64,000 nucleotides of DNA, from the NCBI GenBank assembly GCA_965246885.1, contig OZ251992.1:2144001-2208000 (forward strand), given 5' to 3'. The notes under the pieces are model-generated. The model was not told where the DNA came from. It saw nothing but the letters and a program-made list of their open reading frames with translations, and did not search any database. Made by a program: the position numbers and the translations under genes. Below, in pieces: positions 1 to 64,000 of this stretch. The stretch comes from Abditibacterium sp. (GTDB lineage Bacteria; Armatimonadota; Abditibacteriia; Abditibacteriales; Abditibacteriaceae). Positions within the stretch are counted from its first letter, which is position 1. Each line of letters starts with the position of its first letter.

Positions 1-123
1 CGAGGACATGAGTCCAGAAAGCGAGAGTATCTGGGCTTGCAAACATGTGGGCGTTTGTTGTGGAGTTAAGCTCTCCAGACCTCTACCCTCTATTACGTTT
101 ACTTGGCCGCGAGCGCTTAGAGG

Positions 124-1560
124 TTACGCCGTCCGGCCCAGCAAGTTCGCCAGTTCTAAGGGGCCGCGCGCGTCACTTCTGACGGTGGTGTGGAGGCGGG
201 CGCTCAGGGTGTCGAGGGTGATGTCGTCGAGCATTCGGCGCTGTTTGTCTACGGCGTCGGCGGGAAGGAAGAGCATTTCGCCGAGGTCTTGGTTCTTCAG
301 TTGGGCGACGAGTTCCGTGCCCATGATAAGCCCCGCGCAACTCACGTTGCCGCCCCAGTAGGTGTTGCGGATTTGCGCGACGTGGGCGTCGGCGATGTTC
401 TTGGCGCGGAGCACGTCGGCGAGCAGGCGCAGCGACGGGGCGGCGAGGGCACCGGTAGCGAGAGTGATTTTCGGGGCGCGGCCCGCTTTGACGGGGCGCT
501 TGTCGAGCTTCTTTACCTCGTCGGCGAAGGCGCGGATCATGCCGACGCCGTTGGCGTATTGCGGGAAGCCGTCGTAAAAGGCGGCGCGGGGCACTTCTTC
601 GCCAGCGAGGAGGTAGAGTTCGTCGGAGCCATACACGAACTGCACGCCGAAGCGCTTTTTGGCCTCTCGCTGGAACGGCTCCAATTGGCGCAAGGCGCGG
701 CGCGCTTCGTCGGGGGTAGTGGCGCGCAGTCCGCGCGCGGGCGGGAGGAATTTGGTGAGGCCCGCAGGGACGACCGCCATAGATTCGACGCCGGGGAAAC
801 GCGCCATGAGTTCCTCGACGGATTTATCCAACACGTCGCCGTCGTTGACGCCGGGGCAGAGGACAATCTGCGTGTTGACGGTGATGCCGTTGGCAATGAG
901 GTAGTCCAAGCGGTCGAGAATCTCGCCGCCTTTGGCGTTGCCGACCATGAAGCGGCGCACGTCGGGGTCGGTCGCGTGAACCGACACGCACATGGGCGAC
1001 AACTTTTCCTCAATGATGCGCGCGTAGTCGGCGTCCGCGAGGTTCGTGAGCGTGATGTAGTGGCCGTGCAGGAAGGAGAGGCGGAAGTCGTCGTCGCGCA
1101 CATACAGCGTGCGGCGCAGGTTGGCGCCGCCCTTGACGCGCGGCGGGAGTTGATCTACAAAGCAGAACGGGCACTTGTTGGTGCAGCGCGTCACTCCGTC
1201 GAAAAGTTCGGACTGCACGCCGATGCCGATGTTCTCAGAGATGTCTTTTTCGATGTCGAAGCGCGTCAGTTCGCCGCTCGCTTGCAATACCGTCAGGGCG
1301 AGGGTTTCGCCCAAGTCGGCGCGCTTGAGTTGGAGGATGTCGCGGGCGCGCTCGCCGTTGATTTCAAGCAAACGGTCGCCACTTTGCAACCCCAACTCTT
1401 CGGCGATAGAGCCGCCTTCGACGTCGGAAATCTCCACGCCCTGCCGCTTCAAATCGAGCGCGCCGCCCGCCCCGCGCGAGCGGTCGTTGCGCTCCAAGCG
1501 GAACTCTTCGTTCTCCTCGACTTCGTTTTTGTAGATTTTTCCGGACACGGCAGAAGACAT
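124..1560 (-). CDS. PDZ + radical-SAM-like DUF512 domain protein
   Basis: N-terminal PDZ-like segment (VEGGSIAEELGLQSGDRLLEING), CxxxCxxC motif CTNKCPFC, RDDDFRLSFLHG and QIVLCPGVNDG motifs. Start moved to ATG 1560 (MSSAVSG); the ORF track extends to 1689. Confidence 0.85.
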   Translation of the reverse strand: MSSAVSGKIYKNEVEENEEFRLERNDRSRGAGGALDLKRQGVEISDVEGGSIAEELGLQSGDRLLEINGERARDILQLKRADLGETLALTVLQASGELTRFDIEKDISENIGIGVQSELFDGVTRCTNKCPFCFVDQLPPRVKGGANLRRTLYVRDDDFRLSFLHGHYITLTNLADADYARIIEEKLSPMCVSVHATDPDVRRFMVGNAKGGEILDRLDYLIANGITVNTQIVLCPGVNDGDVLDKSVEELMARFPGVESMAVVPAGLTKFLPPARGLRATTPDEARRALRQLEPFQREAKKRFGVQFVYGSDELYLLAGEEVPRAAFYDGFPQYANGVGMIRAFADEVKKLDKRPVKAGRAPKITLATGALAAPSLRLLADVLRAKNIADAHVAQIRNTYWGGNVSCAGLIMGTELVAQLKNQDLGEMLFLPADAVDKQRRMLDDITLDTLSARLHTTVRSDARGPLELANLLGRTA

Positions 1561-1683
1561 AGCGGGGGTATCCCGACGCTTGGAAGAGCAGAAGGCGCCG
1601 ATTTTCTCGCAAATTGCCGCGCACTTTCCGGCACCATCGGAGCGCGGGCGGCGTCCAAGAAGGCGACTTTCGCGGGTTTCCTT

Positions 1684-2463
1684 ATGCAACGCACGTTCTC
1701 CGATGGTGCCAATCGCCTATGGCGCTATTCCTCTAACCCCTTCACCAACACGCTCATCGCAGCGATGGTGATCTTGTTTCTCTGCGAATGGATGCGCTTG
1801 CCCGTTGTAGAGTGGCTCTTTTGCCAGTTGCCGCATGACTGGGTGCAGCCTTGGCGCATTTTCACCGTTACGCTCATTCCGGGAGGCATCATTGGTCTTT
1901 TATTCAGTGGCTTTATGTTGTGGTGGGCCGGTGGTTCACTCGAACGCAGTTGGGGGAGTCGAACTTTCGCCGCTTTCTATAGTGCGTTATGCCTGATCAC
2001 GGCGCTCGCGTTCACTGGCATCTCTTTGTTGTTCGAGAAGGGCATGGTCGTCGTTCCAGTGGGCGTGCTGACAGGAATTTTAGTGACGTGGTGCGTGTTG
2101 AACCCCGATGAAACCGTCTTTGAGTTGGGCACTTTTATCCTTAAGTCGCGCTGGCTCGCCGTCGGGATATGTGTCATTCAATTCTTCTCCTATGGCTGGA
2201 ACAACCCCATTGTCGGCCTGATGTCTTTGGCTGCACCGGGGTTTGGCGTGTGGTGGGTGCGGCAAGGCTGGCAATATGGCTTTGGCACCCTGTTACCCAA
2301 CGTGGCGCGGCACACCATCAAGCGGCCCAACTTGCGCGTTGTGCATCCCAAGGCGCCCAAGCCCAAAGATGACCGCTTTTCTCCCCGCGACCTCAACCCG
2401 TTGGAATGGGTCGCCAAGCGCAAGCGGCGCAAGCAGTTCGAGAGATTGATGAAGGATGACTGA
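1684..2463 (+). CDS. Rhomboid-like intramembrane protein, probably catalytically inactive
   Basis: C-terminal part of the 190..2463 ORF from ATG 1684. About 6 hydrophobic segments, QPWRIFT and LERSWGS rhomboid-type motifs, no GxSG catalytic motif seen, basic C-terminal tail. Confidence 0.7.
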   Translation: MQRTFSDGANRLWRYSSNPFTNTLIAAMVILFLCEWMRLPVVEWLFCQLPHDWVQPWRIFTVTLIPGGIIGLLFSGFMLWWAGGSLERSWGSRTFAAFYSALCLITALAFTGISLLFEKGMVVVPVGVLTGILVTWCVLNPDETVFELGTFILKSRWLAVGICVIQFFSYGWNNPIVGLMSLAAPGFGVWWVRQGWQYGFGTLLPNVARHTIKRPNLRVVHPKAPKPKDDRFSPRDLNPLEWVAKRKRRKQFERLMKDD

Positions 2464-2547
2464 ACCGCCCATCCCCTTTGGCCCGCCTCATGCGCGGGCC
2501 GAAACTATTTTGAGGGATATAGGGGCCTGTAATTCATTGACGGGAGG

Positions 2548-5307
2548 ATGTATACCCCTGACACTACAAGGGTCAGAAGAGTAAGGATCATGCGCGAAAA
2601 GCTTTTCGAGGACGCGAGCGACGTTCACGCGCCGCAGCAACTCGCGCTGTGGCTGTCCGACATTGAAGGTTCCACGCGCCTGCTCGAAGCGCACGGCGAA
2701 GATTACATCGCGGCTTTGCAATCGCATCGCTCGCAGGCCCGGCGCGCGTGTCAAACGCACGGCGGACGCTTGGTCGAAACGCGCGGCGATTCGCTGTTCG
2801 CTGTGTTTCCCGGTGCGTCCGCCGCACTGGCTTGCACGCGGGAATTGCGCGACCATTGGGAAGATGATCCAGTCGGCAATATCGCCCTGCGCGTGCGTTT
2901 TGGTTTGCACTTTGGCGAACTGGTGCCGTTGGAAAGCGGGTTCGCCGGACTCGACTTGCACCTCGCGGCGCGTGTGTGCGACGCGGCGCATGGCGGGCAG
3001 ATTTTGGCGAGTGCCGCGTTTGTGGAAGCCTTGAACGGCGACGGAGCGCCGTTTCGCTCGCTCGGCCAGTTTGCGTTGCGGGGCTTAAACGCGCCCTGCC
3101 ACTTGATGGAACTACCGTCTGAGCGCACTCCGACGTTTCCCCCGCCGCGCACGCTCGATACCCACGCCGGAACGCTGCGCTCGCCCATTGATGCTTTCGT
3201 TGGGCGCCGCCACGAACTGGAGCGCCTTGACGCCCTGCTCCGGGGCGGGACGCGCCTCGTGTCGGTGTGCGGCGCCGGTGGCGTCGGCAAGTCGCGCTTA
3301 GCTTTGCAGTGGGCGCGTGGACAGCGCGGCGAGTTCCCCGATGGCGCTTATTGGGTGGATTTGGCGACCATTGAAGGCACGCCCGATCCAGACGAAGCCG
3401 CGCGCCGCATCGCCCTCGCAGTGCTCGCTGAAATCGGCTTGCCCGACGATTCGGGCGCTCCTGCCGAGCGTGTCGGCGCGTGGCTTCAAGCGTGGCGGGT
3501 GCTGCTCTTGCTGGACAACTGTGAACATCTGCTCGAAGGGGTTCCCGTCGTCGCGGGTTGGCTGGAAGGCGCGCCGGGGCTGTGCGTGGTCGCCACTTCG
3601 CGCGAGACGCTCCACTTGCGCGGCGAAAGCGTGTTGCGCCTCGAACCGCTCGCGCCGCCCACCGACGATTCCCCCGCTGCCCTCGAAACAAGTGACGCCG
3701 CGCGCTTGCTGCTGGGCCGCGTGTCCGAGAACGATGGCGATTGGCATCTTTCTCCCACCGAACTGCCTTTTGTCGCGCGCCTGTGCCGCCGCTTAGATGG
3801 TTTGCCGCTCGCGTTGGAACTTGTCGCCCCCCACTTGCGCGAGTGGGGCGCGACGGCGACCTTGGAAGAACTTGAACGGGGCGGCGCCCTCGCTTTCTCC
3901 GGCCCGCGCGACGCCCACCCGCGCCACCGCACCCTCGCCGAAGTCGTGCGCTGGAGCTATGGCGGTTTGTCTGACGCTGCCAAAGCGACCTTTCGCGCGC
4001 TCGGCACGTTTGCAGGTGGCGCGGCGCGCGAGGCGCTACTCGCCGTTTCCGGCCAGCCACCCGCGACGCTGGGCGCGCTCACCGACCGCTACTTGGCGCA
4101 CGGTGGGCGTGACGGACGTTTGCACTTGCTCGAAACGCTGCGCGAGTTCGCGCTCCATGAAGCGAGCGCCGATGGCGAGGGAGATTGGTGGCGCCGCCGT
4201 CACGCCGAATACTTCGCGGCTTACGTGGAGCGCGAGGATACCGCCGCGCTCGCGCAGGGCAACGACGAAGCCAACTTCCGTCTGGCGCTGGAGTTCTGGC
4301 GTGACCACGACGCACGCCGCATGGCGCGGATGGTCGTGCGCCTCACTTCGATGTGGGAATGGCGCGCGCTGTTCCGCGAAGGCCGCGCTTGGATCGAGAC
4401 TGCTCTGTTCCTTTTACCCGCCGATGACGACTTGCGCTTGCCCCTCCATGCGGCTTTGGGCGAAATGGCGTTCTTGTTGGCCGACTTCTCGACGGTCGAA
4501 AGCGCCGTCAAACTGGTCATGGGCGCCTCGCCCCAAGGCGTCGCGGGCGCAGAGATGCTCGCCACTACCCGACTATCACGTGGCTTTGTGCGCTTGTATC
4601 GGCAGGACTATGAGCACTCCGAGCGCGATTTCCATGCTGCGGCGGCGCTGTTCGATGCCCTTGGCGATGATGCGGGCGTCGCGGCGGCGGTCGGCGCACT
4701 CGGTGTGGTGCGCCTCAACCGGAATAGTGATTTGGAGGGTGCGCTCGACTTGTATCACCGCGCCATCGCGCGTGCCCACGACCATGCCGACACCCTCGCC
4801 ATCAGCACGTTTTACGTGGGCGATGCGCTCGGCCCATGCGCCGGACGCTGGGAGGAAGCGCGCCCCTTTTTCGACCGCGCCCTCGAACTGGCCCGCGCCG
4901 CGCGCCATCCCACTTTTGAAGGCTACGCCCTCTGGGGCTTGGGCGGGACGGAACGCGAAGCGGGGCGCCTCGATTTGGTGCGCGGTTACAACGCCCGCGT
5001 CGCCCGCTTCATTCTCGAATACGGGCACGGTTGGGCCGCGCCCTATTTTATCGAAGCGTGCGCCCACTTGGCCATTGTGGAAGGCGACGCGGAGAACGCC
5101 GCCACTCTTTTGGGCGCTGCCCACGCCATCCGCGAGGCTATCGAAGTGCCGCTCTCGCTCGAATACTGCGCGCTTTACAACAGGATGGAAACGCGCATGG
5201 CCGAACTCGCGGACGCGGCCACCCTCGCCGCCGCCCGCGATCGCGGCGCGGAGTTAGAGTTCACGCACGCGCTCCAACTCGCTGTGAGCGTCGGAACCGA
5301 TCTGTAA
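2548..5307 (+). CDS. Class III adenylate/guanylate cyclase + STAND (NB-ARC-like) ATPase + TPR protein
   Basis: SDIEGST/GDSLF/LAARV cyclase motifs, Walker A GAGGVGKS, Walker B LLLLDNCEHL, GLPLALEL motif, helical TPR-like C-terminus. Start may be 2590. Confidence 0.85.
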   Translation: MYTPDTTRVRRVRIMREKLFEDASDVHAPQQLALWLSDIEGSTRLLEAHGEDYIAALQSHRSQARRACQTHGGRLVETRGDSLFAVFPGASAALACTRELRDHWEDDPVGNIALRVRFGLHFGELVPLESGFAGLDLHLAARVCDAAHGGQILASAAFVEALNGDGAPFRSLGQFALRGLNAPCHLMELPSERTPTFPPPRTLDTHAGTLRSPIDAFVGRRHELERLDALLRGGTRLVSVCGAGGVGKSRLALQWARGQRGEFPDGAYWVDLATIEGTPDPDEAARRIALAVLAEIGLPDDSGAPAERVGAWLQAWRVLLLLDNCEHLLEGVPVVAGWLEGAPGLCVVATSRETLHLRGESVLRLEPLAPPTDDSPAALETSDAARLLLGRVSENDGDWHLSPTELPFVARLCRRLDGLPLALELVAPHLREWGATATLEELERGGALAFSGPRDAHPRHRTLAEVVRWSYGGLSDAAKATFRALGTFAGGAAREALLAVSGQPPATLGALTDRYLAHGGRDGRLHLLETLREFALHEASADGEGDWWRRRHAEYFAAYVEREDTAALAQGNDEANFRLALEFWRDHDARRMARMVVRLTSMWEWRALFREGRAWIETALFLLPADDDLRLPLHAALGEMAFLLADFSTVESAVKLVMGASPQGVAGAEMLATTRLSRGFVRLYRQDYEHSERDFHAAAALFDALGDDAGVAAAVGALGVVRLNRNSDLEGALDLYHRAIARAHDHADTLAISTFYVGDALGPCAGRWEEARPFFDRALELARAARHPTFEGYALWGLGGTEREAGRLDLVRGYNARVARFILEYGHGWAAPYFIEACAHLAIVEGDAENAATLLGAAHAIREAIEVPLSLEYCALYNRMETRMAELADAATLAAARDRGAELEFTHALQLAVSVGTDL

Positions 5308-5318
5308 GCCGCTCCGTC

Positions 5319-6641
5319 CTACAAAGCGGCGCGCCGCGTTGCCGCCGCGTGCGCGGGCAAGTCTTCCAACAGCGCGATGGTCTCCAAGTCCTCCGCCAAC
5401 AGCGACACCGCTCCGCGCGGCGCCGACACGAGCGAGGTGCGCTTCAAAAACGTGTCCACCCCCACGCCCGATGCGAAGCGCGCTGTTCCCCCGGTGGGAA
5501 GCGTATGCGAGGGGCCGATGATGTAATCGCCCAACGGCACGGGCGTGTTTAAAAACAACGCGCCCGCGTTGGGAACAAGCGCCGCCCACTGCCGCGCCTC
5601 GTCGCTCCACACTTCGACGTGTTCAAGCGCCGCATCGCTCGCCAACGCGCACGCTTCCTCCATCGAATCCACTTGGCAGATGAGCGAGTGCTCCAACGCT
5701 TCGAAGGCGAACCGCGCACGGGGGGAGTCGCGCGTTTGTTCAGAGAGTTCCCGCGCGACGGCATCGCACACCGCGTGCGAGGGAGAGACGAACACGACGA
5801 ACGAATCGCCGCCGTGCTCGGCTTGCGCGAGTAAATCCGCCGCTAACTGCGCGGCGTTGCCTGCTTGCGCGGCGTCCGCCACGATGCCGACTTCCGAGGG
5901 GCCATACAACCCGTCCACCCCCACACCCCCAAAGACGTGCTTCTTGGCGAGGGTAAAGTAAATCGAACCCGGCCCGGCGATTTTGTCCACACGCTTGATG
6001 CGCTCCGTGCCATACGCGAAAGCGCCCACCGCCGCCGCGCCGCCCATCTTCCAGATTTCGGCGATGCCCGCGACGTGCGCCGCCGCCAGAATCACCGGAT
6101 GTGCCGCCCCATCCTTTCCGGCGGGCGTAGCCATCACGATTTCGCGCACCCCCGCGACGCGCGCGGGAACTGCGAGCATCAGGACGGTCGAGGGATAGGC
6201 CGCGCGGCCATTGGGCGCGTAAATTCCGGCCCGCGCGACTGGCAAGTAGCGCGCGCCCAGCGTTGCGCCTTCGGGCGAGGTGAACTCGAAGTCGCGCGGC
6301 TTCGCTTGCTCGTGGTACGCCTCGATGTTGCGCGCCGCCCGCTCCAACGCGCGCTTGGCGGCGTCGGGCAACTCACTCCACGCCGTTTCTATCTCGTCGC
6401 TCGTCACGCGCAGACCGTCCAGCGTCAGTGACTCGCAGTCGAAGCGCCGCCCTGATTCGAGCACCGCCGCATCGCCCCGCGCCCGCACATCCTCGCACAG
6501 TTTGCGCACCGCGCTTTCCAGTTCCGGCGCCGCGCCGAATTCGCGCTTTGCTTGCGCTTCGCGCACGGCTCGGAGTGAAGCCGCGAACCCCTCGAATGAT
6601 TGCATGCTCGTAGTTTGGAAGCGCGCCGCCGCGCGCGTCAC
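5319..6641 (-). CDS. hisD: Histidinol dehydrogenase
   Basis: GIYAPNGRAAYPSTVLM, KIAGPG, GPSEV, DLLAQAEH, GDYIIGPSHTLPTGG motifs. GTG 6641 overlaps the upstream stop (GTGA); alternative ATG at 6605. Confidence 0.92.
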   Translation of the reverse strand: MTRAAARFQTTSMQSFEGFAASLRAVREAQAKREFGAAPELESAVRKLCEDVRARGDAAVLESGRRFDCESLTLDGLRVTSDEIETAWSELPDAAKRALERAARNIEAYHEQAKPRDFEFTSPEGATLGARYLPVARAGIYAPNGRAAYPSTVLMLAVPARVAGVREIVMATPAGKDGAAHPVILAAAHVAGIAEIWKMGGAAAVGAFAYGTERIKRVDKIAGPGSIYFTLAKKHVFGGVGVDGLYGPSEVGIVADAAQAGNAAQLAADLLAQAEHGGDSFVVFVSPSHAVCDAVARELSEQTRDSPRARFAFEALEHSLICQVDSMEEACALASDAALEHVEVWSDEARQWAALVPNAGALFLNTPVPLGDYIIGPSHTLPTGGTARFASGVGVDTFLKRTSLVSAPRGAVSLLAEDLETIALLEDLPAHAAATRRAAL

Positions 6642-7657
6642 GTCTCGCGTAGAAGCGCCTCGATTTCTTCCGGCGCCGCCTTGTCGCTCAGCCAGTCGCG
6701 CAGTTGCATCAACGCTTCTATGCGCTCGTGTTGAGTAGGGCGTTCCACCCTCGCCGATACACGCATCTCGGTCTGGCTCCATTGTCGCGCGGCGGTGCAA
6801 TGCCCCACGAAATCAACGTCCAACGACGGCTCGAAATACCGAAGCATCCAAGAACACAGCCGCTCAAATTCGAGGAAAAACGGTGTTCGGCCAGCAGGAT
6901 AACCCCGCTTCAAAGAGAGGCGACAAACCAAATAGACGTAAGCCATAAGCCAATTGTGGGACGTGTCGTTCCACCATGCCAAGCGGCTCTGGCCATACAA
7001 ATGAAGAACCCATCGCCACTCCTCGTAATTCCCGCGTGCCAATGGACGACAAAGGAGGTTGCGCTCCTCGTGCGGCAAATCGTCCCACTTCAGGGCGCGC
7101 GCTGGGTCGCTTTCGGGCTGACGGCGCATGAGAGATACGAAGTGAGCGAGCAAATCGAGCGGCGCCAAGAGCGCCAATTGGTGCGCCTCTTCGCGCGATG
7201 CCCACACGAAGGGACTGCCCATTCGCGGGAAGAACTGCTCATGTCGCCACTCGCCGCCGCCATCTTGAGACAGAAAAAGGCGCCGCTTGCCCTTCTCTGG
7301 AGGCGCTACTTCCAAGTTCTCATCTAAAAAGAAGATTCGGCCCCAACTATGGGCGCACTCGCTCGCCAGCTTCGTCGCGGCATCCGACATCGGCGACAGG
7401 AAACGCGGATCAAACGCTAAAGGCTTCGGCAGACGCGGACTGCGACGCGGCGGCGTCCACGCGCTCACAAAGTTGCCGCGCTCCGGCTCATCAGCCAGAC
7501 AGAAGAAGATGAGTTCACCCAGTTCGGCCTGAGTTTCCAAGCCCATGAATTGCCGCTCGCGCCCTTCCCATTGCGTGCGAAAGGTGAAAGGCTTCGTGTA
7601 AGAAGAAGCGCCCGGCGCCATCTCGTGCGGCGCTAAGATAAGTTGAGGTTCAGCCAT
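6638..7657 (-). CDS. Hypothetical protein (339 aa)
   Basis: Long ORF overlapping both neighbours by a few bases, as in an operon; no family recognised. Confidence 0.65.
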   Translation of the reverse strand: MAEPQLILAPHEMAPGASSYTKPFTFRTQWEGRERQFMGLETQAELGELIFFCLADEPERGNFVSAWTPPRRSPRLPKPLAFDPRFLSPMSDAATKLASECAHSWGRIFFLDENLEVAPPEKGKRRLFLSQDGGGEWRHEQFFPRMGSPFVWASREEAHQLALLAPLDLLAHFVSLMRRQPESDPARALKWDDLPHEERNLLCRPLARGNYEEWRWVLHLYGQSRLAWWNDTSHNWLMAYVYLVCRLSLKRGYPAGRTPFFLEFERLCSWMLRYFEPSLDVDFVGHCTAARQWSQTEMRVSARVERPTQHERIEALMQLRDWLSDKAAPEEIEALLRET

Positions 7658-8318
7658 CGCGGGAGTAGAATGGGAATTGCTTGGCCGTCAGGTTTTGGAC
7701 GTGGCCGTCGGCGAAGAGGCCGTTGAGTAACTCTTGACCTGCGCTCAGGTGCCACAAGTCGCCGTCGAACATCAGGAGGGATTGGGACGGTTCTTCGAGG
7801 TCATCGGCGCGGTTTTGGGCGAAGCCGAACTTGGTGAACACGTAGTACGAGGTGCCGTACTTGCCGAACGACGACGGATGGACATTCTGGAACGCCGAGT
7901 CGTGGAGCGTGGGCAAGCGCGATTGAGTCCAGCCGGTATCGGCAGGGCAGTGGAAGGTTTCGGGCGAGTGGACGTAGGGGCGGAGCAGGACGTGCTGAAA
8001 GGGCGCGTGTTTGGCGAGGTCGAAGAACGCGCCGTTGTAGTTGCCCCAGCCATGACTGGCCCAGATTTGAGGGTTGTAGTGGTCTTCCGGGTCAACGCCG
8101 GGCGGGATTTTGCCGTCGTAGTCGCGCGCATAGAGGGCGTAGGCCCGCGAGATTTGGCTGAGGTTGTCCAAGCACGTCGCCGTTTCGCCGTCCACCCCGC
8201 CCGCGAGCGTGAGGCGCGGCGGCACGGGCCGCGTCAGCCACAACACGCACAAGAAGACACCGCACAGCAGCAGCGGCAACGCCCGCAGTAGCGGCGACTT
8301 GGGCGGCTCGTAACGCAT
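7650..8318 (-). CDS. DUF1559-like / H-X9-DG domain protein without a prepilin cleavage motif
   Basis: N-terminal TM, CLDNLSQISRAYALYARDYD, FHCPAD and NGLFADGHV motifs. Confidence 0.75.
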   Translation of the reverse strand: MRYEPPKSPLLRALPLLLCGVFLCVLWLTRPVPPRLTLAGGVDGETATCLDNLSQISRAYALYARDYDGKIPPGVDPEDHYNPQIWASHGWGNYNGAFFDLAKHAPFQHVLLRPYVHSPETFHCPADTGWTQSRLPTLHDSAFQNVHPSSFGKYGTSYYVFTKFGFAQNRADDLEEPSQSLLMFDGDLWHLSAGQELLNGLFADGHVQNLTAKQFPFYSRDG

Positions 8319-8372
8319 GCTTTAAGTGTGAGCCGCGCCGAAGCGCCCGGTTCCCGCGAAGTGAAGAGACCC

Positions 8373-8948
8373 TTACTTCCAGCGATACATCACGTCGGTG
8401 CGCAGGACATACTTGCGACCAGCGAGGACGGTCGCGCCCTCGTGGAGTTGAGGATGCCAAAAGACGAGCGCTTGGCCGCGCACGGGCTTCACGCAGTGGA
8501 GGCAGTCGCCTTGGTCGTTGAAGAAGTTGGTGTGGCCACCTTCAAACCCGTCGTTGAGATACACCATAAAGGTGAACTGGCTTTGCTCGTCGCTCCCCTC
8601 GCGGTAAAAGGCGCCATCGGCGTGGGTGTGGAAGGTCTGCCCTGCTTCGTAACGGTAGAAGCGGAACCGCTCGTTGAGCGCGAGCACATCCCAGCCCAAC
8701 CACTCGGCGGTTAGAAAGGGCCGGGCGCGCTCGTAAAGCCGCGCGGCCAGTTCCTCATCATCCACGATGACGCGCGTGTTGTTGCGGATGTCTTGGCGCA
8801 TGACGAAGCCGCCGGGTGTGGTGAGTGGCGCGTCCGTGAAGCCGTCGGCCTCGGTTTGCCCGATGAACTCGTCGCACTCGGCGGGCGACAGGAAGTCGTG
8901 AATGAGAAAGAGTTTCTGACCGGCCAAGAGTTCTTTATGCATGTGCAC
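8373..8948 (-). CDS. 2OG-Fe(II) oxygenase, prolyl-4-hydroxylase-like
   Basis: HAD iron-binding motif, YLNDGFEGGHT, HEG, KYVLRTDVMY. Confidence 0.88.
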   Translation of the reverse strand: MHMHKELLAGQKLFLIHDFLSPAECDEFIGQTEADGFTDAPLTTPGGFVMRQDIRNNTRVIVDDEELAARLYERARPFLTAEWLGWDVLALNERFRFYRYEAGQTFHTHADGAFYREGSDEQSQFTFMVYLNDGFEGGHTNFFNDQGDCLHCVKPVRGQALVFWHPQLHEGATVLAGRKYVLRTDVMYRWK

Positions 8949-8956
8949 AGTTTAGA

Positions 8957-10060
8957 TTAAAGCGCCGCCCGCAACCCCGCCGCGACTTCTTCGACTTCCT
9001 CTTCGCGCAATTCGGGGAAGATGGGAAGCGAGAGCACCTCTTCGCACGCGCGTTCGGCGACGGGCAGGAAGCCGGGTTTGTATCCCAAACGCGCGAAGAC
9101 GGGCTGCAAGTGGAGGGGGTGGGGGTAATAAATGGCGTGGCCGATGCCGCGCTCGGCGAGGGTTTGCATCACGCGCTCGCGGCCAACGGAAGCCGGGACG
9201 CGGAGGGTGTATTGGTGATAGACGTGGCACGCGCCGGGGGTTTCGACGGGCAGGGTAAAGGGGGTGCCTTCGAGCAGATGCGCGTAGTGGGCAGCATGAC
9301 GGCGGCGGGCTGCGTTCCACTCGCGGGCATGCGGGAGTTTGACCGTGAGGATAGTCGCTTGAAGCGTGTGCAAGCGCGAGTTGTAGCCGATTTCGTCGTA
9401 GAAGTAGCGGCGGGATTGGCCGTGAACGCGCAATTGGCGGCACTTTTCCGCTACGGCGGTGGAGTCGGTGGAGATGAGACCGCCCTCGCCGCACGCGCCG
9501 AGGTTCTTGGTCGGGAAAAACGAGAACGTGCCCGCATCGGCGAGCGACCCCGCCGCGCGTCCGTCCAAGGTGGCGCCCCACGCTTGCGCGCAATCCTCGA
9601 CGACGAACAAGTCGTGCTTGGCGGCGACCGCGCGCAACGCGTCCATATTACAGGGCAAGCCGAAGAGGTGGACGGGAATGAGGGCGCGCGTGCGCGGCGT
9701 GATGGCGGCTTCGACCGCGCGCGGGCAGATATTGAAAGTGTCGGGTTCAATGTCCACAAAAACCGGGACGGCGCCCAATTCGGCGACGACTTCGGCGGCG
9801 CTGTAAAACGAGAACGGCGTGGTTATCACTTCGTCGCCCGCTTGCAATCCCAAGGCGCGCAGCGATATTTGCAGGGCGTCCGTTCCGTTGGCGACCCCGA
9901 CGGTGTGGGCAACGCCCAACTCGCGCGCACACAATTCCTCGAATGCTTCGACGACCGGCCCCAACACATACCCGCCCGATTCGAGTTGCCTAAGCACGGC
10001 TGGCTCCAGTTCGGGTTTGAGGGTTTGGTATTGGCGGGTTAGGTCGAAAAGCGGAACCAT
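8957..10060 (-). CDS. DegT/DnrJ/EryC1/StrS family PLP aminotransferase
   Basis: NGTDAL, PVHLFG, EDCAQAWGA, SFFPTKNLG (PLP Lys), GYNSRL. Start at ATG 10060; the ORF-track extension runs through tRNA genes. Confidence 0.92.
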   Translation of the reverse strand: MVPLFDLTRQYQTLKPELEPAVLRQLESGGYVLGPVVEAFEELCARELGVAHTVGVANGTDALQISLRALGLQAGDEVITTPFSFYSAAEVVAELGAVPVFVDIEPDTFNICPRAVEAAITPRTRALIPVHLFGLPCNMDALRAVAAKHDLFVVEDCAQAWGATLDGRAAGSLADAGTFSFFPTKNLGACGEGGLISTDSTAVAEKCRQLRVHGQSRRYFYDEIGYNSRLHTLQATILTVKLPHAREWNAARRRHAAHYAHLLEGTPFTLPVETPGACHVYHQYTLRVPASVGRERVMQTLAERGIGHAIYYPHPLHLQPVFARLGYKPGFLPVAERACEEVLSLPIFPELREEEVEEVAAGLRAAL

Positions 10061-10110
10061 TGCGGGGAAGTTTAGAAAGCGCGCGAGGGCCAGAGTAACG
10101 ACGCTTCCCG

Positions 10111-10150
10111 AAAAACAAAAAGCGCGAATGAACGGGAAGTTCATTCGCGC
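10111..10150 (-). terminator. Intrinsic terminator of the minus-strand tRNA operon
   Basis: Hairpin GCGCGAATGAAC/GTTCATTCGCGC followed on the minus strand by TTTTGTTTTT. Confidence 0.8.
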
Positions 10151-10158
10151 CGCGAGAG

Positions 10159-10231
10159 TGCCTGGGGACGGAATCGAACCGCCGACACATGGATTTTCAG
10201 TCCATTGCTCTACCGACTGAGCTACCCAGGC
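10159..10231 (-). tRNA. tRNA-Phe (GAA)
   Basis: Reverse complement GCCTGGGTAGCTCAGTCGGTAGAGCAATGGACTGAAAATCCATGTGTCGGCGGTTCGATTCCGTCCCCAGGCA folds as a cloverleaf with anticodon GAA. Confidence 0.96.
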
Positions 10232-10271
10232 TTTTGAGCGCGGAAGTTGCAACTCTTCCGCACCTCTAAAG

Positions 10272-10345
10272 CGCACCCGACCGGATTCGAACCGGCGATC
10301 TCTTCCGTGACAGGGAAGCATGTTGGGCCTCTACACCACGGGTGC
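10272..10345 (-). tRNA. tRNA-Asp (GTC)
   Basis: Reverse complement GCACCCGTGGTGTAGAGGCCCAACATGCTTCCCTGTCACGGAAG...GGTTCGAATCCGGTCGGGTGCG, anticodon GTC. Confidence 0.95.
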
Positions 10346-10382
10346 AAATTATACTTCTACCGATTTCCCGCAGGGGAAACCT

Positions 10383-10455
10383 TGGGCAAGGAGGGACTCG
10401 AACCCCCGGTAGACACGGTGTAAACGTGTTGCTTTAGCCACTAAGCTACTCGCCC
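10383..10455 (-). tRNA. tRNA-Val (TAC)
   Basis: Reverse complement GGGCGAGTAGCTTAGTGGCTAAAGCAACACGTTTACACCGTGT...GGTTCGAGTCCCTCCTTGCCCA, anticodon TAC. Confidence 0.93.
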
Positions 10456-10487
10456 TTGTGCGAGACGCCAGCGCGTCGGCCCGAAAC

Positions 10488-10516
10488 AATTTACAAGCAT
10501 CTCCGGCCCGCGTCAA
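10488..10516 (-). promoter_or_regulatory. Sigma70-type promoter for the Val-Asp-Phe tRNA operon
   Basis: Minus strand TTGACG, 17 nt, TAAATT, ending about 30 nt before the tRNA-Val 5' end. Confidence 0.75.
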
Positions 10517-10537
10517 GCGGAAATTTAAAAGCGCCCC

Positions 10538-10566
10538 TTGCAAAGGGGCCGATGGTCGGTTAAATT
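10538..10566 (+). promoter_or_regulatory. Sigma70-type promoter for tRNA-Val(GAC)
   Basis: TTGCAA, 17 nt, TAAATT, 15 nt upstream of the tRNA; back-to-back with the minus-strand promoter. Confidence 0.7.
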
Positions 10567-10581
10567 CTCTCTTCGCCTTTG

Positions 10582-10653
10582 GCGCGATTAGCTCAGTGGT
10601 AGAGCATCACCTTGACACGGTGGGGGTCAGAAGTTCGACTCTTCTATCGCGCA
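10582..10653 (+). tRNA. tRNA-Val (GAC)
   Basis: GCGCGATTAGCTCAGTGGTAGAGCATCACCTTGACACGGTGGGGGTCAGAAGTTCGACTCTTCTATCGCGCA, anticodon GAC. Confidence 0.95.
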
Positions 10654-10662
10654 ACCCATCAC

Positions 10663-10701
10663 CGAACCCCGCGTTTCCCCGTGAAGCGCGGGGTTCGTTT
10701 T
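10663..10701. terminator. Hairpin terminator between convergent tRNA-Val and amylase genes
   Basis: CGAACCCCGCG...CGCGGGGTTCG stem followed by TTTT. Confidence 0.75.
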
Positions 10702-13465
10702 ACTTGCTGTTCTCCACCAAGACGCGATAACCCCAAGGTGCCAATTGTAGCGTGGGAGAGGCGTTCAGACGGATGCCCGCGCCGGTGAAGCCGTCGCGGT
10801 AGTTACCCGCGAGTGTATTGGCGCCCAACTTTACGGTTTGGGCGCTCTCGCTCAAGTTGACGGCGACGAAGACGCGGTTGGCGCCGCGCGTGCGGGTGAA
10901 GACGTAGATTTTGTCGTCGTGGTTGGAGGGGATACGGGCGAAGTCGCCCGCCGCGAGTGCGGGCTGGTTTCGATAAAGCGTGAGGAGGGAACGGTAAAAC
11001 GGGTAAACCGGCGACTTAGCGGCGGCGACGGCGTCCGGCGACGGATCAGTTTTGGCGAAGCCGAACTCTTGGCCGTTATACAAGAGCGGCTTGCCGGGGA
11101 GCGTGGCGCACAAAACCATGAGCGGCGCGACTTGCGGCATTCCGGGTTTGGCTTCGACGGCGGGGCCGTCGCCCCACCCCCAATCGGCGTGCGGGTGCCA
11201 GTCGTGGTTATCCAAGAAGCGCATGGGAATCGCGCCGTCGGGTAGGGCGCGCGCTTCGTCACGTAGCGCCTCATCTATGACAGTCGCGGGTTTGCGTCCG
11301 GCGCATACGTCCCACAGAATCGGCGGCAATTTCCAACTATATGTCATGTCGAACGCGGGGTGAACTTCGGCATTGTCGGCCTCGGCGAGCATGAAGATGG
11401 GCTTGACCGCGTCCAATTGCGGGCGAAGCCAGTTCCAGAACTCGACGGGCACGCGCCCGTTGCTGCCGGCCACGTCGCAGCGAAAGCCGTCCACGTCGCA
11501 GTCGCGCACCCACCCCACCATGTTGTCGCGCATCGTGTTCCAAAGCGGGCGGTTCCATTTGCCGCCCTGCCCATAATCCAACTGCGCGGTGTCGGCCCAT
11601 GTGTAAGCCTGCGCAATTTGGCCGTTGCCGTCGTGAACGTAGAATTCGGGATGGGCCTCGATCATCGGATTATCCCACGCCGTGTGGTTGGGCACGAAAT
11701 CCATAATGACACGCAATCCCAGCCCATGCGCCGTAGCGACGAGGTGTTTGAAATCGGCTTTGGTGCCCAGATAAGGGTTGATGGCGGTGTAATCGCTCAC
11801 CGCATACGGGCTTCCGAAGCCTTTCTTGTAGCCGCGCGGGGTAAGCGGCATGAACCACACGATGCCAACTCCCATCGCTTTCAAACCCGGCAAGTGCTTC
11901 TCATATTCGCGGAGCGCCTGTCCTTTGGGGAACTTGTAAAGGTCGAGATTGACTTCATAGATGGGTTGATTCGCGGCCCACGTCGGCCCCGCGACGGCGC
12001 GCGTAGTTAAGGGGCCGTTCATCTTTAGTGGGAGAGAAGCGTCAGTCAAGAGATAAGGTTGGAAACTACGGGCGGCTATTTGGAAGGGGCGGGCGTTGGG
12101 GTGGAGGCCATCGGCGCCGAACTGCTCGGTGCGCGGGCCGTCTCGCAGTTCAAACACGTAGGTTAGGTCTTCCTTGCGGTTCCAAGGGAGGTCGGCGCTA
12201 TAGTAGGCATACAGCCCCTCGCCCTTGACCAACTTCAGGGGGTATTTGGAATGAGAAGACCTGAGCGAAATGTCGCTCAGGTCGTTGGGGCGCGCTCGCA
12301 GGGAAAGGGTAACTCGCCCCCCATCGTAACTGATATCCCTCACGCCGTGCGGGTGGAACAGGGCGCTCGCCGCCGTGATGCCATCGTCGGGACTGGCGGG
12401 GATTTCGTAGCCGACGGGAGTCACTACAAGCAGAGAGTTCACGTTAACTTTGTCCGTCTCGTCGCGCGGCGCGTTCGGGTCGGGAACCCATTTTTCTTCG
12501 TTGTTCGGCCCGAACTGGGCGAACTTATACACGTAGCGGCCCGGCTCAAGCGGCAAACTCAAACGCCACGTCAGGCCGTCGGCATCGGCAACCATCGGGT
12601 TCGCGGTCTTGTTCCAGCCGTTGAAGCTGCCCACGAGAGCCACACCCTTCCACTTCTGGTCGGCCTTGAAGACGAACGGATGTCCGGCGCCATTCGCCAC
12701 AGCAGGCGCGGCGCCATCTGGGGCGGCGACGACGAGCAGGGAGTTATCGTGCGCCTTGTCCGTTTCATCGCGCGGCGCGTTCGGATCAGGAATCCACGTC
12801 TGCTCGTCCGGGGCGAAGGGCGCGAACTTGTAGTCATAACGCCCCTGCGCGAGTGGCACTTCCAAGCGCCACGTCAAGCCGTCCGCATCGGCGACCATCG
12901 AGTTGGCCGTCTTATTCCATCCGTTGAAACTGCCGACTAAAGCGACGGCCTTGAGCTTTTTGTCCGCCTTGTAAACGATGGATTGGGGCACGAGGGTGAG
13001 GAGGGAGTTGTCGTGCGCTTTGTCGGTTTCGTCGCGCGGGGCGGTAGGGTCGGGCACCCACGTTCCTTCTTCCGGGCCAAAGGGCGCGAACTTGTAATCG
13101 TAGCGCCCCGGCGCGAGCGGCAACGCGAGTCGCCAAGTGAGGCCATCGGCGTCGGCGGTCATCGGGTTGGCCGTCTTGTCCCACTTGTTGAAACTGCCCA
13201 CCAAACGCACGGACTTCAGCTTTTTGTCGGCTTTGAAGACGAACGGGTGGGAAACCATACCCTGCGTCGGGGACGTTCCCCACGCGGGCGCTTGTCCTTG
13301 GGCGGGCGTATCGGCGACGGTTTGGAAGTGGCCGCGTTGTCCCGGCGCGGTTTGCGCGAGGGCGGGCGCGGCGGCATCGGGAGAATGATTGCAACCGGTG
13401 GCTCCCAATACCGCCAGCGTGAGAAGCCATGTGCCGATGCGTATTTTGCAGGTGTGTGTGTTCAT
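10700..13465 (-). CDS. Lipoprotein GH13 alpha-amylase-family enzyme with three tandem AMPK-beta/CBM48-like starch-binding domains
   Basis: Lipobox LGATGC; three repeats of VxLVGSFNxWxK...WRL...GRYxYKF...WxPDP; catalytic DFVPNH, DGFRCDVA, MLAEAD and FLDNHD. Confidence 0.9.
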   Translation of the reverse strand: MNTHTCKIRIGTWLLTLAVLGATGCNHSPDAAAPALAQTAPGQRGHFQTVADTPAQGQAPAWGTSPTQGMVSHPFVFKADKKLKSVRLVGSFNKWDKTANPMTADADGLTWRLALPLAPGRYDYKFAPFGPEEGTWVPDPTAPRDETDKAHDNSLLTLVPQSIVYKADKKLKAVALVGSFNGWNKTANSMVADADGLTWRLEVPLAQGRYDYKFAPFAPDEQTWIPDPNAPRDETDKAHDNSLLVVAAPDGAAPAVANGAGHPFVFKADQKWKGVALVGSFNGWNKTANPMVADADGLTWRLSLPLEPGRYVYKFAQFGPNNEEKWVPDPNAPRDETDKVNVNSLLVVTPVGYEIPASPDDGITAASALFHPHGVRDISYDGGRVTLSLRARPNDLSDISLRSSHSKYPLKLVKGEGLYAYYSADLPWNRKEDLTYVFELRDGPRTEQFGADGLHPNARPFQIAARSFQPYLLTDASLPLKMNGPLTTRAVAGPTWAANQPIYEVNLDLYKFPKGQALREYEKHLPGLKAMGVGIVWFMPLTPRGYKKGFGSPYAVSDYTAINPYLGTKADFKHLVATAHGLGLRVIMDFVPNHTAWDNPMIEAHPEFYVHDGNGQIAQAYTWADTAQLDYGQGGKWNRPLWNTMRDNMVGWVRDCDVDGFRCDVAGSNGRVPVEFWNWLRPQLDAVKPIFMLAEADNAEVHPAFDMTYSWKLPPILWDVCAGRKPATVIDEALRDEARALPDGAIPMRFLDNHDWHPHADWGWGDGPAVEAKPGMPQVAPLMVLCATLPGKPLLYNGQEFGFAKTDPSPDAVAAAKSPVYPFYRSLLTLYRNQPALAAGDFARIPSNHDDKIYVFTRTRGANRVFVAVNLSESAQTVKLGANTLAGNYRDGFTGAGIRLNASPTLQLAPWGYRVLVENSK

Positions 13466-13495
13466 GTGGAGTTTGAAGCTGTTTCCCTCAAGCGG

Positions 13496-13530
13496 AAGCG
13501 GAGCGCGAAAATCGTTTTCGCGCTCCGCTT
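13496..13530. terminator. Strong intergenic hairpin (terminator or mRNA stabiliser)
   Basis: Perfect 16-bp stem AAGCGGAGCGCGAAAA/TTTTCGCGCTCCGCTT with a 3-nt loop, between the DUF1559 and amylase genes. Confidence 0.65.
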
Positions 13531-13564
13531 AGAGACCTTTTACATCTTGCCGGACGAAGTAGTG

Positions 13565-14329
13565 TTACTGCAACTTGGTCTGCTGAATTCCCAAATTGGT
13601 CTGCAGAACGGTGGGAACTGCATTGTTGGCCGGGTCAATTGTCCACTCATTGACGCCGCCAGCGATGGTGTTCAAGGGCTTGAGCGACTTGACATGACCA
13701 TCAGCGAAGAGGAAGTTGGTCGTTGTCAAGTGGTTTTGCAGGTCTGAGTCGGTGCCATCAAGGTTGGCGACTTTATACAAATCCGGGTTGCCAGAAACGC
13801 CCGCTTGATCAAGAACCAAAATCGTCTGTGACACGGAGACTATCTGAGATAGTGCTGCACCACCATGAGTTTGGTAGTCGCTACCAGCGGGGAAGGCAGC
13901 AGCGCGCTCCATTGGCCTTTGCCCACCAAAGCCGGAATCGCCAGTGACACCAGAGTAAGGGCCGCCGCCATTAGCCATGTAGGAAGCCGATGCCGCAGAA
14001 GCGTTGGTCACGGTGTTGGTCTTCGTATAAGACGGGCAGGTAAATAGCTGCCAGCTTTTGATGTAGGGCTGAACGGTGTAGTGCCAAGGGTAGGCGCCGT
14101 TGTCGTAGCACGCGAAGGGCAACCTCTCATCGTAGTCCTGCGCGTATTGCATGAGGCCCAAGCCGATCTGTTTGAGGTTAGACTGACAGGAAGCACGGCG
14201 GGCGTTCTCCCTCGCACGGGCGAAAGCGGGGAACAAGATAGCTGCCAAAATAGCGATGATGGCGATAACTACGAGCAATTCTATGAGGGTGAACGCAGGA
14301 CGGCTCTTGCCGCCATTGGTGTTTAACAT
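13565..14329 (-). CDS. DUF1559 prepilin-type N-methylation / H-X9-DG domain protein
   Basis: [47 protein letters not shown] and [15 protein letters not shown]. Confidence 0.93.
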
Positions 14330-14437
14330 GGTGTGGTCGCATGGTGAGCTACTTCATGCACTGGATTGGCTCGGTTAGGCGCCCCTTGCGGGGCGCAAAC
14401 TGCAAGTTGGTTCCCCAACAGACGCGCTTGACAAAAC

Positions 14438-15550
14438 TTAGTGCGTCAGGGAGAGTGCGGGCCACTTTTCGCGGCAGGATAAGCGCGGAATGAGGCGCAT
14501 GGGGACGGCGCGGTGTTGGGGTTGCGGCGGCAACTGGCCCAAGATGCGGCTGGACAGAAGGTCGGCGGCCTCGCGGCCCACTTCGTCCCAAGGCAGGTGG
14601 AGCGAAGTGATGTTGTGGCGGCGCGCGGCCTCGGAGTTGTCGAAAGCCACGATGGTGGGCCACTCGTCGCGCGGTCGTCCCGCTTCGCGCAGCGCCTCCA
14701 TCAGCCCCATCGCCACTGCGTCGTTGACAGCCACCACGCCCCGGACATCGCCGCGCAACAACATCCGGTGCCCCGCGTTTTTGCCGATTCGGGTGGCGCC
14801 TTGGGTGTCGTCCTCCTCTTCTTGCGGCCCGAAAGCCAAGCCGTGAAAGGGAAGCCCCCCCTCGTGCAACGCGCGGCGCCAGCCCGCCTCGCGTTCGATT
14901 GACCACTCTTTGGCGCTCTGTTCTCCGGTCGAAGCGTGAACGCCCAAAAACGCGATGCTTTTGCAGCCGCGCTCGATCAGGTGTCGCGTCGCCCGAAAAC
15001 CGCCGTCTTCGTTGTCGAACGACACTAAGTCGGCGCGCTCTCCATCACGCCAGTGGCTTCCGATGCGGGCGAAGGGCACGTCCGCCGCGAAATTGGCGCG
15101 CGGTGAAACGGCGTCGAGCCGCTCCTCGCGCACCATCAGGAACACCCCGCCGACCGGTAACTCGCGCCACGCAGGGGAAACCTCCGACATTTCGAGCGAC
15201 ACCGCGCTGCCTTGGCGGGCGGCGACGCGCGAATCGAAGCCGATTTGGATCTCGGCGCGGTAGGGGTGCGGCGAAACGTCATCGGTCAAGAACACATGGG
15301 AGGGCGCGGCGCCGTTGCCGCCGAAGGTGCCCGCGAACGAGCCGACTTTGGGAACAGCGCGGAACAACCCCTCGCCTTCGACGGCCTGCAACGCTTGGTG
15401 AGCGATGTAGCGCGAAACTTGGTGGGTTTGCGCGATCTCGCTCACGGACGGAAGCATGGCCCCTTGCACCAAGGCGCCGTTAGAAATGAGGGCGCGAAGC
15501 GACTGCTCCACTCCCCGTTGCTGCTCTCGTGTTTCTCGACGGCTGGCCAT
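14438..15550 (-). CDS. GntR-HTH / LacI-type sugar-binding transcriptional regulator
   Basis: LPSVSEIAQTHQVSRYIAHQAL wHTH; DNEDGG, VNDAVAMG and FDNS periplasmic-binding-fold motifs. Start at ATG 15550. Confidence 0.88.
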   Translation of the reverse strand: MASRRETREQQRGVEQSLRALISNGALVQGAMLPSVSEIAQTHQVSRYIAHQALQAVEGEGLFRAVPKVGSFAGTFGGNGAAPSHVFLTDDVSPHPYRAEIQIGFDSRVAARQGSAVSLEMSEVSPAWRELPVGGVFLMVREERLDAVSPRANFAADVPFARIGSHWRDGERADLVSFDNEDGGFRATRHLIERGCKSIAFLGVHASTGEQSAKEWSIEREAGWRRALHEGGLPFHGLAFGPQEEEDDTQGATRIGKNAGHRMLLRGDVRGVVAVNDAVAMGLMEALREAGRPRDEWPTIVAFDNSEAARRHNITSLHLPWDEVGREAADLLSSRILGQLPPQPQHRAVPMRLIPRLSCREKWPALSLTH

Positions 15551-15671
15551 GACATATCCAATATACCCAATTTCAGATAGTTTCAAACACTTTTTGCAAA
15601 AATTTTTTCTGGCGTCCGCTTTCGTCCCGAAAACCGGGCCTCTTCGCGCTCCGCCGAGCCAAACTAAGCGG

Positions 15672-16538
15672 GTGATTTTCTTCCCGACCGATGCATGGCG
15701 TGCGCGCGCCCAACGCGAGGCGGCGCGAGTGGCACCGTTTGTCGAAGAGCACATGGCGCGGCGCCAGCGCGGGGAGAAACATCCCGTGTGGGATTTTCTG
15801 TTTGAGTATTATCCCTTCAAAGCGTCGCTTCCGCTCCGGTTTTCGCCGGGGGTGGGCGTGGAACTGGAAGGGGCGGGGGAGTTTGTGGGGCGCACCGGGT
15901 GGAGCGCGACGCCGCGCGGGGCGAGGGTGGATGCGGCGAAGTTTCCCGTCGCGCGCTTGGACGAAGCGCGGCGCTCATTGGAACTGCTGGAAGCCACGCA
16001 AAGCCGGGCAGCGCGGTTCGACTGCTTTGGATGGCACGAGTGGGCGATGGTTTATCGCTCGGACGCGACACGGCACGCCTTGCCACTTCGGTTAAACGGG
16101 TCAGCTATTGGGGAGCTGCTGGAAGCCCAAACGCTGCGTTGCTCGCACTTCGACGCGGTGCGCTTTTGGACGCCCGACGCGCTTCCGCTCCAAACCCTGC
16201 GCCCCGCCGCGCATGACCGCGCGGCGTGGGAGCAACCGGGGTGCGTGCATGCGAACATGGATTTGTATAAGTTCGCCGCCCGCTTCGCGCCTTGGCTTGC
16301 CTCATCTTTGGTGGTTGAGGCGTTTCTGCTGGCCCGCGATGCCCGCGAGTTGGACATGCGCGCTTCGCCGTATGACCTCGCGCCGCTTGGCTTTGCGCCG
16401 ATTCTGCTGGAAACGCCCGACGGTCGCCGCGAATACGCTGCTTTACAGCGACAGATCGCCGAACGCGCCGCACCGCTGCGCGCCCGCCTTATCGAAGGAT
16501 ATGGCAGCTTGTTGGAAAAGGCGGCGGTGGATATTTGA
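15672..16538 (+). CDS. Conserved hypothetical protein (family often labelled '3-methyladenine DNA glycosylase' in Actinobacteria)
   Basis: KHPVWDFLFEYY, CFGWHEWAMVY, CSHFDA, EQPGCVHANMDLYK and LDMRASPYDL motifs. GTG start at 15672 is assumed. Confidence 0.75.
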   Translation: MIFFPTDAWRARAQREAARVAPFVEEHMARRQRGEKHPVWDFLFEYYPFKASLPLRFSPGVGVELEGAGEFVGRTGWSATPRGARVDAAKFPVARLDEARRSLELLEATQSRAARFDCFGWHEWAMVYRSDATRHALPLRLNGSAIGELLEAQTLRCSHFDAVRFWTPDALPLQTLRPAAHDRAAWEQPGCVHANMDLYKFAARFAPWLASSLVVEAFLLARDARELDMRASPYDLAPLGFAPILLETPDGRREYAALQRQIAERAAPLRARLIEGYGSLLEKAAVDI

Positions 16539-16554
16539 GGCCGCGCCAAGCATC

Positions 16555-16680
16555 GGCGCAGTTAATTCTTCCGTTGGCGCGTGCGCGTCATTCGGTGGCG
16601 CGGCTAATTCTTTTGTCGGCGCGTGCGCGTCACTCACCGGCGCGACCCGGCGACTCGTCGGCGCGGCCCGGTGGATGCTC
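16555..16680. repeat. Degenerate 21-bp-period tandem array (6 units, GGCGC anchor)
   Basis: GGCGC recurs at 16555, 16576, 16597, 16618, 16639 and 16660. Confidence 0.9.
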
Positions 16681-16748
16681 CGCCCGTACGAGTCGAGCGG
16701 AGCCAGAAGCAGGAAAATGGCGGCGCGTGGTTAAACTTCTCCTCTCTC

Positions 16749-17363
16749 ATGCAACCGTTCACCTCTTTGTCGGGCATCGCGGCGCCCCTTGACCGCGCCA
16801 ATGTGGACACCGATCAAATCATCCCCAAGCAGTTCCTCAAGCGCATCGAGCGCACCGGTTTTGGCGAATACCTCTTCTTCGATTGGCGCTACCTCGAAGA
16901 CGGCAAGACCCCCAACCCCGACTTTATCCTCAACGATTCGCGCTTGAAGGGCGCGCAGATTCTGGTCGCCGCGCGCAATTTTGGCAGTGGCTCCAGCCGC
17001 GAGCACGCGCCTTGGGCCTTAGACCAATACGGCTTTCGGTGCGTCATCGCCCCCTCTTTTGCCGACATTTTCTACAACAACTGCTTTCAAAACGGCCTGC
17101 TGCCGGTGATTTTGCCGGAAGACTCCGTCGCTATTTTGCTCGCCCGCATCGAGGCCAACCTCGGCATGACGCTGACCGTTGACCTTGAATCGCAAACCGT
17201 GCGCGGCGACGGCTTCGAGGCGGATTTCCAAGTAGACCAGTTCCGTAAGCACCGCATGCTCTTGGGATTAGACGACATTGGCATGACTATGCAGCACGAG
17301 GGCGACATTACCCAGTTCGAGGCGCACCGCCCCGCTTGGATGGCGTCGCTCGCGTCGGTTTAA
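16749..17363 (+). CDS. leuD: 3-isopropylmalate dehydratase small subunit
   Basis: [38 protein letters not shown]. Confidence 0.96.
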
Positions 17364-17366
17364 GCC

Positions 17367-18596
17367 TTAGACCAACAAATCGCGCGCGAACTCCAAGGCG
17401 CGGATGAAAACATCCACGTCCTCGCGGGTGTTGTAAGCGGCGAAACTGGCGCGGCAGGTGGCGGGAACTCCGAAGCGGCGCATGAGCGGCTCGGCGCAGT
17501 GGTGGCCGGTGCGGATGGCGACGCCCTGAGTGTCCACCAAGTGCCCGATGTCGTTCGGGTGGGCGCCGTCCAAAACGAAGCTCAAAACGCCCGCTTTGTG
17601 CGCCGCTTCGCCGATAATGCGGATGCCGGGAACCTCGCGGATGCGCGTGGTGGCATAGGCCAGCAGGTCAGCCTCGTGCGCGGCTATGTCGTCCATCGAG
17701 ATGGACGACACCCAGTCAATGGCGGTTCCAAAACCGGTCGCGCCCGCCATGTTGGGCGTGCCCGCCTCGAACTTATAGGGCAGTTCGTTCCACGTCGTCT
17801 CGCCCCACGACACGCTGGAAATCATGTCGCCGCCGAACTGATAGGGCGGCATCGCTTGGAGCAGTTCGCGCTTGCCGTGCAGGATGCCGATGCCCGTCGG
17901 CCCATAGATTTTGTGCGAGCTAAAGGTGAAAAAGTCGGCGTCGAGGGCGCCCAAATCAACGGGGCCATGCGGGACGGACTGCGCGCCATCCACGAGGATG
18001 GTGGTGCCATTGGCGTGCGCCATTTCGACTAACTCGGCGACGGGGTTAATGGTGCCGAGGGCATTGGACACATGAACGATGGACGCCAACTTCGTGCGCG
18101 GCGACAGCAAGCGTTGCCACTCCTCGACCATCAGTTCGCCCGCGTCGTTGACCGGCGCCACGACGAGCTTGGCGCTTCTTTCGCGGGCGAGCATTTGCCA
18201 AGGGACGATGTTGGAGTGATGCTCCATTTCCGACAGCAGAATCTCGTCGCCCGCCCCAATGTTGGCGCGTCCCCACGTCGCGGCGACGAGGTTGATGGAC
18301 TCGGTGCAACCGCGCGTGAAGATGAGTTCATGCGCGTCGGCGACATGAAGAAAGCGGGCGATTTTGACGCGCGCTTCCTCGTAGCGCCGCGTGGCGACTT
18401 CGCTCAGGTGATGCGTGGCGCGGTGCAGGTTAGCGTTTTCGGTCTCGTAGAACTCGCTCGTGCGGTCGATGACCGCGCGCGGCTTTTGCGTGGTGTTGGC
18501 GTTGTCGAGATAAACGAGCGGTTTGCCATGCACCTTGGTGGCGAGGATGGGGAACTGCGCGCGGACGGCGGCGACATCGAGGGTGGTGGTGGGCAT
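17367..18596 (-). CDS. sufS: Cysteine desulfurase, SufS family
   Basis: LVYLDNA, EHHSNIVPW, FSSHKIYGPTGIG, RTGHHCA; last gene of the suf cluster. Confidence 0.95.
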   Translation of the reverse strand: MPTTTLDVAAVRAQFPILATKVHGKPLVYLDNANTTQKPRAVIDRTSEFYETENANLHRATHHLSEVATRRYEEARVKIARFLHVADAHELIFTRGCTESINLVAATWGRANIGAGDEILLSEMEHHSNIVPWQMLARERSAKLVVAPVNDAGELMVEEWQRLLSPRTKLASIVHVSNALGTINPVAELVEMAHANGTTILVDGAQSVPHGPVDLGALDADFFTFSSHKIYGPTGIGILHGKRELLQAMPPYQFGGDMISSVSWGETTWNELPYKFEAGTPNMAGATGFGTAIDWVSSISMDDIAAHEADLLAYATTRIREVPGIRIIGEAAHKAGVLSFVLDGAHPNDIGHLVDTQGVAIRTGHHCAEPLMRRFGVPATCRASFAAYNTREDVDVFIRALEFARDLLV

Positions 18597-18626
18597 GAGT
18601 GGGTTCCTGCTGGCAACTATGGCTTC

Positions 18627-18696
18627 CGTAGGGACGCAGCTTGCCGCGTCCGTCGGGTCACGATTTGGAACGGACGCGGCAAGCAGCGTCCCTACG
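18627..18696. repeat. GTAG-family REP doublet (REPIN-like inverted repeat)
   Basis: 27-bp arms CGTAGGGACGCAGCTTGCCGCGTCCGT and ACGGACGCGGCAAGCAGCGTCCCTACG (one mismatch) with a 16-nt spacer. Confidence 0.8.
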
Positions 18697-18701
18697 TTGG
18701 T

Positions 18702-20018
18702 TTACAGCGCCGCCGACAAACGCGCTTCCATTTCGTCGCGCACGGTCTCGGAGGAGATGTTTCCGAGCGCCTCGCCCGCGAAAGCGCGGATGAGGATGGC
18801 GCGCGCTTCCCTTGCCGGGACGCCGCGCGACTGGAGGTAGAACTGCGCGGCCTCGTCGAGTTGGCCAATCGTCGCGCCGTGCGTGCACCGCACGTCATCG
18901 GCGAGGATTTCCAATTGCGGCTTGGCGTTGATGGTCGCGTCGGGCGACAGCAAAATGGTGCGGTTGGACTGCTTCGCGTCGGTCTTTTGCGCGTCCAGAC
19001 GCACGAAGATTTTGCCGTTGAAAACGCCGACGGACTTGCCGTTCAAGACGTGCGCGTAGTGCTCATGGCTGGCGCAATGCGGCACGGCGTGATCCATCGT
19101 GGTGTGGTTGTCTATGTGCTGCTCGCCATCGGCGACGACTAAGCCGTCGAGGGTGATTTCGGCGCCCTCGCCCTGCATAACCGCCGTCGCGTTGTTGCGA
19201 ACGATGCGCCCGCCGAGGTTAAGCGTCGTCGAGCGCAGGTTCGCACCCCGCGCCGCGCCTAATTGCACGCTCCCAATATGGAAGGCGCGCGGCGATTCGA
19301 GTTGCACCTTGAGATGCTCTAACTGCGCGCCCGCGCCCGATTCGACTTCGGTCACCGCATTGGTGAAGTAGGCGCCGTCACCGGAGGAGCAGTAACTCTC
19401 AATGAGGGTGAGTTTCGCGTTCGCGCCTAAGAGGACGAGGTTGCGCGGGTGGGAGACGGTCGCCGCGTCGCCGATGGAAACGAAGACCAAGTGCACGGGC
19501 GCCGCAAGTTCGACGTTAGCGGGCACGAACACGAACGCGCCGTCCTGCGCGAAGGCGGTGTTGAGCGCGACGAAGGTTTCCTCGCCGTCAACCGAGCGCC
19601 CGAACGCTTGCTGCACGCGCTCCGAATCGGCGGCGATGGCTTCGCTCAGGGCGCGCACTTCGACGCCTGCGGGGAGTTCGCCGATGCGCGAGAACATGGG
19701 TTCAAAGTGGCCGTTGACGAAGACCAAGCGCGGCCCGTCCAATCCCACGAACGGCAGCGAACCCAAATTGTCCTCGCTGTCGGCTGCTTCAAAGCGGAAG
19801 ATGGGCGTCGCCACGAGGTTAGCGACGGGCGTCACGTCGGTGTATTTCCACTCCTCGTCGCGCACGGTGGGGAAGCCCAAGCGCGCGAAGGTCGCCATCG
19901 CGTCGCGGCGGCGCGCGGCGAGCCAATGCGGGGCGGGATGTTCGCGCTCGAACTGCTCGAAGGCGCCTTGGTAACGCGCGACGGCACCGGCGGTGGGGTT
20001 GGTTAGGATTCGGGACAT
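18702..20018 (-). CDS. sufD: Fe-S cluster assembly protein SufD
   Basis: EEWKYT, GVFNGKIFV, AQKTDAKQ, KPQLEILADDVRCTHGATIG. Confidence 0.95.
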   Translation of the reverse strand: MSRILTNPTAGAVARYQGAFEQFEREHPAPHWLAARRRDAMATFARLGFPTVRDEEWKYTDVTPVANLVATPIFRFEAADSEDNLGSLPFVGLDGPRLVFVNGHFEPMFSRIGELPAGVEVRALSEAIAADSERVQQAFGRSVDGEETFVALNTAFAQDGAFVFVPANVELAAPVHLVFVSIGDAATVSHPRNLVLLGANAKLTLIESYCSSGDGAYFTNAVTEVESGAGAQLEHLKVQLESPRAFHIGSVQLGAARGANLRSTTLNLGGRIVRNNATAVMQGEGAEITLDGLVVADGEQHIDNHTTMDHAVPHCASHEHYAHVLNGKSVGVFNGKIFVRLDAQKTDAKQSNRTILLSPDATINAKPQLEILADDVRCTHGATIGQLDEAAQFYLQSRGVPAREARAILIRAFAGEALGNISSETVRDEMEARLSAAL

Positions 20019-20777
20019 TTAAACCTCCGCGAACTGCGCCTTGATGGGGTCGTAGCCGCCCGCTTCCAATTCGAGCGCCAGTTCTTTGCCGCCACTGCGC
20101 ACGATTTGGCCGCGATACAGAATGTGCACGAAGTCCGGCACGATGTAGTCGAGCAGGCGCTGATAGTGCGTGATGACGACGGTCGCCGTCGTGGGCGACT
20201 TTAACGCGTTGACGCCGCCCGCCACCACTTTCAAGGCGTCTATATCCAGCCCGGAGTCCGTCTCGTCCAGCACTGACAGGAGCGGCTCCAAGAGCGCCAT
20301 TTGGAAAATCTCCGACTTCTTCTTTTCCCCGCCTGAAAAGCCCTCGTTCACCGACCGCTTGAGGAACTGCTCGTCCAAGTTCACCAACTTCGACTTCGCC
20401 TTGACCAGCTTGAGGAACGACAGGGCGTCCAACTCCGGCAGCCCCTTGTATTTGCGAATCCCGTTGAGCGCCGCGCGCAGAAAGACCTGCGTGTTGACGC
20501 CCGGTATCTCGATGGGATACTGAAAGGCGAGGAACAACCCTTCCGCCGCGCGCTCTTCGGGCGCCAGATCAAAGAGGTTCTGGCCGTTGAACAGCACCTC
20601 GCCGTCCGTTATCTCGTAGTCGTCGCGCCCCGCCAAGACCGACGCGAGCGTGGATTTGCCCGACCCGTTCGGCCCCATGACCGCGTGCACTTCGCCTGCG
20701 CCGACCGATAAATTGATGCCGCGCAGGATTTCTTTGTCCTCGATGCGCGCGTGTAGGTTCTTAATTTCTAAAAGCAT
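20019..20777 (-). CDS. sufC: Fe-S cluster assembly ATPase SufC
   Basis: GPNGSGKST, AFQYPIEIPGV, NEGFSGGEKK, LDETDSGLDIDAL. Confidence 0.97.
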   Translation of the reverse strand: MLLEIKNLHARIEDKEILRGINLSVGAGEVHAVMGPNGSGKSTLASVLAGRDDYEITDGEVLFNGQNLFDLAPEERAAEGLFLAFQYPIEIPGVNTQVFLRAALNGIRKYKGLPELDALSFLKLVKAKSKLVNLDEQFLKRSVNEGFSGGEKKKSEIFQMALLEPLLSVLDETDSGLDIDALKVVAGGVNALKSPTTATVVITHYQRLLDYIVPDFVHILYRGQIVRSGGKELALELEAGGYDPIKAQFAEV

Positions 20778-20795
20778 GATGGGTGGTTCCGACGT

Positions 20796-22241
20796 TTAGC
20801 CGACGCTCCCTTCCAACGAGATGCCCAATAACTTCTGCGCTTCGACGGCGAACTCCATTGGTAGCTCGCGGAAGACCTCTTTGCAAAAGCCGTTGACGAT
20901 CATCGAAACGGCGTCTTCCGTCGAGATGCCGCGCTGATTGCAATAGAAGATTTGGTCTTCCCCGACTTTCGAGGTGGACGCTTCGTGCTCCACTTTCGCC
21001 GTCGGGTTGCGCACCTCGATATACGGGAAGGTATGGGCGCCGCACCGGTCGCCAATGAGGAGCGAGTCGCACTGCGAGAAGTTGCGCGCGTTGTCGGCGC
21101 CCTTGAGCACCTTGACCAGCCCGCGATACGAGTTCTGGCCGCGCCCCGCCGAAATGCCCTTGGAAACAATCGTCGAGCGCGTGTTCTTGCCGATGTGAAT
21201 CATCTTCGTCCCTGTATCGGCCAACTGCGCGTTATTGGTAACGGCGACCGAGTAGAACTCGCCGACGGAGTTATCGCCTTGCAAGATGACGCCGGGATAC
21301 TTCCACGTGATCGCGCTCCCCGTCTCGACCTGCGTCCACGAAATCTTGCTGGACTCGCCCCGGCAGGCGCCGCGCTTGGTGACGAAGTTATAGATACCGC
21401 CTTTGCCGTTCGCGTCGCCGGGATACCAGTTCTGGACGGTGGAATACTTGATGCTCGCCCGCTCCAGCGCGACCAACTCCACGACCGCCGCATGCAGTTG
21501 GTTGGTGTCGAACTTGGGCGCGGTGCAACCTTCGAGGTAGGACACCTGCGCGTCGTCCTCGCAGACAATGAGCGTCCTCTCGAACTGCCCGGAATCCTGC
21601 GTGTTGATGCGGAAGTACGTCGAGAGTTCCATCGGGCACTTCACGCCTTTGGGAATGAACACGAACGAGCCATCCGAAAACACGGCGGAGTTGAGCGCCG
21701 TGAAGTAGTTGTCGGTATGAGGAACGACCGACCCCAAATACTGCCGCACGAGTTCGGGATGCTCGCGCACGGCATCGGAGAACGAGCAAAAGATGATGCC
21801 CAGTTCCGACAGCTTCGCTTTAAACGTCGTCGTAACCGAAACCGAATCGAACACGACATCCACCGCGACGTTAGCAAGGAGCTTCTGCTCTTCCAAGGGG
21901 ATGCCCAGCTTGTTGAAGGTTTCGACGAGCTTCGGGTCTACCTCGTCCATCGAGGCCAACTTGGGCTTTTCTTTGGGCGCGGAGTAGTAGATAATGTTCT
22001 GGTAGTCCAGTTCGGGGTAGTGCGCGTTGAGCCAGTGCGGTTCTGCGAGCGTCGTCCAATGGCGGTAGGCTTTGAGGCGCCAGTCGAGAAGCCACGCCGG
22101 TTCGCCCTTTTTCAGCGAGATGGCGCGCACCACGTCCTCGGACAGGCCGCGCGCAAAGGAATCGGACTCGATGTCGGTAACAAATCCGGCGGTGTATTCT
22201 TGCGAAGCGAGCGCTTCGATGGTCGGTGTTTCGGTGCTCAT
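20796..22241 (-). CDS. sufB: Fe-S cluster assembly protein SufB
   Basis: [49 protein letters not shown]. Start at ATG 22241 (MSTETP). Confidence 0.97.
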
Positions 22242-22403
22242 AACGACTCGATGGGCTTTGGGAAGCTGCACACAGAGGTTTCCCAAACGGTGCCTTACAC
22301 CCGACACAAACGAAGCGAGACGGTTCCCGCGCCGCCCACAATTCTCCTATTCATTTCGTCGGAATTGACTCTAAAGATGAAACTGCGCCGCTCAAAGACG
22401 GCA

Positions 22404-22430
22404 GAAGCCGGAACAGAATGTTCCGGCTTC
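22404..22430 (-). terminator. Hairpin downstream of the response regulator gene
   Basis: 12-bp stem GAAGCCGGAACA/TGTTCCGGCTTC just after the minus-strand stop at 22446. Confidence 0.6.
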
Positions 22431-22445
22431 CAACAAACCAAACGC

Positions 22446-22820
22446 TTACGCTGCCTTTGCTTCCAAATGGCGCTCCTGCCGCTCCAAGTCGTGCACCAGC
22501 ACCTCATGGAGGTGCGTTACGTCAATGGGTTTGGGCATGAAGTGCTCGGCGATGCCGTCGGCGATATCGAGGTCGAGGGCGCTGGTTAAAATAACAAGCG
22601 GCGCGTGCGGCATTTTGCGGGCGCGCGCGGCCAGTTCGACGCCGCTCATGCCGGGCATGCGCACGTCGGAAATCAAAAACGCGAACTCCTCGCGCCGCAA
22701 CAAAGAAAGCGCCTGCCACCCGCTCTGAGCTACCGTCACGGTATGGCCTTGACGTCGAAGAGCGATCGCCAACGTCAGCAAAACGTTGGTGTCGTCATCT
22801 ACTAAAAGGATTTGGGCCAT
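22446..22820 (-). CDS. Single-domain response regulator (CheY-like)
   Basis: ILLVDDD, ISDVRMPGMSG (phospho-Asp), LTS, KP. Start at ATG 22820. Confidence 0.9.
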   Translation of the reverse strand: MAQILLVDDDTNVLLTLAIALRRQGHTVTVAQSGWQALSLLRREEFAFLISDVRMPGMSGVELAARARKMPHAPLVILTSALDLDIADGIAEHFMPKPIDVTHLHEVLVHDLERQERHLEAKAA

Positions 22821-22909
22821 TGCAAATATCACCGCGCACCCGGTCGGTACGCTATGAGAGGCAACGCAAATCAAGTGCCGAGCCGTATCCAAAGTTTCCG
22901 CAGCTACTT

Positions 22910-23449
22910 TTAAGTCCAAAAGCGGCGCCATAAGCGTTGCCATCGGAGGGGCTGGCACCCAGTCGCGCGGCGCTGGCGATTCCATAAACGCACCTGCGCC
23001 CGCAGTTGCGGTTTCATCGGCAGGCCCGCGTAGACCGCATGAACATGTTCGGCACCTTTCCAATGCGGCCCTGTGCGAAACCACGCTATAAAGCCCGCGT
23101 GCGCCAAATCTTCGAGAAACTCGGCGCGCTTACGGGGTGTCAGGTCGTCCACTCCCAAGTCCACCGCCGCACTGTAATCCTCGCCGCCAACCGTGCCGTC
23201 ACGCAGGTGGTACCCCTTTGAACGCGGGTTATTCCCAAGCGTCTGGCCAATGCGAATCGGGCTAATGCCCGCCGCAAAACACGCCCCCCTGAACGCCCGC
23301 CATGCGACGGGCGCCATCCCTGTGGGCCGCTCAAACGGACGCGCGAGGTGGCGCGGCGGCAGAAGTACCCCGACGCGGTAACTGCGCCACCCCCAAAACG
23401 CCACGAGTGCGGCCAGAAGCAGGCAGGAAAAGAGCAAAAAGCGGCGCAC
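22910..23449 (-). CDS. Membrane-anchored hypothetical protein, possible Zn peptidase (M15/LAS-like)
   Basis: N-terminal TM, then GYH...AAVDL...EHVHAV. GTG start at 23449 is assumed. Confidence 0.6.
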   Translation of the reverse strand: MRRFLLFSCLLLAALVAFWGWRSYRVGVLLPPRHLARPFERPTGMAPVAWRAFRGACFAAGISPIRIGQTLGNNPRSKGYHLRDGTVGGEDYSAAVDLGVDDLTPRKRAEFLEDLAHAGFIAWFRTGPHWKGAEHVHAVYAGLPMKPQLRAQVRLWNRQRRATGCQPLRWQRLWRRFWT

Positions 23450-23495
23450 CCGAACAGTTAGACCGCGCGGCGTAAACTGCGACAACCTAATCGCC

Positions 23496-24749
23496 ATGAA
23501 ATTAACCCCAGTCGGCAAATTCGCCCTCTTCCTGCTTCTGCTCGGCGCGCTCGCGGGCGGCCTGCGCTTCTTTGCGCACAAGGCGGGCACCCCCACCACC
23601 GTCACGCAAAACGGCGGCGGCTCGAACGCGGGCACCGGTAGCGGCAATGGTGGCGGCTCGCAAACGGGCACCAATCCAAACGGTGGCGGCACCGGTGGCG
23701 GCGACACTGGCACGGGTCAAGCAGGTGGCGTTGCGGCGACGGTGGGCGCGAACGAGTTGCAAATCGTGACCAGCGCTTCCAAGCGCGGTTGGCTCAACGA
23801 GCAAATAGACAAGTTCAACGCGCAGTCCGACGTGAAGCTCGTGCCCAAACTCGTCGAAACGCGCGAAGCGATGCAGCAGATTTTGTCGGGCCGCCTCAAG
23901 CCCGCGCTGTGGAGTCCCTCGTCCGTCATCTGGGCCGACCGTTTGGCCGAAGTTCTCAACCAGCGCACTGGCTCGTCGCCGCTCGATACCGGCGATCCGA
24001 ACTCCTACCGCTCCGTGCTCAAAACGCCCATCGTCTTTCTGACCACGAAAGAGAACGCCAAGATTCTGCGCCCGCTCCTCAGTTCCGCCGAGTGCTGGCC
24101 CAACGTCCAGAAACTCTCCAAGGGCGACACCCCATTCCCCGGCGGCTTCAAGTGGGCGCACGCCGACCCGCTCAACGCCAACTCCGGCATGCTGACGCTC
24201 GCGCTTATCATCAACGACTACGCCAACCGGACGGGGCAGACCGGCTCGATTCAAAACGTCGCCACATCGGGCGCCTTTCTGGACTATCTGAAGTCGCTGG
24301 AATCGAAAATCGTCTACAACACCGCCGTTCAAAAAGGCTCGTCCGCGCTCGTCAAGTCGTTCACCGAAGACCCGTCGCGCTATTCGTTCATCACCGCCTA
24401 CGAAGCGGCGGCAGTGGAAGCCATCGCGCAAAACCCTGACCTCGCGGTTATCTACCCCAACCCGACCGTCAACGCCGAAAACGCCGTTGCTTTCCTCAAC
24501 TGGCCCGATTTGAACTCACAGCAAAAAGCGGCGGGCCTCGCGTTTCTCAAGTTCGTTGGCACGCCCGCCTCGATGCAAGACGGCCTCAAAGAACACTTCC
24601 GCCCTCTCAAGGGCGCGGGCAACGACCCGCAGCTGGCGGCACTGTCGGGCAACGGCATCGAAACCAGCTACTCGGCCATCGAACTGCCGCCGTACTCGGT
24701 TCTCAACGGCGTGGCGTTCAAGTGGCGCACCGAAATCGCGGGCAAGTAG
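23496..24749 (+). CDS. Extracellular solute-binding protein (SBP_bac_11-like) with Gly-rich linker
   Basis: N-terminal anchor, G/T/N-rich linker, PALWSPSS, HADPLNANSG and IYPNPT motifs. Confidence 0.8.
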   Translation: MKLTPVGKFALFLLLLGALAGGLRFFAHKAGTPTTVTQNGGGSNAGTGSGNGGGSQTGTNPNGGGTGGGDTGTGQAGGVAATVGANELQIVTSASKRGWLNEQIDKFNAQSDVKLVPKLVETREAMQQILSGRLKPALWSPSSVIWADRLAEVLNQRTGSSPLDTGDPNSYRSVLKTPIVFLTTKENAKILRPLLSSAECWPNVQKLSKGDTPFPGGFKWAHADPLNANSGMLTLALIINDYANRTGQTGSIQNVATSGAFLDYLKSLESKIVYNTAVQKGSSALVKSFTEDPSRYSFITAYEAAAVEAIAQNPDLAVIYPNPTVNAENAVAFLNWPDLNSQQKAAGLAFLKFVGTPASMQDGLKEHFRPLKGAGNDPQLAALSGNGIETSYSAIELPPYSVLNGVAFKWRTEIAGK

Positions 24750-24769
24750 AATCCCCGGCCCGCCGTCGT

Positions 24770-24916
24770 CTGTCGCCGAGCGCCAGACGGGCGCCAACGA
24801 GTGACAGACATGCGCCACTCGCCGCCAGCCGTGCGCCAACCAGTGACAGACGTGCGCCACTCGCCCACACAGGCGCGCCGACGAGTGACGCGCGTCTGTC
24901 GGCCATTGGCGGACGA
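24770..24916. repeat. Degenerate 21-bp-period tandem array (7 units, 42-bp higher order)
   Basis: GCGCC at 24791, 24812, 24833, 24854 and 24875; flanking in-register units start CTGTCG at 24770 and 24896. Confidence 0.9.
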
Positions 24917-25214
24917 CGGCGCTCGCGTGGGCGACCTCCCCCAGTCATCCCTCGAATTCGCCATTCCGCAAAAAGGAGAATTTGTGCCAATTTTAATGAG
25001 AATCGGTTAGAGCAGTAGTGCGCGGATTCGCCGGAAAACGTCCGCAAAAGTAGTAAGATGATGAATGTCCTTCCACGCAGGCGACCGCAAAGAACTACCC
25101 CCGGCAAGGCCGGAGGCACGGCGACACAGGGAAGGGGCCGCCGCTCGAAACGATGCGCAAAGCAACGCGCCGTCTGGTGGAGCGTGGCCAAGGTAATGAA
25201 AGGACAAAACTCTC

Positions 25215-27035
25215 ATGAAACTGACTCCTGTTGGAAAAGTCGTCGCCCTCATCCTCGTGGCGGGCGGCGCGGTAGGCGTGTGGAAAAGCTGGAGCAAAAT
25301 TGCGCCCAGTGCGGCCACCAAACCCTCCGTTGGCGTGGGCAAGGTGGAACTGCCTGCGGGCAAAGTGGATTCGGGGGCAAGCGGCGACATCCAACCCGTC
25401 GCGGTTGCGCTGGGCGACACCTCGCCCGGATGTCCCGGCGACCCTGAAGTGCGCTTGCAGGGCTACGCTTGGAACGCGCAGCAAGGCATGCTCCTCGCCG
25501 TTGGCGGCACGCAAGCGACGGCGGGAAGCCTGATGTGCCAGAACGGAATTAACTTCAAGTGGAGCCGCCAAGACGACAACTCCAAGCTGCAAGAAGCGCT
25601 CGTTGCGTTCGCTACGCGGCTCAAAGCGGGCGACCAGAACCCGACGGCGGGCGCGCATTTCGTCACCATCATGGGCGATGGCGGCGCCGCGTTCCTCACG
25701 CCTCTCAACGAGACGCTGCGCAAAATCGGGCCAGAGTATCAAGCGAAGATTATAGATGTTACGGGTTACTCGCACGGCGAGGACAAGCTGATGGGGCCGG
25801 TCGCGTGGCGCGACACCCCCGCCGCGTCCAAGGGGGGCGTGGTGGCGGGTGTTATCCGCGATGGCGACTGGAACATCGCCCAAAAGTGGCTGGGCGACAA
25901 CGGACTCAAGACCAACCCCGACGAGAAAACCTACGACCCCGACGCCCTCAACTGGATCAACGCGAGCGACTATATAGACGCGGGCGAGAAATACGTCGCG
26001 GGCTACACCGAAACCCGCCCCGTCGTGCGCAATGGCGTCAAGACCGGCGAAACCAAGCAGATCAAGGTGGACGGCGTGGTGACGTGGACGCCCGGCGATG
26101 TCAACGTCGCCACCAAAAAGGGCGGCCTCGTGTCCATCGTTTCGACGCGCGAATACTCCTCGCAAATGCCGTGCGTCGTGATTGGCATAGACAAATGGTG
26201 CAAAGCCAACCGCCCCCTCGTCCAAAAGATGATCGCCGCCATCGGTGAGGGCGGGCGCCAAATCCAATCCAACCCGGCGGCGCTCGACCGCGCCTCGCAG
26301 ATTGCCGCTCTCGCCTTCAACGAAAAGGGCGCCGACGCGTCCTACTGGAAGAAGTACTTTACCGGCGTCACGCAAAACGATAAGACCGGTCAGCCCGTCG
26401 CGCTTGGCGGCTCGTCGGTCAGCAACCTCGGCGACTCGCTCAACGAGATGGGCTTGGTGCCCGGCTCGGCGAACTTGGTGGGCGCAACGTACACCGTGTT
26501 CGGGCAAATCGTTTCGGCGCAATATCCCGAATTGCTCCGCTCTGTCCCGCCCGAAGCGAGCGTGATAGACACGTCGTATCTGAGCGCGCTGGCGAAAGGC
26601 GGCGCATCGGGTGGCCCGCGCATTGTTCCGGTCAAAGCGCCGGTTTACGCAAAGCCCAAACCCGGCGTCAAACCGCTACCGGTGGTGTCCACAACGCAAT
26701 TGAACATTCAGTTCAACGCGAGCAAGGACACCTTTACGCCGCAAGCCAAAGCGCAACTGCTGCAACTCGCGCGCAGCCTACTGATTGCGGGCGGCACGAC
26801 CATCGAAGTTCACGGCCATACCGACAACGCGGGTGACCCGCGCAAGTCCATGCCTTTGTCCGAAGCGCGCGCTTTCGCCGTGAAAAATTATCTGGAGCAT
26901 TTGTCGCCCAGGAACTTTCCTGAAGGCCGTATCCAAACCTTCGCGCACGGCGAAACGCAGCCGCTCGTGCCGAACTCCTCGCCCGAAAACCGCGCGAAGA
27001 ACCGGCGAGTGACCATTATTCTGCGCGCGGCGTGA
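25215..27035 (+). CDS. ABC-type periplasmic binding protein fused to a C-terminal OmpA peptidoglycan-binding domain
   Basis: N-terminal anchor, PBP-like core (GYSHGEDK, VTWTPGD), Pro/Lys linker, OmpA-C motifs IEVHGHTDN, LSEARA and NRAKNRRV. Confidence 0.88.
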   Translation: MKLTPVGKVVALILVAGGAVGVWKSWSKIAPSAATKPSVGVGKVELPAGKVDSGASGDIQPVAVALGDTSPGCPGDPEVRLQGYAWNAQQGMLLAVGGTQATAGSLMCQNGINFKWSRQDDNSKLQEALVAFATRLKAGDQNPTAGAHFVTIMGDGGAAFLTPLNETLRKIGPEYQAKIIDVTGYSHGEDKLMGPVAWRDTPAASKGGVVAGVIRDGDWNIAQKWLGDNGLKTNPDEKTYDPDALNWINASDYIDAGEKYVAGYTETRPVVRNGVKTGETKQIKVDGVVTWTPGDVNVATKKGGLVSIVSTREYSSQMPCVVIGIDKWCKANRPLVQKMIAAIGEGGRQIQSNPAALDRASQIAALAFNEKGADASYWKKYFTGVTQNDKTGQPVALGGSSVSNLGDSLNEMGLVPGSANLVGATYTVFGQIVSAQYPELLRSVPPEASVIDTSYLSALAKGGASGGPRIVPVKAPVYAKPKPGVKPLPVVSTTQLNIQFNASKDTFTPQAKAQLLQLARSLLIAGGTTIEVHGHTDNAGDPRKSMPLSEARAFAVKNYLEHLSPRNFPEGRIQTFAHGETQPLVPNSSPENRAKNRRVTIILRAA

Positions 27036-27044
27036 GGCATCATT

Positions 27045-27926
27045 ATGAACTCCACTCCCACCGACGGGGCGCCCGCCGTCATTGCGGGCGCGCATTCATC
27101 TGCCGCCTTGCATGTGGGCGACCGCAAGCCGCGAAAGACGGATGGGCCGCTCGCGCTGTTTCTGCCCAACCGCCGCGTTTCGATGTCGGCTTTGCTCCTC
27201 GCGGGGTTGGTCGAGGCGGGGCTGTTCCTCGTTTTGTGGCTACTCAGTCCGTTTGATGTCCTCCCCAAGCCGCTTGAAGTCGTGTCGGCGTTGGGCCGCT
27301 TGTGGACGACGCAGGGCATGGGACAGGAGTTGGCGACTTCGTTCGGCCTCAACTTGCAAGCCCTGCTATGGTCGAGCCTCATCTCGTTGGGGCTGGCGTA
27401 TCTCACGGTGCTCCCGGTGTTTCGCCCGTTTGTGGCGGCGTTTTCCAAGGGGCGCTTTCTGTCTCTGGCGGGCTTCACCTTCATCTTTACGCTCGTTGTG
27501 GGCGGCGGGCGACCGCTTCAAATCTCCCTGCTGACGTTCGCCATCACCGTGTTTTACGTCACTTCGATGGCATCGGTCATTGCCGCCATTCCCAGAGCGG
27601 AGTTTGAGCATGCGCGCACGCTTCGCATGAGCGAGGGGCGCATCGTGTGGGAAGTGGTGATTTTGGGAACGGCGGACAAGGCTTTTGAAGTGCTGCGCCA
27701 AAACGCGGCGATGGGCTGGATGATGCTGTCGCTCATTGAAGGGATAGTGCGCTCCGGTGGCGGCATCGGCGCGATGCTTCTCGCAGAGTCGCACCATTTT
27801 ATGCTGGCCGAAGTGTTCGCTATCCAACTGGTGATTTTAGTTGTGGGGATGATGCAGGACTTCGCCATCGAGTGGCTGCGCCGCCTCTTGTGCCCGTATT
27901 CCGCCCTGACGCTGGAGCGCCCATGA
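27045..27926 (+). CDS. ABC transporter permease (nitrate/sulfonate-like)
   Basis: About 6 TM segments, EAA-like loop EFEHARTLRMSE, GGIG motif; stop overlaps the next ATG. Confidence 0.85.
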   Translation: MNSTPTDGAPAVIAGAHSSAALHVGDRKPRKTDGPLALFLPNRRVSMSALLLAGLVEAGLFLVLWLLSPFDVLPKPLEVVSALGRLWTTQGMGQELATSFGLNLQALLWSSLISLGLAYLTVLPVFRPFVAAFSKGRFLSLAGFTFIFTLVVGGGRPLQISLLTFAITVFYVTSMASVIAAIPRAEFEHARTLRMSEGRIVWEVVILGTADKAFEVLRQNAAMGWMMLSLIEGIVRSGGGIGAMLLAESHHFMLAEVFAIQLVILVVGMMQDFAIEWLRRLLCPYSALTLERP

Positions 27927-28750
27927 CCGATTATTCCTACCAATTGCGCGAAACGCTCGTTCACCTCGAAGGCGTTTCCAAGAGCTACGACGGCGTGCCC
28001 GTCCTACGCGACGTGAACATCGAAGTGAAGAACCTCGTGCGCCCCGAATGTCAGCAGGGGCAAGTCGTGGCGCTTCTGGGGCCGTCCGGCATGGGCAAGA
28101 CCACGCTGTTCCGCATCTTGGCCGGATTGGAGGTGCCCGATGCCGGACAGGTGCTGGTTGGCGCCGAGCAGAAACCCGTCCGGCGTGGGCAAATCGGCGT
28201 CGTGGCGCAGAACTACCCGCTTTTTGCGCACCGCACCGTCATGGGCAACCTCATGGTCGCGGGCGCGCAGGTCGGCTTGCGCGGAAGTGACGCCAAGGCC
28301 AAGGCCAGCGACTTGCTCGCGCGCTTTGGCATGGACGGGCAGGGGAGTAAATACCCCTCGCAACTGTCGGGCGGGCAAAAGCAGCGCGCCGCCATCGCGC
28401 AGCAGTTCATGTGCTCCGACGCTTTCTTGCTGATGGACGAGCCGTTTTCCGGCCTCGACATTCTCGCGCAGGAAACGCTCATCCGCTTTATCCGCGACAT
28501 CGCCGCCCACGACGAACTGATGACGTTCATTCTCATTACGCACGACATCTCCGCCGCGCTCCAAATCGCCGATACCGTGTGGGTCTTGGGCCGCGACCGC
28601 GATGAAGCGGGCCGCCCTGTTTCCGGCGCGCGCGTGCAAGCGAGCTTCAACCTCATCGAGCGCGGCTTGGCGTGGCACGAGGACATTGCCGCACTGCCGG
28701 AGTTCGCCCTCTTGCGGCGGGAAATCCGCGACTCCTTCGCGCGCTTGTAA
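27923..28750 (+). CDS. ABC transporter ATP-binding protein
   Basis: GPSGMGKT, LSGGQKQR, LLMDEPF, ITHD. Confidence 0.93.
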   Translation: MTDYSYQLRETLVHLEGVSKSYDGVPVLRDVNIEVKNLVRPECQQGQVVALLGPSGMGKTTLFRILAGLEVPDAGQVLVGAEQKPVRRGQIGVVAQNYPLFAHRTVMGNLMVAGAQVGLRGSDAKAKASDLLARFGMDGQGSKYPSQLSGGQKQRAAIAQQFMCSDAFLLMDEPFSGLDILAQETLIRFIRDIAAHDELMTFILITHDISAALQIADTVWVLGRDRDEAGRPVSGARVQASFNLIERGLAWHEDIAALPEFALLRREIRDSFARL

Positions 28751-28783
28751 GGGCACGCGGTTCGCTTAACTACAGGAAAGACT

Positions 28784-29623
28784 ATGAAGAACCGTTACTT
28801 GGCCGCCTTGCAGGAAAACGCTAACCTCATCGGCATGGCGTCGGTGGTGGCGCTGTCGGCGGCGACGGGCGCGTGGGTGTTGCTCCTTGCGGGTGTGGTC
28901 GCCGAGGCCGCGTATCTCATCTTCGTGCCCGACTCCAAGTGGTTCGAGAAGCGGTTGTCGGCGCAGCACGACGCCGAAATCGAAGCGCACCGCCAGAAAA
29001 TCAAGCTCGAAACCCTGCCGCGCCTGCGCCCCAGCCTACGCGCGCGCTTCGAGAAGTTGGAAACCGCGCGCGCCGGAATCGAGCGCCAAGCCGCGCCGGA
29101 CAAGAAGTGGATGCGCGAAGTGCTGCGCAAGCTCGACTTCCTGCTCGAAAAGTTTCTCCAATTCGCCTTGAAGGATCAGCAATTCCGCAATTACCTTTTC
29201 GAGGCGCAGCAGGAAATCCACCCCACGCCCACTCCGCGCGGCGCCGACCCGCTCGAACTCAACGACAAATGGACGCGCGACTGCGTGCAGTTTTTGCAAG
29301 CCTCCTACACGCGCGACCTCGACCAATTGCAAGCCCAGCGCGACGACGAGACGGACGACTCCACCAAAGCCATCCTCGAAAAGCGCCTCGAAGTGCTGGG
29401 CAGGCGCCGTGACTTCATTGCCCGCATCGGGAAAATTGTCGCCAACCTCACGCAGCAGTTGGCGCTGTTGGAGGACACCTTCGGCCTCATTTCCGACGAA
29501 CTGCTCGCCCGCGCGCCCGAACAAGTGCTCGGCGACATAGACGACGTGGTGAGCCAAACCAACGCCATGACGCAGGTCTTGGAAGAACTCGCTCCTTTTG
29601 AAAGGATGCTGTCGAACGTGTAA
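28784..29623 (+). CDS. Membrane-anchored alpha-helical / coiled-coil protein
   Basis: Two N-terminal hydrophobic segments followed by charged heptad-rich helices; RBS-like AGGA upstream. Confidence 0.8.
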   Translation: MKNRYLAALQENANLIGMASVVALSAATGAWVLLLAGVVAEAAYLIFVPDSKWFEKRLSAQHDAEIEAHRQKIKLETLPRLRPSLRARFEKLETARAGIERQAAPDKKWMREVLRKLDFLLEKFLQFALKDQQFRNYLFEAQQEIHPTPTPRGADPLELNDKWTRDCVQFLQASYTRDLDQLQAQRDDETDDSTKAILEKRLEVLGRRRDFIARIGKIVANLTQQLALLEDTFGLISDELLARAPEQVLGDIDDVVSQTNAMTQVLEELAPFERMLSNV

Positions 29624-29659
29624 TGGGCAAGCGTCCTCACCCCATAAACTCCCCCTCCA

Positions 29660-30370
29660 ATGAGCCTTCTTTCCAAAGCCATGTCGCTGTTAGTCGAGCA
29701 AGCGCCCAAGCCCAATATTTCCAGCTTGCGCTCGGACGACATCACCACCGACGACATCCCGCTCCCCGCCGACGCGCGCTTGAGCTACGAGATGGACACG
29801 CCGCGCCCTAAGTCTGTCGCCGACATCGCGCGCGAAACCGACGGCCCCGACCTCGACAAGGTTCAGGTAGACGGCGCCGCCGTGCCCGCAACCAGCGCCG
29901 ATAAGCCGCTCGACTTTCCCGCCATCTACCGCGCCGCCAAACTGCCCGAAGCCGAAGTGGGCGCGGAGAAGATACTGGAAATGCTCGCCTCGCTCCCGCA
30001 AGAGTTGCCGCTCGAAACCAAGCGCGCCACCGTCAAAGCGATGCTGTCCACCTTCGCCAAGACGACCGGCGCCACGCCGGAAACCCTCGTCGCCGACGCT
30101 TCGCGCAAACTCGCCGCGCTCCAGTCGTTCTCGACGTTCATGGAAAAGAAGACGACCGACACCATCACGGCAGGCGAAGCCGCCATCAACGACCTGCAAG
30201 CCCAAATCGAAGCCAAACGCACCGAACTTCTGCAAGCCCGCACGGAACTGGCGCGCGTGCAGCAGTCCTGCGAGAGCGAGGCCCACCGCCTCGACGACGT
30301 GCTGGAGTTCTTCTCCCTCGACCAAGGCGCCTCCAAATACGCGCCGGGAAGCGCGGGCGCCGCCGCGTGA
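29660..30370 (+). CDS. Hypothetical protein with C-terminal coiled coil
   Basis: Acidic low-complexity N-terminus and helical C-terminus (INDLQAQIEAKRTELLQARTELARV); co-oriented in the operon. Confidence 0.78.
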   Translation: MSLLSKAMSLLVEQAPKPNISSLRSDDITTDDIPLPADARLSYEMDTPRPKSVADIARETDGPDLDKVQVDGAAVPATSADKPLDFPAIYRAAKLPEAEVGAEKILEMLASLPQELPLETKRATVKAMLSTFAKTTGATPETLVADASRKLAALQSFSTFMEKKTTDTITAGEAAINDLQAQIEAKRTELLQARTELARVQQSCESEAHRLDDVLEFFSLDQGASKYAPGSAGAAA

Positions 30371-30723
30371 AAGACGGCGCGGCCCCGCCCGAGGACACCT
30401 TTTACTGTGCCCGTTGCCAGACCGTGTTCGCCGACAGGCCGCTCTTTTGCCCGAACTGCGACTCGCTCAAGAAACAGCGCGCCCAATCGAAAGGAACAAG
30501 CGGCTCCTTGTTTCGCTACCTCTGCCTGCTTTTCCTTGTGCCGGGTCTGCTGTCGGCTGTGGTGGGGATAGTTTTCTGGCCGTTCCTCTTCTTCGCTATC
30601 CCGTTCCTTCTGCTGTTTGCCGTGTTCGGAGCAATGGCGGGAGTGCCCGCGCTGTGGGAAGATGTGCGCGATTTAGAGGGGCAATTCAGAGGGTGGCAAT
30701 GCCGAGTGGAAGAGGACGACTAA
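30367..30723 (+). CDS. Small zinc-ribbon membrane protein
   Basis: CARC...CPNC then two TM segments; GTGA overlap with the upstream stop. Confidence 0.6.
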   Translation: MKDGAAPPEDTFYCARCQTVFADRPLFCPNCDSLKKQRAQSKGTSGSLFRYLCLLFLVPGLLSAVVGIVFWPFLFFAIPFLLLFAVFGAMAGVPALWEDVRDLEGQFRGWQCRVEEDD

Positions 30724-30810
30724 CTGGCGCCCGCGCCCTGTGCGCCCGCACGCCCCGTTGTGGCTAAAATAGTTCTGGTGTAAATCCGTCCGTCCCGCGT
30801 CTTTTCAATC

Positions 30811-31569
30811 ATGCTCAAACGCATTTCTAACGTCTTCAAAGCTATCCTCAATATGTTCGTGTCCGGCGCCGAGCGCGCCAACCCGAAGATGATGCTGGAG
30901 CAGGAGAAAGAGAACCTGCGCGTCCAAATCGCGCACTACAATCAGGGCCTCGCCACGCACGCCGGGTTGTGCGAGCGCTTGATGAGCAACGTCAAGCGCC
31001 TCGAAGCGCAGGAAAAGGACGAACGCGCCAAAGCGGGAGCCAACCTGCGCGCCGGAAACCGCGAATTGGCGGGCCAATACGCCCTCCAACTCCAAGCCAC
31101 GACCGGGCGTTTGGCCGAAGAGCGCGCGCAATTGGAAGGCGCCGAAAAGACCTACCGCGACCTCGTCAAGACGCGCGACATCACCGTCGCCGACGCCAAA
31201 AAGAAGATCGAGGACTTGAAGTACGCCATCGGTGACCTCGAAGTCAAGCGCGCCACCGCCGAAATGATGGAAATGGCGGGCGGCATGATTTCTTCAATTG
31301 GCGGGTCGGGCGACACGCTCAACCGCCTCGAAGAAATGGTCGGCGAGGAGCGCGAAAAAGCCGGAGGCCGCGCCCGCGTCGCCAAAGACTCGCTCAACAC
31401 CACCGACTTCCAAGCCAAAGAATCGGAACACGCCGCCCTCGCCGACCAAGCCCTCGCCGACTTCGCCGCCGCCGAAGGCATGGCCCTCGACCCCGCCATG
31501 CCCTCCGATTCGGGCACCCCCGGCGCCGCTAAGAAAATGGGACAACAGGGGCAGAGCGCGAGTGGGTGA
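30811..31569 (+). CDS. PspA/IM30 (Vipp1, bacterial ESCRT-III) family protein
   Basis: Amphipathic N-terminus MLKRISNVFKAILNMFVS, ERANPKMMLEQ (the family E-[DN]-P motif), long coiled coil, GNRELA turn, LNRLEEMV. Confidence 0.88.
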   Translation: MLKRISNVFKAILNMFVSGAERANPKMMLEQEKENLRVQIAHYNQGLATHAGLCERLMSNVKRLEAQEKDERAKAGANLRAGNRELAGQYALQLQATTGRLAEERAQLEGAEKTYRDLVKTRDITVADAKKKIEDLKYAIGDLEVKRATAEMMEMAGGMISSIGGSGDTLNRLEEMVGEEREKAGGRARVAKDSLNTTDFQAKESEHAALADQALADFAAAEGMALDPAMPSDSGTPGAAKKMGQQGQSASG

Positions 31570-31585
31570 TTCTTCCGCGCAAGCG

Positions 31586-31623
31586 CAAACCCCGCAACTC
31601 GATGGAGACGCGGGGTTTGGTTT
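31586..31623. terminator. Hairpin between convergent pspA-like and vapC genes
   Basis: CAAACCCCGC...GCGGGGTTTG 10-bp stem followed by a T-rich tail. Confidence 0.6.
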
Positions 31624-32008
31624 AGCTGGTTGTCTTGATGGGATAACCGAGGACGGCGGTGTCCACCGTGATAATCGTCAAATCGTGTTGCAGCGCCTGA
31701 CAAATCAAGATGCGGTCGAACGGATCACGATGCAGGGATAGCAAGGTCGGCAAGTAAGAAACGGTCTGTTCGTCAATAGCCAGCGTTGCGATTCGGTGCT
31801 TTTGTCGTTGTTCGGGAATGAATATCTCTGGCGATGCGGGCAAAGGCAACTTGCCGATTTGATGCTTGACGACAATCTCCCACACCGACGCCGCACTCAG
31901 ATAAACCTCGTTTTGCGGGTCGCGGATAAGAGACGAGGTCGCATTGGATAGCTGCCTATCGCTCGTGATGAACCACAGAAAGATATGAGTGTCGAGGAGG
32001 AATCTCAT
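31622..32008 (-). CDS. vapC: Type II TA toxin, VapC/PIN family
   Basis: MRFLLDTHIFLW, SAASVWEI, HRDPFDRILICQA, TVD: the PIN acidic residues are present. Confidence 0.92.
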   Translation of the reverse strand: MRFLLDTHIFLWFITSDRQLSNATSSLIRDPQNEVYLSAASVWEIVVKHQIGKLPLPASPEIFIPEQRQKHRIATLAIDEQTVSYLPTLLSLHRDPFDRILICQALQHDLTIITVDTAVLGYPIKTTS

Positions 32009-32355
32009 TTCCCCTCAAACGATGCAATGATGTCTTCGGGCAAAGGCGCGTCGAAGTCATTGGGTACGACGAACTGACCCGCACATAATCCCATTGGACG
32101 CAACTCCGATTTCGTTGAAAGGCTGACTTCGGCGGTGTCGTAAGAGTCCATCTCCGGCGCGTCCCAATCGCCAAAAGTTGCAAACGACGCGCGAAGTTCC
32201 TCTGCCTCGGTTCGCCCGATGCCGCGCGCCCTCAAATCAACTCCCGCTTCATCTATAAAAGTTACGATGACGCGCGTTTCACTTTTCACGTCGGTGGGCA
32301 ACTCGGCGAGGTCTACGCGCCCGTTGCGATATGTCCCTTCAACAGTTGTCAACAT
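32005..32355 (-). CDS. Antitoxin (apparently chimeric)
   Basis: Overlaps the vapC start (ATGA). C-terminal RPMGLCAGQFVVPNDFDAPLPEDII is typical of antitoxins paired with this VapC subtype. Confidence 0.75.
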   Translation of the reverse strand: MLTTVEGTYRNGRVDLAELPTDVKSETRVIVTFIDEAGVDLRARGIGRTEAEELRASFATFGDWDAPEMDSYDTAEVSLSTKSELRPMGLCAGQFVVPNDFDAPLPEDIIASFEGK

Positions 32356-32488
32356 GGTTTTGCCTCGCCTTCATTTTACCAACCCTACCGCGAGAGAGAC
32401 CAAGCTCACCCGCCAAAAGCCGGAGCCACGAACCAACGCAGTGCCCCGTTCCATACTGTAGATGGCTTTCAAGGCGTGCTTGTCACGC

Positions 32489-33028
32489 CTAATCGTTCAG
32501 TCTGCTTGCTTCACCCGCTTCTCTTGCTCTGCGACACCATTTCGTCGGTGGCGCTGCTTCCTCGGCAACACGCAACAGAGATTCTGCATCCTGACCGTTG
32601 TCAGGATAAAACGCCACCCCAATCGTAAGCGTGATCTGAACGACGTGCTGGTTGACGTTTAACGGCTGCTTGGCCAATTGCTCACGAATCTGTTGAGCGA
32701 CCATTCTGGCTTCGGCTCCCGATGCGGACGGCAACACCACGAAAAATTCATCGGTGCAAAAGCGACAGACCGTGACTTTGTCGCCTACAATCCCTTCAAA
32801 CCTTTGCGCCGACTGACACAGCACAAGGTCACCAGCCTCGTGGCCAAGCGAACAATTTAAATCCGAAAAGTGTTCGATGTCGGCAAAAAGAACGGCAGCC
32901 GTTTCGCCCCGTTGCTTTGCTTCGGCTACCGCACGTTCAAGCTGCGCCATGCCATAGCCCCGATTGTAAAGGCCGGTAAGCCGATCACGCTGGTTGTTCA
33001 TAGCGAACATTATAAGCCAAGGCGCCAA
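32489..33028 (-). CDS. Stand-alone degenerate GGDEF domain protein
   Basis: DRLTGLYNR, GHEAGD and TIGVA are retained; the signature reads RFCTDEF instead of RxGGDEF. Confidence 0.8.
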   Translation of the reverse strand: MAPWLIMFAMNNQRDRLTGLYNRGYGMAQLERAVAEAKQRGETAAVLFADIEHFSDLNCSLGHEAGDLVLCQSAQRFEGIVGDKVTVCRFCTDEFFVVLPSASGAEARMVAQQIREQLAKQPLNVNQHVVQITLTIGVAFYPDNGQDAESLLRVAEEAAPPTKWCRRAREAGEASRLND

Positions 33029-33112
33029 CGAGCCAATTAGAAGGGCGTCGGAGCATCCTGCGCCGCGACGTTCTTATGCCCGCCGCTTTTACGCCAAACT
33101 TCCCCCTACACA

Positions 33113-34750
33113 ATGGCTGTTTCCACTTGGTCGCAAGACCTCATCGCGCGCTATGAATCGGGGGCGAGCAACCAGTTCCTGTTGTATGGCAACGTCGAGG
33201 ACGAGTTCCTGCTGCGCGACGGGAAGGTGGGCACCATCCGCGACTTTCTGCTTGACACCTTGCTCGGCGGGTTCGATGTCGTGCTTTCCTACGACCTTGG
33301 AAACGGGTTGCGGGTCGAGAAGGGCGCGCCGATATTTTCGACTTGGCCCGCTTACAAGGCCAACCCGACTTTGCCGCGCGAGCCGCGTCCGGCGCTGGAT
33401 GCGCTTACACATTACGGGCGCTTCGCGGCGAATCTGGCGCGCGTCGGGCAATTGGCGCCGCGCGTGGCGGTGGTTGTCGGGAGCGTGCAACTGCTCGCGC
33501 CCGCCAGTCCGGGCGGCGTTGACCACGAAACGGGCGCCCTTGCGCTTATTATGCGCGAGTGGAGCCGCGACGCCCTGCTGGCCGATTCGCCCTTCGCGTC
33601 GTTCCTGATTGCCGAAAACCTCAACGATTTGCACGCCCTGCTGGTGCAGAACCCGCGCGCGGCGCGCTTCAAAGTGCCGCTTCCCGATGGAGATAATCTC
33701 GGCGCCGCGTTGGACGAGTGGAAAAAGACCGCGCCCATCGCGCTTTCGCAGTTCGCTGATGCTCTGCCCAACTTGGGCCAGCAACTCGCGGGCGCGTCGC
33801 TCGCCGCGCTGGACTCCCTCCTCAAAACCCGCGAACACGCCAAAACACCCCTCGCGCCGAACGATGTCGCGCGGCTCAAGAAGGAGTTGGTCGAGTCCGA
33901 TGCGGGGAGCCTGATTGAGTTCATCACCCCCACGCGCACCCTCGACGACCTCTACGGGCAGGAAAAGGTCAAGGCGCACCTGCGGGCCGACATCGCGCTG
34001 TGGACTCGCGGCGAATTAGAAGCGCTGCCCAAAGGCTACCTTCTGTGCGGCCCCGTCGGAACCGGCAAGACATTCTTGGTCGAGTGCTTAGCGGGCGAAG
34101 CGGGCGTGCCCGTCGTTAAAATCAAGAACTTCCGCGACCGATGGATTGGCTCGACCGAAGGCAACTTGGAGAAAATCTTCCGCTTGCTTGGCGCGCTCGG
34201 ACGCTGCTACGTTTTCGTGGATGAAGCGGATCAGTCGCTCGGCAAGCGCGATTCCGGGAGCGGCGATTCGGGCATTTCGGGGCGCGTCTACGGCATGTTC
34301 GCCGAGGAGATGAGCCGGAGCGACAACCGGGGCAAGATTATCTGGATACTCGCCAGTAGCCGCCCCGACCTCATCGAAGTGGACTTGAAACGACCGGGCC
34401 GCATAGATGTGAAAATTCCGCTTTTCCCGACGACAACACCCGAAGAATCCTTCCAACTCGTGCGCCAACTGCTCAAACGGCGCGGTCTGGACTTGGGCGT
34501 AGGCGGCTTCGAGGCCGTCAAAGCGCAGCTGCCTCTTCTCCTGACTCCCGGTGCGGCGGAAGCGCTCGCCGTCAAGGTCTTCCGCGATGTCAAAGTCGGC
34601 GGCAAAGCGCCCATAGATGCCCTCAAAGATTCGCTGCAAACTTACCGTCCCCCCATTGCGCCCGAAGTGTTGGGCGCGCAAATCGAGTTAGCGGTGCAGG
34701 AGTCCAGCGACTTGGAATGGGTGCCCGAAATGCTGCGCCCACGCAGTTGA
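33113..34750 (+). CDS. Classical-clade AAA+ ATPase with a probable inactive N-terminal ATPase-like domain
   Basis: Walker A GPVGTGKT, Walker B VFVDEAD, SRH SSRPDLIEVDLKRPGRID. The N-terminal ~270 aa has an alpha/beta pattern (FLLYGNVED) without an intact P-loop. Confidence 0.9.
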   Translation: MAVSTWSQDLIARYESGASNQFLLYGNVEDEFLLRDGKVGTIRDFLLDTLLGGFDVVLSYDLGNGLRVEKGAPIFSTWPAYKANPTLPREPRPALDALTHYGRFAANLARVGQLAPRVAVVVGSVQLLAPASPGGVDHETGALALIMREWSRDALLADSPFASFLIAENLNDLHALLVQNPRAARFKVPLPDGDNLGAALDEWKKTAPIALSQFADALPNLGQQLAGASLAALDSLLKTREHAKTPLAPNDVARLKKELVESDAGSLIEFITPTRTLDDLYGQEKVKAHLRADIALWTRGELEALPKGYLLCGPVGTGKTFLVECLAGEAGVPVVKIKNFRDRWIGSTEGNLEKIFRLLGALGRCYVFVDEADQSLGKRDSGSGDSGISGRVYGMFAEEMSRSDNRGKIIWILASSRPDLIEVDLKRPGRIDVKIPLFPTTTPEESFQLVRQLLKRRGLDLGVGGFEAVKAQLPLLLTPGAAEALAVKVFRDVKVGGKAPIDALKDSLQTYRPPIAPEVLGAQIELAVQESSDLEWVPEMLRPRS

Positions 34751-34788
34751 TACCGGACGCTTGCTGTTGCTAACGGCACCCCGTTCCA

Positions 34789-34809
34789 CCCCTCCTCTTC
34801 GAGGAGGGG
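34789..34809. terminator. Short GC-rich hairpin between convergent genes
   Basis: CCCCTCCTC-TTC-GAGGAGGGG perfect 9-bp stem. Confidence 0.5.
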
Positions 34810-34855
34810 AGTATAACGCCACCCTCAGTCTGTCACTTGCGGGCGACTAACTGGC

Positions 34856-35620
34856 TTAACCCGCACTGGCGGCTTTCGAGCGGGTCGCGGCGTGGTTCCA
34901 GCCGCGCAAGACAAGTCCAGAGTAGGTGTGGTCGTGTCCCTCTTCCATCTCATCCTGCCCAGAGTGCATTTGCACCAACACGGTTTTGCGGACTTGGCTG
35001 GAGCGGTTGGGCATCGAGCCGTGCAAGGTCAGGTAGTTAAAGAACACGACGTCGCCCGCCTTGGCTTCGAGCACGGTCGCGTTTTCGATGGAGTATTTCT
35101 CGGCGTCCGCGCCCTGAAGGTAATTGCCCTGTTGGAAGCGGCCCAGCTTGTGCGAGCCGGGATAAACGCGCAAGCACCCCATCTCATCGGTGGCGTCGGA
35201 CACGAAAATGACGCCCGCCATCATGGTGTCGTAGACGGACGGGAAGTAGGTGTAGTCTTGGTGCATCGGAAACGGCGAGCCGTTCTCGGCGGGCTTTTGA
35301 AACAGCTTGGTATGGTGCAAGATGATGTCTTCGCCGATTAACCCCGCCGTCTGATCGAGGAAGTTCTTGTGGAGCAAGGCGCGCAACCACACGGCAGAGA
35401 AGGTCTGCACTTGGTGGGTGTGGAAGATGACGGAGTTGCCGCCGTCCAACTTGGCCATTTCTTCGCCGCCCCAACGGGCGTTGGTTGCTTCTCCCGAATT
35501 GGACATCTGCGACACGATGCGGTCGAAGTCGCCCTCCATCGCGCGCAGATCGTCCGCGCCAAAAACGCCTTGGGCGTGGTAATAACCGTTCTCTTTCCAA
35601 AATTCTTGTGTGGTGGACAT
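34856..35620 (-). CDS. Phytanoyl-CoA dioxygenase (PhyH) family protein
   Basis: FWKENGY, KLFQKP, MHQD, GCLRVYPGSH and LHGSMPNRS. Confidence 0.9.
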   Translation of the reverse strand: MSTTQEFWKENGYYHAQGVFGADDLRAMEGDFDRIVSQMSNSGEATNARWGGEEMAKLDGGNSVIFHTHQVQTFSAVWLRALLHKNFLDQTAGLIGEDIILHHTKLFQKPAENGSPFPMHQDYTYFPSVYDTMMAGVIFVSDATDEMGCLRVYPGSHKLGRFQQGNYLQGADAEKYSIENATVLEAKAGDVVFFNYLTLHGSMPNRSSQVRKTVLVQMHSGQDEMEEGHDHTYSGLVLRGWNHAATRSKAASAG

Positions 35621-35709
35621 GGTGTGGTCGGAGCCGCGCGAAACACGAGCAACCTCGCGGCTTTGTTCCGTATCGCTGTATATTCTCCACTTTGCGCCGG
35701 GTTTTGCCC

Positions 35710-36597
35710 TTAGACCAAATCGCCGCGCTTTTGGATATTCGGGCCAGAGGGACGCTCCGTCAGTGGCCCGCCGCGCCGTCGAAAGTCGCCGGGCGGGTTG
35801 CCCGCGCGCCGCGCAAACACCCTCGAAAAGTGCGCGACATCCTCAAAGCCGACCTCCCGCGCGATGGATTTGATGGGTTTTGCGCTCCGCAATAGGAGCG
35901 ATTCCGCGCGGTCGAGACGCGCGCGCTCTATATATTGCGCGGGGCTGGTGCCGACAAACAAGGCGAACAAGCGCACCAGTTGGCGCGGCGAAACGTGGAT
36001 GTGCGCGGCGATTTCGGGAAGCGTCATCTTCTTGGCGAGGTTGTCGTGGATGTAACGGAGGGCTAATTGACATTGAAGCGCGCGGGCATCCGAGGCAGGG
36101 AGTGCGTCCGGTTGCGTTGCCGCACCAACCGAGAGAATCGCGCCCAACAGTGCCCCCACTAATTGGCGGAGCACCCACTCGCCCGAAGTCGCCGCTTCCC
36201 CTGCCACGCGTAATGTCTGCCACAGCGCCACCAAGGGTTCATCGCGCGCGACGACGACGGGCCGGTCGGCAAAGTCGCGCGCCATCTGACTCCGCCCATC
36301 AAGGGCAAATGACACCCAAAACAGTTCCATCGGGTGAGGCGCTGTGTTCACGATTTGATGAATTGCGCCCGGTCGCACCCAAAACGTATCGCCGCTTGCG
36401 ACGGGGTGAATCGCGTCGGGCGCGCGGAACTCGCCGCTTCCGTGCGCGCCGACAGTGCAAATCTCGAAATAGGTGTGGCGGTGCGGCAGGTTGTCCGGCA
36501 GATGGAATTGGTGATTCCACGAAATCACCTGCGCCCGTCCCCAGTCGCCCAACTCCCACTCTCCGCCCAAAGCGTTCAAGCGTTGCGTCCAAAGCAT
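35710..36597 (-). CDS. AraC family transcriptional regulator
   Basis: Cupin N-terminus (HRHTYFEI) and C-terminal double HTH (IAREVGFEDVAHFSRVF). Confidence 0.92.
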   Translation of the reverse strand: MLWTQRLNALGGEWELGDWGRAQVISWNHQFHLPDNLPHRHTYFEICTVGAHGSGEFRAPDAIHPVASGDTFWVRPGAIHQIVNTAPHPMELFWVSFALDGRSQMARDFADRPVVVARDEPLVALWQTLRVAGEAATSGEWVLRQLVGALLGAILSVGAATQPDALPASDARALQCQLALRYIHDNLAKKMTLPEIAAHIHVSPRQLVRLFALFVGTSPAQYIERARLDRAESLLLRSAKPIKSIAREVGFEDVAHFSRVFARRAGNPPGDFRRRGGPLTERPSGPNIQKRGDLV

Positions 36598-36615
36598 GGT
36601 CGGAGTTTGCGAAAG

Positions 36616-36769
36616 AGAGGGCGGCGACGCGATGGGAGACGTCTATCACCAAATCCCAGACGTCTGGGACTGCTCGGCGGACGTCCGCCATCGCGTCGCC
36701 GCCCTCTGGGACTCGGCGACAGACGTCTGGGACTCGGCGACAGACGTCTGGGACTCGGTTACAGACGTC
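36616..36769. repeat. Degenerate 21-bp-period array (GACGTC anchor) with nested inverted repeats
   Basis: GACGTC at 36638, 36659, 36680, 36722, 36743 and 36764; perfect 20-bp inverted repeat 36616-36635/36688-36707. Confidence 0.9.
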
Positions 36770-36801
36770 ACTCCTTCTTTGCTTGCCGCAAAATGAATGG
36801 C

Positions 36802-37908
36802 ATGAAATGGACTCTTCAAGCGGTGCGCCAAACCCCCCTTGGCATCGCCCGCGCGGGGCTGTTGGAGTTGCCGCATGGAACAATCGAAACCCCCGTGTTC
36901 ATGCCGGTCGGCACCTTGGCGAGCGTCAAGGCGATGTTGCCGCACGAATTGGAAGAACTCGGCGCGCAAATCATCCTCAATAACGCGTTCCACTTGCACT
37001 TGCGACCGGGCGCCGAGGTCGTGCGCGAGGCGGGAGGCTTGCACGCTTTTCAGGGCTGGTCGCGCCCGATCCTCACTGATTCCGGTGGTTTTCAGGTTTT
37101 CTCTCTTGCCAAAATCCGTAAAGTGACCGATGCAGGCGTGCACTTCCAAAGTCCGGTGGACGGCTCCAAGCACTTTTTCACGCCCGAATCGGTTATCGAA
37201 CTTGAAGAAGCGCTTGGCCCCGACATCGGCATGATCTTGGACGACGTCATCGCGCTTCCCGCGACCTACGACGATACCGCGCGCGCCATGCGGCGGTCTG
37301 TCGAGTGGGCGGCGCGCGCGGCGAAGCACCGGGCGCGCACGGATCAAAGTATTTTCGGCATCGTGCAAGGCGGCCTCTTTCCTGAACTGCGCCGCGAGTG
37401 TGCCGACGCGCTTATCAGCATTGGCTTTGACGGCTACGCCATTGGCGGCTTGGCGGTAGGCGAAACCCCTCAGGAGATGGACGAGATGGTCGAGCAAATC
37501 GCGCCAATGCTACCCACCGACGCCCCCCGTTACTTGATGGGTGTGGGCACGCCGCGCGATCTCGAAGCGGGAGTGCTGCGCGGTGTGGACATGTTCGATT
37601 GTGTGTTGCCCACACGCTTGGCGCGGCACAACGTCGGCATCGTTTCTTCGGAAGAGCCGGTCGGCATTGCGGGTGGAAGCGTGCAAGTCAACCTCATTAA
37701 AGCCGTCCACAAGCATGACTTCTCGCCTTTGGACGCGCGCTGCGAGTGCTTCGTGTGCCGGACGTGGACGCGGGCCTATTTGCATCACTTATGCAAGTGC
37801 GGCGAAATCGCCGGGGCGCGTTTGCTGACCTACCACAACCTTTACTTCTATCAATGCTGGATGCGACGGTTGCGCGCGTGGGTTATGTCGAGTGCAGATA
37901 ACACTTAA
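36802..37908 (+). CDS. tgt: tRNA-guanine(34) transglycosylase
   Basis: ETPVFMPVGT, ILTDSGGFQVFSL, FGIVQGG, PRYLMGVG, DMFDCVLPTR, CxCxxC zinc site. Start at 36793 or 36802. Confidence 0.96.
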   Translation: MKWTLQAVRQTPLGIARAGLLELPHGTIETPVFMPVGTLASVKAMLPHELEELGAQIILNNAFHLHLRPGAEVVREAGGLHAFQGWSRPILTDSGGFQVFSLAKIRKVTDAGVHFQSPVDGSKHFFTPESVIELEEALGPDIGMILDDVIALPATYDDTARAMRRSVEWAARAAKHRARTDQSIFGIVQGGLFPELRRECADALISIGFDGYAIGGLAVGETPQEMDEMVEQIAPMLPTDAPRYLMGVGTPRDLEAGVLRGVDMFDCVLPTRLARHNVGIVSSEEPVGIAGGSVQVNLIKAVHKHDFSPLDARCECFVCRTWTRAYLHHLCKCGEIAGARLLTYHNLYFYQCWMRRLRAWVMSSADNT

Positions 37909-37996
37909 AGCCTCATCTTGGGAAATTCCCACCTGAAATATCAAGAATTCTTAAACCAAAGGGTGTAAAATTACTTCTGTCCCTTTAGGTATTATC

Positions 37997-40900
37997 GTGT
38001 CTTCTTCGAGTCCTGTCTTTTTTGACCCTTCCGGCGCGCGCGCGCGGCGCTTGCGGCTGTGGGGCGCCGTCGCGGGCGTTTTGGTCGCGGTGTTGACGGT
38101 TGTTTTTGCTCTGACCGTGATGCACACGCCCGCTCCGGCGCGCGCGCGCACGTGGAGCAAGCTGGTGCGCTTGGTAGACAACAAGCCGGAGCGGTGGAAT
38201 GTGAATTACTATTTCGCGTCCTCGCCTTCCCATGCCAATGTGCACGGCGCCCCCGATGAAATGGGCGTGACCCGTTGGGGAGTGTGGGAGCAAATCGCCA
38301 CGCCGCCAACGGGGGAAATGCGCTTCACGGCGCGCGGTGGGCGCACCGGCGGCCAGTGGGAGCCGGTGCCAACTGCCGCCCCCTCTGTTGTCAACGGGCG
38401 CGTGGTAGCGGCCTTCTATGATCCGTCGCAGGCGACTGGACTCGCGTCGTTTCGTGTGGCTGCGCCACACCTGACGCACGTTTTACCCGCTTGGATCCAT
38501 CTCGCGGACGACGGCGCCGGATTGGATTTGACGGACTTTAACTTCGATGACAACCCCAACAACCGCGCGCTGATTTCGCTCGCGGAGCAGAAGAACGTCG
38601 CGGTCGTTCCAGTGTTTTCCAACGCGCACGGCGGCGATTTCGACCCGCAACGCGCGCACCTCTTGCTGTCTTCGCCCGACAAGCAACGGGTGCTCGTGTC
38701 ACGCTTGGTCGCGTGGGTGCAGGAACACCACTTCGCGGGGTTAAACCTCGACTTGGAAAACTTAACCGATGCGGACGCGGCGCTGTATCCCCGCTTCGCG
38801 GCCTTCGCCGCGCACGAACTAAAGGCGCGCGGTTTGGAGTGCTCGATTGATATCGCCGGAGATGACGCGCCCGACACAGAAGATGTCGCGCGCGTTCATG
38901 CCCTGACCGCGCCGTGCGACTTCGCGGTGTTAATGGCCTACGACCAGCACGAAGCGAGCGGGCCGGAAGGCCCCATCGCGGCTTTCGATTGGACGACGTG
39001 TGTGGTGCGGGAGGCGCTCCGCAGTGTGCCCGCCACGAAACTGGTGCTGGGCGTGGGCAACTACGGCTACGATTGGAACTTGGAAGACAAAACGAAGAAC
39101 GCGGCGCTGTCGTATCAAAGCGCCATCGCCCTCGCACGCGCAACAGCAGGCAAGACGGCCAACGTCCAGAACATTGAGTTCGACCCGCAAACACTCAACG
39201 CCACGTTCAACTACGCCGATACGACGGGCAACCAGCACGAGGTGTGGATGCTCGACGCGGCTTCGGCGTACAACGACTGGAAGCTGATGAACCGCGCCCA
39301 TTTGCGCGGCGGCGCGCTGTGGTCGTTGGGGCAGGATGACCCGTCGGTGTGGGATTTTTGGCGCAAAACCGCCGTTCCCGACGCCCGCGCGCACGCTGAT
39401 ATGATGCGTGTGCACTTCCCCTTCGAGGTGGCCTATACCGGGCGCGGCGATATACTCACGGTTGCTTCGCAACCGCGCGAGGGCGCTCGCGCGTTCGATT
39501 TCGACTACGCGACGGGGCTGATCACCGACGAGAATTACCGCCGCTTTCCAGCCTCGACGGTGATTGCCCAAAGCGGTTACTCGCGCCGCGACATCGCACT
39601 CACCTTTGACGACGGCCCCGACCCCGCGTGGACGCCCGCCGTGCTGGATGCCCTGCGCAAATACCGCGTGCCCGCCACCTTTTTCGTGGTTGGCGCTCAG
39701 GCCGAGCGCAATCGTGGCCTCGTGCGGCGCACTTGGGACGAGGGCCACGAAATTGGCAACCACTCGTTCAACCACCCCGACCTCAGCGACGTGTCTGATG
39801 CGCGCGCGGACTTCGAGATCAACGCCACGCAGCGCGCCATCGAAGCCATTACCGGCCACGCCACCACGCTTTTTCGTGCGCCGTACGACTCCGACATGGA
39901 GCCGCAAACCGCCGACGAAGCGGCCACCTTGGAGCGCGCCAGCGCCTTGGGCTACAAGTCCATCGGCAACGCCGTTGACCCGCAAGACTGGAACCCTACC
40001 ATCGCCAACGACGCCGGAGTTTCGCGCGCCCGCACCGCGAGCGACATTGCCGAGGAGATTTTAAGCGAGGCGCGCGCCGGTAAGGGGAACATCGTGCTCC
40101 TTCATGATGCGGGCGGCGACCGCTCCAATACCGTCGCGGCATTGGGTATGGTCATTCCGCAGTTGCAGCGCGAGGGCTTCCGCTTTGTGACCGTTTCGCA
40201 CCTCATGGGGCAACCGCGCGCCGTCGCCATGCCCCCAGTCACAGGGCATGAAGCGGTTGTCGTCGCGTTTGACCGCGCCATTTTCACGACGGTCTTCTCC
40301 TTTCAGTGGCTGATGGGCGCGGCGTTCGTCGCGGCCATTGGACTGGGGTTGGCGCGCATGGCGGTTATTGTCCCGCTTGCCCTCGTCGCGCGCCGCCGCG
40401 AACTGGCAAAGACCTTCGACCCCGCTTTCACGCCGCTTGTTTCAGTTGTAGTGGCGGCTTACAACGAGGCCAATGTCATTGAGCGCTCGCTCCGCTCCAT
40501 TTTGGCGTCCGATTACGCGCACATGGAAGTCGTCGTCGTGGATGACGGCTCGAAGGACGGCACGTCCGAGGCGGTTCTGGCCGCTTTTGGCGACGACGCG
40601 CGCGTGCGCTTGCTGCGCCAAGCCAACGGCGGCAAAGCCAGCGCGCTCAACCACGCCCTGACGGAAGCGCGCGGCGACATTTACGTCGGCTTCGACGCCG
40701 ACACCCAAGTGGCGACGGACGCCGTGTCGCTCCTTGTGCGCCATTTTAGCGACCCCGCTATTGGCGCTGTCGCGGGCAACGTGGTCGTGGGAAATCGCAA
40801 CAACCTGTGGACGCGGTGGCAGGCCGTCGAGTACATCGCCAGCCAGAACCTCGACCGACGCGCGCAGGCGTTGTTGGATGCCGTCGTCGTCGTGCCCGGA

Positions 40901-41554
40901 GCTATTGGCGCGTGGCGCCGCGACGCCGTGTTGGGCGTGGGCGGATACGCGAGCGACACTTTGGGCGACGACATGGACTTGACGTGGCGCTTGCACGGCG
41001 CGGGCTGGAGAATCGCCAACGAGTCGAGCGCCAAAGCGTGGACGGAAGCGCCCGACTCCATCCGTCCTTTGTGGAAGCAGCGCTTCCGGTGGGGCTACGG
41101 CACCTTGCAATGCCTCGCCAAGCACCGCCGCTTGATGGGGCGCACGGGCTGGTTCGGGCGCGTCGCCCTGCCGATGACGTGGGTTTTCCAATTCGCCTTG
41201 CAGTGGATCGCGCCGATGGTGGATGTCATGCTCCTTGGCTCCGCCATCAACGCGGTTTTAGGCCAAATCGCGCATGGGACGGACGCGGCGACACTCCTTT
41301 CTTTCTATCGCATCGCCGCGATCACCTTCGCTTTTTTCGCCATCGAAATGGGCAGCGCGTGGGTCGCCATCCGCATGGAAGATGAGGACATGAAGCTCCT
41401 CCCGCAACTGGTGCTTCAGCGCTTTGTATATCGGCAGATGCTTTATTTGGTCGTTCTCAAATCCACTTGGACGGCACTGTCGGGTTTCCGTGAAGGCTGG
41501 AACAAATTAGCGCGCAAGGGCACGGTCGTGGTCGGCGAAGCCAAAGCCGCGTAG
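37997..41554 (+). CDS. Trifunctional GH18-like hydrolase + NodB/CE4 polysaccharide deacetylase + GT2 synthase
   Basis: GLNLDLE and MAYDQH (GH18); LTFDDGPD, HSFNH, LLHDAGG (CE4); DDGS, DAD, QRFRW (processive GT2) with C-terminal TMs. Confidence 0.92.
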   Translation: MSSSSPVFFDPSGARARRLRLWGAVAGVLVAVLTVVFALTVMHTPAPARARTWSKLVRLVDNKPERWNVNYYFASSPSHANVHGAPDEMGVTRWGVWEQIATPPTGEMRFTARGGRTGGQWEPVPTAAPSVVNGRVVAAFYDPSQATGLASFRVAAPHLTHVLPAWIHLADDGAGLDLTDFNFDDNPNNRALISLAEQKNVAVVPVFSNAHGGDFDPQRAHLLLSSPDKQRVLVSRLVAWVQEHHFAGLNLDLENLTDADAALYPRFAAFAAHELKARGLECSIDIAGDDAPDTEDVARVHALTAPCDFAVLMAYDQHEASGPEGPIAAFDWTTCVVREALRSVPATKLVLGVGNYGYDWNLEDKTKNAALSYQSAIALARATAGKTANVQNIEFDPQTLNATFNYADTTGNQHEVWMLDAASAYNDWKLMNRAHLRGGALWSLGQDDPSVWDFWRKTAVPDARAHADMMRVHFPFEVAYTGRGDILTVASQPREGARAFDFDYATGLITDENYRRFPASTVIAQSGYSRRDIALTFDDGPDPAWTPAVLDALRKYRVPATFFVVGAQAERNRGLVRRTWDEGHEIGNHSFNHPDLSDVSDARADFEINATQRAIEAITGHATTLFRAPYDSDMEPQTADEAATLERASALGYKSIGNAVDPQDWNPTIANDAGVSRARTASDIAEEILSEARAGKGNIVLLHDAGGDRSNTVAALGMVIPQLQREGFRFVTVSHLMGQPRAVAMPPVTGHEAVVVAFDRAIFTTVFSFQWLMGAAFVAAIGLGLARMAVIVPLALVARRRELAKTFDPAFTPLVSVVVAAYNEANVIERSLRSILASDYAHMEVVVVDDGSKDGTSEAVLAAFGDDARVRLLRQANGGKASALNHALTEARGDIYVGFDADTQVATDAVSLLVRHFSDPAIGAVAGNVVVGNRNNLWTRWQAVEYIASQNLDRRAQALLDAVVVVPGAIGAWRRDAVLGVGGYASDTLGDDMDLTWRLHGAGWRIANESSAKAWTEAPDSIRPLWKQRFRWGYGTLQCLAKHRRLMGRTGWFGRVALPMTWVFQFALQWIAPMVDVMLLGSAINAVLGQIAHGTDAATLLSFYRIAAITFAFFAIEMGSAWVAIRMEDEDMKLLPQLVLQRFVYRQMLYLVVLKSTWTALSGFREGWNKLARKGTVVVGEAKAA

Positions 41555-43398
41555 TAATGCCGTGCCGCAGCGCGGTTGCCATACAAGGAGTAGCGCGTGT
41601 TTCCGCCCAACCGTTGGAGCGGCACTCGCGCCGTTGCCCAACTGGGGGCTTCAAATCCCTTGCCGCGCGCGATGACAAAGAGCGGCGTGCTTTCTTTCCC
41701 CCAACGCGCCAGTTGCGATCTATCCGTGCAAAAGAATGTCGCGTGCTCTGAGGGGGGCATGCGCTCGTAACCGGGTAACAATTCGCGTGGCAAAGCGAGC
41801 CGGGTTGAGGCCCCATCGCCCCCAGCCAAAATTACGCGGCGCGAGGTGTAGAATGACACGCTTTGTGCGAAGCCGACGGAAACGAGGCGCGTGTCGGGCG
41901 TGAGCGACTGCCGCACTGGAAGCAGCAGGTTGCGCAGCGTGATGGCCGATTCGACCGACCCCCAAAAAAATAGCGCCACCATAAGCAGGGGAGCGAACCC
42001 GCCCGCCGTCACTATAAACAGTGCGCGCCCTTGGCCGCGCTTGGCGCACGATGCGAGGCAAAATGCCCATCCCATCGCGAGGGCCGCCGCCACGAATAAC
42101 CAAGGCGCTCCCGACACTCCGAGCGCCTTGCCGATGGGCACCCGCGCCACGAGCAAACCAATTCCCGTCGCTAAAGCCAGCACCGCCATGACAAATCCCT
42201 CGACCTTCAACGCGCCACGCGCCCACATCCGGTCGAACCACGCTCCTAATAAGGCGCAACCAAGCGGCACCATTGGCAAGATGTAAGTGACGATCTTCGA
42301 CTTGGAAAGAGAAAAGAACGCGAGTGTGAACAGCGCGCCGAAGGTCAGAAACGCGACGGCGCGCGCCCGCTCGTCGGCTTCTACACTGCGTGCGCGGCGC
42401 AAGATGGCGGTTAGCTCTGTAAGTGCGCGCGGTGCATAGACCGACCAAGGGAAGAAGACGAGCGGCAGGAGGGGCAGAAAGTAATACGGCGGCTCCCAAT
42501 GATCGGGCACGCCCGCGCCGCCGGTAAAGCGTTGAAAGTTCTGCTTCCACCAGAACAAGTGGTTGAACTCCGGGTTGCGCGCTTGCACCGCGATAAACCA
42601 AGGCGCCGCCACCCCAAAGAAGAGGGACACGCCCCACGCCCATCCCATGCGCCAACCTCCGAGCGGGCGGCACCAGAGCAAGTAGGAAACGATCGCTCCA
42701 AAGCACAAGACGACCGCCACTGGCCCCTTCGCCAACACGCCTGCTCCCAAGATCGCCCAAAACAGCGCGAGCCAAACCGTCCGGCGCCCTGCGTGCGCCC
42801 CTTCTGTGTGCGCCAACCACCACGCACACAAAGCCACCGTTGTTGTCGCCGCGAGGGGGGTGTCGGTGATGACGAAGCGCGACATGACGGGCCATATCAG
42901 CGTTGTGAGCAGTGCCGCCGCGCCCAACCAACCCGCGCGCGCGCCAAACGCCCGCCGCCCTAAGGCATAAGTCGCCGCGACGCCTATAGCTCCAAAAACA
43001 ACCATCGCCAAGCGCGCCGCGAATTCTGACACGCCCAGCGCACCGTAGCTGGCCATGATGCTCCAGTAAGTCAAAGCGGGCTTATCAAAGAACTTCACGC
43101 CGTTGATGGTCGGCGTTATCCAATCGCCGCGCGCCAGCATCTCGCGTGGGATGCCCGCGTAGCGCCCCTCGTCGGGGTCTATCAGCCCGTAACTACCCAG
43201 ACCGAACAAAAGGGTGAGCACGCCCAGTAGAACGAGCACCAGCAACGACACGGGCCGCTCGAAGAAAGAAGCGACGCGCGTGGGAGAAGAGGTTTCGGGG
43301 GTAGGGGTGTCGGAAAGGAACGGCGAAAGTGCGATGGAGAATCCTTGAAAGGGGCGGGGAGATGTTAAGCTCCTCTTAAGGATAAAGCGATGGTTCAC
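41443..43398 (-). CDS. ArnT/PMT family (GT-C) glycosyltransferase
   Basis: DPDEGRY, FFDKP, LAKGP, SKSKIVTYILP and many TM segments. True start uncertain, probably somewhat downstream of 43398. Confidence 0.88.
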   Translation of the reverse strand: MNHRFILKRSLTSPRPFQGFSIALSPFLSDTPTPETSSPTRVASFFERPVSLLVLVLLGVLTLLFGLGSYGLIDPDEGRYAGIPREMLARGDWITPTINGVKFFDKPALTYWSIMASYGALGVSEFAARLAMVVFGAIGVAATYALGRRAFGARAGWLGAAALLTTLIWPVMSRFVITDTPLAATTTVALCAWWLAHTEGAHAGRRTVWLALFWAILGAGVLAKGPVAVVLCFGAIVSYLLWCRPLGGWRMGWAWGVSLFFGVAAPWFIAVQARNPEFNHLFWWKQNFQRFTGGAGVPDHWEPPYYFLPLLPLVFFPWSVYAPRALTELTAILRRARSVEADERARAVAFLTFGALFTLAFFSLSKSKIVTYILPMVPLGCALLGAWFDRMWARGALKVEGFVMAVLALATGIGLLVARVPIGKALGVSGAPWLFVAAALAMGWAFCLASCAKRGQGRALFIVTAGGFAPLLMVALFFWGSVESAITLRNLLLPVRQSLTPDTRLVSVGFAQSVSFYTSRRVILAGGDGASTRLALPRELLPGYERMPPSEHATFFCTDRSQLARWGKESTPLFVIARGKGFEAPSWATARVPLQRLGGNTRYSLYGNRAAARHYYAALASPTTTVPLRANLFQPSRKPDSAVQVDLRTTK

Positions 43399-43470
43399 AT
43401 GGCGCGCAGTCGCATGGAGCAGCAGAGCGCGCCTCCCCTCCCTCTACGACCGCGTGCCACTGATGCGAAG

Positions 43471-46400
43471 CTACATCACCGCCCCATTGACGATGTGCGG
43501 GGTGAAAGTGGGCTTGTCGGCGCGTTTGAGGCGGAACTCCAAGCGCACTTGCACTCGCCCGCCGACGCCCAACGCTCCGCCCGCAAGCGGCACGCTCACA
43601 AGCGGCACCCCGTTGGTGTCGGTTCCCGCCGCGCCCACGACGGTCACGCTCGACGGCAAGCCATCCAAGGCCAACAGAAGCGGCGCGTTCGCGCTCGCCG
43701 AGCCGGTGTTGGTGATGGTCACATATTGAATGAGGTGCGCGCCGGGGTGATACAGCGAGGGCGAATACGGCCCGACGTTGATGAGCTTGCCCACTCCAAA
43801 GGTGTAAGCGGGAACGCCGTTGGCAATGGGCACGGTCACTTGGGCGGCAACCGGTATCGTGCCCGTCGCGCCTGCGATGGCGTTGCTTTGCAAGGTGCCG
43901 ACGGTGGCCGGGGCCGTCAAGCGCACGATCACGGTTTGGCTGGCGTTCGGTGCCAACGTGCCCAGAGAGAAGCCAATCATACCTTCGGCGTTCGAGGTCG
44001 GAGCGGGAGTACTCGATAGGAGGGTGGCTCCGGCGGGCAGGGTGTAGATCAGACTCGCATCGGTCGCGGGAGCAGAACCTGTGTTCTTGACGACAAGCGT
44101 AAAGTCCACTTCGCCGCCCGTTGACACCGTGTTCACCGACGCCCTTTGGGTGAGGGCAAGAGCAGGCGCGGACACGCCATTGACCACTTGGCTGACGGTG
44201 TTGGAAGTGCTGCCGTTGTAGTTCGCGTCGCCGCCATAGGTCGCCGTCAGCGGGTGCGTGCCTGCCGCCAACGCGGAAGTCGAAAGCGTCGCCACGCCGC
44301 CCGACAGCGTGCCGGTGCCGATGGGCGTTTGCCCGTCGTAGAAGGTGACGGTGCCCGAAGGCGCGGCCTGCAAGGGGCGCGGCTTGGCCGGGCGACCCTG
44401 CATGATGGGCGTCCTGCGCCCCAAGTTCGTGCCCGGCGTCGTGGGAGTAGTCGGCGCGGTCAGGGAGACCGTCGCCGTCAGCGTCACGCTTTGCCCCACG
44501 TTCGAGGGGTTGGGAGCGGAAGAGAGCGTCGTCGTCGTGTTCGCTTTGCTCGGCGAGGGCGTGGCTGTTGGCACTGCCGTTGCGGTGGGCGCGGGCGTCG
44601 CGGTGGGAGTGGCCGTTGGAATTGCCGTCGCGGTGGGTTGTGGGGTTGGAGTGGGCGCGACGCCCCCAACCGTGAAAGCTTTGGAGAATTCGCTGGTGTC
44701 GCCGTTGATGGCCAACTCCGCTGCGCCTGGCTGGGCTGTCGCGGAAACATACGTTGCCGTCGCAGTGATGGCGCGGCCCGCGATGGAAACGGGCGACGTG
44801 AAATTCCACGAAACGTTGCCACTGGCGTCGGTGGGCACCGATGTGAAGCCGAGGAATTGCTCGCCTTCGCCATAACCCGACGGGTCGGCGGCGGCGTTGG
44901 AGAACAGTTCGATGCGGTAGCTTTCGCCTGCCCCGGTCGGCGCCGCGTTGAGGGTGCCAGAGATGACGCTACCGCTCACACCGGTGATGACGGGGAAGTT
45001 CTGCAAGTCGTTCGGGCCGGAGTCAGTGTCGCCGGGGTCGTTGAGCGTGACGCCGTCGTCGTTCAGGTCAATGCCTAAGCCGCCGTTCGAGAAGATGGAG
45101 TTGCCCGAAATGCGGTTACCTTTGGGAACAGCGTAAGCGGCGTCGGTGACGGCGACGGTGATGCCCGCTTTGCCATTGAACGCGATGGTGTTGCCGCCAC
45201 CCGTAGCGCCGGACGCGAGTCCGATAATCGTATTCTGTGTTCCCTTGTGGATGCGGATGCCCTCTTTGCCGTTGCCCAAGTTGAGCGTGCCGCCAAGGTC
45301 GGTGCCGATGAAGTTGCCCTGAATGACGTTGCCGCCCGCTCCGGCGACGCGCGAGGCCAAGATGCCCTCTTCGCCGTTGCCGGAAATGACGTTACCTTCT
45401 CCCGCGTTCACGCCGCCGATGACGTTGGAGGGCGCGTTCAAGAAAATGCCCTGACTGGAGTTGCCGATGGCTTTGGTGCCGGAGATGTCGGTGCCGAGGA
45501 AGTTGCCAAGCACCTTGTTGCCCGTCGCCAAGTCGTCGTCTATGCTCATGGCCTCGTCGCCGTTGCCCGAAATGACGTTGCGCGCTTGGCTATTGGCGCC
45601 GCCAACGGTGCAGTTCGTGCCGCGAATGTCGAGGCCCTCACTCCCGTTGCCAAGGGCTTTAGTGCCGGTCGCGTCAAGGCCGATGATGTTGCCTTGCGCG
45701 AGGTTGGCGTTGCCGCCGATGATCGTGAAGGTCTTGAAATCCGCGCTATATTTGCGGTATGGCCCTTGGGCGAAGCGCAAGCCGACATCGCCCGCTCCGA
45801 CGATGAGGTTGCCCACGTTTTGGCCGGGCGTGGCGGTGGGGCCACCGACGGTGTTGTTGGAGCCTTCGATCCGCACGTCGTCACTGCCTTGCCGACCGGC
45901 TTGGTTGCCGTTGCCGATGCTCTTGGTGCCGCTCGCGTCCGACCCGATGTAGTTGCCCAAGATACTGTTTTGCGTGGCGTCCGTGAAGGTTTCGGGGGTC
46001 GTGCGGAAGTTGTCGCTGACGGTGATTCTGACCGCGTTGCCATAGTTGCCCGACAGGAGGTTGCGCTGTGCGGGCAAGGCGCCGCCGATGCGGTTGTTCG
46101 AGATGCCCACGATTTTGACGCCGTCGTTGTGGTTAGGAAGCGCGGTGGCTCCGGTGGCGTCGGTGCCGATGAAGCAGCCCTCGACGGCATCGCCGCCGAG
46201 GGTGTCGAACAAAATGGCGGAGCCGCCGCCGAATTGGAAAGAGGCGCCGACGCGGTTCAGAATCAAACCGCGCACGGTCGAGGAGCCAGCGGTGACGTGG
46301 AGCAAGTCGCCCGGCGTGTTGGTGCCGTCTATTTCGACTTTCAAAACAGCGTTGTCCCCGACTGCGAGCGTGTTGGCGCTCGCGGCGGGTTGCGTGAGGC

Positions 46401-49400
46401 CGTCGAGGGTGACGGCGTTGGTGAGGGTGGGAAGCGCGGTGATGGGCTTGATGGTTTGCACGCCCGCGCCGGGGATGTTGAAGGAGATGGTTTGCGCTCC
46501 GGTTTTGGAGTTGGAGCACTCCATCGCGCGGCGCAGGCTTCCTGCGCCGGTGTCGAGGGTGTTGGTCACGACCGTCGAGCACGCATCGGGCAGGGCGTCG
46601 CGCGCGAACTCGCTCGTGTTGCCGCCCGCGTCGGTTGCGGTCGCGCTAACGGGGCCGGAGTTGTCGCCCGTTGTGGGGAAGGTGCCGGTGAAAGTGCCGT
46701 TGCCCGCCGCGTCGGTGGTGACGCTCGCGGTGCCGAGGAAGCGCTGACCCTCGCCGTAGCCCGAAGCGTTGCCGCCGTCGCTTTGAAACAGTTCGACCGT
46801 GTAGGTGGCGTTTGGCTTGGAGTTCAGGGTGCCGCCGATGGTGACGCTGCTGGCCGCCGTCGAGAAACTCGTAATGACGGGGAAGTTTTGCAGCCCGTTC
46901 GCGCCCGTATCGGCGTCGCCCGCGTCGTTGGGCGTCACGCCGTCGCCGCCCAAATCTATGCCCAGACTCTTGTTGCTGTAGATGGAGTTGCGCGAAATGG
47001 TGAATCCCGATGAAGTATCTGAAGCGAACCCAATGGTAATACCCGCGAGGCCGTTGAAGGCGATGATGTTGCCCGTGCTGGGGCCGCCAATAAGCGGCGT
47101 GCCGGATGAAGAGAATACGTTGACGCCCGCAGCGCCATTGCCAAGGGCCGTCGTGCTGTCGGCGCCCACGCCGATGAAGTTGTCGGCGAGGGTTGTGCTA
47201 TCGCCCTGATTGGTGATGCCTGCTCCGCTATTGCCGGAGATGACGTTGGTCGCGGCGGTCACAGCGGTCAGGGCACGCGTGATTTTGACCGCACCCATTG
47301 TCCGCACGGGCTGGGTGCCAATCACGTTGCCGCTTGGCGTGGTGGGACTGGAAAAACTCTTGGCGACCAAAATTCCGGTTTGGTTGGGCAAAGCCTTTAA
47401 ACCCGTCGCGTCCGTCCCAATGAGGTCGCCCTGCACGAGGCCGTTGGTGGATTGCAACTGCACGCCCGCGCCGCCGTTGCCGGAGATGAGGTTGCGCGCG
47501 GCGGGAGAGGTGCCGCCAATCAGCGTGGCATCCGCGTTCACTTGCACGCCGCCGCCGCTTTTATTGGGTATGGAGAGCGTGCCAGTCGGGTCAGTGCCGA
47601 TGAAGCAGCTTTCGAGCTTGTCCCCGCCCTTGATGTCGAATGCCACTCCGTAGCTTTGGGTGAAAGAGTTCGCCGCTCCGGTGCCAAAACCGTTGACAAC
47701 GAAGCCGCGCACGATGCTATTGCCACCAACGAAGCGCAATCCATAGAACGCCGAATTGCTGGAACCGGCGGCGGCGAGGGCCTTGGAGCCGTCGAGTTGA
47801 ATCAAGAGCGTGGCGTTGGTGCCGCTTGCGAGGGTATTGGCGCTCGCGCCCGGTTGGGTGAGGGCGTCAACGGTGACGGGCACCGCGACGTCGGGCAACT
47901 GCGTGGCGGGCACGATGGTTTGCACGCCCGCGCCGGGGATATTGAATTTGATGCTGGCGCCGCCGCCGCCGTTGGCTTCTTGAATGGCGGCGCGCAGGGT
48001 GCACTCGGCGGCGCCGCCCGCGATGGTGGCGCCGGTGTTGCAGTTGCCGTCACCGGGGGTGGTGTCGGGCGCATCGCCAACGGAGTTAACGACCGAAACC
48101 CGCGCCGTTGGCGGTATGAACACGGCGGAGAACTCCGACGTGTCGCCGCTTGCGCTCGTGGCGGTGGCGGAAATCACTTTGCCGTTGGAAAAGGGGCTGG
48201 GCAAGGTGATGGAGACTGTGCCGGTGTTGCCCTGCGCGTTGGTCGTCACGTTTTGCGCGCCCAGAAAGGTCTGCCCTTGGCCAAAGCCGGAGGGGTCGGC
48301 GGCGTCCGAAGCGAAGACTTCGATGCGATAGGTAGCGCTGGGCTTCGAGGTGAAGTTGACGCCGACGGTGCTACCGCTTGCGTTCACGATGACGGGGTAG
48401 TTCTGGCGGTTGTTCGGGCCGCCGCCAGTCTGCGGACTTTGGTTGGGAGTCACGTTGAACGCGAGTTCGTCGCTTGTCGAAAGGTCAATGCCGAGGTTGC
48501 GATTGCCGTAAATCGAGTTGCCTTGCACCGCGTTGCCGGTGCCATTGAAAATCTTGACGCCCGCGCCGCGTCCATTCTGGCCGACCGTGCCGTTGAAAGC
48601 GATGATGTTGCCCGCGCCCGCCGCCACCCCGCCGATCTGATTGTTGCTGCCCTGACCGATCTCGATGCCGTTGAGGCCGTTGGGAAGAGCGGTCGTGCCA
48701 TCCGCCGCGACGCCGATTTTGTTGCCCCGAATCGTCAGGCTGTCGGCGGTGTTGAGAAGTAGGCCTTCGTTGTTATTACCCGAAATGACGTTGCCCTGCC
48801 CGGTACCCGCCCCGCCGATGGTGTTATTGGCGAGCGTGCCGGGGTCACCCTGCGGTGTCAAGGCGGCGATGCCGATGCCGTTGGGGATAGCTTTTTGGCC
48901 AGTGGCGTCGGTGCCGACGAAGTTGCCTTGAACCGTGTTGCCTGTTGCGCCCGAACCGAACAGCGTGATGCCGCGCGACGAGTTGGAAAACACGTTGCCG
49001 CTAATGGTTGTGTTCGAAGCGTTGATAATCCCAAGCGCGTTGCCAGCACTGGCGGTCGCGGGCAAAGCGGCACTTCCGCTCGCGTTGACGCCGACGAAGT
49101 TACCTTGAACAGTGGTGCCCGAAAGCGGCCCATTCAAATTGATGCCGCTGTTGGCCGCGACGATGACGTTGCGCGCCCCGGCACTCGCGCCGCCAATGGT
49201 GTTACTCGAAGCGCGCAACACGCCGATGCCAAATCCACCGCCCGGCGACAGCGCGCTTTGGCCGTCCGCCGAAACGCCGACGAGGTTGCCCTGAATCACG
49301 TTGTTTTGGGCGCCAGCTTCTTGCAGTTGGATCGCCGCGCGTCCCAGGCCGCCGATGACGTTGCCCTGTCCGGGTGTGGTGCCGCCGATAAGGTTGTTCG

Positions 49401-50727
49401 GGGTGAAGAAGTAGATGCCCGCCGAGCCAAGCGCGGTCGTTCCTGCCGCGTTGGTGCCAACGTAATTGCCCTGCACCTTGGTGCCACTGCTGCCGTCGGC
49501 GCCGTTGAAGTCCGACCAAATAGCGGGGTTGGCGCCGCCGGTCACGACGTTGCGCCCCGCGACCGTGCCATCGCCTATCACGGTGCCCGGCGAGTTCTGC
49601 AGGTAAATCCCGCTCTGGTTCGCCACGAGGCTATCTCCCGCCGCGTTGAACCCGATGATGTTGCCCAGAATCGTGTTGTTCGCACTTCCAACGCACGCGA
49701 TGCCGTTGGAACCATTGCCTGAGATGACGTTGTTCTTAATTGTGTTGCCGTTAGAAAGGAGGCCAATGCCGTTGCTATTGTTGGTCAGGGCCGTCGCGCC
49801 GTCTTTGGCGAGACCGATGAGGTTGCCTTGAATCAGAGCGCCCGTCGCGTCCGAGGTTTGGGCGAGGATGGCGGAGGTTGCGCCGTTGCCGGAAATGAGG
49901 TTACGGTCTGCCGCGTTCACGCCGCCAATGATGTTGCCCGTTGGCTTGGCGTCATCGGCCCCATTGCGAAAGCCGGTGATGCGCACGCCGGAAAAGCTGT
50001 TGGCCTGCGCGAGGGCGCCCGCCGCATTGGTGCCGATGAAACAGCCCGCGACGGTGTTGCCCGGCGAGTCGAGTTCGATGCCCGTATCTCCTGCGCCCGA
50101 CAAAATCAGACCGCGCACCGACGAGCCACCGCTGCCCACGCCAAGTGTCAGGTCATTGCCTGTGCCCGCGTTGCCCACGATTTGGACGAGCGGAACGGCG
50201 TTGAGCGCGCCCGTTGCGAGGGTGTTGGCCGAACTGCCGGTTTGCGAGTAGCCGTTGATGACAACGGGCTTGGCGATGATGGGGAGCGCCGACCCAAGCG
50301 TGATGGTATTTACGCCCGCTCCGGGAATGGCGAAGTTGATGGCGCCGCCGCCGCTTGCGTTGGCTTCGGTGAGGGCGGCGCGCAAGGTGCAAGTGGCGCC
50401 GTTGGCCGAACTGGTTTGGCAGAGGCCGTCGCCGGGTGTGGCATCGTCCGCGTCGCCCGTCGAGTTGACCGAAAGCGTCAAGACCGCGCGCGGGCGGATG
50501 GCGCGCTTTCGACCATAGACCGCCAACTGCATGCGCGGCATTTCCGCCCTAAGCGCGGGAGCGCTGGTCGCCCCAGAAAAGCGGGCGAGGGGCGCCAGAA
50601 GCGCATGGCGAGTGCGCGGCGGAAGCCATGCGGCGGTGCAAGCGGCGCCCAATAAAAGCAAAGTGGCGGCGGTTTGGGAAACGGGCAGTTTGGCCGAAGC
50701 CCACGAGCGGAGTGACTGGAGATGCAT
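43471..50727 (-). CDS. Giant secreted CSLREA / right-handed beta-helix repeat protein with PT linker, Ig-like and DUF11-like domains
   Basis: CTLRAALTEAN, CTLRAAIQEAN and SLRRAMECSN; many GNxIGTDxxG and NVISGN repeats; three N[YF]PVI...TSEF modules; PTATA linker; ATYGGDANY Ig-like domain; VKNTGSAPA DUF11-like domain. Confidence 0.9.
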   Translation of the reverse strand: MHLQSLRSWASAKLPVSQTAATLLLLGAACTAAWLPPRTRHALLAPLARFSGATSAPALRAEMPRMQLAVYGRKRAIRPRAVLTLSVNSTGDADDATPGDGLCQTSSANGATCTLRAALTEANASGGGAINFAIPGAGVNTITLGSALPIIAKPVVINGYSQTGSSANTLATGALNAVPLVQIVGNAGTGNDLTLGVGSGGSSVRGLILSGAGDTGIELDSPGNTVAGCFIGTNAAGALAQANSFSGVRITGFRNGADDAKPTGNIIGGVNAADRNLISGNGATSAILAQTSDATGALIQGNLIGLAKDGATALTNNSNGIGLLSNGNTIKNNVISGNGSNGIACVGSANNTILGNIIGFNAAGDSLVANQSGIYLQNSPGTVIGDGTVAGRNVVTGGANPAIWSDFNGADGSSGTKVQGNYVGTNAAGTTALGSAGIYFFTPNNLIGGTTPGQGNVIGGLGRAAIQLQEAGAQNNVIQGNLVGVSADGQSALSPGGGFGIGVLRASSNTIGGASAGARNVIVAANSGINLNGPLSGTTVQGNFVGVNASGSAALPATASAGNALGIINASNTTISGNVFSNSSRGITLFGSGATGNTVQGNFVGTDATGQKAIPNGIGIAALTPQGDPGTLANNTIGGAGTGQGNVISGNNNEGLLLNTADSLTIRGNKIGVAADGTTALPNGLNGIEIGQGSNNQIGGVAAGAGNIIAFNGTVGQNGRGAGVKIFNGTGNAVQGNSIYGNRNLGIDLSTSDELAFNVTPNQSPQTGGGPNNRQNYPVIVNASGSTVGVNFTSKPSATYRIEVFASDAADPSGFGQGQTFLGAQNVTTNAQGNTGTVSITLPSPFSNGKVISATATSASGDTSEFSAVFIPPTARVSVVNSVGDAPDTTPGDGNCNTGATIAGGAAECTLRAAIQEANGGGGASIKFNIPGAGVQTIVPATQLPDVAVPVTVDALTQPGASANTLASGTNATLLIQLDGSKALAAAGSSNSAFYGLRFVGGNSIVRGFVVNGFGTGAANSFTQSYGVAFDIKGGDKLESCFIGTDPTGTLSIPNKSGGGVQVNADATLIGGTSPAARNLISGNGGAGVQLQSTNGLVQGDLIGTDATGLKALPNQTGILVAKSFSSPTTPSGNVIGTQPVRTMGAVKITRALTAVTAATNVISGNSGAGITNQGDSTTLADNFIGVGADSTTALGNGAAGVNVFSSSGTPLIGGPSTGNIIAFNGLAGITIGFASDTSSGFTISRNSIYSNKSLGIDLGGDGVTPNDAGDADTGANGLQNFPVITSFSTAASSVTIGGTLNSKPNATYTVELFQSDGGNASGYGEGQRFLGTASVTTDAAGNGTFTGTFPTTGDNSGPVSATATDAGGNTSEFARDALPDACSTVVTNTLDTGAGSLRRAMECSNSKTGAQTISFNIPGAGVQTIKPITALPTLTNAVTLDGLTQPAASANTLAVGDNAVLKVEIDGTNTPGDLLHVTAGSSTVRGLILNRVGASFQFGGGSAILFDTLGGDAVEGCFIGTDATGATALPNHNDGVKIVGISNNRIGGALPAQRNLLSGNYGNAVRITVSDNFRTTPETFTDATQNSILGNYIGSDASGTKSIGNGNQAGRQGSDDVRIEGSNNTVGGPTATPGQNVGNLIVGAGDVGLRFAQGPYRKYSADFKTFTIIGGNANLAQGNIIGLDATGTKALGNGSEGLDIRGTNCTVGGANSQARNVISGNGDEAMSIDDDLATGNKVLGNFLGTDISGTKAIGNSSQGIFLNAPSNVIGGVNAGEGNVISGNGEEGILASRVAGAGGNVIQGNFIGTDLGGTLNLGNGKEGIRIHKGTQNTIIGLASGATGGGNTIAFNGKAGITVAVTDAAYAVPKGNRISGNSIFSNGGLGIDLNDDGVTLNDPGDTDSGPNDLQNFPVITGVSGSVISGTLNAAPTGAGESYRIELFSNAAADPSGYGEGEQFLGFTSVPTDASGNVSWNFTSPVSIAGRAITATATYVSATAQPGAAELAINGDTSEFSKAFTVGGVAPTPTPQPTATAIPTATPTATPAPTATAVPTATPSPSKANTTTTLSSAPNPSNVGQSVTLTATVSLTAPTTPTTPGTNLGRRTPIMQGRPAKPRPLQAAPSGTVTFYDGQTPIGTGTLSGGVATLSTSALAAGTHPLTATYGGDANYNGSTSNTVSQVVNGVSAPALALTQRASVNTVSTGGEVDFTLVVKNTGSAPATDASLIYTLPAGATLLSSTPAPTSNAEGMIGFSLGTLAPNASQTVIVRLTAPATVGTLQSNAIAGATGTIPVAAQVTVPIANGVPAYTFGVGKLINVGPYSPSLYHPGAHLIQYVTITNTGSASANAPLLLALDGLPSSVTVVGAAGTDTNGVPLVSVPLAGGALGVGGRVQVRLEFRLKRADKPTFTPHIVNGAVM

Positions 50728-50760
50728 GATGAGACCTGTGAAGACAACGGTGGGCGCGGC

Positions 50761-51549
50761 TTACTTTCCTCCGAAAGCGTAGCTAATGCCGACGAAATAC
50801 TTGGTATCGTTGCGCAGTTTGCCGATGCCGATTTGGGCGGACAGGGGCTTGCCTTGGGGGGCGTAGCGGGCCGAGAGGGTGTAGGCTTTGGCGACGTCGC
50901 CGTTGCGCGCGAGAAAGTCGGCGCCAATCGACACATCGGGACTAACGATGGCCTCGGCGCCCACGAAGGGGCGGGCATACGTTGTGTTTTTGCCCGGAAC
51001 GTGCGACCTTTGGCCCAAGATGCCCGCGTGCAAACGCGCGCAGGTGCGCTCCTCGCCGTTGCGCAGGTCGTAGCTGCCCGTCGCATACAGCGACAAGACG
51101 TTGCCCAAACTGCTGCCGCCGTTGCTGCCAAAGTCGTAGAGGTGCGCGCCCACAGCGACCGAGCCAAGTCCGTCGGGCGTGGTGTAAACGCGGTATTTGC
51201 CGTGCAAGGTGTAGTAGTTGTCCGTCGCCGAGAAGCCTTGAGTCGCCGTCTTTTGGCGCAGGTAGGACGCGCCGATCTCGCCGCCTTGGAAGCCGTAGCT
51301 CAAGTTGGCAAACGGCTGCAAGTCGGCGTGTCCGCCGCCGTTGGCGAGGCTCACATACTCATAGCCCAGCGAGGCTTCGATGGCGCCGGACGCAACGGTT
51401 TGCGTGGTGGGGATCACGCCCAAACCCGTCGGGCCGGGGAGCGGGTCGCCCGCAGGCGTGGCATGGGCGCCACTTCCCAAAGCGCCCACAACGGCGGCGG
51501 CAAATAACAACGCCAAGGGGCGGCGCGAGACAAGTGGAAAGGACGGCAT
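50761..51549 (-). CDS. Secreted protein, probable outer-membrane beta-barrel
   Basis: Signal peptide (…GAHA), alternating aromatic/Gly beta-strands, C-terminal YFVGISYAF. Start at ATG 51549. Confidence 0.7.
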   Translation of the reverse strand: MPSFPLVSRRPLALLFAAAVVGALGSGAHATPAGDPLPGPTGLGVIPTTQTVASGAIEASLGYEYVSLANGGGHADLQPFANLSYGFQGGEIGASYLRQKTATQGFSATDNYYTLHGKYRVYTTPDGLGSVAVGAHLYDFGSNGGSSLGNVLSLYATGSYDLRNGEERTCARLHAGILGQRSHVPGKNTTYARPFVGAEAIVSPDVSIGADFLARNGDVAKAYTLSARYAPQGKPLSAQIGIGKLRNDTKYFVGISYAFGGK

Positions 51550-51752
51550 AAAAAAGAGCGCGCGCCCCACCGCGCGCGGCGCGCAAGCCGCCTCGATTTT
51601 ATCCGCTTTGGAGCAGTTTGGCAACGGTTTTTTCGCGTTTTCTTTGAAAGAAGAAGCTGAGTTTTTTCCTCTTGATGATGACTTGACACTGCGGCGTCGT
51701 GTGGATATAGGCCCGATGGCGGCGCACGAATGGCGCAAGGCGGCGATGCGAT

Positions 51753-51890
51753 GACAGACCTCTATTGAGCGGTGGCAGGGGTCTGTTGGCCAATGGCAGA
51801 GGTCTGGGAATTGGTGACAGACCCCTGCCGGCCAGTGACAGACGTCCGCCGAGCGATGACGCGCCCGCGCCGAGCGGCCACAGACGTCTC
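51753..51890. repeat. Degenerate 21-bp-period array (GACAGAC/GGCAG anchor, 6-7 units)
   Basis: Units start at 51753, 51774, 51795, 51816, 51837, 51858 and 51879. Confidence 0.85.
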
Positions 51891-51926
51891 TTCTCCTCCG
51901 GCGGGCGGGCTTTTACACTTTCCGCC

Positions 51927-53669
51927 ATGAATCCCAATTCAACCGAACTCGAAAACTCCCCGGCCCACCGCAAATACTCGCGCATCGTCGTGGAAGGCGC
52001 CGACCGCGCCGCTTCGCGCGCCATGTATCACGCCCTCGGCTGGACGCCCGACGACTTCGGGAAGTCGCAAGTGGGCATCGCTTCGACGTGGAACATGGTG
52101 ACTCCGTGCAACATGCACATTGACAAGCTCGCCCTTGAAGCCGCGCGCGGCGCCGACGAAGCGGGCGGCAAGGCCGTCATCTTCAACACCATCGGCATTT
52201 CTGACGGCATCTCGATGGGCACCGAAGGCATGAAATACTCCCTTGTGTCGCGCGAGGTCATCGCCGATTCCATCGAGTGCGTCGTCGGCTGCGAAGGATA
52301 CGACGGCGTCGTGGCCATCGGCGGCTGCGACAAGAACATGCCCGGTTGCTTGATTGGTCTGGCCCGCCTCAATCGGCCATCGGTCTTCGTGTATGGCGGC
52401 ACCATTTTGCCGGGTTGCTTGACGGGCGGCGCATGCGACCTCGACGACCCCACGCAACAGAAAATAGACCTTGTATCGGTTTTCGAGGCCGTTGGGGGGC
52501 ACGCGGCGGGCAACGTTTCGGACGATGAACTGCGCGAAATCGAGCAACGCGCCATCCCCGGCGCCGGGTCGTGCGGCGGCATGTACACCGCCAACACAAT
52601 GGCCAGCGCCATCGAAGCGATGGGAATGTCCCTCCCCGGCTCCAGCGCGCAGATCGCCGTTTCGCCCGCCAAAAAGAGCGACTGCGAGCGCGCGGGCGCG
52701 GCTGTTATGCACCTCATCGCCCGCGACATTAAGCCGCGCGACATTATGACCCGCGAAGCGTTCGAGAACGCCATCACCGTCGTTATTGCACTTGGCGGCT
52801 CGACCAACGCCGTTTTGCACCTGCTCGCTATGGCGCACGCGGCGGAAGTGCCGCTTTCGATTCACGACTTTTCCGCTATCGGCAAGCGCACTCCCGTTTT
52901 GGCCGACTTGAAGCCCTCCGGCAAGTATTCGATGGCCGAACTGTCGCGCGTCGGCGGCATCCAGCCGTTGATGAAGCGCCTTCTCGCGCAGGGCTTGTTG
53001 CACGGCGACTGCCTGACCGTCACGGGTCGCACCGTCGCGGAGAATTTGGCGGAAGTCGCCGACTACGACGAGAAGCAGTCCATCATCCACGACTTTTCCG
53101 ACCCCATCAAGCCCGATTCGCACATCGTTATCTTCGGCGGCAACCTCGCACCGGGCGGCGCCGTCGGCAAGATTTCTGGCAAAGAAGGGCTGTCCTTCAC
53201 GGGCCGCGCGCGCGTGTTCGAGGGTGAGGAACACTGCCTCTGTTCTATATTAGACGGCACCGTCGTCGCGGGCGACGTGTTGGTCATCCGAGGCGAAGGG
53301 CCAAGAGGCGGGCCGGGGATGCGCGAGATGCTCTCGCCAACGAGCGCCGTCATGGGCAAGGGGTTGGGCAAGACCGTCGCGCTTATCACCGATGGCAGAT
53401 TTAGCGGCGGCAGTCACGGCTTCGTTGTCGGCCACATCACGCCCGAAGCCTTCGAGGGCGGCCCGATTGCCCTTATCCACGACGGCGACGAAATCTCCAT
53501 CAACGCGCAGTCCCGCGAACTCAGTCTCCACATCCCCGCCGAGGAGTTGGCCAAGCGTGCCGCCGCGTGGCAAAAGCCCGCCCCCCACTACCGGCGCGGC
53601 TTGTTGGCAAAGTATGCCGCGCAAGTCACCAGCGCCAGCTTGGGCGCGGTAACTGACTTGGGGTTGTAA
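51927..53669 (+). CDS. ilvD: Dihydroxy-acid dehydratase
   Basis: [54 protein letters not shown]. Start at ATG 51927. Confidence 0.97.
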
Positions 53670-53709
53670 ACAAAGCAGCATGCCACGCAAGTGGCGCACG
53701 TTCCAATAT

Positions 53710-54237
53710 ATGCAGATACAATACGAACTCACGCCCGCCGATATAATGGCGTCTCAGTCGCTCTTCCAGTGGCGCCGCTCTCGTCTGGTCAGTTGGGGAC
53801 TTACGCTCTATGGCGTCCTGTTTTTTCTTTGGGGGCTGTTGATGCTTATTGCTGGCTCGCTTTCGCTGGCCGTAGTGCCTTTGATTCTTGGAACGTTTGC
53901 GGCTACTTTTATGCCGGTGATTATGCCGCGCCTTCTCCTGAAGAACTGGAGCAAAGCGCGCAAACCGAATGGGCCAACAACTCTATCCACTTCGCCCGAT
54001 GGTGTAGAGATTAGCCACTCGCTTGCGCGCCTTTCGATGAAATGGGAGATGTTTATTGACGTTCTCGAAGGCCCAACTCTTTGGCTCTTGTTTATACAGC
54101 CTCAATTCTATTATGTCATTCCCAAGCGCGCCTTCGCGTCAGTAGCCGATCAAGACCTGTTCCGCACCGATCTGTTGCACATTGAGGCGGCGAAGCAAAC
54201 CGCGAGTGCGCCGTCACCGCCCCTTTCGGTGCCTTAA
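53710..54237 (+). CDS. YcxB-like membrane protein
   Basis: Two TM segments, then W...YVIPKRAF C-terminal motif. Confidence 0.75.
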   Translation: MQIQYELTPADIMASQSLFQWRRSRLVSWGLTLYGVLFFLWGLLMLIAGSLSLAVVPLILGTFAATFMPVIMPRLLLKNWSKARKPNGPTTLSTSPDGVEISHSLARLSMKWEMFIDVLEGPTLWLLFIQPQFYYVIPKRAFASVADQDLFRTDLLHIEAAKQTASAPSPPLSVP

Positions 54238-54623
54238 TCTCCCTCCAACACCACCACTGCCGCCGCTATGCCACCGTCGTGGGTGATGGAGAGCAGCACG
54301 TTCGAGACGCCGCGTCTGCCTGCAATTTGCGCGGCGACGCCGATAATGCGCAGGGTGGGGCAGCCGTTTGGGGCGCGGACGACTTCGAAATCTTTCCACG
54401 TCACGCCGTCGGTAAAGCCGGTGCCCAAGGCTTTACTGGCGGCTTCTTTGGCGGCGAGGCGGCCCGCGACGTGGTTGGCTTTGGCTCCGGGGTGAGAGTA
54501 TTTGGCGGCTTCGAGGGTTTCGGCATGTGTGCAGATGCGCGCGAGGAAGCGGTCGCCGTGCCGCTCGATGTTGGTGGCGACGCGGTCAACGCGGGCGATG
54601 TCGAGGCCCAGTCCGATGACCAC
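54234..54623 (-). CDS. acpS: Holo-[acyl-carrier-protein] synthase
   Basis: GLGLDI, GRLAAKEAASKALGTG, LSITHD. Confidence 0.93.
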   Translation of the reverse strand: MVIGLGLDIARVDRVATNIERHGDRFLARICTHAETLEAAKYSHPGAKANHVAGRLAAKEAASKALGTGFTDGVTWKDFEVVRAPNGCPTLRIIGVAAQIAGRRGVSNVLLSITHDGGIAAAVVVLEGD

Positions 54624-55115
54624 TTAGCTTTGCCCCGCGAAAGCGCGCACGTCGTCTTCGCTGAGCACTTTGCCGGGGAAGCGCGCGGCGACGAGTTCGA
54701 GGTCTACGCCCGCATCCTTGGCGGCGCGGCGCGCGGCGGGGGTGGCGCGCAGGCGGGTGGAAGTGGCGGCGGGAGTGCCGTTATCTTCCAGTCGGGCGGG
54801 CTGGGAGTGGGGGGAAGTGGGAACAGAGACCGCGCTTGTCAAGGCCGCGTTCTCTCCTGACACATCGGGCACCGCTTCGTCTGCCTCGCCAACGAGCGCG
54901 AGGATGAACCCAACGGGGACGACGGCTTTTTCGGGGGCGACGAGTTGGCGGACGGTTCCGGCGCTCTCGGCGGGGAGTTCGAGGTTGGTCTTTTCGGTGA
55001 TAAGTTCGCAGAGCGGCGTGCCGACCGAAACGGCATCGCCCTCGCGCACCAGCCAGCGCCCGACGGTGGCCTCTTCCATGTTCTCGAACAAGCGGGGGAG
55101 AGCGATTTTTTGCAC
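54624..55115 (-). CDS. Stand-alone lipoyl domain + E3-binding domain protein
   Basis: W…EGDAV…CELITEKTNLELPA lipoyl domain, linker, ATPAARRAAK…G…EDDV peripheral subunit-binding domain; no catalytic domain. Confidence 0.85.
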   Translation of the reverse strand: MQKIALPRLFENMEEATVGRWLVREGDAVSVGTPLCELITEKTNLELPAESAGTVRQLVAPEKAVVPVGFILALVGEADEAVPDVSGENAALTSAVSVPTSPHSQPARLEDNGTPAATSTRLRATPAARRAAKDAGVDLELVAARFPGKVLSEDDVRAFAGQS

Positions 55116-55139
55116 GGCCCCAGTTTATACTCGCTTCCC

Positions 55140-55979
55140 ATGCCCATCCCCCTCCCTTTTGCCATTGAGGACGCCCTTGCCATTGCGCGCGAAGCGGGCG
55201 CCCTCGCCCTCGCCATGAAAAGCACGGCGCGCGTCGAACTCAAAGATGACGCCACCCTCGTCACCGAAGCCGACCGCGCCGTTGAGCGGCTCCTGCACGC
55301 GAAGCTCGGCGACCTCGCGCCGGGGTGGAGCTTTCTGGGGGAAGAAACCGGCATGAGCGGCGACCCCTCCGCGCCCTCGTGGGTGATTGACCCCATTGAC
55401 GGCACCACCAACTACGCGCGCGGTATTCCGACGTGGTGCGTGTCCATCGGCGCCGTCGCCGAGGGCCAGCCCATCTTCGGCGCCTTGTGCGTGCCGGAAC
55501 TGGGAGAACTGTTTTGGGCCGCGCCCGGACAAGGCGCGTGGAAAATCAAGGGCGGCGCCACCACGCGTTTGCACGTGCGCGACGCTTTGCCCTTGGCCCA
55601 AGAAGACCCCATTGCAGGTAACACCACCGTCGAACGCATCCTCGATTTTGGCGACGTGCCCAACCGCTTGCGCAATTTCGGCTCGCTCGCCTACCACTTG
55701 ACCCTGCTCGCGCAAGGCTCGCTCGTCGCCAACATCGCGCACTATCACAAGCTCTATGACGTGGCCGCCGGACTTTGCCTGTGCTTCGAGGCGGGCTGCG
55801 AAGCGCGCTACATGGATGGCTCCGTGTGGCACGCGCGCGTTTCCACCCACAGCGAGACCACCCCCATGCTGTGCGCGCCGCCCCAAACGTTGGAGTTCCT
55901 GCTCCGCAACCTGCACTTGAAAGCCATCCCCGAAGTCTCATCGGAAGAAGCCGACAACAAGGGCATGGCCGTTGATTAG
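55140..55979 (+). CDS. Inositol monophosphatase family protein
   Basis: VTEAD, GEE, WVIDPIDGTTNY, YDVAAG. Start at ATG 55140. Confidence 0.9.
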   Translation: MPIPLPFAIEDALAIAREAGALALAMKSTARVELKDDATLVTEADRAVERLLHAKLGDLAPGWSFLGEETGMSGDPSAPSWVIDPIDGTTNYARGIPTWCVSIGAVAEGQPIFGALCVPELGELFWAAPGQGAWKIKGGATTRLHVRDALPLAQEDPIAGNTTVERILDFGDVPNRLRNFGSLAYHLTLLAQGSLVANIAHYHKLYDVAAGLCLCFEAGCEARYMDGSVWHARVSTHSETTPMLCAPPQTLEFLLRNLHLKAIPEVSSEEADNKGMAVD

Positions 55980-56000
55980 TCGGGCACACTACACACCCAC

Positions 56001-56291
56001 ATGATTCACCACATGGTTTGGTTCAAGCTGCGCGAGGACATCGCGCCCACCGATAAAGAGTTCCTGCGCGCCCAACTGACCGGCCTGACCGAGCAAATTC
56101 CTCAGATCGTCGAACTGGCGTGCGGCGAGGATTTCTCCGAACGCTCGCGCGGCTTCGGCTGGGGGTTGTACGTGCGCTTCGCGTCGAAAGAGGACGGGCA
56201 AATCTACGACAAGCACCCCGAACATCAAGCCTTCATCGCGCGCTGCAAGCACTTGTGGAGCGACGTGCAGGCGCTCGACTTCGAGGGCTGA
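56001..56291 (+). CDS. Dabb (stress-responsive A/B barrel) family protein
   Basis: IHHMVWFK, IPQI, YDKHPEH, DF motifs. Confidence 0.88.
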   Translation: MIHHMVWFKLREDIAPTDKEFLRAQLTGLTEQIPQIVELACGEDFSERSRGFGWGLYVRFASKEDGQIYDKHPEHQAFIARCKHLWSDVQALDFEG

Positions 56292-56297
56292 GGCGCT

Positions 56298-57581
56298 TCA
56301 CACCACGTCCAGCGTTAGCACCCAGTCAATTCCCTCTTCGGGTGGGGTGAACTCCCGCCAACCGGACGGGGCGACCGAGTCAAAGGCGTGCGACTGGCCG
56401 GTGCGCGGGTCGAACCAACCGGCGCGCGCCCTGCCGCTTAGGACGCTCGTATCTACTTCGATGGGTTGCGATGCGGGGAAGTAGACGAGGGCGAAGCTGC
56501 CCTTGGCGTCGCGGCTGGCGCGGATTGTGTCGGAGCCTTCGCCCAAGTCGCCGCGCAGAATGGCTTGGGCGGGCACGCGGGAGAAGAAGGCGCGGCTTTC
56601 GAGCAACTGTCGGACGTGCCCCATCTGGAAGGCGCCGGGTAAATCGAGGGCCTGGCGCCATGTGCGGCGACTGCCAAAGCCGTCGAAGACGCCCTTCTTG
56701 TCGCATTGAAAGACGGAATTGGCGCCGTAGGTGTGCCCGCAAGCGCCCGCGAAGAGGGCGATGTAGGCGGCTTTGCGGGCATCGAGGTCGTCAAAGTAGC
56801 CGTTGGCTTTGTCCCACTTGTCCGGCTCGGCCCAGTTCCACGCGATGGGGTGGTCTTCGTAGCGCGGCTCGCCGTCGAGCACGGGCTTGACTGGGATGCG
56901 CGCGTAATCTGCTTCGATGAGCGGGGCGTTGGAGATTTCCGGGCGAGAGTGCCCGCTTTGCTGCATGTGAAAGTCCACCCACGCCTCGTCGGAGAAGTAT
57001 TTCGAGGACGAGTAGGGGCCGGGCGGGTGGAAGGATTGCAACTGCGCGCCGCCACCAGCCTTCAAACCGGCGGACAGGGCACGGATGGTGGCCCTGTGCT
57101 CGTCGGTTTCGACGTGCCGGTCGCCGCCCAACACCCAAAAGAGCGGTGTGCCTCGGAAATAGTCGCCGAGCCACTGGCCGTAAACTCCGGCGTTGTCGGG
57201 AGTAAAAACTTGCGGGCCAATGCCGCCATCCACGCGCCACTTGTCGCCCCATGTCGGCAAAAGCGCAATGGTAATGCCGCGCTTGCCAGCCTCTCCGCAC
57301 ACCCACAGGACGTGCGCCCAAAATGCGGGGTTAGGGCGCGTCGGGTCGAGATCGAAAAGCGGCAATTCGCCGTCGGCGTTGCCCACGCGCAATCCGTCAA
57401 ACTCGGAAATGCCGACCATTTGCGCGACCGTAAAGCCTTTGGCCGCGCGGTCGTCGAGATAGTCGAGCGTTTCGGCTTTGTCCAAGCGTTGCGGCACGGC
57501 CCATGCCGTATCGCCAAGCCAAAAGAACGGCGAGCCGTCGGCGTGGGCCAAGAAGCGGCGGTTAGCGGAGAGTTGAAACAT
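56298..57581 (-). CDS. DUF4038 / GH140 (apiosidase-like) glycoside hydrolase
   Basis: PFFWLGDTAW, LPTWG, WVLGGD, QSGH, DGEPRYE, GHTYG and C-terminal WFDPRTG…DWVL. Confidence 0.88.
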   Translation of the reverse strand: MFQLSANRRFLAHADGSPFFWLGDTAWAVPQRLDKAETLDYLDDRAAKGFTVAQMVGISEFDGLRVGNADGELPLFDLDPTRPNPAFWAHVLWVCGEAGKRGITIALLPTWGDKWRVDGGIGPQVFTPDNAGVYGQWLGDYFRGTPLFWVLGGDRHVETDEHRATIRALSAGLKAGGGAQLQSFHPPGPYSSSKYFSDEAWVDFHMQQSGHSRPEISNAPLIEADYARIPVKPVLDGEPRYEDHPIAWNWAEPDKWDKANGYFDDLDARKAAYIALFAGACGHTYGANSVFQCDKKGVFDGFGSRRTWRQALDLPGAFQMGHVRQLLESRAFFSRVPAQAILRGDLGEGSDTIRASRDAKGSFALVYFPASQPIEVDTSVLSGRARAGWFDPRTGQSHAFDSVAPSGWREFTPPEEGIDWVLTLDVV

Positions 57582-57614
57582 TCAATTGCGAGGCGTGCAG
57601 TGTGCCCGTCTGCT

Positions 57615-58895
57615 TCACTCCGACGCGACGGCGGCGCGCTTGCGAGAAGGCGTATCTACATGATGCGCCTGCGACTTGAAGACACGGTGCGGCTCGACGT
57701 GGACAACAGGGCAAATCACTGGGTGCAAGCGGCGCAAGAGGAAGTTGACGAGGCCGTTGTGGTGCTTGATGAAGAGGGACAAGCGGAAACCTTGGACGCC
57801 CAAGCGACTCTTGAACTTGTAGGAGGTCTGGCCGGTGGAAACGTGCGACACGCCGCGCTCGCACGCGAGGGCAATGGCGGGGTAGATCAGGTTAAAGTAG
57901 ACGTTGTAGTCGTCGTTGACGGCGTAATCCACGCCGGTATAGAGGTCTTGCACGCCAGCGCGGGTTTCCATGAGAAGCTCGATGCCGACCAGCCTGCCGG
58001 TTGCTTTTTCGCGTGCGGTGACGAGGCGGGCGCACTCGCAATCGCCCAAAGCGCGGAAGAACGCGGGGGTAAGCTCCTCGAAAGTGGCTTCGGCGCGGGC
58101 CAGCACTTGCGAATACAGGGCGTGCGCTTCTTCGGCGAGGTGGCCAAAGTTCGTCTCGACGCGAATATCAAGGCTGGTGGAGCGCTCTTGGTCGTCGCGC
58201 ACGGCGCGACGATAGAGCTTACGCATGGCGCCGGTGTAGTCGTCCAAGGAGTGCCAGTCTTGCTCGATGTCAATGCGCGTTCCGGGAAGAGAAGCGGCTT
58301 GCACGAAGCCGGAAGTTCGCAAGGCGGGGCCGAACTGAGTGACGGACTCGTCGGGCAGTTCAAAGAACAAACGCAAGCCGGGGCCAGACAAGCCCTCGAC
58401 GGCCTCGACGAGTTGGCGGGCGACTTTCTCGCGTTCGGCGCCTTCCAATTGGGGTGCAAGGGCGAGGTTGGGGCGGCAGTTGGTGATGATGGGGCCGCAG
58501 GTATGAGCACGCAAGATGCCCAGACGCTTCATCGGCCCTTTGCGAACGCGCGCGGCCCACTGTTTGAGCGAAGGCGCGGCCAAAGTCAGCAGGTCAATCT
58601 CGCTTTGAAACACGACCGCGACGCCTGCGATGCGCCCTTGATGGGAAACGGCGAGGTAGCGCGGACGCTTCATCATGCCGGACGACTGGGCGGCGAAGAG
58701 GAAGTCGTGGCGCAGTTGCGGCTCTTCTTCGGGCAATGCCGCGTTCCACTCCTGCGCGTCGAACGCAAGAATGGAATCGCACACTTGGAGGGACGAAGCG
58801 CCTTCCGATAGAGTACGCTCAGAATCGGTCAAGGCCGTATTCACCCCGTAGTCGAGCGGCAAGGAGGGCAACGGCAACGAGGAGTGACGGGTCAT
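57615..58895 (-). CDS. GNAT / FemAB-like acyltransferase
   Basis: MRKLYRR, FEELTPAFF, YTGVDY…VYFNL, GQTSYKFKSRLG C-terminal GNAT motifs. Confidence 0.8.
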   Translation of the reverse strand: MTRHSSLPLPSLPLDYGVNTALTDSERTLSEGASSLQVCDSILAFDAQEWNAALPEEEPQLRHDFLFAAQSSGMMKRPRYLAVSHQGRIAGVAVVFQSEIDLLTLAAPSLKQWAARVRKGPMKRLGILRAHTCGPIITNCRPNLALAPQLEGAEREKVARQLVEAVEGLSGPGLRLFFELPDESVTQFGPALRTSGFVQAASLPGTRIDIEQDWHSLDDYTGAMRKLYRRAVRDDQERSTSLDIRVETNFGHLAEEAHALYSQVLARAEATFEELTPAFFRALGDCECARLVTAREKATGRLVGIELLMETRAGVQDLYTGVDYAVNDDYNVYFNLIYPAIALACERGVSHVSTGQTSYKFKSRLGVQGFRLSLFIKHHNGLVNFLLRRLHPVICPVVHVEPHRVFKSQAHHVDTPSRKRAAVASE

Positions 58896-59017
58896 AAGGC
58901 AAGCGCAGAAGCGGAGAATTTGGACGTAGGTTTAACATGCGAGATTCGCGTGTTAAGGGATATTAAGAGCATCCTCATAAGCCCTTCACAATGAAACACA
59001 CAGCGCTCGGTAGTATT

Positions 59018-59953
59018 TCACCCGGCAAACGCCCGCCACAGCGCGATGTTAGTCGCCTCATTGCGACGAAGTTCCGCTTCCGAGGGCGTGCGCGGGGCCG
59101 GATGGTCGGCGCGCGAAACTGCCCGAAACAAGAAGTTGCGCGGCTGCCCGCCGCTCCACTCACCGGTCACGTCCGCGCCCACAATCACCTTCTCGGCGCG
59201 AATCGCTTCGATGGCCGCGCACACGTCGGGCAACGCCAATTCCCCCGCATCCCAGTTGGAAATGGCGCTTTCTGGGCGCAGGCAATCCTTATCGAGAGAG
59301 ATGTAGACTGAGCGCGTCGGCAGACGCGCCAGCACGTCCGTCAATATCGCGTCCCACCCCGCCGCCGCAATCGTTTTCCAACGAAGCCACACTCCCTTTT
59401 GCTTTGCTCCCGACGTCAGAGTGCGCGCCCGCACCGTTGGCCACAGCGACCGCGCCAGCGTCGCCGGGTAAATCTCCAACCGTCCACTGAGAAGCGCCGC
59501 GCGGTTGCCGCGCCATAGTTGCGCGCCGCCCAAATCCTCCTTGCCCGCGCCCAACACCACGATGCGCTCGACGTGGGGCAACCGGAGCGCCGCGTTGACC
59601 CACGTTCCGCAACAGGGCCAAGGCGAAGTTGTGTCCCAATCGGGATGCTGGTCGAAGACGATCACACTCAGCGGTTCACGGTGAAATTTCAAAAGCGAAA
59701 ACGTCAGATGGTGGAAGTCGCCCGACCCGTAAAACGTGAGGCGGTGTTTATGTTCTGGGGCCGACTGCTGCGCCAAGCGGTGCTCGAAACTCGCGCGCCT
59801 TTGGACGCGGCAGAGGTAGCGCAAGTGTGGCCCAAGCGCTGCGAAAGACGTGGTGTGGGCACCCGAAACGGATAAGAACTCGCGCTGGCGAGAAAGCGAG
59901 CCATCCAAATCCAAAACGCGTGGCTGGGGCGAAAACGGCGAACTAAGCGGCAT
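59018..59953 (-). CDS. Arginase/ureohydrolase-fold protein
   Basis: GSGDFHH, FDQHPD, YISLDKD, GADVTGE metal-ligand motifs. Start at ATG 59953. Confidence 0.8.
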   Translation of the reverse strand: MPLSSPFSPQPRVLDLDGSLSRQREFLSVSGAHTTSFAALGPHLRYLCRVQRRASFEHRLAQQSAPEHKHRLTFYGSGDFHHLTFSLLKFHREPLSVIVFDQHPDWDTTSPWPCCGTWVNAALRLPHVERIVVLGAGKEDLGGAQLWRGNRAALLSGRLEIYPATLARSLWPTVRARTLTSGAKQKGVWLRWKTIAAAGWDAILTDVLARLPTRSVYISLDKDCLRPESAISNWDAGELALPDVCAAIEAIRAEKVIVGADVTGEWSGGQPRNFLFRAVSRADHPAPRTPSEAELRRNEATNIALWRAFAG

Positions 59954-60016
59954 GGGAGGAGCGAAAGAGGCCAATACAGCGTAACCTTTGCGGTGCCCGC
60001 GCGTTCCGCTTAGCCC

Positions 60017-60313
60017 ATGCCCGCCCTGATTTCCCCCGCGTATCTCGAAGCCGCGCGCGTCCTTGCGCTGTCGTCGAGCCTGATTGTCACCATCGGCTCC
60101 TACGATCAAGTCTGGAGGATTTGGCGCTCGAAAAGCGTGCGCGATATTTCGCCGAGCCTTGTCTATCTATCGGGAGTCAACGAAGTGACATGGCTCAACT
60201 ACGGTTTCGCGCTCCAAGAGTGGCCCATGATTCTGGTGGGCGTCATCAACTTCCCGGCGTGCGTGTTGGCGATTTGGGGCTACCTCAAATTCCGCGAGCG
60301 GAAGAAAGAATGA
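60017..60313 (+). CDS. SemiSWEET / PQ-loop family transporter
   Basis: Three TMs; Q…KSVRDIS, WLNYG, PMI…N motifs (PQ reads DQ here). Confidence 0.72.
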   Translation: MPALISPAYLEAARVLALSSSLIVTIGSYDQVWRIWRSKSVRDISPSLVYLSGVNEVTWLNYGFALQEWPMILVGVINFPACVLAIWGYLKFRERKKE

Positions 60314-60368
60314 CGGCGGCGGGCGATTCCCAGAAGTGGGCGGGCAGAATAATTAACTAACTGACGCC

Positions 60369-60452
60369 AGAATTAACTGCGCCATCGGCAAAATAATGCG
60401 CGCCGCCGGAAGAATTATACGCGCCGCCGGGAGAATTAGGTGGGGCGACCGG
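60369..60452. repeat. Degenerate 21-bp-period array (AGAATTA…GCGCC, 4 units)
   Basis: A(G/A)AAT(T/A)A at 60369, 60390, 60411 and 60432. Confidence 0.8.
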
Positions 60453-60561
60453 CGGCGCGACTTATTCCTTTGCTGTCCCATGCCGGTCAGGGGCGCTCCG
60501 GCTCACTTGGAATGTTCCGAGCCTTGCGGTTTCCAATGGCGCGGGGCCGCACACTGAAACG

Positions 60562-61782
60562 GTGCACCCCTTTCAGCGTTTGCTCAACCGCGCCCTGCGC
60601 CGCTTGCGCGGCGGGACGCTGCGCGTGACCTACTGGAACGGCCAAACGCGCCGTTTCGGGCGCGGCGAACCCACCGTTCACCTCCACCTGAAAAGCCCCG
60701 CCGTTGTGCCGCGCTTGTTGCTCGACCCCGAACTCGCTTTTGGCCAAGCGTATCAGCGCGGCGAACTGGAAATCGAGGGGCGCCTCGAGGATCTGATGCG
60801 TTTGGTCGCCGCCAACGAAGCCCCGATGCCGCGCGCTGTCGAAGCCCTCTTTCACGGCGCCGCCCTGTTTTCGCGCTGGCAGGGCGTGTCCATCGGGCGC
60901 AACCGCGAGGACGTCCAAGCGCACTATGACCTCGGCAACGACTTCTACGGGCGGTGGCTCGACCCCTCCATGACGTACTCGTGCGCTTATTTTCGCACCC
61001 CCGACGACTCTTTGGAAGTCGCCCAAGCCAATAAAATTCGCCACTTGCTGCGCAAGCTGCGCTTGGAAGACGGTCAGAGTTTGCTCGATGTCGGTTGCGG
61101 CTGGGGCGCGCTGTTAGCGCAGGCCGCGCGCGACTCTGATGTGCAGGCGTTGGGAATTACTTTGTCGGAAGAACAAAAGAAGTGGTTCGACGAGCGCACT
61201 CGCCCATCGTTAAAAGGACGCGCCGAAGTTCGCTTGCAGCATTACCACGATTTAGCGCAAAGCGGGCAGAAGTTCGACCGATTGGTGTCGGTGGGCATGG
61301 CCGAACACGTCGGGCGCGCCAATCTACCCGCTTATATCGAAGACCTCCGAATGTTGCTCAAATCCGGTGGTATCGGCGTTTTACACTGTATCACCAGCGT
61401 TGCCGAAGAGCCAACGAGCGCATGGCTGGTTAAATACATTTTTCCCGGCGGCTACATTCCCTCCTTCGCCGAAATCGTGCGCGAACTATCGCGTCAAGAG
61501 TTGGTTGTCTACGATATCGAGAACTTGGGACAACATTATGCCCTGACACTCGACAAGTGGAGCGAGGGGTTTGAACGGAACGTCAAATGGGTGCGCGACC
61601 GCTACGGCGAAGAGTTCGTGCGGATGTGGAGCTTATACCTTCAATTCGCCGCCGCTTCTTTTCGGGAAGAGGATATCTACGTTCATCAAATCATCTTTTC
61701 CAACGGCAAAGCGACCGATTACCCTTTGACGCGCGAGTGGATGTATTCTCCCGACCCAGACGCGTCTGCTCCGCGCGTTTAA
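60562..61782 (+). CDS. cfa: Cyclopropane-fatty-acyl-phospholipid synthase family methyltransferase
   Basis: HYDLGNDFY, MTYSCAYF, LDVGCGWG, SVGMAEHVG, YIFPGG. Confidence 0.92.
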   Translation: MHPFQRLLNRALRRLRGGTLRVTYWNGQTRRFGRGEPTVHLHLKSPAVVPRLLLDPELAFGQAYQRGELEIEGRLEDLMRLVAANEAPMPRAVEALFHGAALFSRWQGVSIGRNREDVQAHYDLGNDFYGRWLDPSMTYSCAYFRTPDDSLEVAQANKIRHLLRKLRLEDGQSLLDVGCGWGALLAQAARDSDVQALGITLSEEQKKWFDERTRPSLKGRAEVRLQHYHDLAQSGQKFDRLVSVGMAEHVGRANLPAYIEDLRMLLKSGGIGVLHCITSVAEEPTSAWLVKYIFPGGYIPSFAEIVRELSRQELVVYDIENLGQHYALTLDKWSEGFERNVKWVRDRYGEEFVRMWSLYLQFAAASFREEDIYVHQIIFSNGKATDYPLTREWMYSPDPDASAPRV

Positions 61783-61852
61783 GTGGGAATCCTCTTACTT
61801 TGTGCGTTTCCCACGACGGGCAGGAATGACCGTTGCCCAATACTACCCGCCG

Positions 61853-62509
61853 ATGATTCGATTTTCTTCCGTCGCTCTCCCCACCCTTTTGGCCGCGAGC
61901 CTCGCGCTTCCCCTTTGTGCCCACGCGCAAACAAGCGCGGAGTTGGGTGTGTCGCCCGCCGCATCCGTTGCCTCAAGCGGTCAGGCCGACGTGCATCTGA
62001 GCGCCGCCACGAGCACAAGCAAACCGGCGTGGGCCAAGTTCGCGTCCAATACGGGCAACCTCATCTTTCTGGGCGCGGGGACGTTACTTCCGCTTGTGGA
62101 AGACGGCCATAACGGGAATCAGCACGCCCTGCGCGTTGCCGATGCCGTCATTTCCGCGACGCTTCTCACCGAGGGCTTAAAGCGCGTTTTTCGGGAAAAA
62201 CGTCCGGACGCGAACTCGCGCGATTCGTTCCCGTCGGGTCACGCCACTGCCGCGTTTGCCGTTGCGACGATGCAAGCGCACTTTCATCCAAACCAAGCGA
62301 TCTTTTGGTATGCCGGAGCGAGCGCAATTGCCTACTCGCGCGTCAAGCTGCGCCGCCATTACAATCAGGACATCCTCGCGGGCGCGGCGGTGGGCATCCT
62401 TACGGCCCGCGCCGAAATCTCCCAATCGCGCGGCCTGCTACTATTTCCCTTTATTCACGGCGAGCGCAAAGCGAGCACAAGCGGCGTCGCTGTCAGCATC
62501 AACTTCTAA
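61853..62509 (+). CDS. PAP2 family phosphatase
   Basis: K…RP, SFPSGH, SRVKLRRHY…D motifs; signal peptide. Confidence 0.88.
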   Translation: MIRFSSVALPTLLAASLALPLCAHAQTSAELGVSPAASVASSGQADVHLSAATSTSKPAWAKFASNTGNLIFLGAGTLLPLVEDGHNGNQHALRVADAVISATLLTEGLKRVFREKRPDANSRDSFPSGHATAAFAVATMQAHFHPNQAIFWYAGASAIAYSRVKLRRHYNQDILAGAAVGILTARAEISQSRGLLLFPFIHGERKASTSGVAVSINF

Positions 62510-62548
62510 GCGCCCTCACCCTTGAGCGTTTCCCCTCCGCGTCTTGTC

Positions 62549-63880
62549 ATGGTTTTTCGTTCTTCCTTTGTTTGTCTGGCGCTTCTTGCGGTTCCCACTG
62601 TGTCCGTGCACGCCCAAGGGGTGCCGTCCGCCCCAACTCCAAGCGCACCTGCCGGGGTTGCAGGAACGGCTTCGCTTTCCCCGGCCACTCCCGTTGTTTC
62701 CCCGGCGCAAACCGGTGCGCTGTCGTTGGACGCGGCGCTTTTGGCGGGGCGGAGCGGGAGCTTCACGCTGGGAAGCGCAAGCGCGCGTATTGCGGCGGCG
62801 CAGGCGCGTTTGGCGGGGGCGGGCGCGTTTTCGGGAACGACGCTGACGCTCGCGCGGGCGTTTGGCTCGCGCAACACGGCGGGGTTCGACGAGGACGTGA
62901 TTCTGAGTCAGATAGTGGAATTGGGCAAGCGCGGTTCGCGGGTTGCGGGTGCGCGAGCGGATATTGAGGCAGCGACTTTCGACCGCGCGGGGGTTGGGAC
63001 GGACTTGGAGTTTGCCATTCGCTCGGCCTACTTTGACGCTTTGCGCTTTGACGTGGAGTTGAACTTGGCGATGCAGTCGCTCGCGCGGGCGCAAAAGTTC
63101 GAGGCGGCGGCGCAAGCGGGCTTTACGGCGGGCGATGTGCCGCGCGCCAACGTGGTGCGCGCTCAGGTCGAGACCGCGCGGGCCGAGTCGGATGTGCGTA
63201 CGGCTCAGTCGGAGCGGCGCATCCGCTTGGCGGCGCTGCGTTCGTTGCTGGGAATGGCGGATGACGCGCCCATCCAAACCTCGGATACGCTGAGTTTCAA
63301 ACCGGTGAGTTATGAGTTGCCCGCGCTGTTGCAGGTGGCGCTCGCGGGGCGCGCCGATGTCCGTAGCGCGCGGGCGACGCTGCGCTCCAAGCAAGCCTCT
63401 GCCGCCGCCGCGCGCGCTTTAGGCCGCCCCGATGCCTTCATCGAAGCACGGCGGGCGGGGATAGTGGCTTACAACGGGAATCCCAACGGCACTTCTGTGC
63501 GCGTGGGCGTCACTATTCCCCTGTTCGACTTCGGGCGCAATCGTGCAAGCGCGGCGGAAGCGCGGGCGAACGTCCAAGACGGGCAGGGCACGCTCGATAC
63601 GGCGCTTCGGACGGCGCGGTTGGATGTGACGACGACGTTCGAGCGGCTGATGGCGGCGCAGCGCGCGGTGCAGGGGTTCGATCAAGGGCGCTTGGCGCGC
63701 GCGACCGAACTGCTGGACATGGCGCAAACGGGCTACGAGCGCGGGGCAAACTCGTATCTGGAACTGCTTGACGCGCAAGCAGTGTACAGGACGGAGCAAG
63801 CGGAATACGCCCGCGCGCTCGCGGCGTGGAACACGGCGCTGGCGGATTTGCAGCGCGCGGTGGGAGGGAAACTACCATGA
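62549..63880 (+). CDS. TolC/CzcC family outer-membrane efflux protein
   Basis: Signal peptide, ELGKRGSR, GVTIPLFD, YERGANSYLELLDAQ. Confidence 0.9.
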   Translation: MVFRSSFVCLALLAVPTVSVHAQGVPSAPTPSAPAGVAGTASLSPATPVVSPAQTGALSLDAALLAGRSGSFTLGSASARIAAAQARLAGAGAFSGTTLTLARAFGSRNTAGFDEDVILSQIVELGKRGSRVAGARADIEAATFDRAGVGTDLEFAIRSAYFDALRFDVELNLAMQSLARAQKFEAAAQAGFTAGDVPRANVVRAQVETARAESDVRTAQSERRIRLAALRSLLGMADDAPIQTSDTLSFKPVSYELPALLQVALAGRADVRSARATLRSKQASAAAARALGRPDAFIEARRAGIVAYNGNPNGTSVRVGVTIPLFDFGRNRASAAEARANVQDGQGTLDTALRTARLDVTTTFERLMAAQRAVQGFDQGRLARATELLDMAQTGYERGANSYLELLDAQAVYRTEQAEYARALAAWNTALADLQRAVGGKLP

Positions 63881-64000
63881 ACGAAATTTCCAAACCACCG
63901 GCTAAACCGACCGGCCTCGTTGTGGGCGCCCTCGCCCTCGGTTTGCTTGGTGGCGCGGGCGCGATGAAGGTGCTTTATGGCCCGACCGCACCGAAAGAAG
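63877..64000 (+). CDS. Partial CDS, probably an RND efflux periplasmic adaptor (truncated by window end)
   Basis: ATG overlaps the TolC stop (ATGA); N-terminal TM (GLVVGALALGLLGGAG). Product inferred from position only. Confidence 0.55.
   Translation, partial: MNEISKPPAKPTGLVVGALALGLLGGAGAMKVLYGPTAPKE

Follow-up and report, generated by a model that had tools for sequence, protein, structure and literature searches.

REPINs with RAYT, the small dispersed repeats of cyanobacteria and the Rickettsia palindromic elements are short and dispersed, some of them palindromic and some lying in frame in proteins. They occur singly or as doublets and have a conserved sequence, unlike the arrays described here, which are degenerate tandem arrays with one period across unrelated families. 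In type III toxin-antitoxin and TIGR-Tas loci, a tandem array with locus-specific sequence lies directly 5' of one small gene.

The closest described systems are the bacterial satellites of Subirana and Messeguer, which are non-coding and of constant size, either 20-21 nt or 52 nt; 20-21-nt satellites are published for a bacillus order (PMC8161180). In the portion of that paper available to us, a polymerising protein is proposed, no cognate protein is named, and the constant length of unrelated satellites is posed as an open question. The BrickBuilt MITE minisatellite of Porphyromonas gingivalis is also a dispersed intergenic tandem array, with a 23-nt unit; as far as the available text describes it, it is one family of 19 copies with a leader, a tail and inverted ends, and is always intergenic (PMC4596501).

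The arrays of Abditibacterium sp. resemble the satellites of the accessible account in their fixed period with variable sequence, patchy taxonomic spread, length of two helical turns and several species-specific families per genome; short conserved words with their reverse are stated there for the 52-nt class (PMC8161180). They differ from that account in being strictly 21 bp (zero at 20), in the shuffling of half-units, in replacement inside genes and in a linked helical+FN3 gene family. Unlike BrickBuilt as described (PMC4596501), they form about 30 families, lack common ends and are in some cases genic.

Five arrays in a 64-kb window

The window, a 64-kb stretch of contig OZ251992.1, contains five arrays at the places reported in a preliminary description made from the sequence alone (Table 1). 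The top lags in each were 21, 42 and 63, with a lag-21 identity of 0.55-0.70, and Tandem Repeats Finder missed the array at 51.8 kb but assigned the other four a period of 21 or 42. The 3' neighbours also agreed with that description for leuD, the OmpA-domain gene, tgt, ilvD and cfa. It had further claimed that the arrays are related, which was borne out: the 15-mers at 16555 and 60369 are exact reverse complements of each other, the remaining shared motifs were seen in the sequence, and the longest common words reached 13-15 nt in 4 of 10 array pairs versus at least 13 nt in 3 of 400 control intergenic pairs.

Table 1 Arrays with a 21-bp period in the 64-kb window
Array	Position	Strand	Units	Location
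1	16555..16680	.	~6; 42-bp A/B alternation (AATTA/GGCGCG type)	Between + gene and leuD
2	24752..24916	.	~7 (GACAGAC/GCGCC type)	Directly 3' of stop codon; OmpA-domain gene downstream
3	36615..36769	.	~7; palindromic GACGTC core	Gap separating araC-type gene (divergent) from tgt
4	51748..51890	.	~6-7 (GACAGAC type)	ilvD downstream
5	60365..60453	.	~4 (AATTA type, inverted vs 16.6-kb array)	cfa downstream

Arrays 4 and 5 were present without differences in contigs from two sequencing runs of one study (possibly including the source sample itself), and therefore are not assembly artefacts. No variant or inverted form of either was seen in these contigs, which lose rare variants. No array was present at 22 tgt loci of relatives, the site of array 3 in the window, with a different gene order in those inspected, and the gap corresponding to array 5 in a relative of ~85% identity held 256 other letters. 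An Rfam search of the window returned tRNAs only.

A genome-wide set with a strict period

Autocorrelation across contig C1 gave 271 clusters at lag 21 versus 0-1 at lags 19, 20, 22 and 23. A stricter filter retained 232 arrays at lag 21 in the genome (G000) and none at lags 20 and 22, in agreement with the predicted genome-wide element with many copies; intergenic arrays at lag 18 or 24 were far fewer. Median array length was 133 bp and the total ~1% of the genome (35 kb). The density of ~65 per Mb comes from our own detector and is not comparable with the counts of Subirana and Messeguer. The spread along the chromosome was even (12-21 arrays per 250 kb), and 202 of the 232 arrays were a single segment with the register kept.

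The set fits the constant-size 20-21-nt satellite class as the available text of PMC8161180 defines it. It comprises 232 arrays of constant period, in keeping with tandem arrays of at least four units, and several families of the same length occur in one genome: the 211 merged intergenic arrays fell into 30 communities. The three largest families, 154 arrays, are the types present in the window. Sequence is species-specific, the main motif having 29 matches in G000 and none in 26 genomes of the same bacterial family. The arrays are mostly non-coding (191 intergenic, 41 inside genes) with short conserved words as cores. The main motif was also absent from viral contigs, and a plasmid comparison gave no match. 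The idea of a genome-wide element was right, but the class of dispersed constant-size satellites, itself still without an explanation, had already been published (PMC8161180).

Position relative to genes

Arrays were described as lying upstream of genes, but this position is not special, as the share of gaps with an array is 16-18% whatever the orientation of the flanking genes (four classes, p=0.97). Their median distance is 22 bp from stop codons and 102 bp from starts, and in co-oriented gaps the array is closer to the upstream stop in 88 of 124 cases. Neighbouring genes are unrelated to each other; when paralogues were clustered, no gene family with several copies emerged next to arrays, the partner genes being singletons. 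In all four array-containing genes that were aligned with orthologues, the array stands where the orthologues carry other sequence, a resident linker having been replaced. In empty-site comparisons with orthologues 61-82% identical, replacement was seen with no visible target duplication, at junctions below base resolution.

Symmetric units and copying between loci

The units are dyad-symmetric (family profile dyad r=0.88), and linkage is low across both dyad axes, indicating that half-units assort independently. Conservation is periodic at 21 and 10.5 bp, which upholds the two-turn helical register suggested for the unit. Two other suggestions were not supported: the arrays have no 3-nt periodicity of the kind a heptad-coding reservoir would have, and complementarity between unit halves is not above chance (0.9% vs 0.7%), contrary to a structured RNA. 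Selection for hairpins was rejected on this same comparison.

Sequence is widely shared between loci. A 16-mer is common to another locus in 174 of the 232 arrays and a 21-mer in 68, one copy of 324 bp has 92% identity to another array, and 29 of the 41 genic arrays have 13-mers in common with intergenic arrays. Common ends were absent in flank BLAST of 57 small-family arrays and in array-to-array BLAST. The arrays are continuous 21-mers from a common vocabulary, as opposed to the conserved repeats and unique spacers of CRISPR, and genome-wide they likewise lack REP or simple VNTR architecture, both as first described.

A helical+FN3 gene family is linked to arrays

A search for a gene linked to arrays, as had been suggested, led to a small helical+FN3 gene family whose members nearly always have their own 21/41/42-bp array just upstream. 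This is the case in G000, and in G019 for all three close and all six divergent family members. Among 18 metagenome loci, of which four had no upstream DNA and were left out, every one of the 14 with at least 330 bp upstream had an array (12 at 21 bp, 2 at 41 bp), as did nine of nine full-length genes in a Planctomycetota sample, a count that leaves out four partial matches. Each gene-linked array has its own sequence. The link is tight and holds across phyla; as exceptions, the gene of G591 has no array, and the three genes of G241 have arrays that are weak or unassembled. In a literature search of open-access scope this link was not described, and a helical+FN3 family tied to constant-period arrays is likely new here. 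No family member was present among 41 viral candidates.

Some orphan arrays are sisters of gene-linked ones. The FN3-linked array of G000 has one sister array, and another array, at C1:346270, carries two FN3 3'-end remnants. A second array-linked gene, of an orphan family, lies at C1:525622-526317, and its array has 13-mers in common with three orphan arrays, one of them inside a gene. Two of nine orphans in G019 match that genome's own gene-linked arrays, and one fits an array of another genome better. No linked gene was found for the three largest families. In a homologue search with P0001, it matched itself alone among 771 candidates.

The protein consists of a helix (residues 38-93) and an FN3 domain, the latter being the only part matched in fold searches. 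It is predicted to form an antiparallel two-fold rod dimer about one unit long. The homodimer score was 0.72 versus 0.00 for the best control, passing a mark that 20 of 30 homodimers of solved structure also attained, against 1 of 23 monomers, and the runs agreed in at least 82% of contacts with pLDDT of at least 87. At 1.5 Å per residue the 56-residue helix would measure ~84 Å, against 71 Å for the unit. Net positive charge is absent (-3 to +1 in the helical part), and the family has no invariant catalytic residues and no nuclease-like residues or fold.

Array load and gene presence across genomes

Of 28 genomes from the order, three had a full-length gene match. Within the bacterial family, both genomes with an intact gene are full of orphan arrays, at 6.5 arrays per 100 kb in G000 and 6.1 in G019 (8 in 131 kb, one gene-linked), a correlation that consists of two positive genomes and concerns the helical+FN3 gene only. 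G008, in which the gene is interrupted by a stop, had 0 arrays in 77 kb. Relatives lacking a full-length match, 21 in all, had 2 in ~1.1 Mb, and 80 unrelated tgt loci of distant taxa, a negative baseline, had 0 in 518 kb. The gene alone is not sufficient for orphan arrays. Gene-bearing genomes without orphans included G241 (0 in 71 kb), G352 (0 in 80 kb), G591 (0 in 78 kb) and G446 (0 in 60 kb), and gene-bearing G299 had one in 100 kb. The family profile had no match in 301 genomes of that bacillus order, taken together whether or not they carry arrays. A reverse-transcriptase origin was rejected, PF00078 being absent from array-rich G019 (93% complete) and present in array-poor G012 and G008.

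Origin of the arrays and alternative explanations

The explanation that we prefer, tentatively and at a little short of an even chance, is a dispersed satellite that began at helical+FN3-linked arrays and spreads by recombination, its period held by the predicted rod dimer. It draws on the 232 arrays, their dyad units, half-unit assortment, genic replacement, the gene link and the sisterhood of some orphans. The arrays would likely have originated 5' of the small partner genes and likely spread by recombination into tolerated sites. Recombination or patch-repair copying may take place between symmetric arrays in either orientation, so that the register would be kept while 10-bp halves shuffle, and purifying selection may then spare copies 3' of stop codons and in protein linkers. 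The period is probably held by the partner's predicted two-fold dimer, whose helix could serve as a ruler for about one unit, directly or via another factor. A difficulty is that ~30 sequence families would all depend on just one or two proteins. The earlier ideas of a phased protein and of a non-autonomous element remain the leading ones.

Subirana and Messeguer, in the text available, propose a nucleoid-organising protein that polymerises every two helical turns (PMC8161180), which would make the arrays selected functional sites and not, for the most part, copies that are tolerated. The even chromosomal spread without promoter bias, the 21- and 10.5-bp periodicity, the unbroken register and the predicted symmetric dimer are what such sites would have, but congeners live without arrays, the ~30 families are unrelated, copies have overwritten coding linkers and the partner protein is not basic, and we consider this proposal unlikely. 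The gene-linked array could instead be an RNA cut to 21/42-nt units that partners the protein, in the manner of a type III toxin-antitoxin system, with orphans as escaped copies. A locus-specific tandem array just 5' of one small gene in several phyla is consistent with this, as is a mild folding excess (median z -1.45 in 40 of the 232 arrays). However, only the gene-linked arrays have this placement, the units are degenerate and strand-symmetric, half-units pair at the chance level and, unlike in type III toxin-antitoxin and TIGR-Tas loci, conserved pairing and a nuclease or RNA-guided fold are absent, the place of a ribonuclease toxin being taken by a helix and FN3 domain; such an origin is thus distinctly unlikely. 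It is also quite improbable that a Y1 (IS200-like) transposase or another element mobilises the arrays as REPIN/MITE-like non-autonomous transposons, as most arrays have no flanks or ends in common and the genic cases are replacements lacking visible target duplication. This possibility arises from a Y1_Tnp gene with ~140-bp palindromes on both sides that lies directly 3' of the FN3 gene, from the sister array, which also adjoins such a palindrome, and from the 324-bp copy; the palindromes, however, belong to a family distinct from the arrays.

It is very improbable, and already largely refuted, that the arrays are minisatellites grown by local slippage or the decayed remains of heptad-peptide genes, whose period would reflect the seven codons in 21 nt. 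In favour, near-perfect local expansion is seen in some arrays, an open frame with a 3-4 hydrophobic pattern runs through several, and stop codons number 1092 against 1262 in a column-shuffle null that does not preserve dinucleotides (173 against 290 in gene-linked arrays). Against this, period-3 power is absent in four array sets (z -0.4, +0.5, -1.9 and -2.1), sequence is common across loci, and lags of 20 and 22 (none) and of 18 and 24 (few) are not comparably represented. There is equally little reason to expect phased operators of a transcription regulator for downstream genes. Dyad units in helical phase suit operators, and this may hold for the gene-linked arrays, but orphans are as frequent in convergent as in divergent gaps, co-oriented arrays mostly lie closer to the upstream stop, and others are inside genes or beside unrelated ones.

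Our preferred reading of a spreading satellite has a broader form, in which the fixed period of bacterial satellites would be set by a ruler missing until now, the helical+FN3 superfamily; we regard this as possible but doubtful. The rod dimer would pair or hold DNA in 21-bp register, so that recombination between cognate arrays would proceed whatever their relative orientation, with 10-bp halves being shuffled and other sites overwritten. If true, this would be protein-defined, sequence-free selfish DNA with no transposase, rewriting protein linkers with heptad inserts. The genome supplies a concrete candidate for the proposed but unnamed period-setting protein, and a natural contrast is provided by relatives in which the gene is intact, broken or missing. 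The arrays also contribute to change in protein linkers, as many proteins have taken them up in frame; in a GMC oxidoreductase, 38 array-encoded residues stand in place of 19 in its orthologues.

Arrays with a 21-bp period recur across the genome

The five arrays exist where the preliminary description placed them, beside leuD, an OmpA-domain gene, tgt, ilvD and cfa, and the top lags in each are 21, 42 and 63. The reverse-complement 15-mer pair claimed between two of them is exact, and words of 13-15 nt found in more than one array exceed those of control intergenic pairs (3 of 400 controls reach 13). Arrays 4 and 5, upstream of ilvD and cfa, showed zero differences relative to contigs from two runs of one study. 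The only Rfam matches in the window were four tRNAs.

Many copies genome-wide had been predicted, and the source genome (G000; 3.555 Mb, 62.5% GC) bore this out, with 271 lag-21 clusters on its contig C1 compared to 0-1 at lags 19, 20, 22 and 23. A strict filter, under which lag 21 must outscore every other lag, retained 232 arrays (0 at lags 20 and 22), which are evenly distributed and total 35 kb, with a median of 133 bp. By our own gene model, 191 are intergenic and 41 lie within confident genes. Arrays fill 16-18% of gaps whichever of the four gene orientations is considered (p=0.97), and their median distance is 22 bp to stop codons versus 102 bp to starts. Given this lack of orientation bias and closeness to stops, placement fits survival at harmless sites rather than promoter control.

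Thirty sequence communities account for the 211 merged intergenic arrays, the largest communities having 66, 47, 41 and 12 members. A 16-mer is common to another locus in 174 of the 232 arrays and a 21-mer in 68, while 29 of the 41 genic arrays have 13-mers in common with intergenic ones. In all four genes aligned to congeners, the array replaces resident sequence, being longer than the stretch replaced in two and about as long or shorter in the other two. These genes showed no visible target duplication, though their orthologues have diverged too far for junctions to be placed. Common flanks are absent from most arrays.

Features of the source genome and the window
Feature	Coordinates	Description
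P0001 gene	C1:1335829-1336473	214 residues; single copy
Second array-linked gene	C1:525622-526317	Unnamed family
Aligned array-bearing genes		GMC oxidoreductase; urea-carboxylase-like protein; TatC; invasin-D3 protein
FN3-remnant region	C1:345600-348430	Array at C1:346270; 873-bp repeat
Match to 873-bp repeat	C1:2652805-2653676	99.5% identical
169-bp stretch with array	C1:668013-668181 and 672899-673067	100% identical; 4.9 kb apart, direct orientation
Family 3 units (examples)	C1:308837, 378404, 533089	Shine-Dalgarno-like GGAGG, ATG often next
IS200-like Y1 transposase gene (PF01797)	C1:1334913-1335783 (L132:4913-5783)	Between two ~140-bp palindromes
Reverse-transcriptase gene (PF00078)	C1:1313165-1314604	Long charged N-terminus; ends three-gene minus-strand cluster
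tRNA cluster	window:10159-10653	Phe, Asp, Val, Val
Internal duplication in amylase-family gene	window:12734-13242	264 bp

Array units are built from combinatorially assorted halves

Unit family profiles are dyad-symmetric (r=0.88 in the largest family, 0.79 pooled), with linkage high inside 10-nt halves and low across either axis. Matches between the halves of one unit are no more frequent than chance (0.9% vs 0.7%), so half-units assort combinatorially and hairpin selection is not the cause. Conservation has power at 21 and 10.5 in four array sets. The proposed heptad coding is not supported, as none of these sets has period-3 power; the 3-4 hydrophobic pattern of some array translations is the outcome expected of 10.5-bp phasing. 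Stop codons are fewer than under a column-shuffle null that ignores dinucleotide bias, which counts against a non-coding reading. Outside arrays, the genome avoids GACGTC, which forms the dyad core of the largest family (observed/expected 0.38, the strongest avoidance among nine hexamers tested); such avoidance is common for restriction or methylation sites. The GGAGG of family 3 units lies mostly in the same sense as flanking genes.

Arrays adjoin genes of a helical-FN3 protein family

The suggested search for an array-linked gene succeeded, with an array 74 bp upstream of the gene for P0001, a helical protein with an FN3 domain. Its relatives have their own arrays, unrelated in sequence. In the same-order relative G019 these accompany 3/3 close and 6/6 divergent members, with periods of 21, 41 and 42. 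Of 18 metagenome loci, 4 were dropped for want of sufficient upstream sequence and the other 14 all have arrays, as do 9/9 full-length genes of a Planctomycetota sample and the genes of three further genomes, G299, G352 and G446. The G591 gene has no array, and the three G241 genes have weak or unassembled ones. Other helical genes downstream of arrays, in G019 and at 2/5 further Planctomycetota arrays, are candidate relatives. In G019 (L237, L238, L239, L241), members of 310-313 residues pair with 41-42-bp arrays and most members of 207-220 residues with 21-bp arrays; three shorter members, one of 198 residues and two of 237, are exceptions in having periods of 41-42 bp. Several members (L140, L142, L144, L145, L146, L150) are extended N-terminally by ~30 residues that contain spaced aromatic-Asp motifs.

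The second array-linked gene has weak kinship to P0001 (E 0.003-0.05). Three orphans (arrays without a linked partner gene) are sisters of its array, one of the three being genic; the P0001-linked array has one sister. Another array is accompanied by two FN3 3'-end remnants, which are duplicated with a similar stretch downstream of each; the 3' end of FN3 is a possible integration site. The region also holds small gene pairs of toxin-antitoxin type, PIN- and RelE-like, labelled by eye.

The P0001 model (mean pLDDT 81.9) has helices at 15-31, 38-93 and 99-104 plus the FN3 domain, and fold searches returned matches covering FN3 alone. Invariant residues of the family look structural. The predicted homodimer scored 0.72 against 0.00 for the best control; the mark for this score was attained by 20 of the 30 solved homodimers and by one of the 23 monomers. 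Runs gave at least 82% contact agreement and pLDDT of at least 87, and predicted contacts of residue 51 with 75/79 and of residue 58 with 68/72 indicate an antiparallel dimer. Such a two-fold rod of ~84 Å would agree with the 71-Å dyad unit in symmetry and roughly in size.

Carrying the partner gene is not sufficient for array load

A full-length gene match was found in 3/28 genomes of the order. Array density per 100 kb is 6.5 in G000 and 6.1 in G019, which belong to different genera. The relative G008, whose gene contains a stop, has 0 arrays in 77 kb, and 21 other relatives (five sampled at only 4 kb) gave 2 matches in about 1.1 Mb, one being a heptamer-built simple repeat. Thus, the gene looks close to necessary for array load in this family. 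Orphans were absent from 60-80 kb of each of the gene-bearing genomes G241, G352, G591 and G446, with a single one in 100 kb of G299. In five Planctomycetota genomes, 140 kb held 5 arrays, a sample with no matched negatives. The three biggest G000 array families have no linked gene found, and a search of 301 bacillus-order genomes with the partner-family profile gave 0 matches. The gene is thus not sufficient, and its near-necessity is claimed for this family only, not for the published satellite cases.

Origin of the arrays

Orphans have all four testable features of constant-size 20-21-nt satellites as described in two papers, which propose a polymerising protein of unknown identity or a transposition mechanism (PMC8161180; PMC6749651). 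BrickBuilt, a P. gingivalis MITE minisatellite, differs in having ends and a single family (PMC4596501). The arrays thus belong to a known satellite kind, and the array-FN3 link, for which the accessible literature yielded no paper, is the new element. A named candidate protein makes the published question of constant satellite length testable.

Our tentative reading, somewhat short of an even chance, is that arrays would originate and keep register next to partner genes, that their symmetry would permit recombination in both orientations and so shuffle halves, and that in some lineages copies would replace other sites and remain where tolerated. Selected nucleoid sites are a rather unlikely alternative; the 21- and 10.5-bp periodicity speaks for them and the near-zero net charge of the family proteins, which makes direct DNA coating less likely, against. 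An RNA array, in favour of which there is a mild folding excess (median z -1.45 in a sample of 40/232), is unlikely. Movement by a transposase is improbable, even though a Y1 transposase gene adjoins the P0001 gene, and both slippage or peptides and operators are very improbable. A reverse-transcriptase origin is unlikely because no such gene was found in G019; G000 itself encodes one. Palindromes like those flanking the Y1 gene are numerous genome-wide and fall into several REPIN-like families.

Follow-up and report, generated by a model that had tools for sequence, protein, structure and literature searches.

Organization of the Locus

The cluster lies in a window of 64,000 nucleotides of Abditibacterium sp. 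DNA (the whole stretch that was analysed). A sequence check confirmed the gene set of a preliminary description: the genes are real and intact, every ORF being open at the coordinates given earlier. The following features are present:

g1, 23496-24749, + strand: N-terminally membrane-anchored SBP with a Gly-rich linker (PF13531, 46.9 bits vs. a cut-off of 25)
21-bp-period intergenic repeat, 24777-24889, no strand: member of a genome-wide family
g2, 25215-27035, + strand: signal-anchor, solute-binding fold and C-terminal OmpA-like domain (PF00691, 61 bits, residues 500-597)
g3, 27045-27926, + strand: NitT/TauT-like ABC importer permease with an EAA-like loop (PF00528, weak, 17.9 bits)
g4, about 27890-28750, + strand: ABC ATPase (PF00005, 101 bits)
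g5, 28784-29623, + strand: TM-helical protein, with an N-terminal membrane hairpin and a cytoplasmic helical bundle
g6, 29660-30370, + strand: soluble helical protein
g7, 30367-30723, + strand: Zn-ribbon (CxxC...CPxC) with 2 TM
g8, 30811-31569, + strand: PspA/IM30 (PF04012, 46.7 bits vs. 33.9)
insert, 31622-33028, - strand: PIN (VapC-like), VapB-like and degenerate GGDEF proteins
g9, 33113-34750, + strand: tandem AAA+ ATPase (PF00004, 82 bits)

A scan of the locus for promoters and terminators performed no better than chance. The first two genes are divided by a 466-nt gap that holds the 21-bp-period repeat, which is not specific to the cluster. The PIN/VapB/GGDEF block has a GC content of 0.54, compared with 0.61-0.65 for the eight conserved genes; it looks like a local insert and is not part of the system. 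The same origin is likely for g7 (GC3 0.72), of which no homologue was found by tblastn in any fetched locus or elsewhere in its own genome: the Zn-ribbon protein, taken earlier for a partner, is not conserved. Contigs of two runs, which may represent the source sample, span both g7 and the insert with zero differences.

The Tandem AAA+ ATPase

Two AAA domains are recognizable in g9. The first (D1, about residues 1-263) is degenerate, with GNVED at the place where a Walker A motif is expected. The second (D2) carries GPVGTGKT, VFVDEAD, an R-W-I-G pore loop and KRPGR arginine fingers, and is active as judged from these motifs, which are near-invariant among 23 sequences (W344 and KRPGR invariant in 23/23). 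Sensor-1 reads ASSRP in all 23 aligned relatives. The intact Walker A/B and SRH first ascribed to the whole ATPase are, hence, a property of its C-terminal half only. Although devoid of Walker A/B, D1 has an AAA+ fold: residues 1-258 align with clamp-loader AAA+ domains at Z 11, while the profile comparison between D1 and D2, taken alone, was not significant. Residues 1-427 of the g9 model align over the D1-D2 part of Rix7, p97 and Pex1/6 (Z 13.7-15.2, ~360-375 aligned residues), and the best sequence matches are VAT and Cdc48.

The likeness to the type II AAA+ unfoldases (Cdc48/p97/VAT, Drg1, Rix7, Pex1/Pex6) lies in the D1-D2 fold. In Pex1/Pex6, too, D1 is dead and D2 active. On the other hand, g9 lacks an N domain, the identity in the structural alignments is 11-18%, and TIGR01243 remains far below its cut-off.

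The preliminary description had proposed a Vps4-like disassembly ATPase, but the architecture is not that of Vps4. The translocase motifs of the classical clade (pore-loop aromatic, SRH arginine fingers) are present, in two AAA domains instead of the single one of Vps4/CdvC. No MIT domain was matched in Pfam at E 0.05, the N-terminus having an alpha/beta AAA fold. The CdvC model NF041006 gives 36-37 bits vs. a cut-off of 650, less than for two further AAA+ ATPases encoded in the genome (133 and 115). The protein is, therefore, a two-domain AAA+ ATPase with a Cdc48/Pex1-like fold in which D1 is dead and D2 active, and not a Vps4. Common to the locus and the ESCRT-III/Vps4 (CdvB/CdvC) systems is the pairing of an ESCRT-III-superfamily protein with a classical-clade AAA+ whose pore loop has an aromatic residue.

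Linkage of PspA and the ATPase

Twenty-five loci, from five phyla, had enough flank to be informative. In 23 of them, the ATPase gene has a co-oriented PspA gene upstream, in 22 cases at a distance of at most 1.1 kb. Among 201 genomes of the phylum, the ATPase clade was found in 21 and the PspA clade in 22, with both in 21, all belonging to two families only. Of the 33 genomes with a sister ATPase clade (~30% identity), 32 encode a PspA, and in 18 the distance between the two genes does not exceed 2 kb. The proposed link between PspA and the ATPase is, hence, supported.

These data also bear on the view that the genes are merely co-regulated neighbours, i.e., a nutrient importer next to an envelope-stress pair, in which the ATPase would be a general stress unfoldase without a special tie to PspA. 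The ATPase has moved off the operon in at least three genomes (G004, G009 and G012, where both genes are retained but unlinked), 15 of the 33 sister-clade ATPases are not linked to PspA, and no annotated PspA was found within 8 kb of the ATPase relatives on the two megaplasmids fetched. Against this stand the adjacency to PspA retained in two ATPase clades and five phyla, and the overlapping or near-touching genes in several PspA-ATPase loci. We regard this view as improbable.

The C-Terminal Tail of PspA

The PF04012 match of g8 covers model positions 3-216 of 220, above the gathering cut-off. It is the sole such match in its genome, as is the case in the 12 other genomes of the genus that were searched. 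The protein belongs to the ATPase-linked PspA clade and has the sequence K-K-M-G-Q at residues 241-245 of its tail. A pattern [KR]-x-M-x-[PSAQ], picked after the tails had been inspected, is found in 21/25 PspAs of the close clade, in 13/14 of those linked to a sister-clade ATPase and in 7/15 of those present without linkage; it is absent from all 20 ATPase-free or second-copy PspAs, for a shuffled expectation of 0.5-0.8. The narrower [KR].MG[PSQ] occurs at the C-terminus of only PspA and one other among the 4633 ORFs of the genome. In a quick tree (49 rows; G289, one of the 50 PspA loci, was dropped as it has no full protein), the motif-bearing PspAs form one clade on a long branch (SH-aLRT 95), so common ancestry alone could account for the motif. 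A single anecdotal case of a changed motif where the ATPase was not found is G139 (580 contigs), whose PspA tail reads KSAGP. From its distribution, the motif is a candidate recognition handle for the ATPase. A short motif in the C-terminal tail of the polymer is likewise a trait of ESCRT-III/Vps4, and the MIM likeness of the PspA motif is a candidate one only.

The same co-occurrence would be accounted for if PspA regulated the ATPase or served as its adaptor, the ATPase itself extracting or unfolding g5 or damaged inner-membrane proteins once PspA is at the membrane. A precedent exists in E. coli PspF-PspABC, where PspA is also paired with an AAA+ ATPase: the accessible text of a 2025 review describes PspF as the known AAA+ partner of PspA, under PspA control (PMC7619361). 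A p97/Pex1-like fold would also suit a membrane-protein extractor. However, PspF is an NtrC-type transcription activator with an HTH, whereas g9 is of the classical clade; no sigma54-activator AAA+ or HTH domain is among its Pfam or NCBIfam matches, nor any DNA-binding or other output domain among those of Pfam. A threading handle is in better accord with the intact pore loop and with a conserved motif located in a disordered C-terminal tail, and we consider a regulatory PspA unlikely.

The SBP-OmpA/ABC Module

The OmpA-like peptidoglycan-binding domain of g2 has the HTD and SEARA residues. Its solute-binding part is deduced from remote relatives at the same position, which match NMT1; in solved-structure matching of g1 and g2, only the OmpA part of g2 was matched, and g1 matched nothing. 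The permease g3 remains below cut-off (PF00528, E 0.0027; TIGR01183, E 0.00019), and the motifs of g4 are all intact (Walker A GPSGMGKT, LSGGQ signature, Walker B LLMDEP, H-loop ITHD). With an SBP, a permease (sub-cut-off match) and an ATPase with intact catalytic motifs, g2-g4 have the composition of a type I ABC importer. The first SBP, g1, is an optional partner: it is near the module in some relatives, and elsewhere or missing in others.

The preliminary description treats all these genes as a single obligate machine and gives the ABC/SBP-OmpA part a role in sensing or tethering to the wall instead of solute import. The membrane anchor and peptidoglycan-binding domain of g2 could indeed bridge membrane and wall, 18 of the 21 ATPase genomes also carry g2, and an equal combination in another phylum is reported in the accessible text of Ravi et al. 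(PMC11237479). Nevertheless, g2 was found in 30 of the 201 genomes, and in 12 of these, neither ATPase clade was detected at E 1e-30 with at most six candidates scored per genome. All 12 have another PspA elsewhere, and g2 co-occurs there with g5. In the nine such loci that were fetched, g2 adjoins g5, with PspA and the ATPase absent from the locus. Conversely, the ABC module lies within 10 kb in only 5 of 25 ATPase loci. The module is, thus, not bound to the ATPase, having its own operon with g5/g6 in the 12 genomes; with the transport motifs intact, sensing in place of import is unsupported. A single machine of this kind is very doubtful. As far as gene content and neighbourhood go, the cluster is composed of two separable modules: the PspA-ATPase pair and the SBP-OmpA/ABC genes with g5/g6.

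Helical Partners

The family of g5 comprises 423 representatives at 50% clustering, and its members are found next to PspA as well as next to the ABC module. Remote homologues (HHalign 92.8% and 95.8%) adjoin PspAs from several clades. The protein is likely a membrane anchor or adaptor, and likely corresponds to the 'TM + divergent Snf7' protein of Ravi et al.

A narrow PspA profile recovered none of the solved PspA/Vipp1 chains at E 1; hence, negatives from narrow profiles are weak. No Snf7 match (PF03357) was found in the genome, with a model that also passed its own cut-off in 0/14 controls, and HHalign between g5 and the ATPase-linked PspA clade gave 0.1%. The profile of g5 retrieved coiled-coil noise only from the PDB sequences. 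In comparisons of the structure model (pLDDT 79.6), the top VIA matches are designed helical bundles; one ESCRT-III chain (Z 7.4, rmsd 6.7) appears amid unrelated helical bundles. Nothing was retrieved by Foldseek at E 0.001 or better; its BAR-domain rows, with an rmsd of about 20-30, are non-specific. At E 10, PF25587 (PspM) gave no match in five genomes, either to g5 or to its homologues; the control genomes likewise all stayed below the cut-off. Among the Pfam-named Atlas clusters, Rv2743c is closest to g5 (0.88), which provides a lead.

The second helical protein, g6, has a conserved N-terminal helix and a C-terminal LDDVLEFFSLD motif, and accompanies g5 and the ABC module. Wherever g6 gave a strong match (35 genomes), g5 is also present, and in the cultured Abditibacterium utsteinense the two homologues are consecutive genes. 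HHalign with PspA gave 0.8%, and the other matches are sub-threshold coiled coils. An assignment to ESCRT-I (Mod_r/Vps37) was rejected: 55 of 104 members match, all below cut-off and among many coiled-coil families. The TAL-repeat matches are an artefact, a 26-residue match being summed over repeats.

Proposed Function and Comparison with Known Systems

The explanation to which we give moderate credence, on the basis of the sequences, combines PspA and a dedicated two-ring AAA+ ATPase that would recycle PspA polymers via the tail peptide, a separable SBP-OmpA ABC importer, and g5, which would likely anchor PspA. By analogy with its family, PspA would bind the stressed inner membrane through an N-terminal amphipathic helix and polymerise. 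The membrane hairpin of g5, judging from its adjacency, may recruit or nucleate PspA, as mycobacterial PspM does. The g9 hexamer would then dock on the [KR]xMxP tail after helix 5 and thread PspA subunits from the polymer, as a functional analogue of Vps4 that is not itself a Vps4. The fact that g9 possesses neither an MIT nor an N domain is a point against reading of the tail by g9. The importer would take up a small solute, and its coupling to PspA, if any, may pass via g5/g6. Also weighing against a dedicated recycler, PspA itself hydrolyses ATP, and most PspAs occur without such an ATPase (PMC11746142).

A bolder version is possible and is offered tentatively: a bacterial ESCRT-III/Vps4 equivalent made from other parts. 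The dead D1 ring of the p97/Pex1-like ATPase might read a private [KR]TMxP degron on one PspA clade and drive turnover, while the separate wall-anchored SBP-OmpA/ABC/g5/g6 set might report the membrane-to-wall state and recruit any PspA present.

In mycobacteria, the ClgR-PspA-PspM operon resembles the cluster in pairing PspA with a two-TM partner. PspM holds a PspA species at the membrane, according to the part of that report that is accessible (10.64898/2026.09.09.750162). In contrast, none of the cluster's genes was recognized as ClgR-like, and the mycobacterial operon as described has no such ATPase or importer. An anti-phage role was not retained, as the PADLOC matches are generic only (ZorB via the OmpA domain, IetA via the AAA domain).

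The gene context has already been published. The accessible text of Ravi et al. (2024, mSystems, PMC11237479) describes in silico, with OGG56892.1 as an example, a context of PspA, 'inactive classical AAA + classical AAA', SIG+TM+'Snf7', ABC ATPase, permease and PBPB-OmpA. The earlier statement that PspA + AAA + ABC + PBP-OmpA operons had been described computationally is, thus, correct. The present cluster shows the same composition: a dead N-terminal and an active C-terminal AAA, clustered with PspA, PBPB-OmpA, permease, ABC ATPase and a TM-helical gene. The gene set, the dead-D1/active-D2 ATPase and the ESCRT/Vps4 analogy are all drawn in that text; the cluster here adds the SBP g1 and the helical g6. 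Neither a tail motif nor a division between ABC-g5-g6 and the PspA-ATPase pair appears in the accessible text. No experimental study of the cluster was found in a literature search that had little access to subscription papers. The refinements made here are that the ATPase is not Vps4, that two separable modules exist and that a tail motif is present on ATPase-linked PspAs.

In the accessible text of the 2025 review, a Vps4-like ATPase 'appears absent in bacteria' (PMC7619361), and the existence of an equivalent ATPase is left as an open question in that of the paper that assigned PspA to the ESCRT-III family (PMC8281802). The pair of PspA and tandem AAA+ ATPase is a strong candidate for such a bacterial Vps4-like partner, and the tail motif offers a one-residue test.

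Gene content of the cluster

The preliminary description gave a co-oriented gene row with an opposite-strand insert, and this arrangement holds: nine ORFs on one strand and the insert are present, all of them open.

g1, 23496-24749 (+), SBP
g2, 25215-27035 (+), SBP-OmpA protein
g3, 27045-27926 (+), permease
g4, about 27890-28750 (+), ABC ATPase
g5, 28784-29623 (+), TM-helical protein
g6, 29660-30370 (+), helical protein
g7, 30367-30723 (+), Zn-ribbon protein with two TM
g8, 30811-31569 (+), PspA
insert, 31622-33028 (-), PIN, VapB-like and GGDEF proteins
g9, 33113-34750 (+), tandem AAA+ ATPase, halves D1 (N-terminal) and D2 (C-terminal)

Pfam and NCBIfam searches of these ORFs returned SBP, OmpA, permease (weak), ABC, PspA and AAA; no Pfam match was obtained for g5, and only sub-threshold ones for g6 and g7. 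Contigs of two runs from one study, possibly the source sample itself, cross both g4-g8 and pspA-insert-ATPase without differences.

The insert has a GC content of 0.54, versus 0.61-0.65 for the eight conserved genes of the cluster. The signature of its GGDEF protein (32489-33028, -) reads CTDEF, so this protein is probably catalytically dead. The pspA-ATPase spacer (31570-33112 in the window; also L013, L029, L041 and L054, loci of relatives) holds unrelated genes that differ by genome and take up ~1, 1.5, 2.6, 6 or 12 kb, which suggests that insertions favour this site within the family.

An unnamed gene (22910-23713, -) diverges from the operon, and its C-terminal 150 residues are conserved in L013, L049 and L051, where the gene is placed likewise. 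The neighbours are ordinary: upstream, a SUF-type Fe-S operon (17367-22307, -; sufS by Pfam, the remaining genes judged from sequence) and, downstream, a GH18-deacetylase-GT2 fusion (37997-41554, +). Short tandem repeats of 21-bp period (24777-24889, 16554-16671, 36705-36769) belong to a genome-wide family with 342 TRF rows at period 21. Their units differ from array to array, and a frequent GACAGAC / GTCTGTC core occurs in 123 of 463 rows of period 21/42/63; one guess is that they are REP-like elements.

Architecture of the ATPase

The ATPase g9 is a tandem classical AAA+ protein with a dead D1, an active D2 and no MIT domain, equipped for substrate threading. Its closest named relatives (80-88%) come mostly from Abditibacterium-type genomes. 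The D2 motifs GPVGTGKT, [VI]F[VI]DEAD, pore-loop [KR]W[VI]G and LASSRPDLIE[VI]DLKRPGR are near-invariant (n = 23 sequences). In the structure model (pLDDT 81), the N-terminal domain is alpha/beta, with GNVED at the expected Walker A site. Foldseek ranked Drg1, 55LCC, Cdc48 and p97 at the top. By VIA, residues 1-427 aligned with Rix7 (Z 15.2, 361 aligned, rmsd 5.7), with p97 and with Pex1/Pex6 (Z 13.7, 375 aligned, rmsd 4.5), and residues 1-258 by themselves with clamp-loader AAA+ domains (Z 11). For Vps4 chains, the match was limited to D2, level with FtsH and others, and the CdvC model scored 37 bits, lower than for two other ATPases of the same genome. Because of these folds, this score and the two-domain anatomy without the MIT domain of Vps4, g9 is not a Vps4; the likeness is confined to D2.

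Linkage of PspA and the ATPase

From 31 ATPase loci in the genome collection, L041 (a 51-residue remnant only) and five short of upstream DNA were left out. In 23 of the other 25, spread over Abditibacteriota, Acidobacteriota, Planctomycetota, Verrucomicrobiota and Sumerlaeota, PspA lies upstream on the same strand, within 1.1 kb in 22; the exceptions are L012 and L040. Among 201 genomes of the phylum, the close-clade ATPase occurs in 21, the close-clade PspA in 22 and both in 21 (Jaccard 0.95), bearing out the expected co-occurrence; these are few independent events, because the carriers belong to two families. In three genomes (G004, G009, G012), the ATPase has been relocated far off, yet both genes are kept. 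Co-regulation and nothing more is an improbable reading of the locus. Of the 33 genomes with the sister ATPase clade (~30% identity), 18 have a PspA at <2 kb from it; the other 15 are unlinked, some on short contigs.

Record AP024152.1 has just 51 codons of the ATPase left at the operon's end (L041:10001-10153), and a full copy (L012) stands ~640 kb off, beside downstream genes matching those of the window: a rearrangement with both modules kept. Distant tandem-ATPase relatives on Paenibacillus and Brevibacillus megaplasmids (L070, L071) lie near DUF262 and nrnB genes; neither has an annotated PspA within 8 kb.

A C-terminal motif of PspA

In close-clade PspAs, helix 5 is followed by a variable linker and K-[TS]-M-G-P, which reads KKMGQ in g8; sister-linked tails read KTMQP, RTMEP, KTMLP and similar. 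Most ATPase-free PspAs terminate in a helix of amphipathic appearance. The motif was counted past residue 215.

PspAs carrying the tail motif under three patterns
Group: [KR].M.[PSAQ]; strict; loosest
Close clade: 21/25; 15/25; 21/25
Sister-linked: 13/14; 11/14; 13/14
Sister-unlinked: 7/15; 7/15; 11/15
ATPase-free or second copies: 0/20; 0/20; 3/20

With a shuffled-sequence expectation of 0.5-0.8 for [KR].M.[PSAQ], the motif is real at the sequence level. A single event, passed on by inheritance, may lie behind the motif's association with the ATPase, because all patterns were chosen post hoc and one clade of a quick tree (SH-aLRT 95) holds 49 of the 54 PspAs of ATPase-bearing genomes.

Two separable modules

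The cluster consists of two separable modules, PspA-ATPase and ABC/SBP-OmpA with g5 and g6. Strong matches were found in the 201 genomes for g5 (43), g6 (35) and g2 (30), the last two always with g5. Jaccard overlap is 0.81 for both g5-g6 and g2-g6, versus 0.49-0.56 for the ATPase with g2, g5 or g6. In twelve of the g2-bearing genomes, neither ATPase clade was found. The nine of these that were fetched carry a PspA-free operon in which g2 and g5 are mostly accompanied by permease, ABC and g6. All twelve have a different PspA elsewhere, in one ~6.5 kb off. The ABC module lies at <10 kb in only 5 of the 25 ATPase loci. A single obligate wall-sensing machine, as the preliminary description had it, would join all these genes, as in the window; given the twelve genomes and the 5/25 loci, it is not borne out and is quite improbable. 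Nor is the Zn-ribbon protein g7 a conserved partner: no fetched locus has a homologue.

The bridge between PspA and the ABC module is g5, modelled as a membrane hairpin with a helical bundle. Its homologues adjoin PspA at Planctomycetota and Acidobacteriota loci (HHalign 92.8%) and sister-clade PspAs (HHalign 95.8%). Neither Snf7 nor PspM membership was demonstrable by profile and structure comparisons. In P0349, an ABC ATPase is joined to most of the g5 domain, which could reflect either a genuine fusion or a frameshift in the gene call. At L036:5079-8154 and L037:5414-8402, an SBP-vWA protein and a g1-like SBP precede pspA in place of SBP-OmpA/ABC; at L143, L144 and L148, g6 paralogues accompany a g1-like SBP alone, with no g5, ABC or PspA.

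Proposed function and relation to earlier work

Anatomy, motifs, co-occurrence and modularity are established; the reading that joins them is slightly favoured. PspA would polymerise on stressed membrane with the assistance of g5, and the ATPase hexamer would dock at the PspA tail, a candidate interaction, and pull subunits out. According to the part of PMC11746142 available, PspA has ATPase activity of its own, and a partner ATPase is therefore not generally required. PspA could instead regulate the ATPase or adapt it to other clients, a tentative and rather unlikely alternative.

Similar operons had been expected from earlier computational work, rightly so: the available text of Ravi et al. 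2024 (PMC11237479) describes PspA with a two-AAA+-domain protein whose first domain is inactive, longer operons adding a TM 'divergent Snf7', ABC ATPase, permease and PBPB-OmpA protein, and a proposed function in ATP-dependent membrane remodelling. No experimental study of the system was found in the literature searched. The window cluster is thus a real, intact further example of a context known in silico; added here are its division into two modules, g6 as an unnamed family and a tail motif that can be put to the test.
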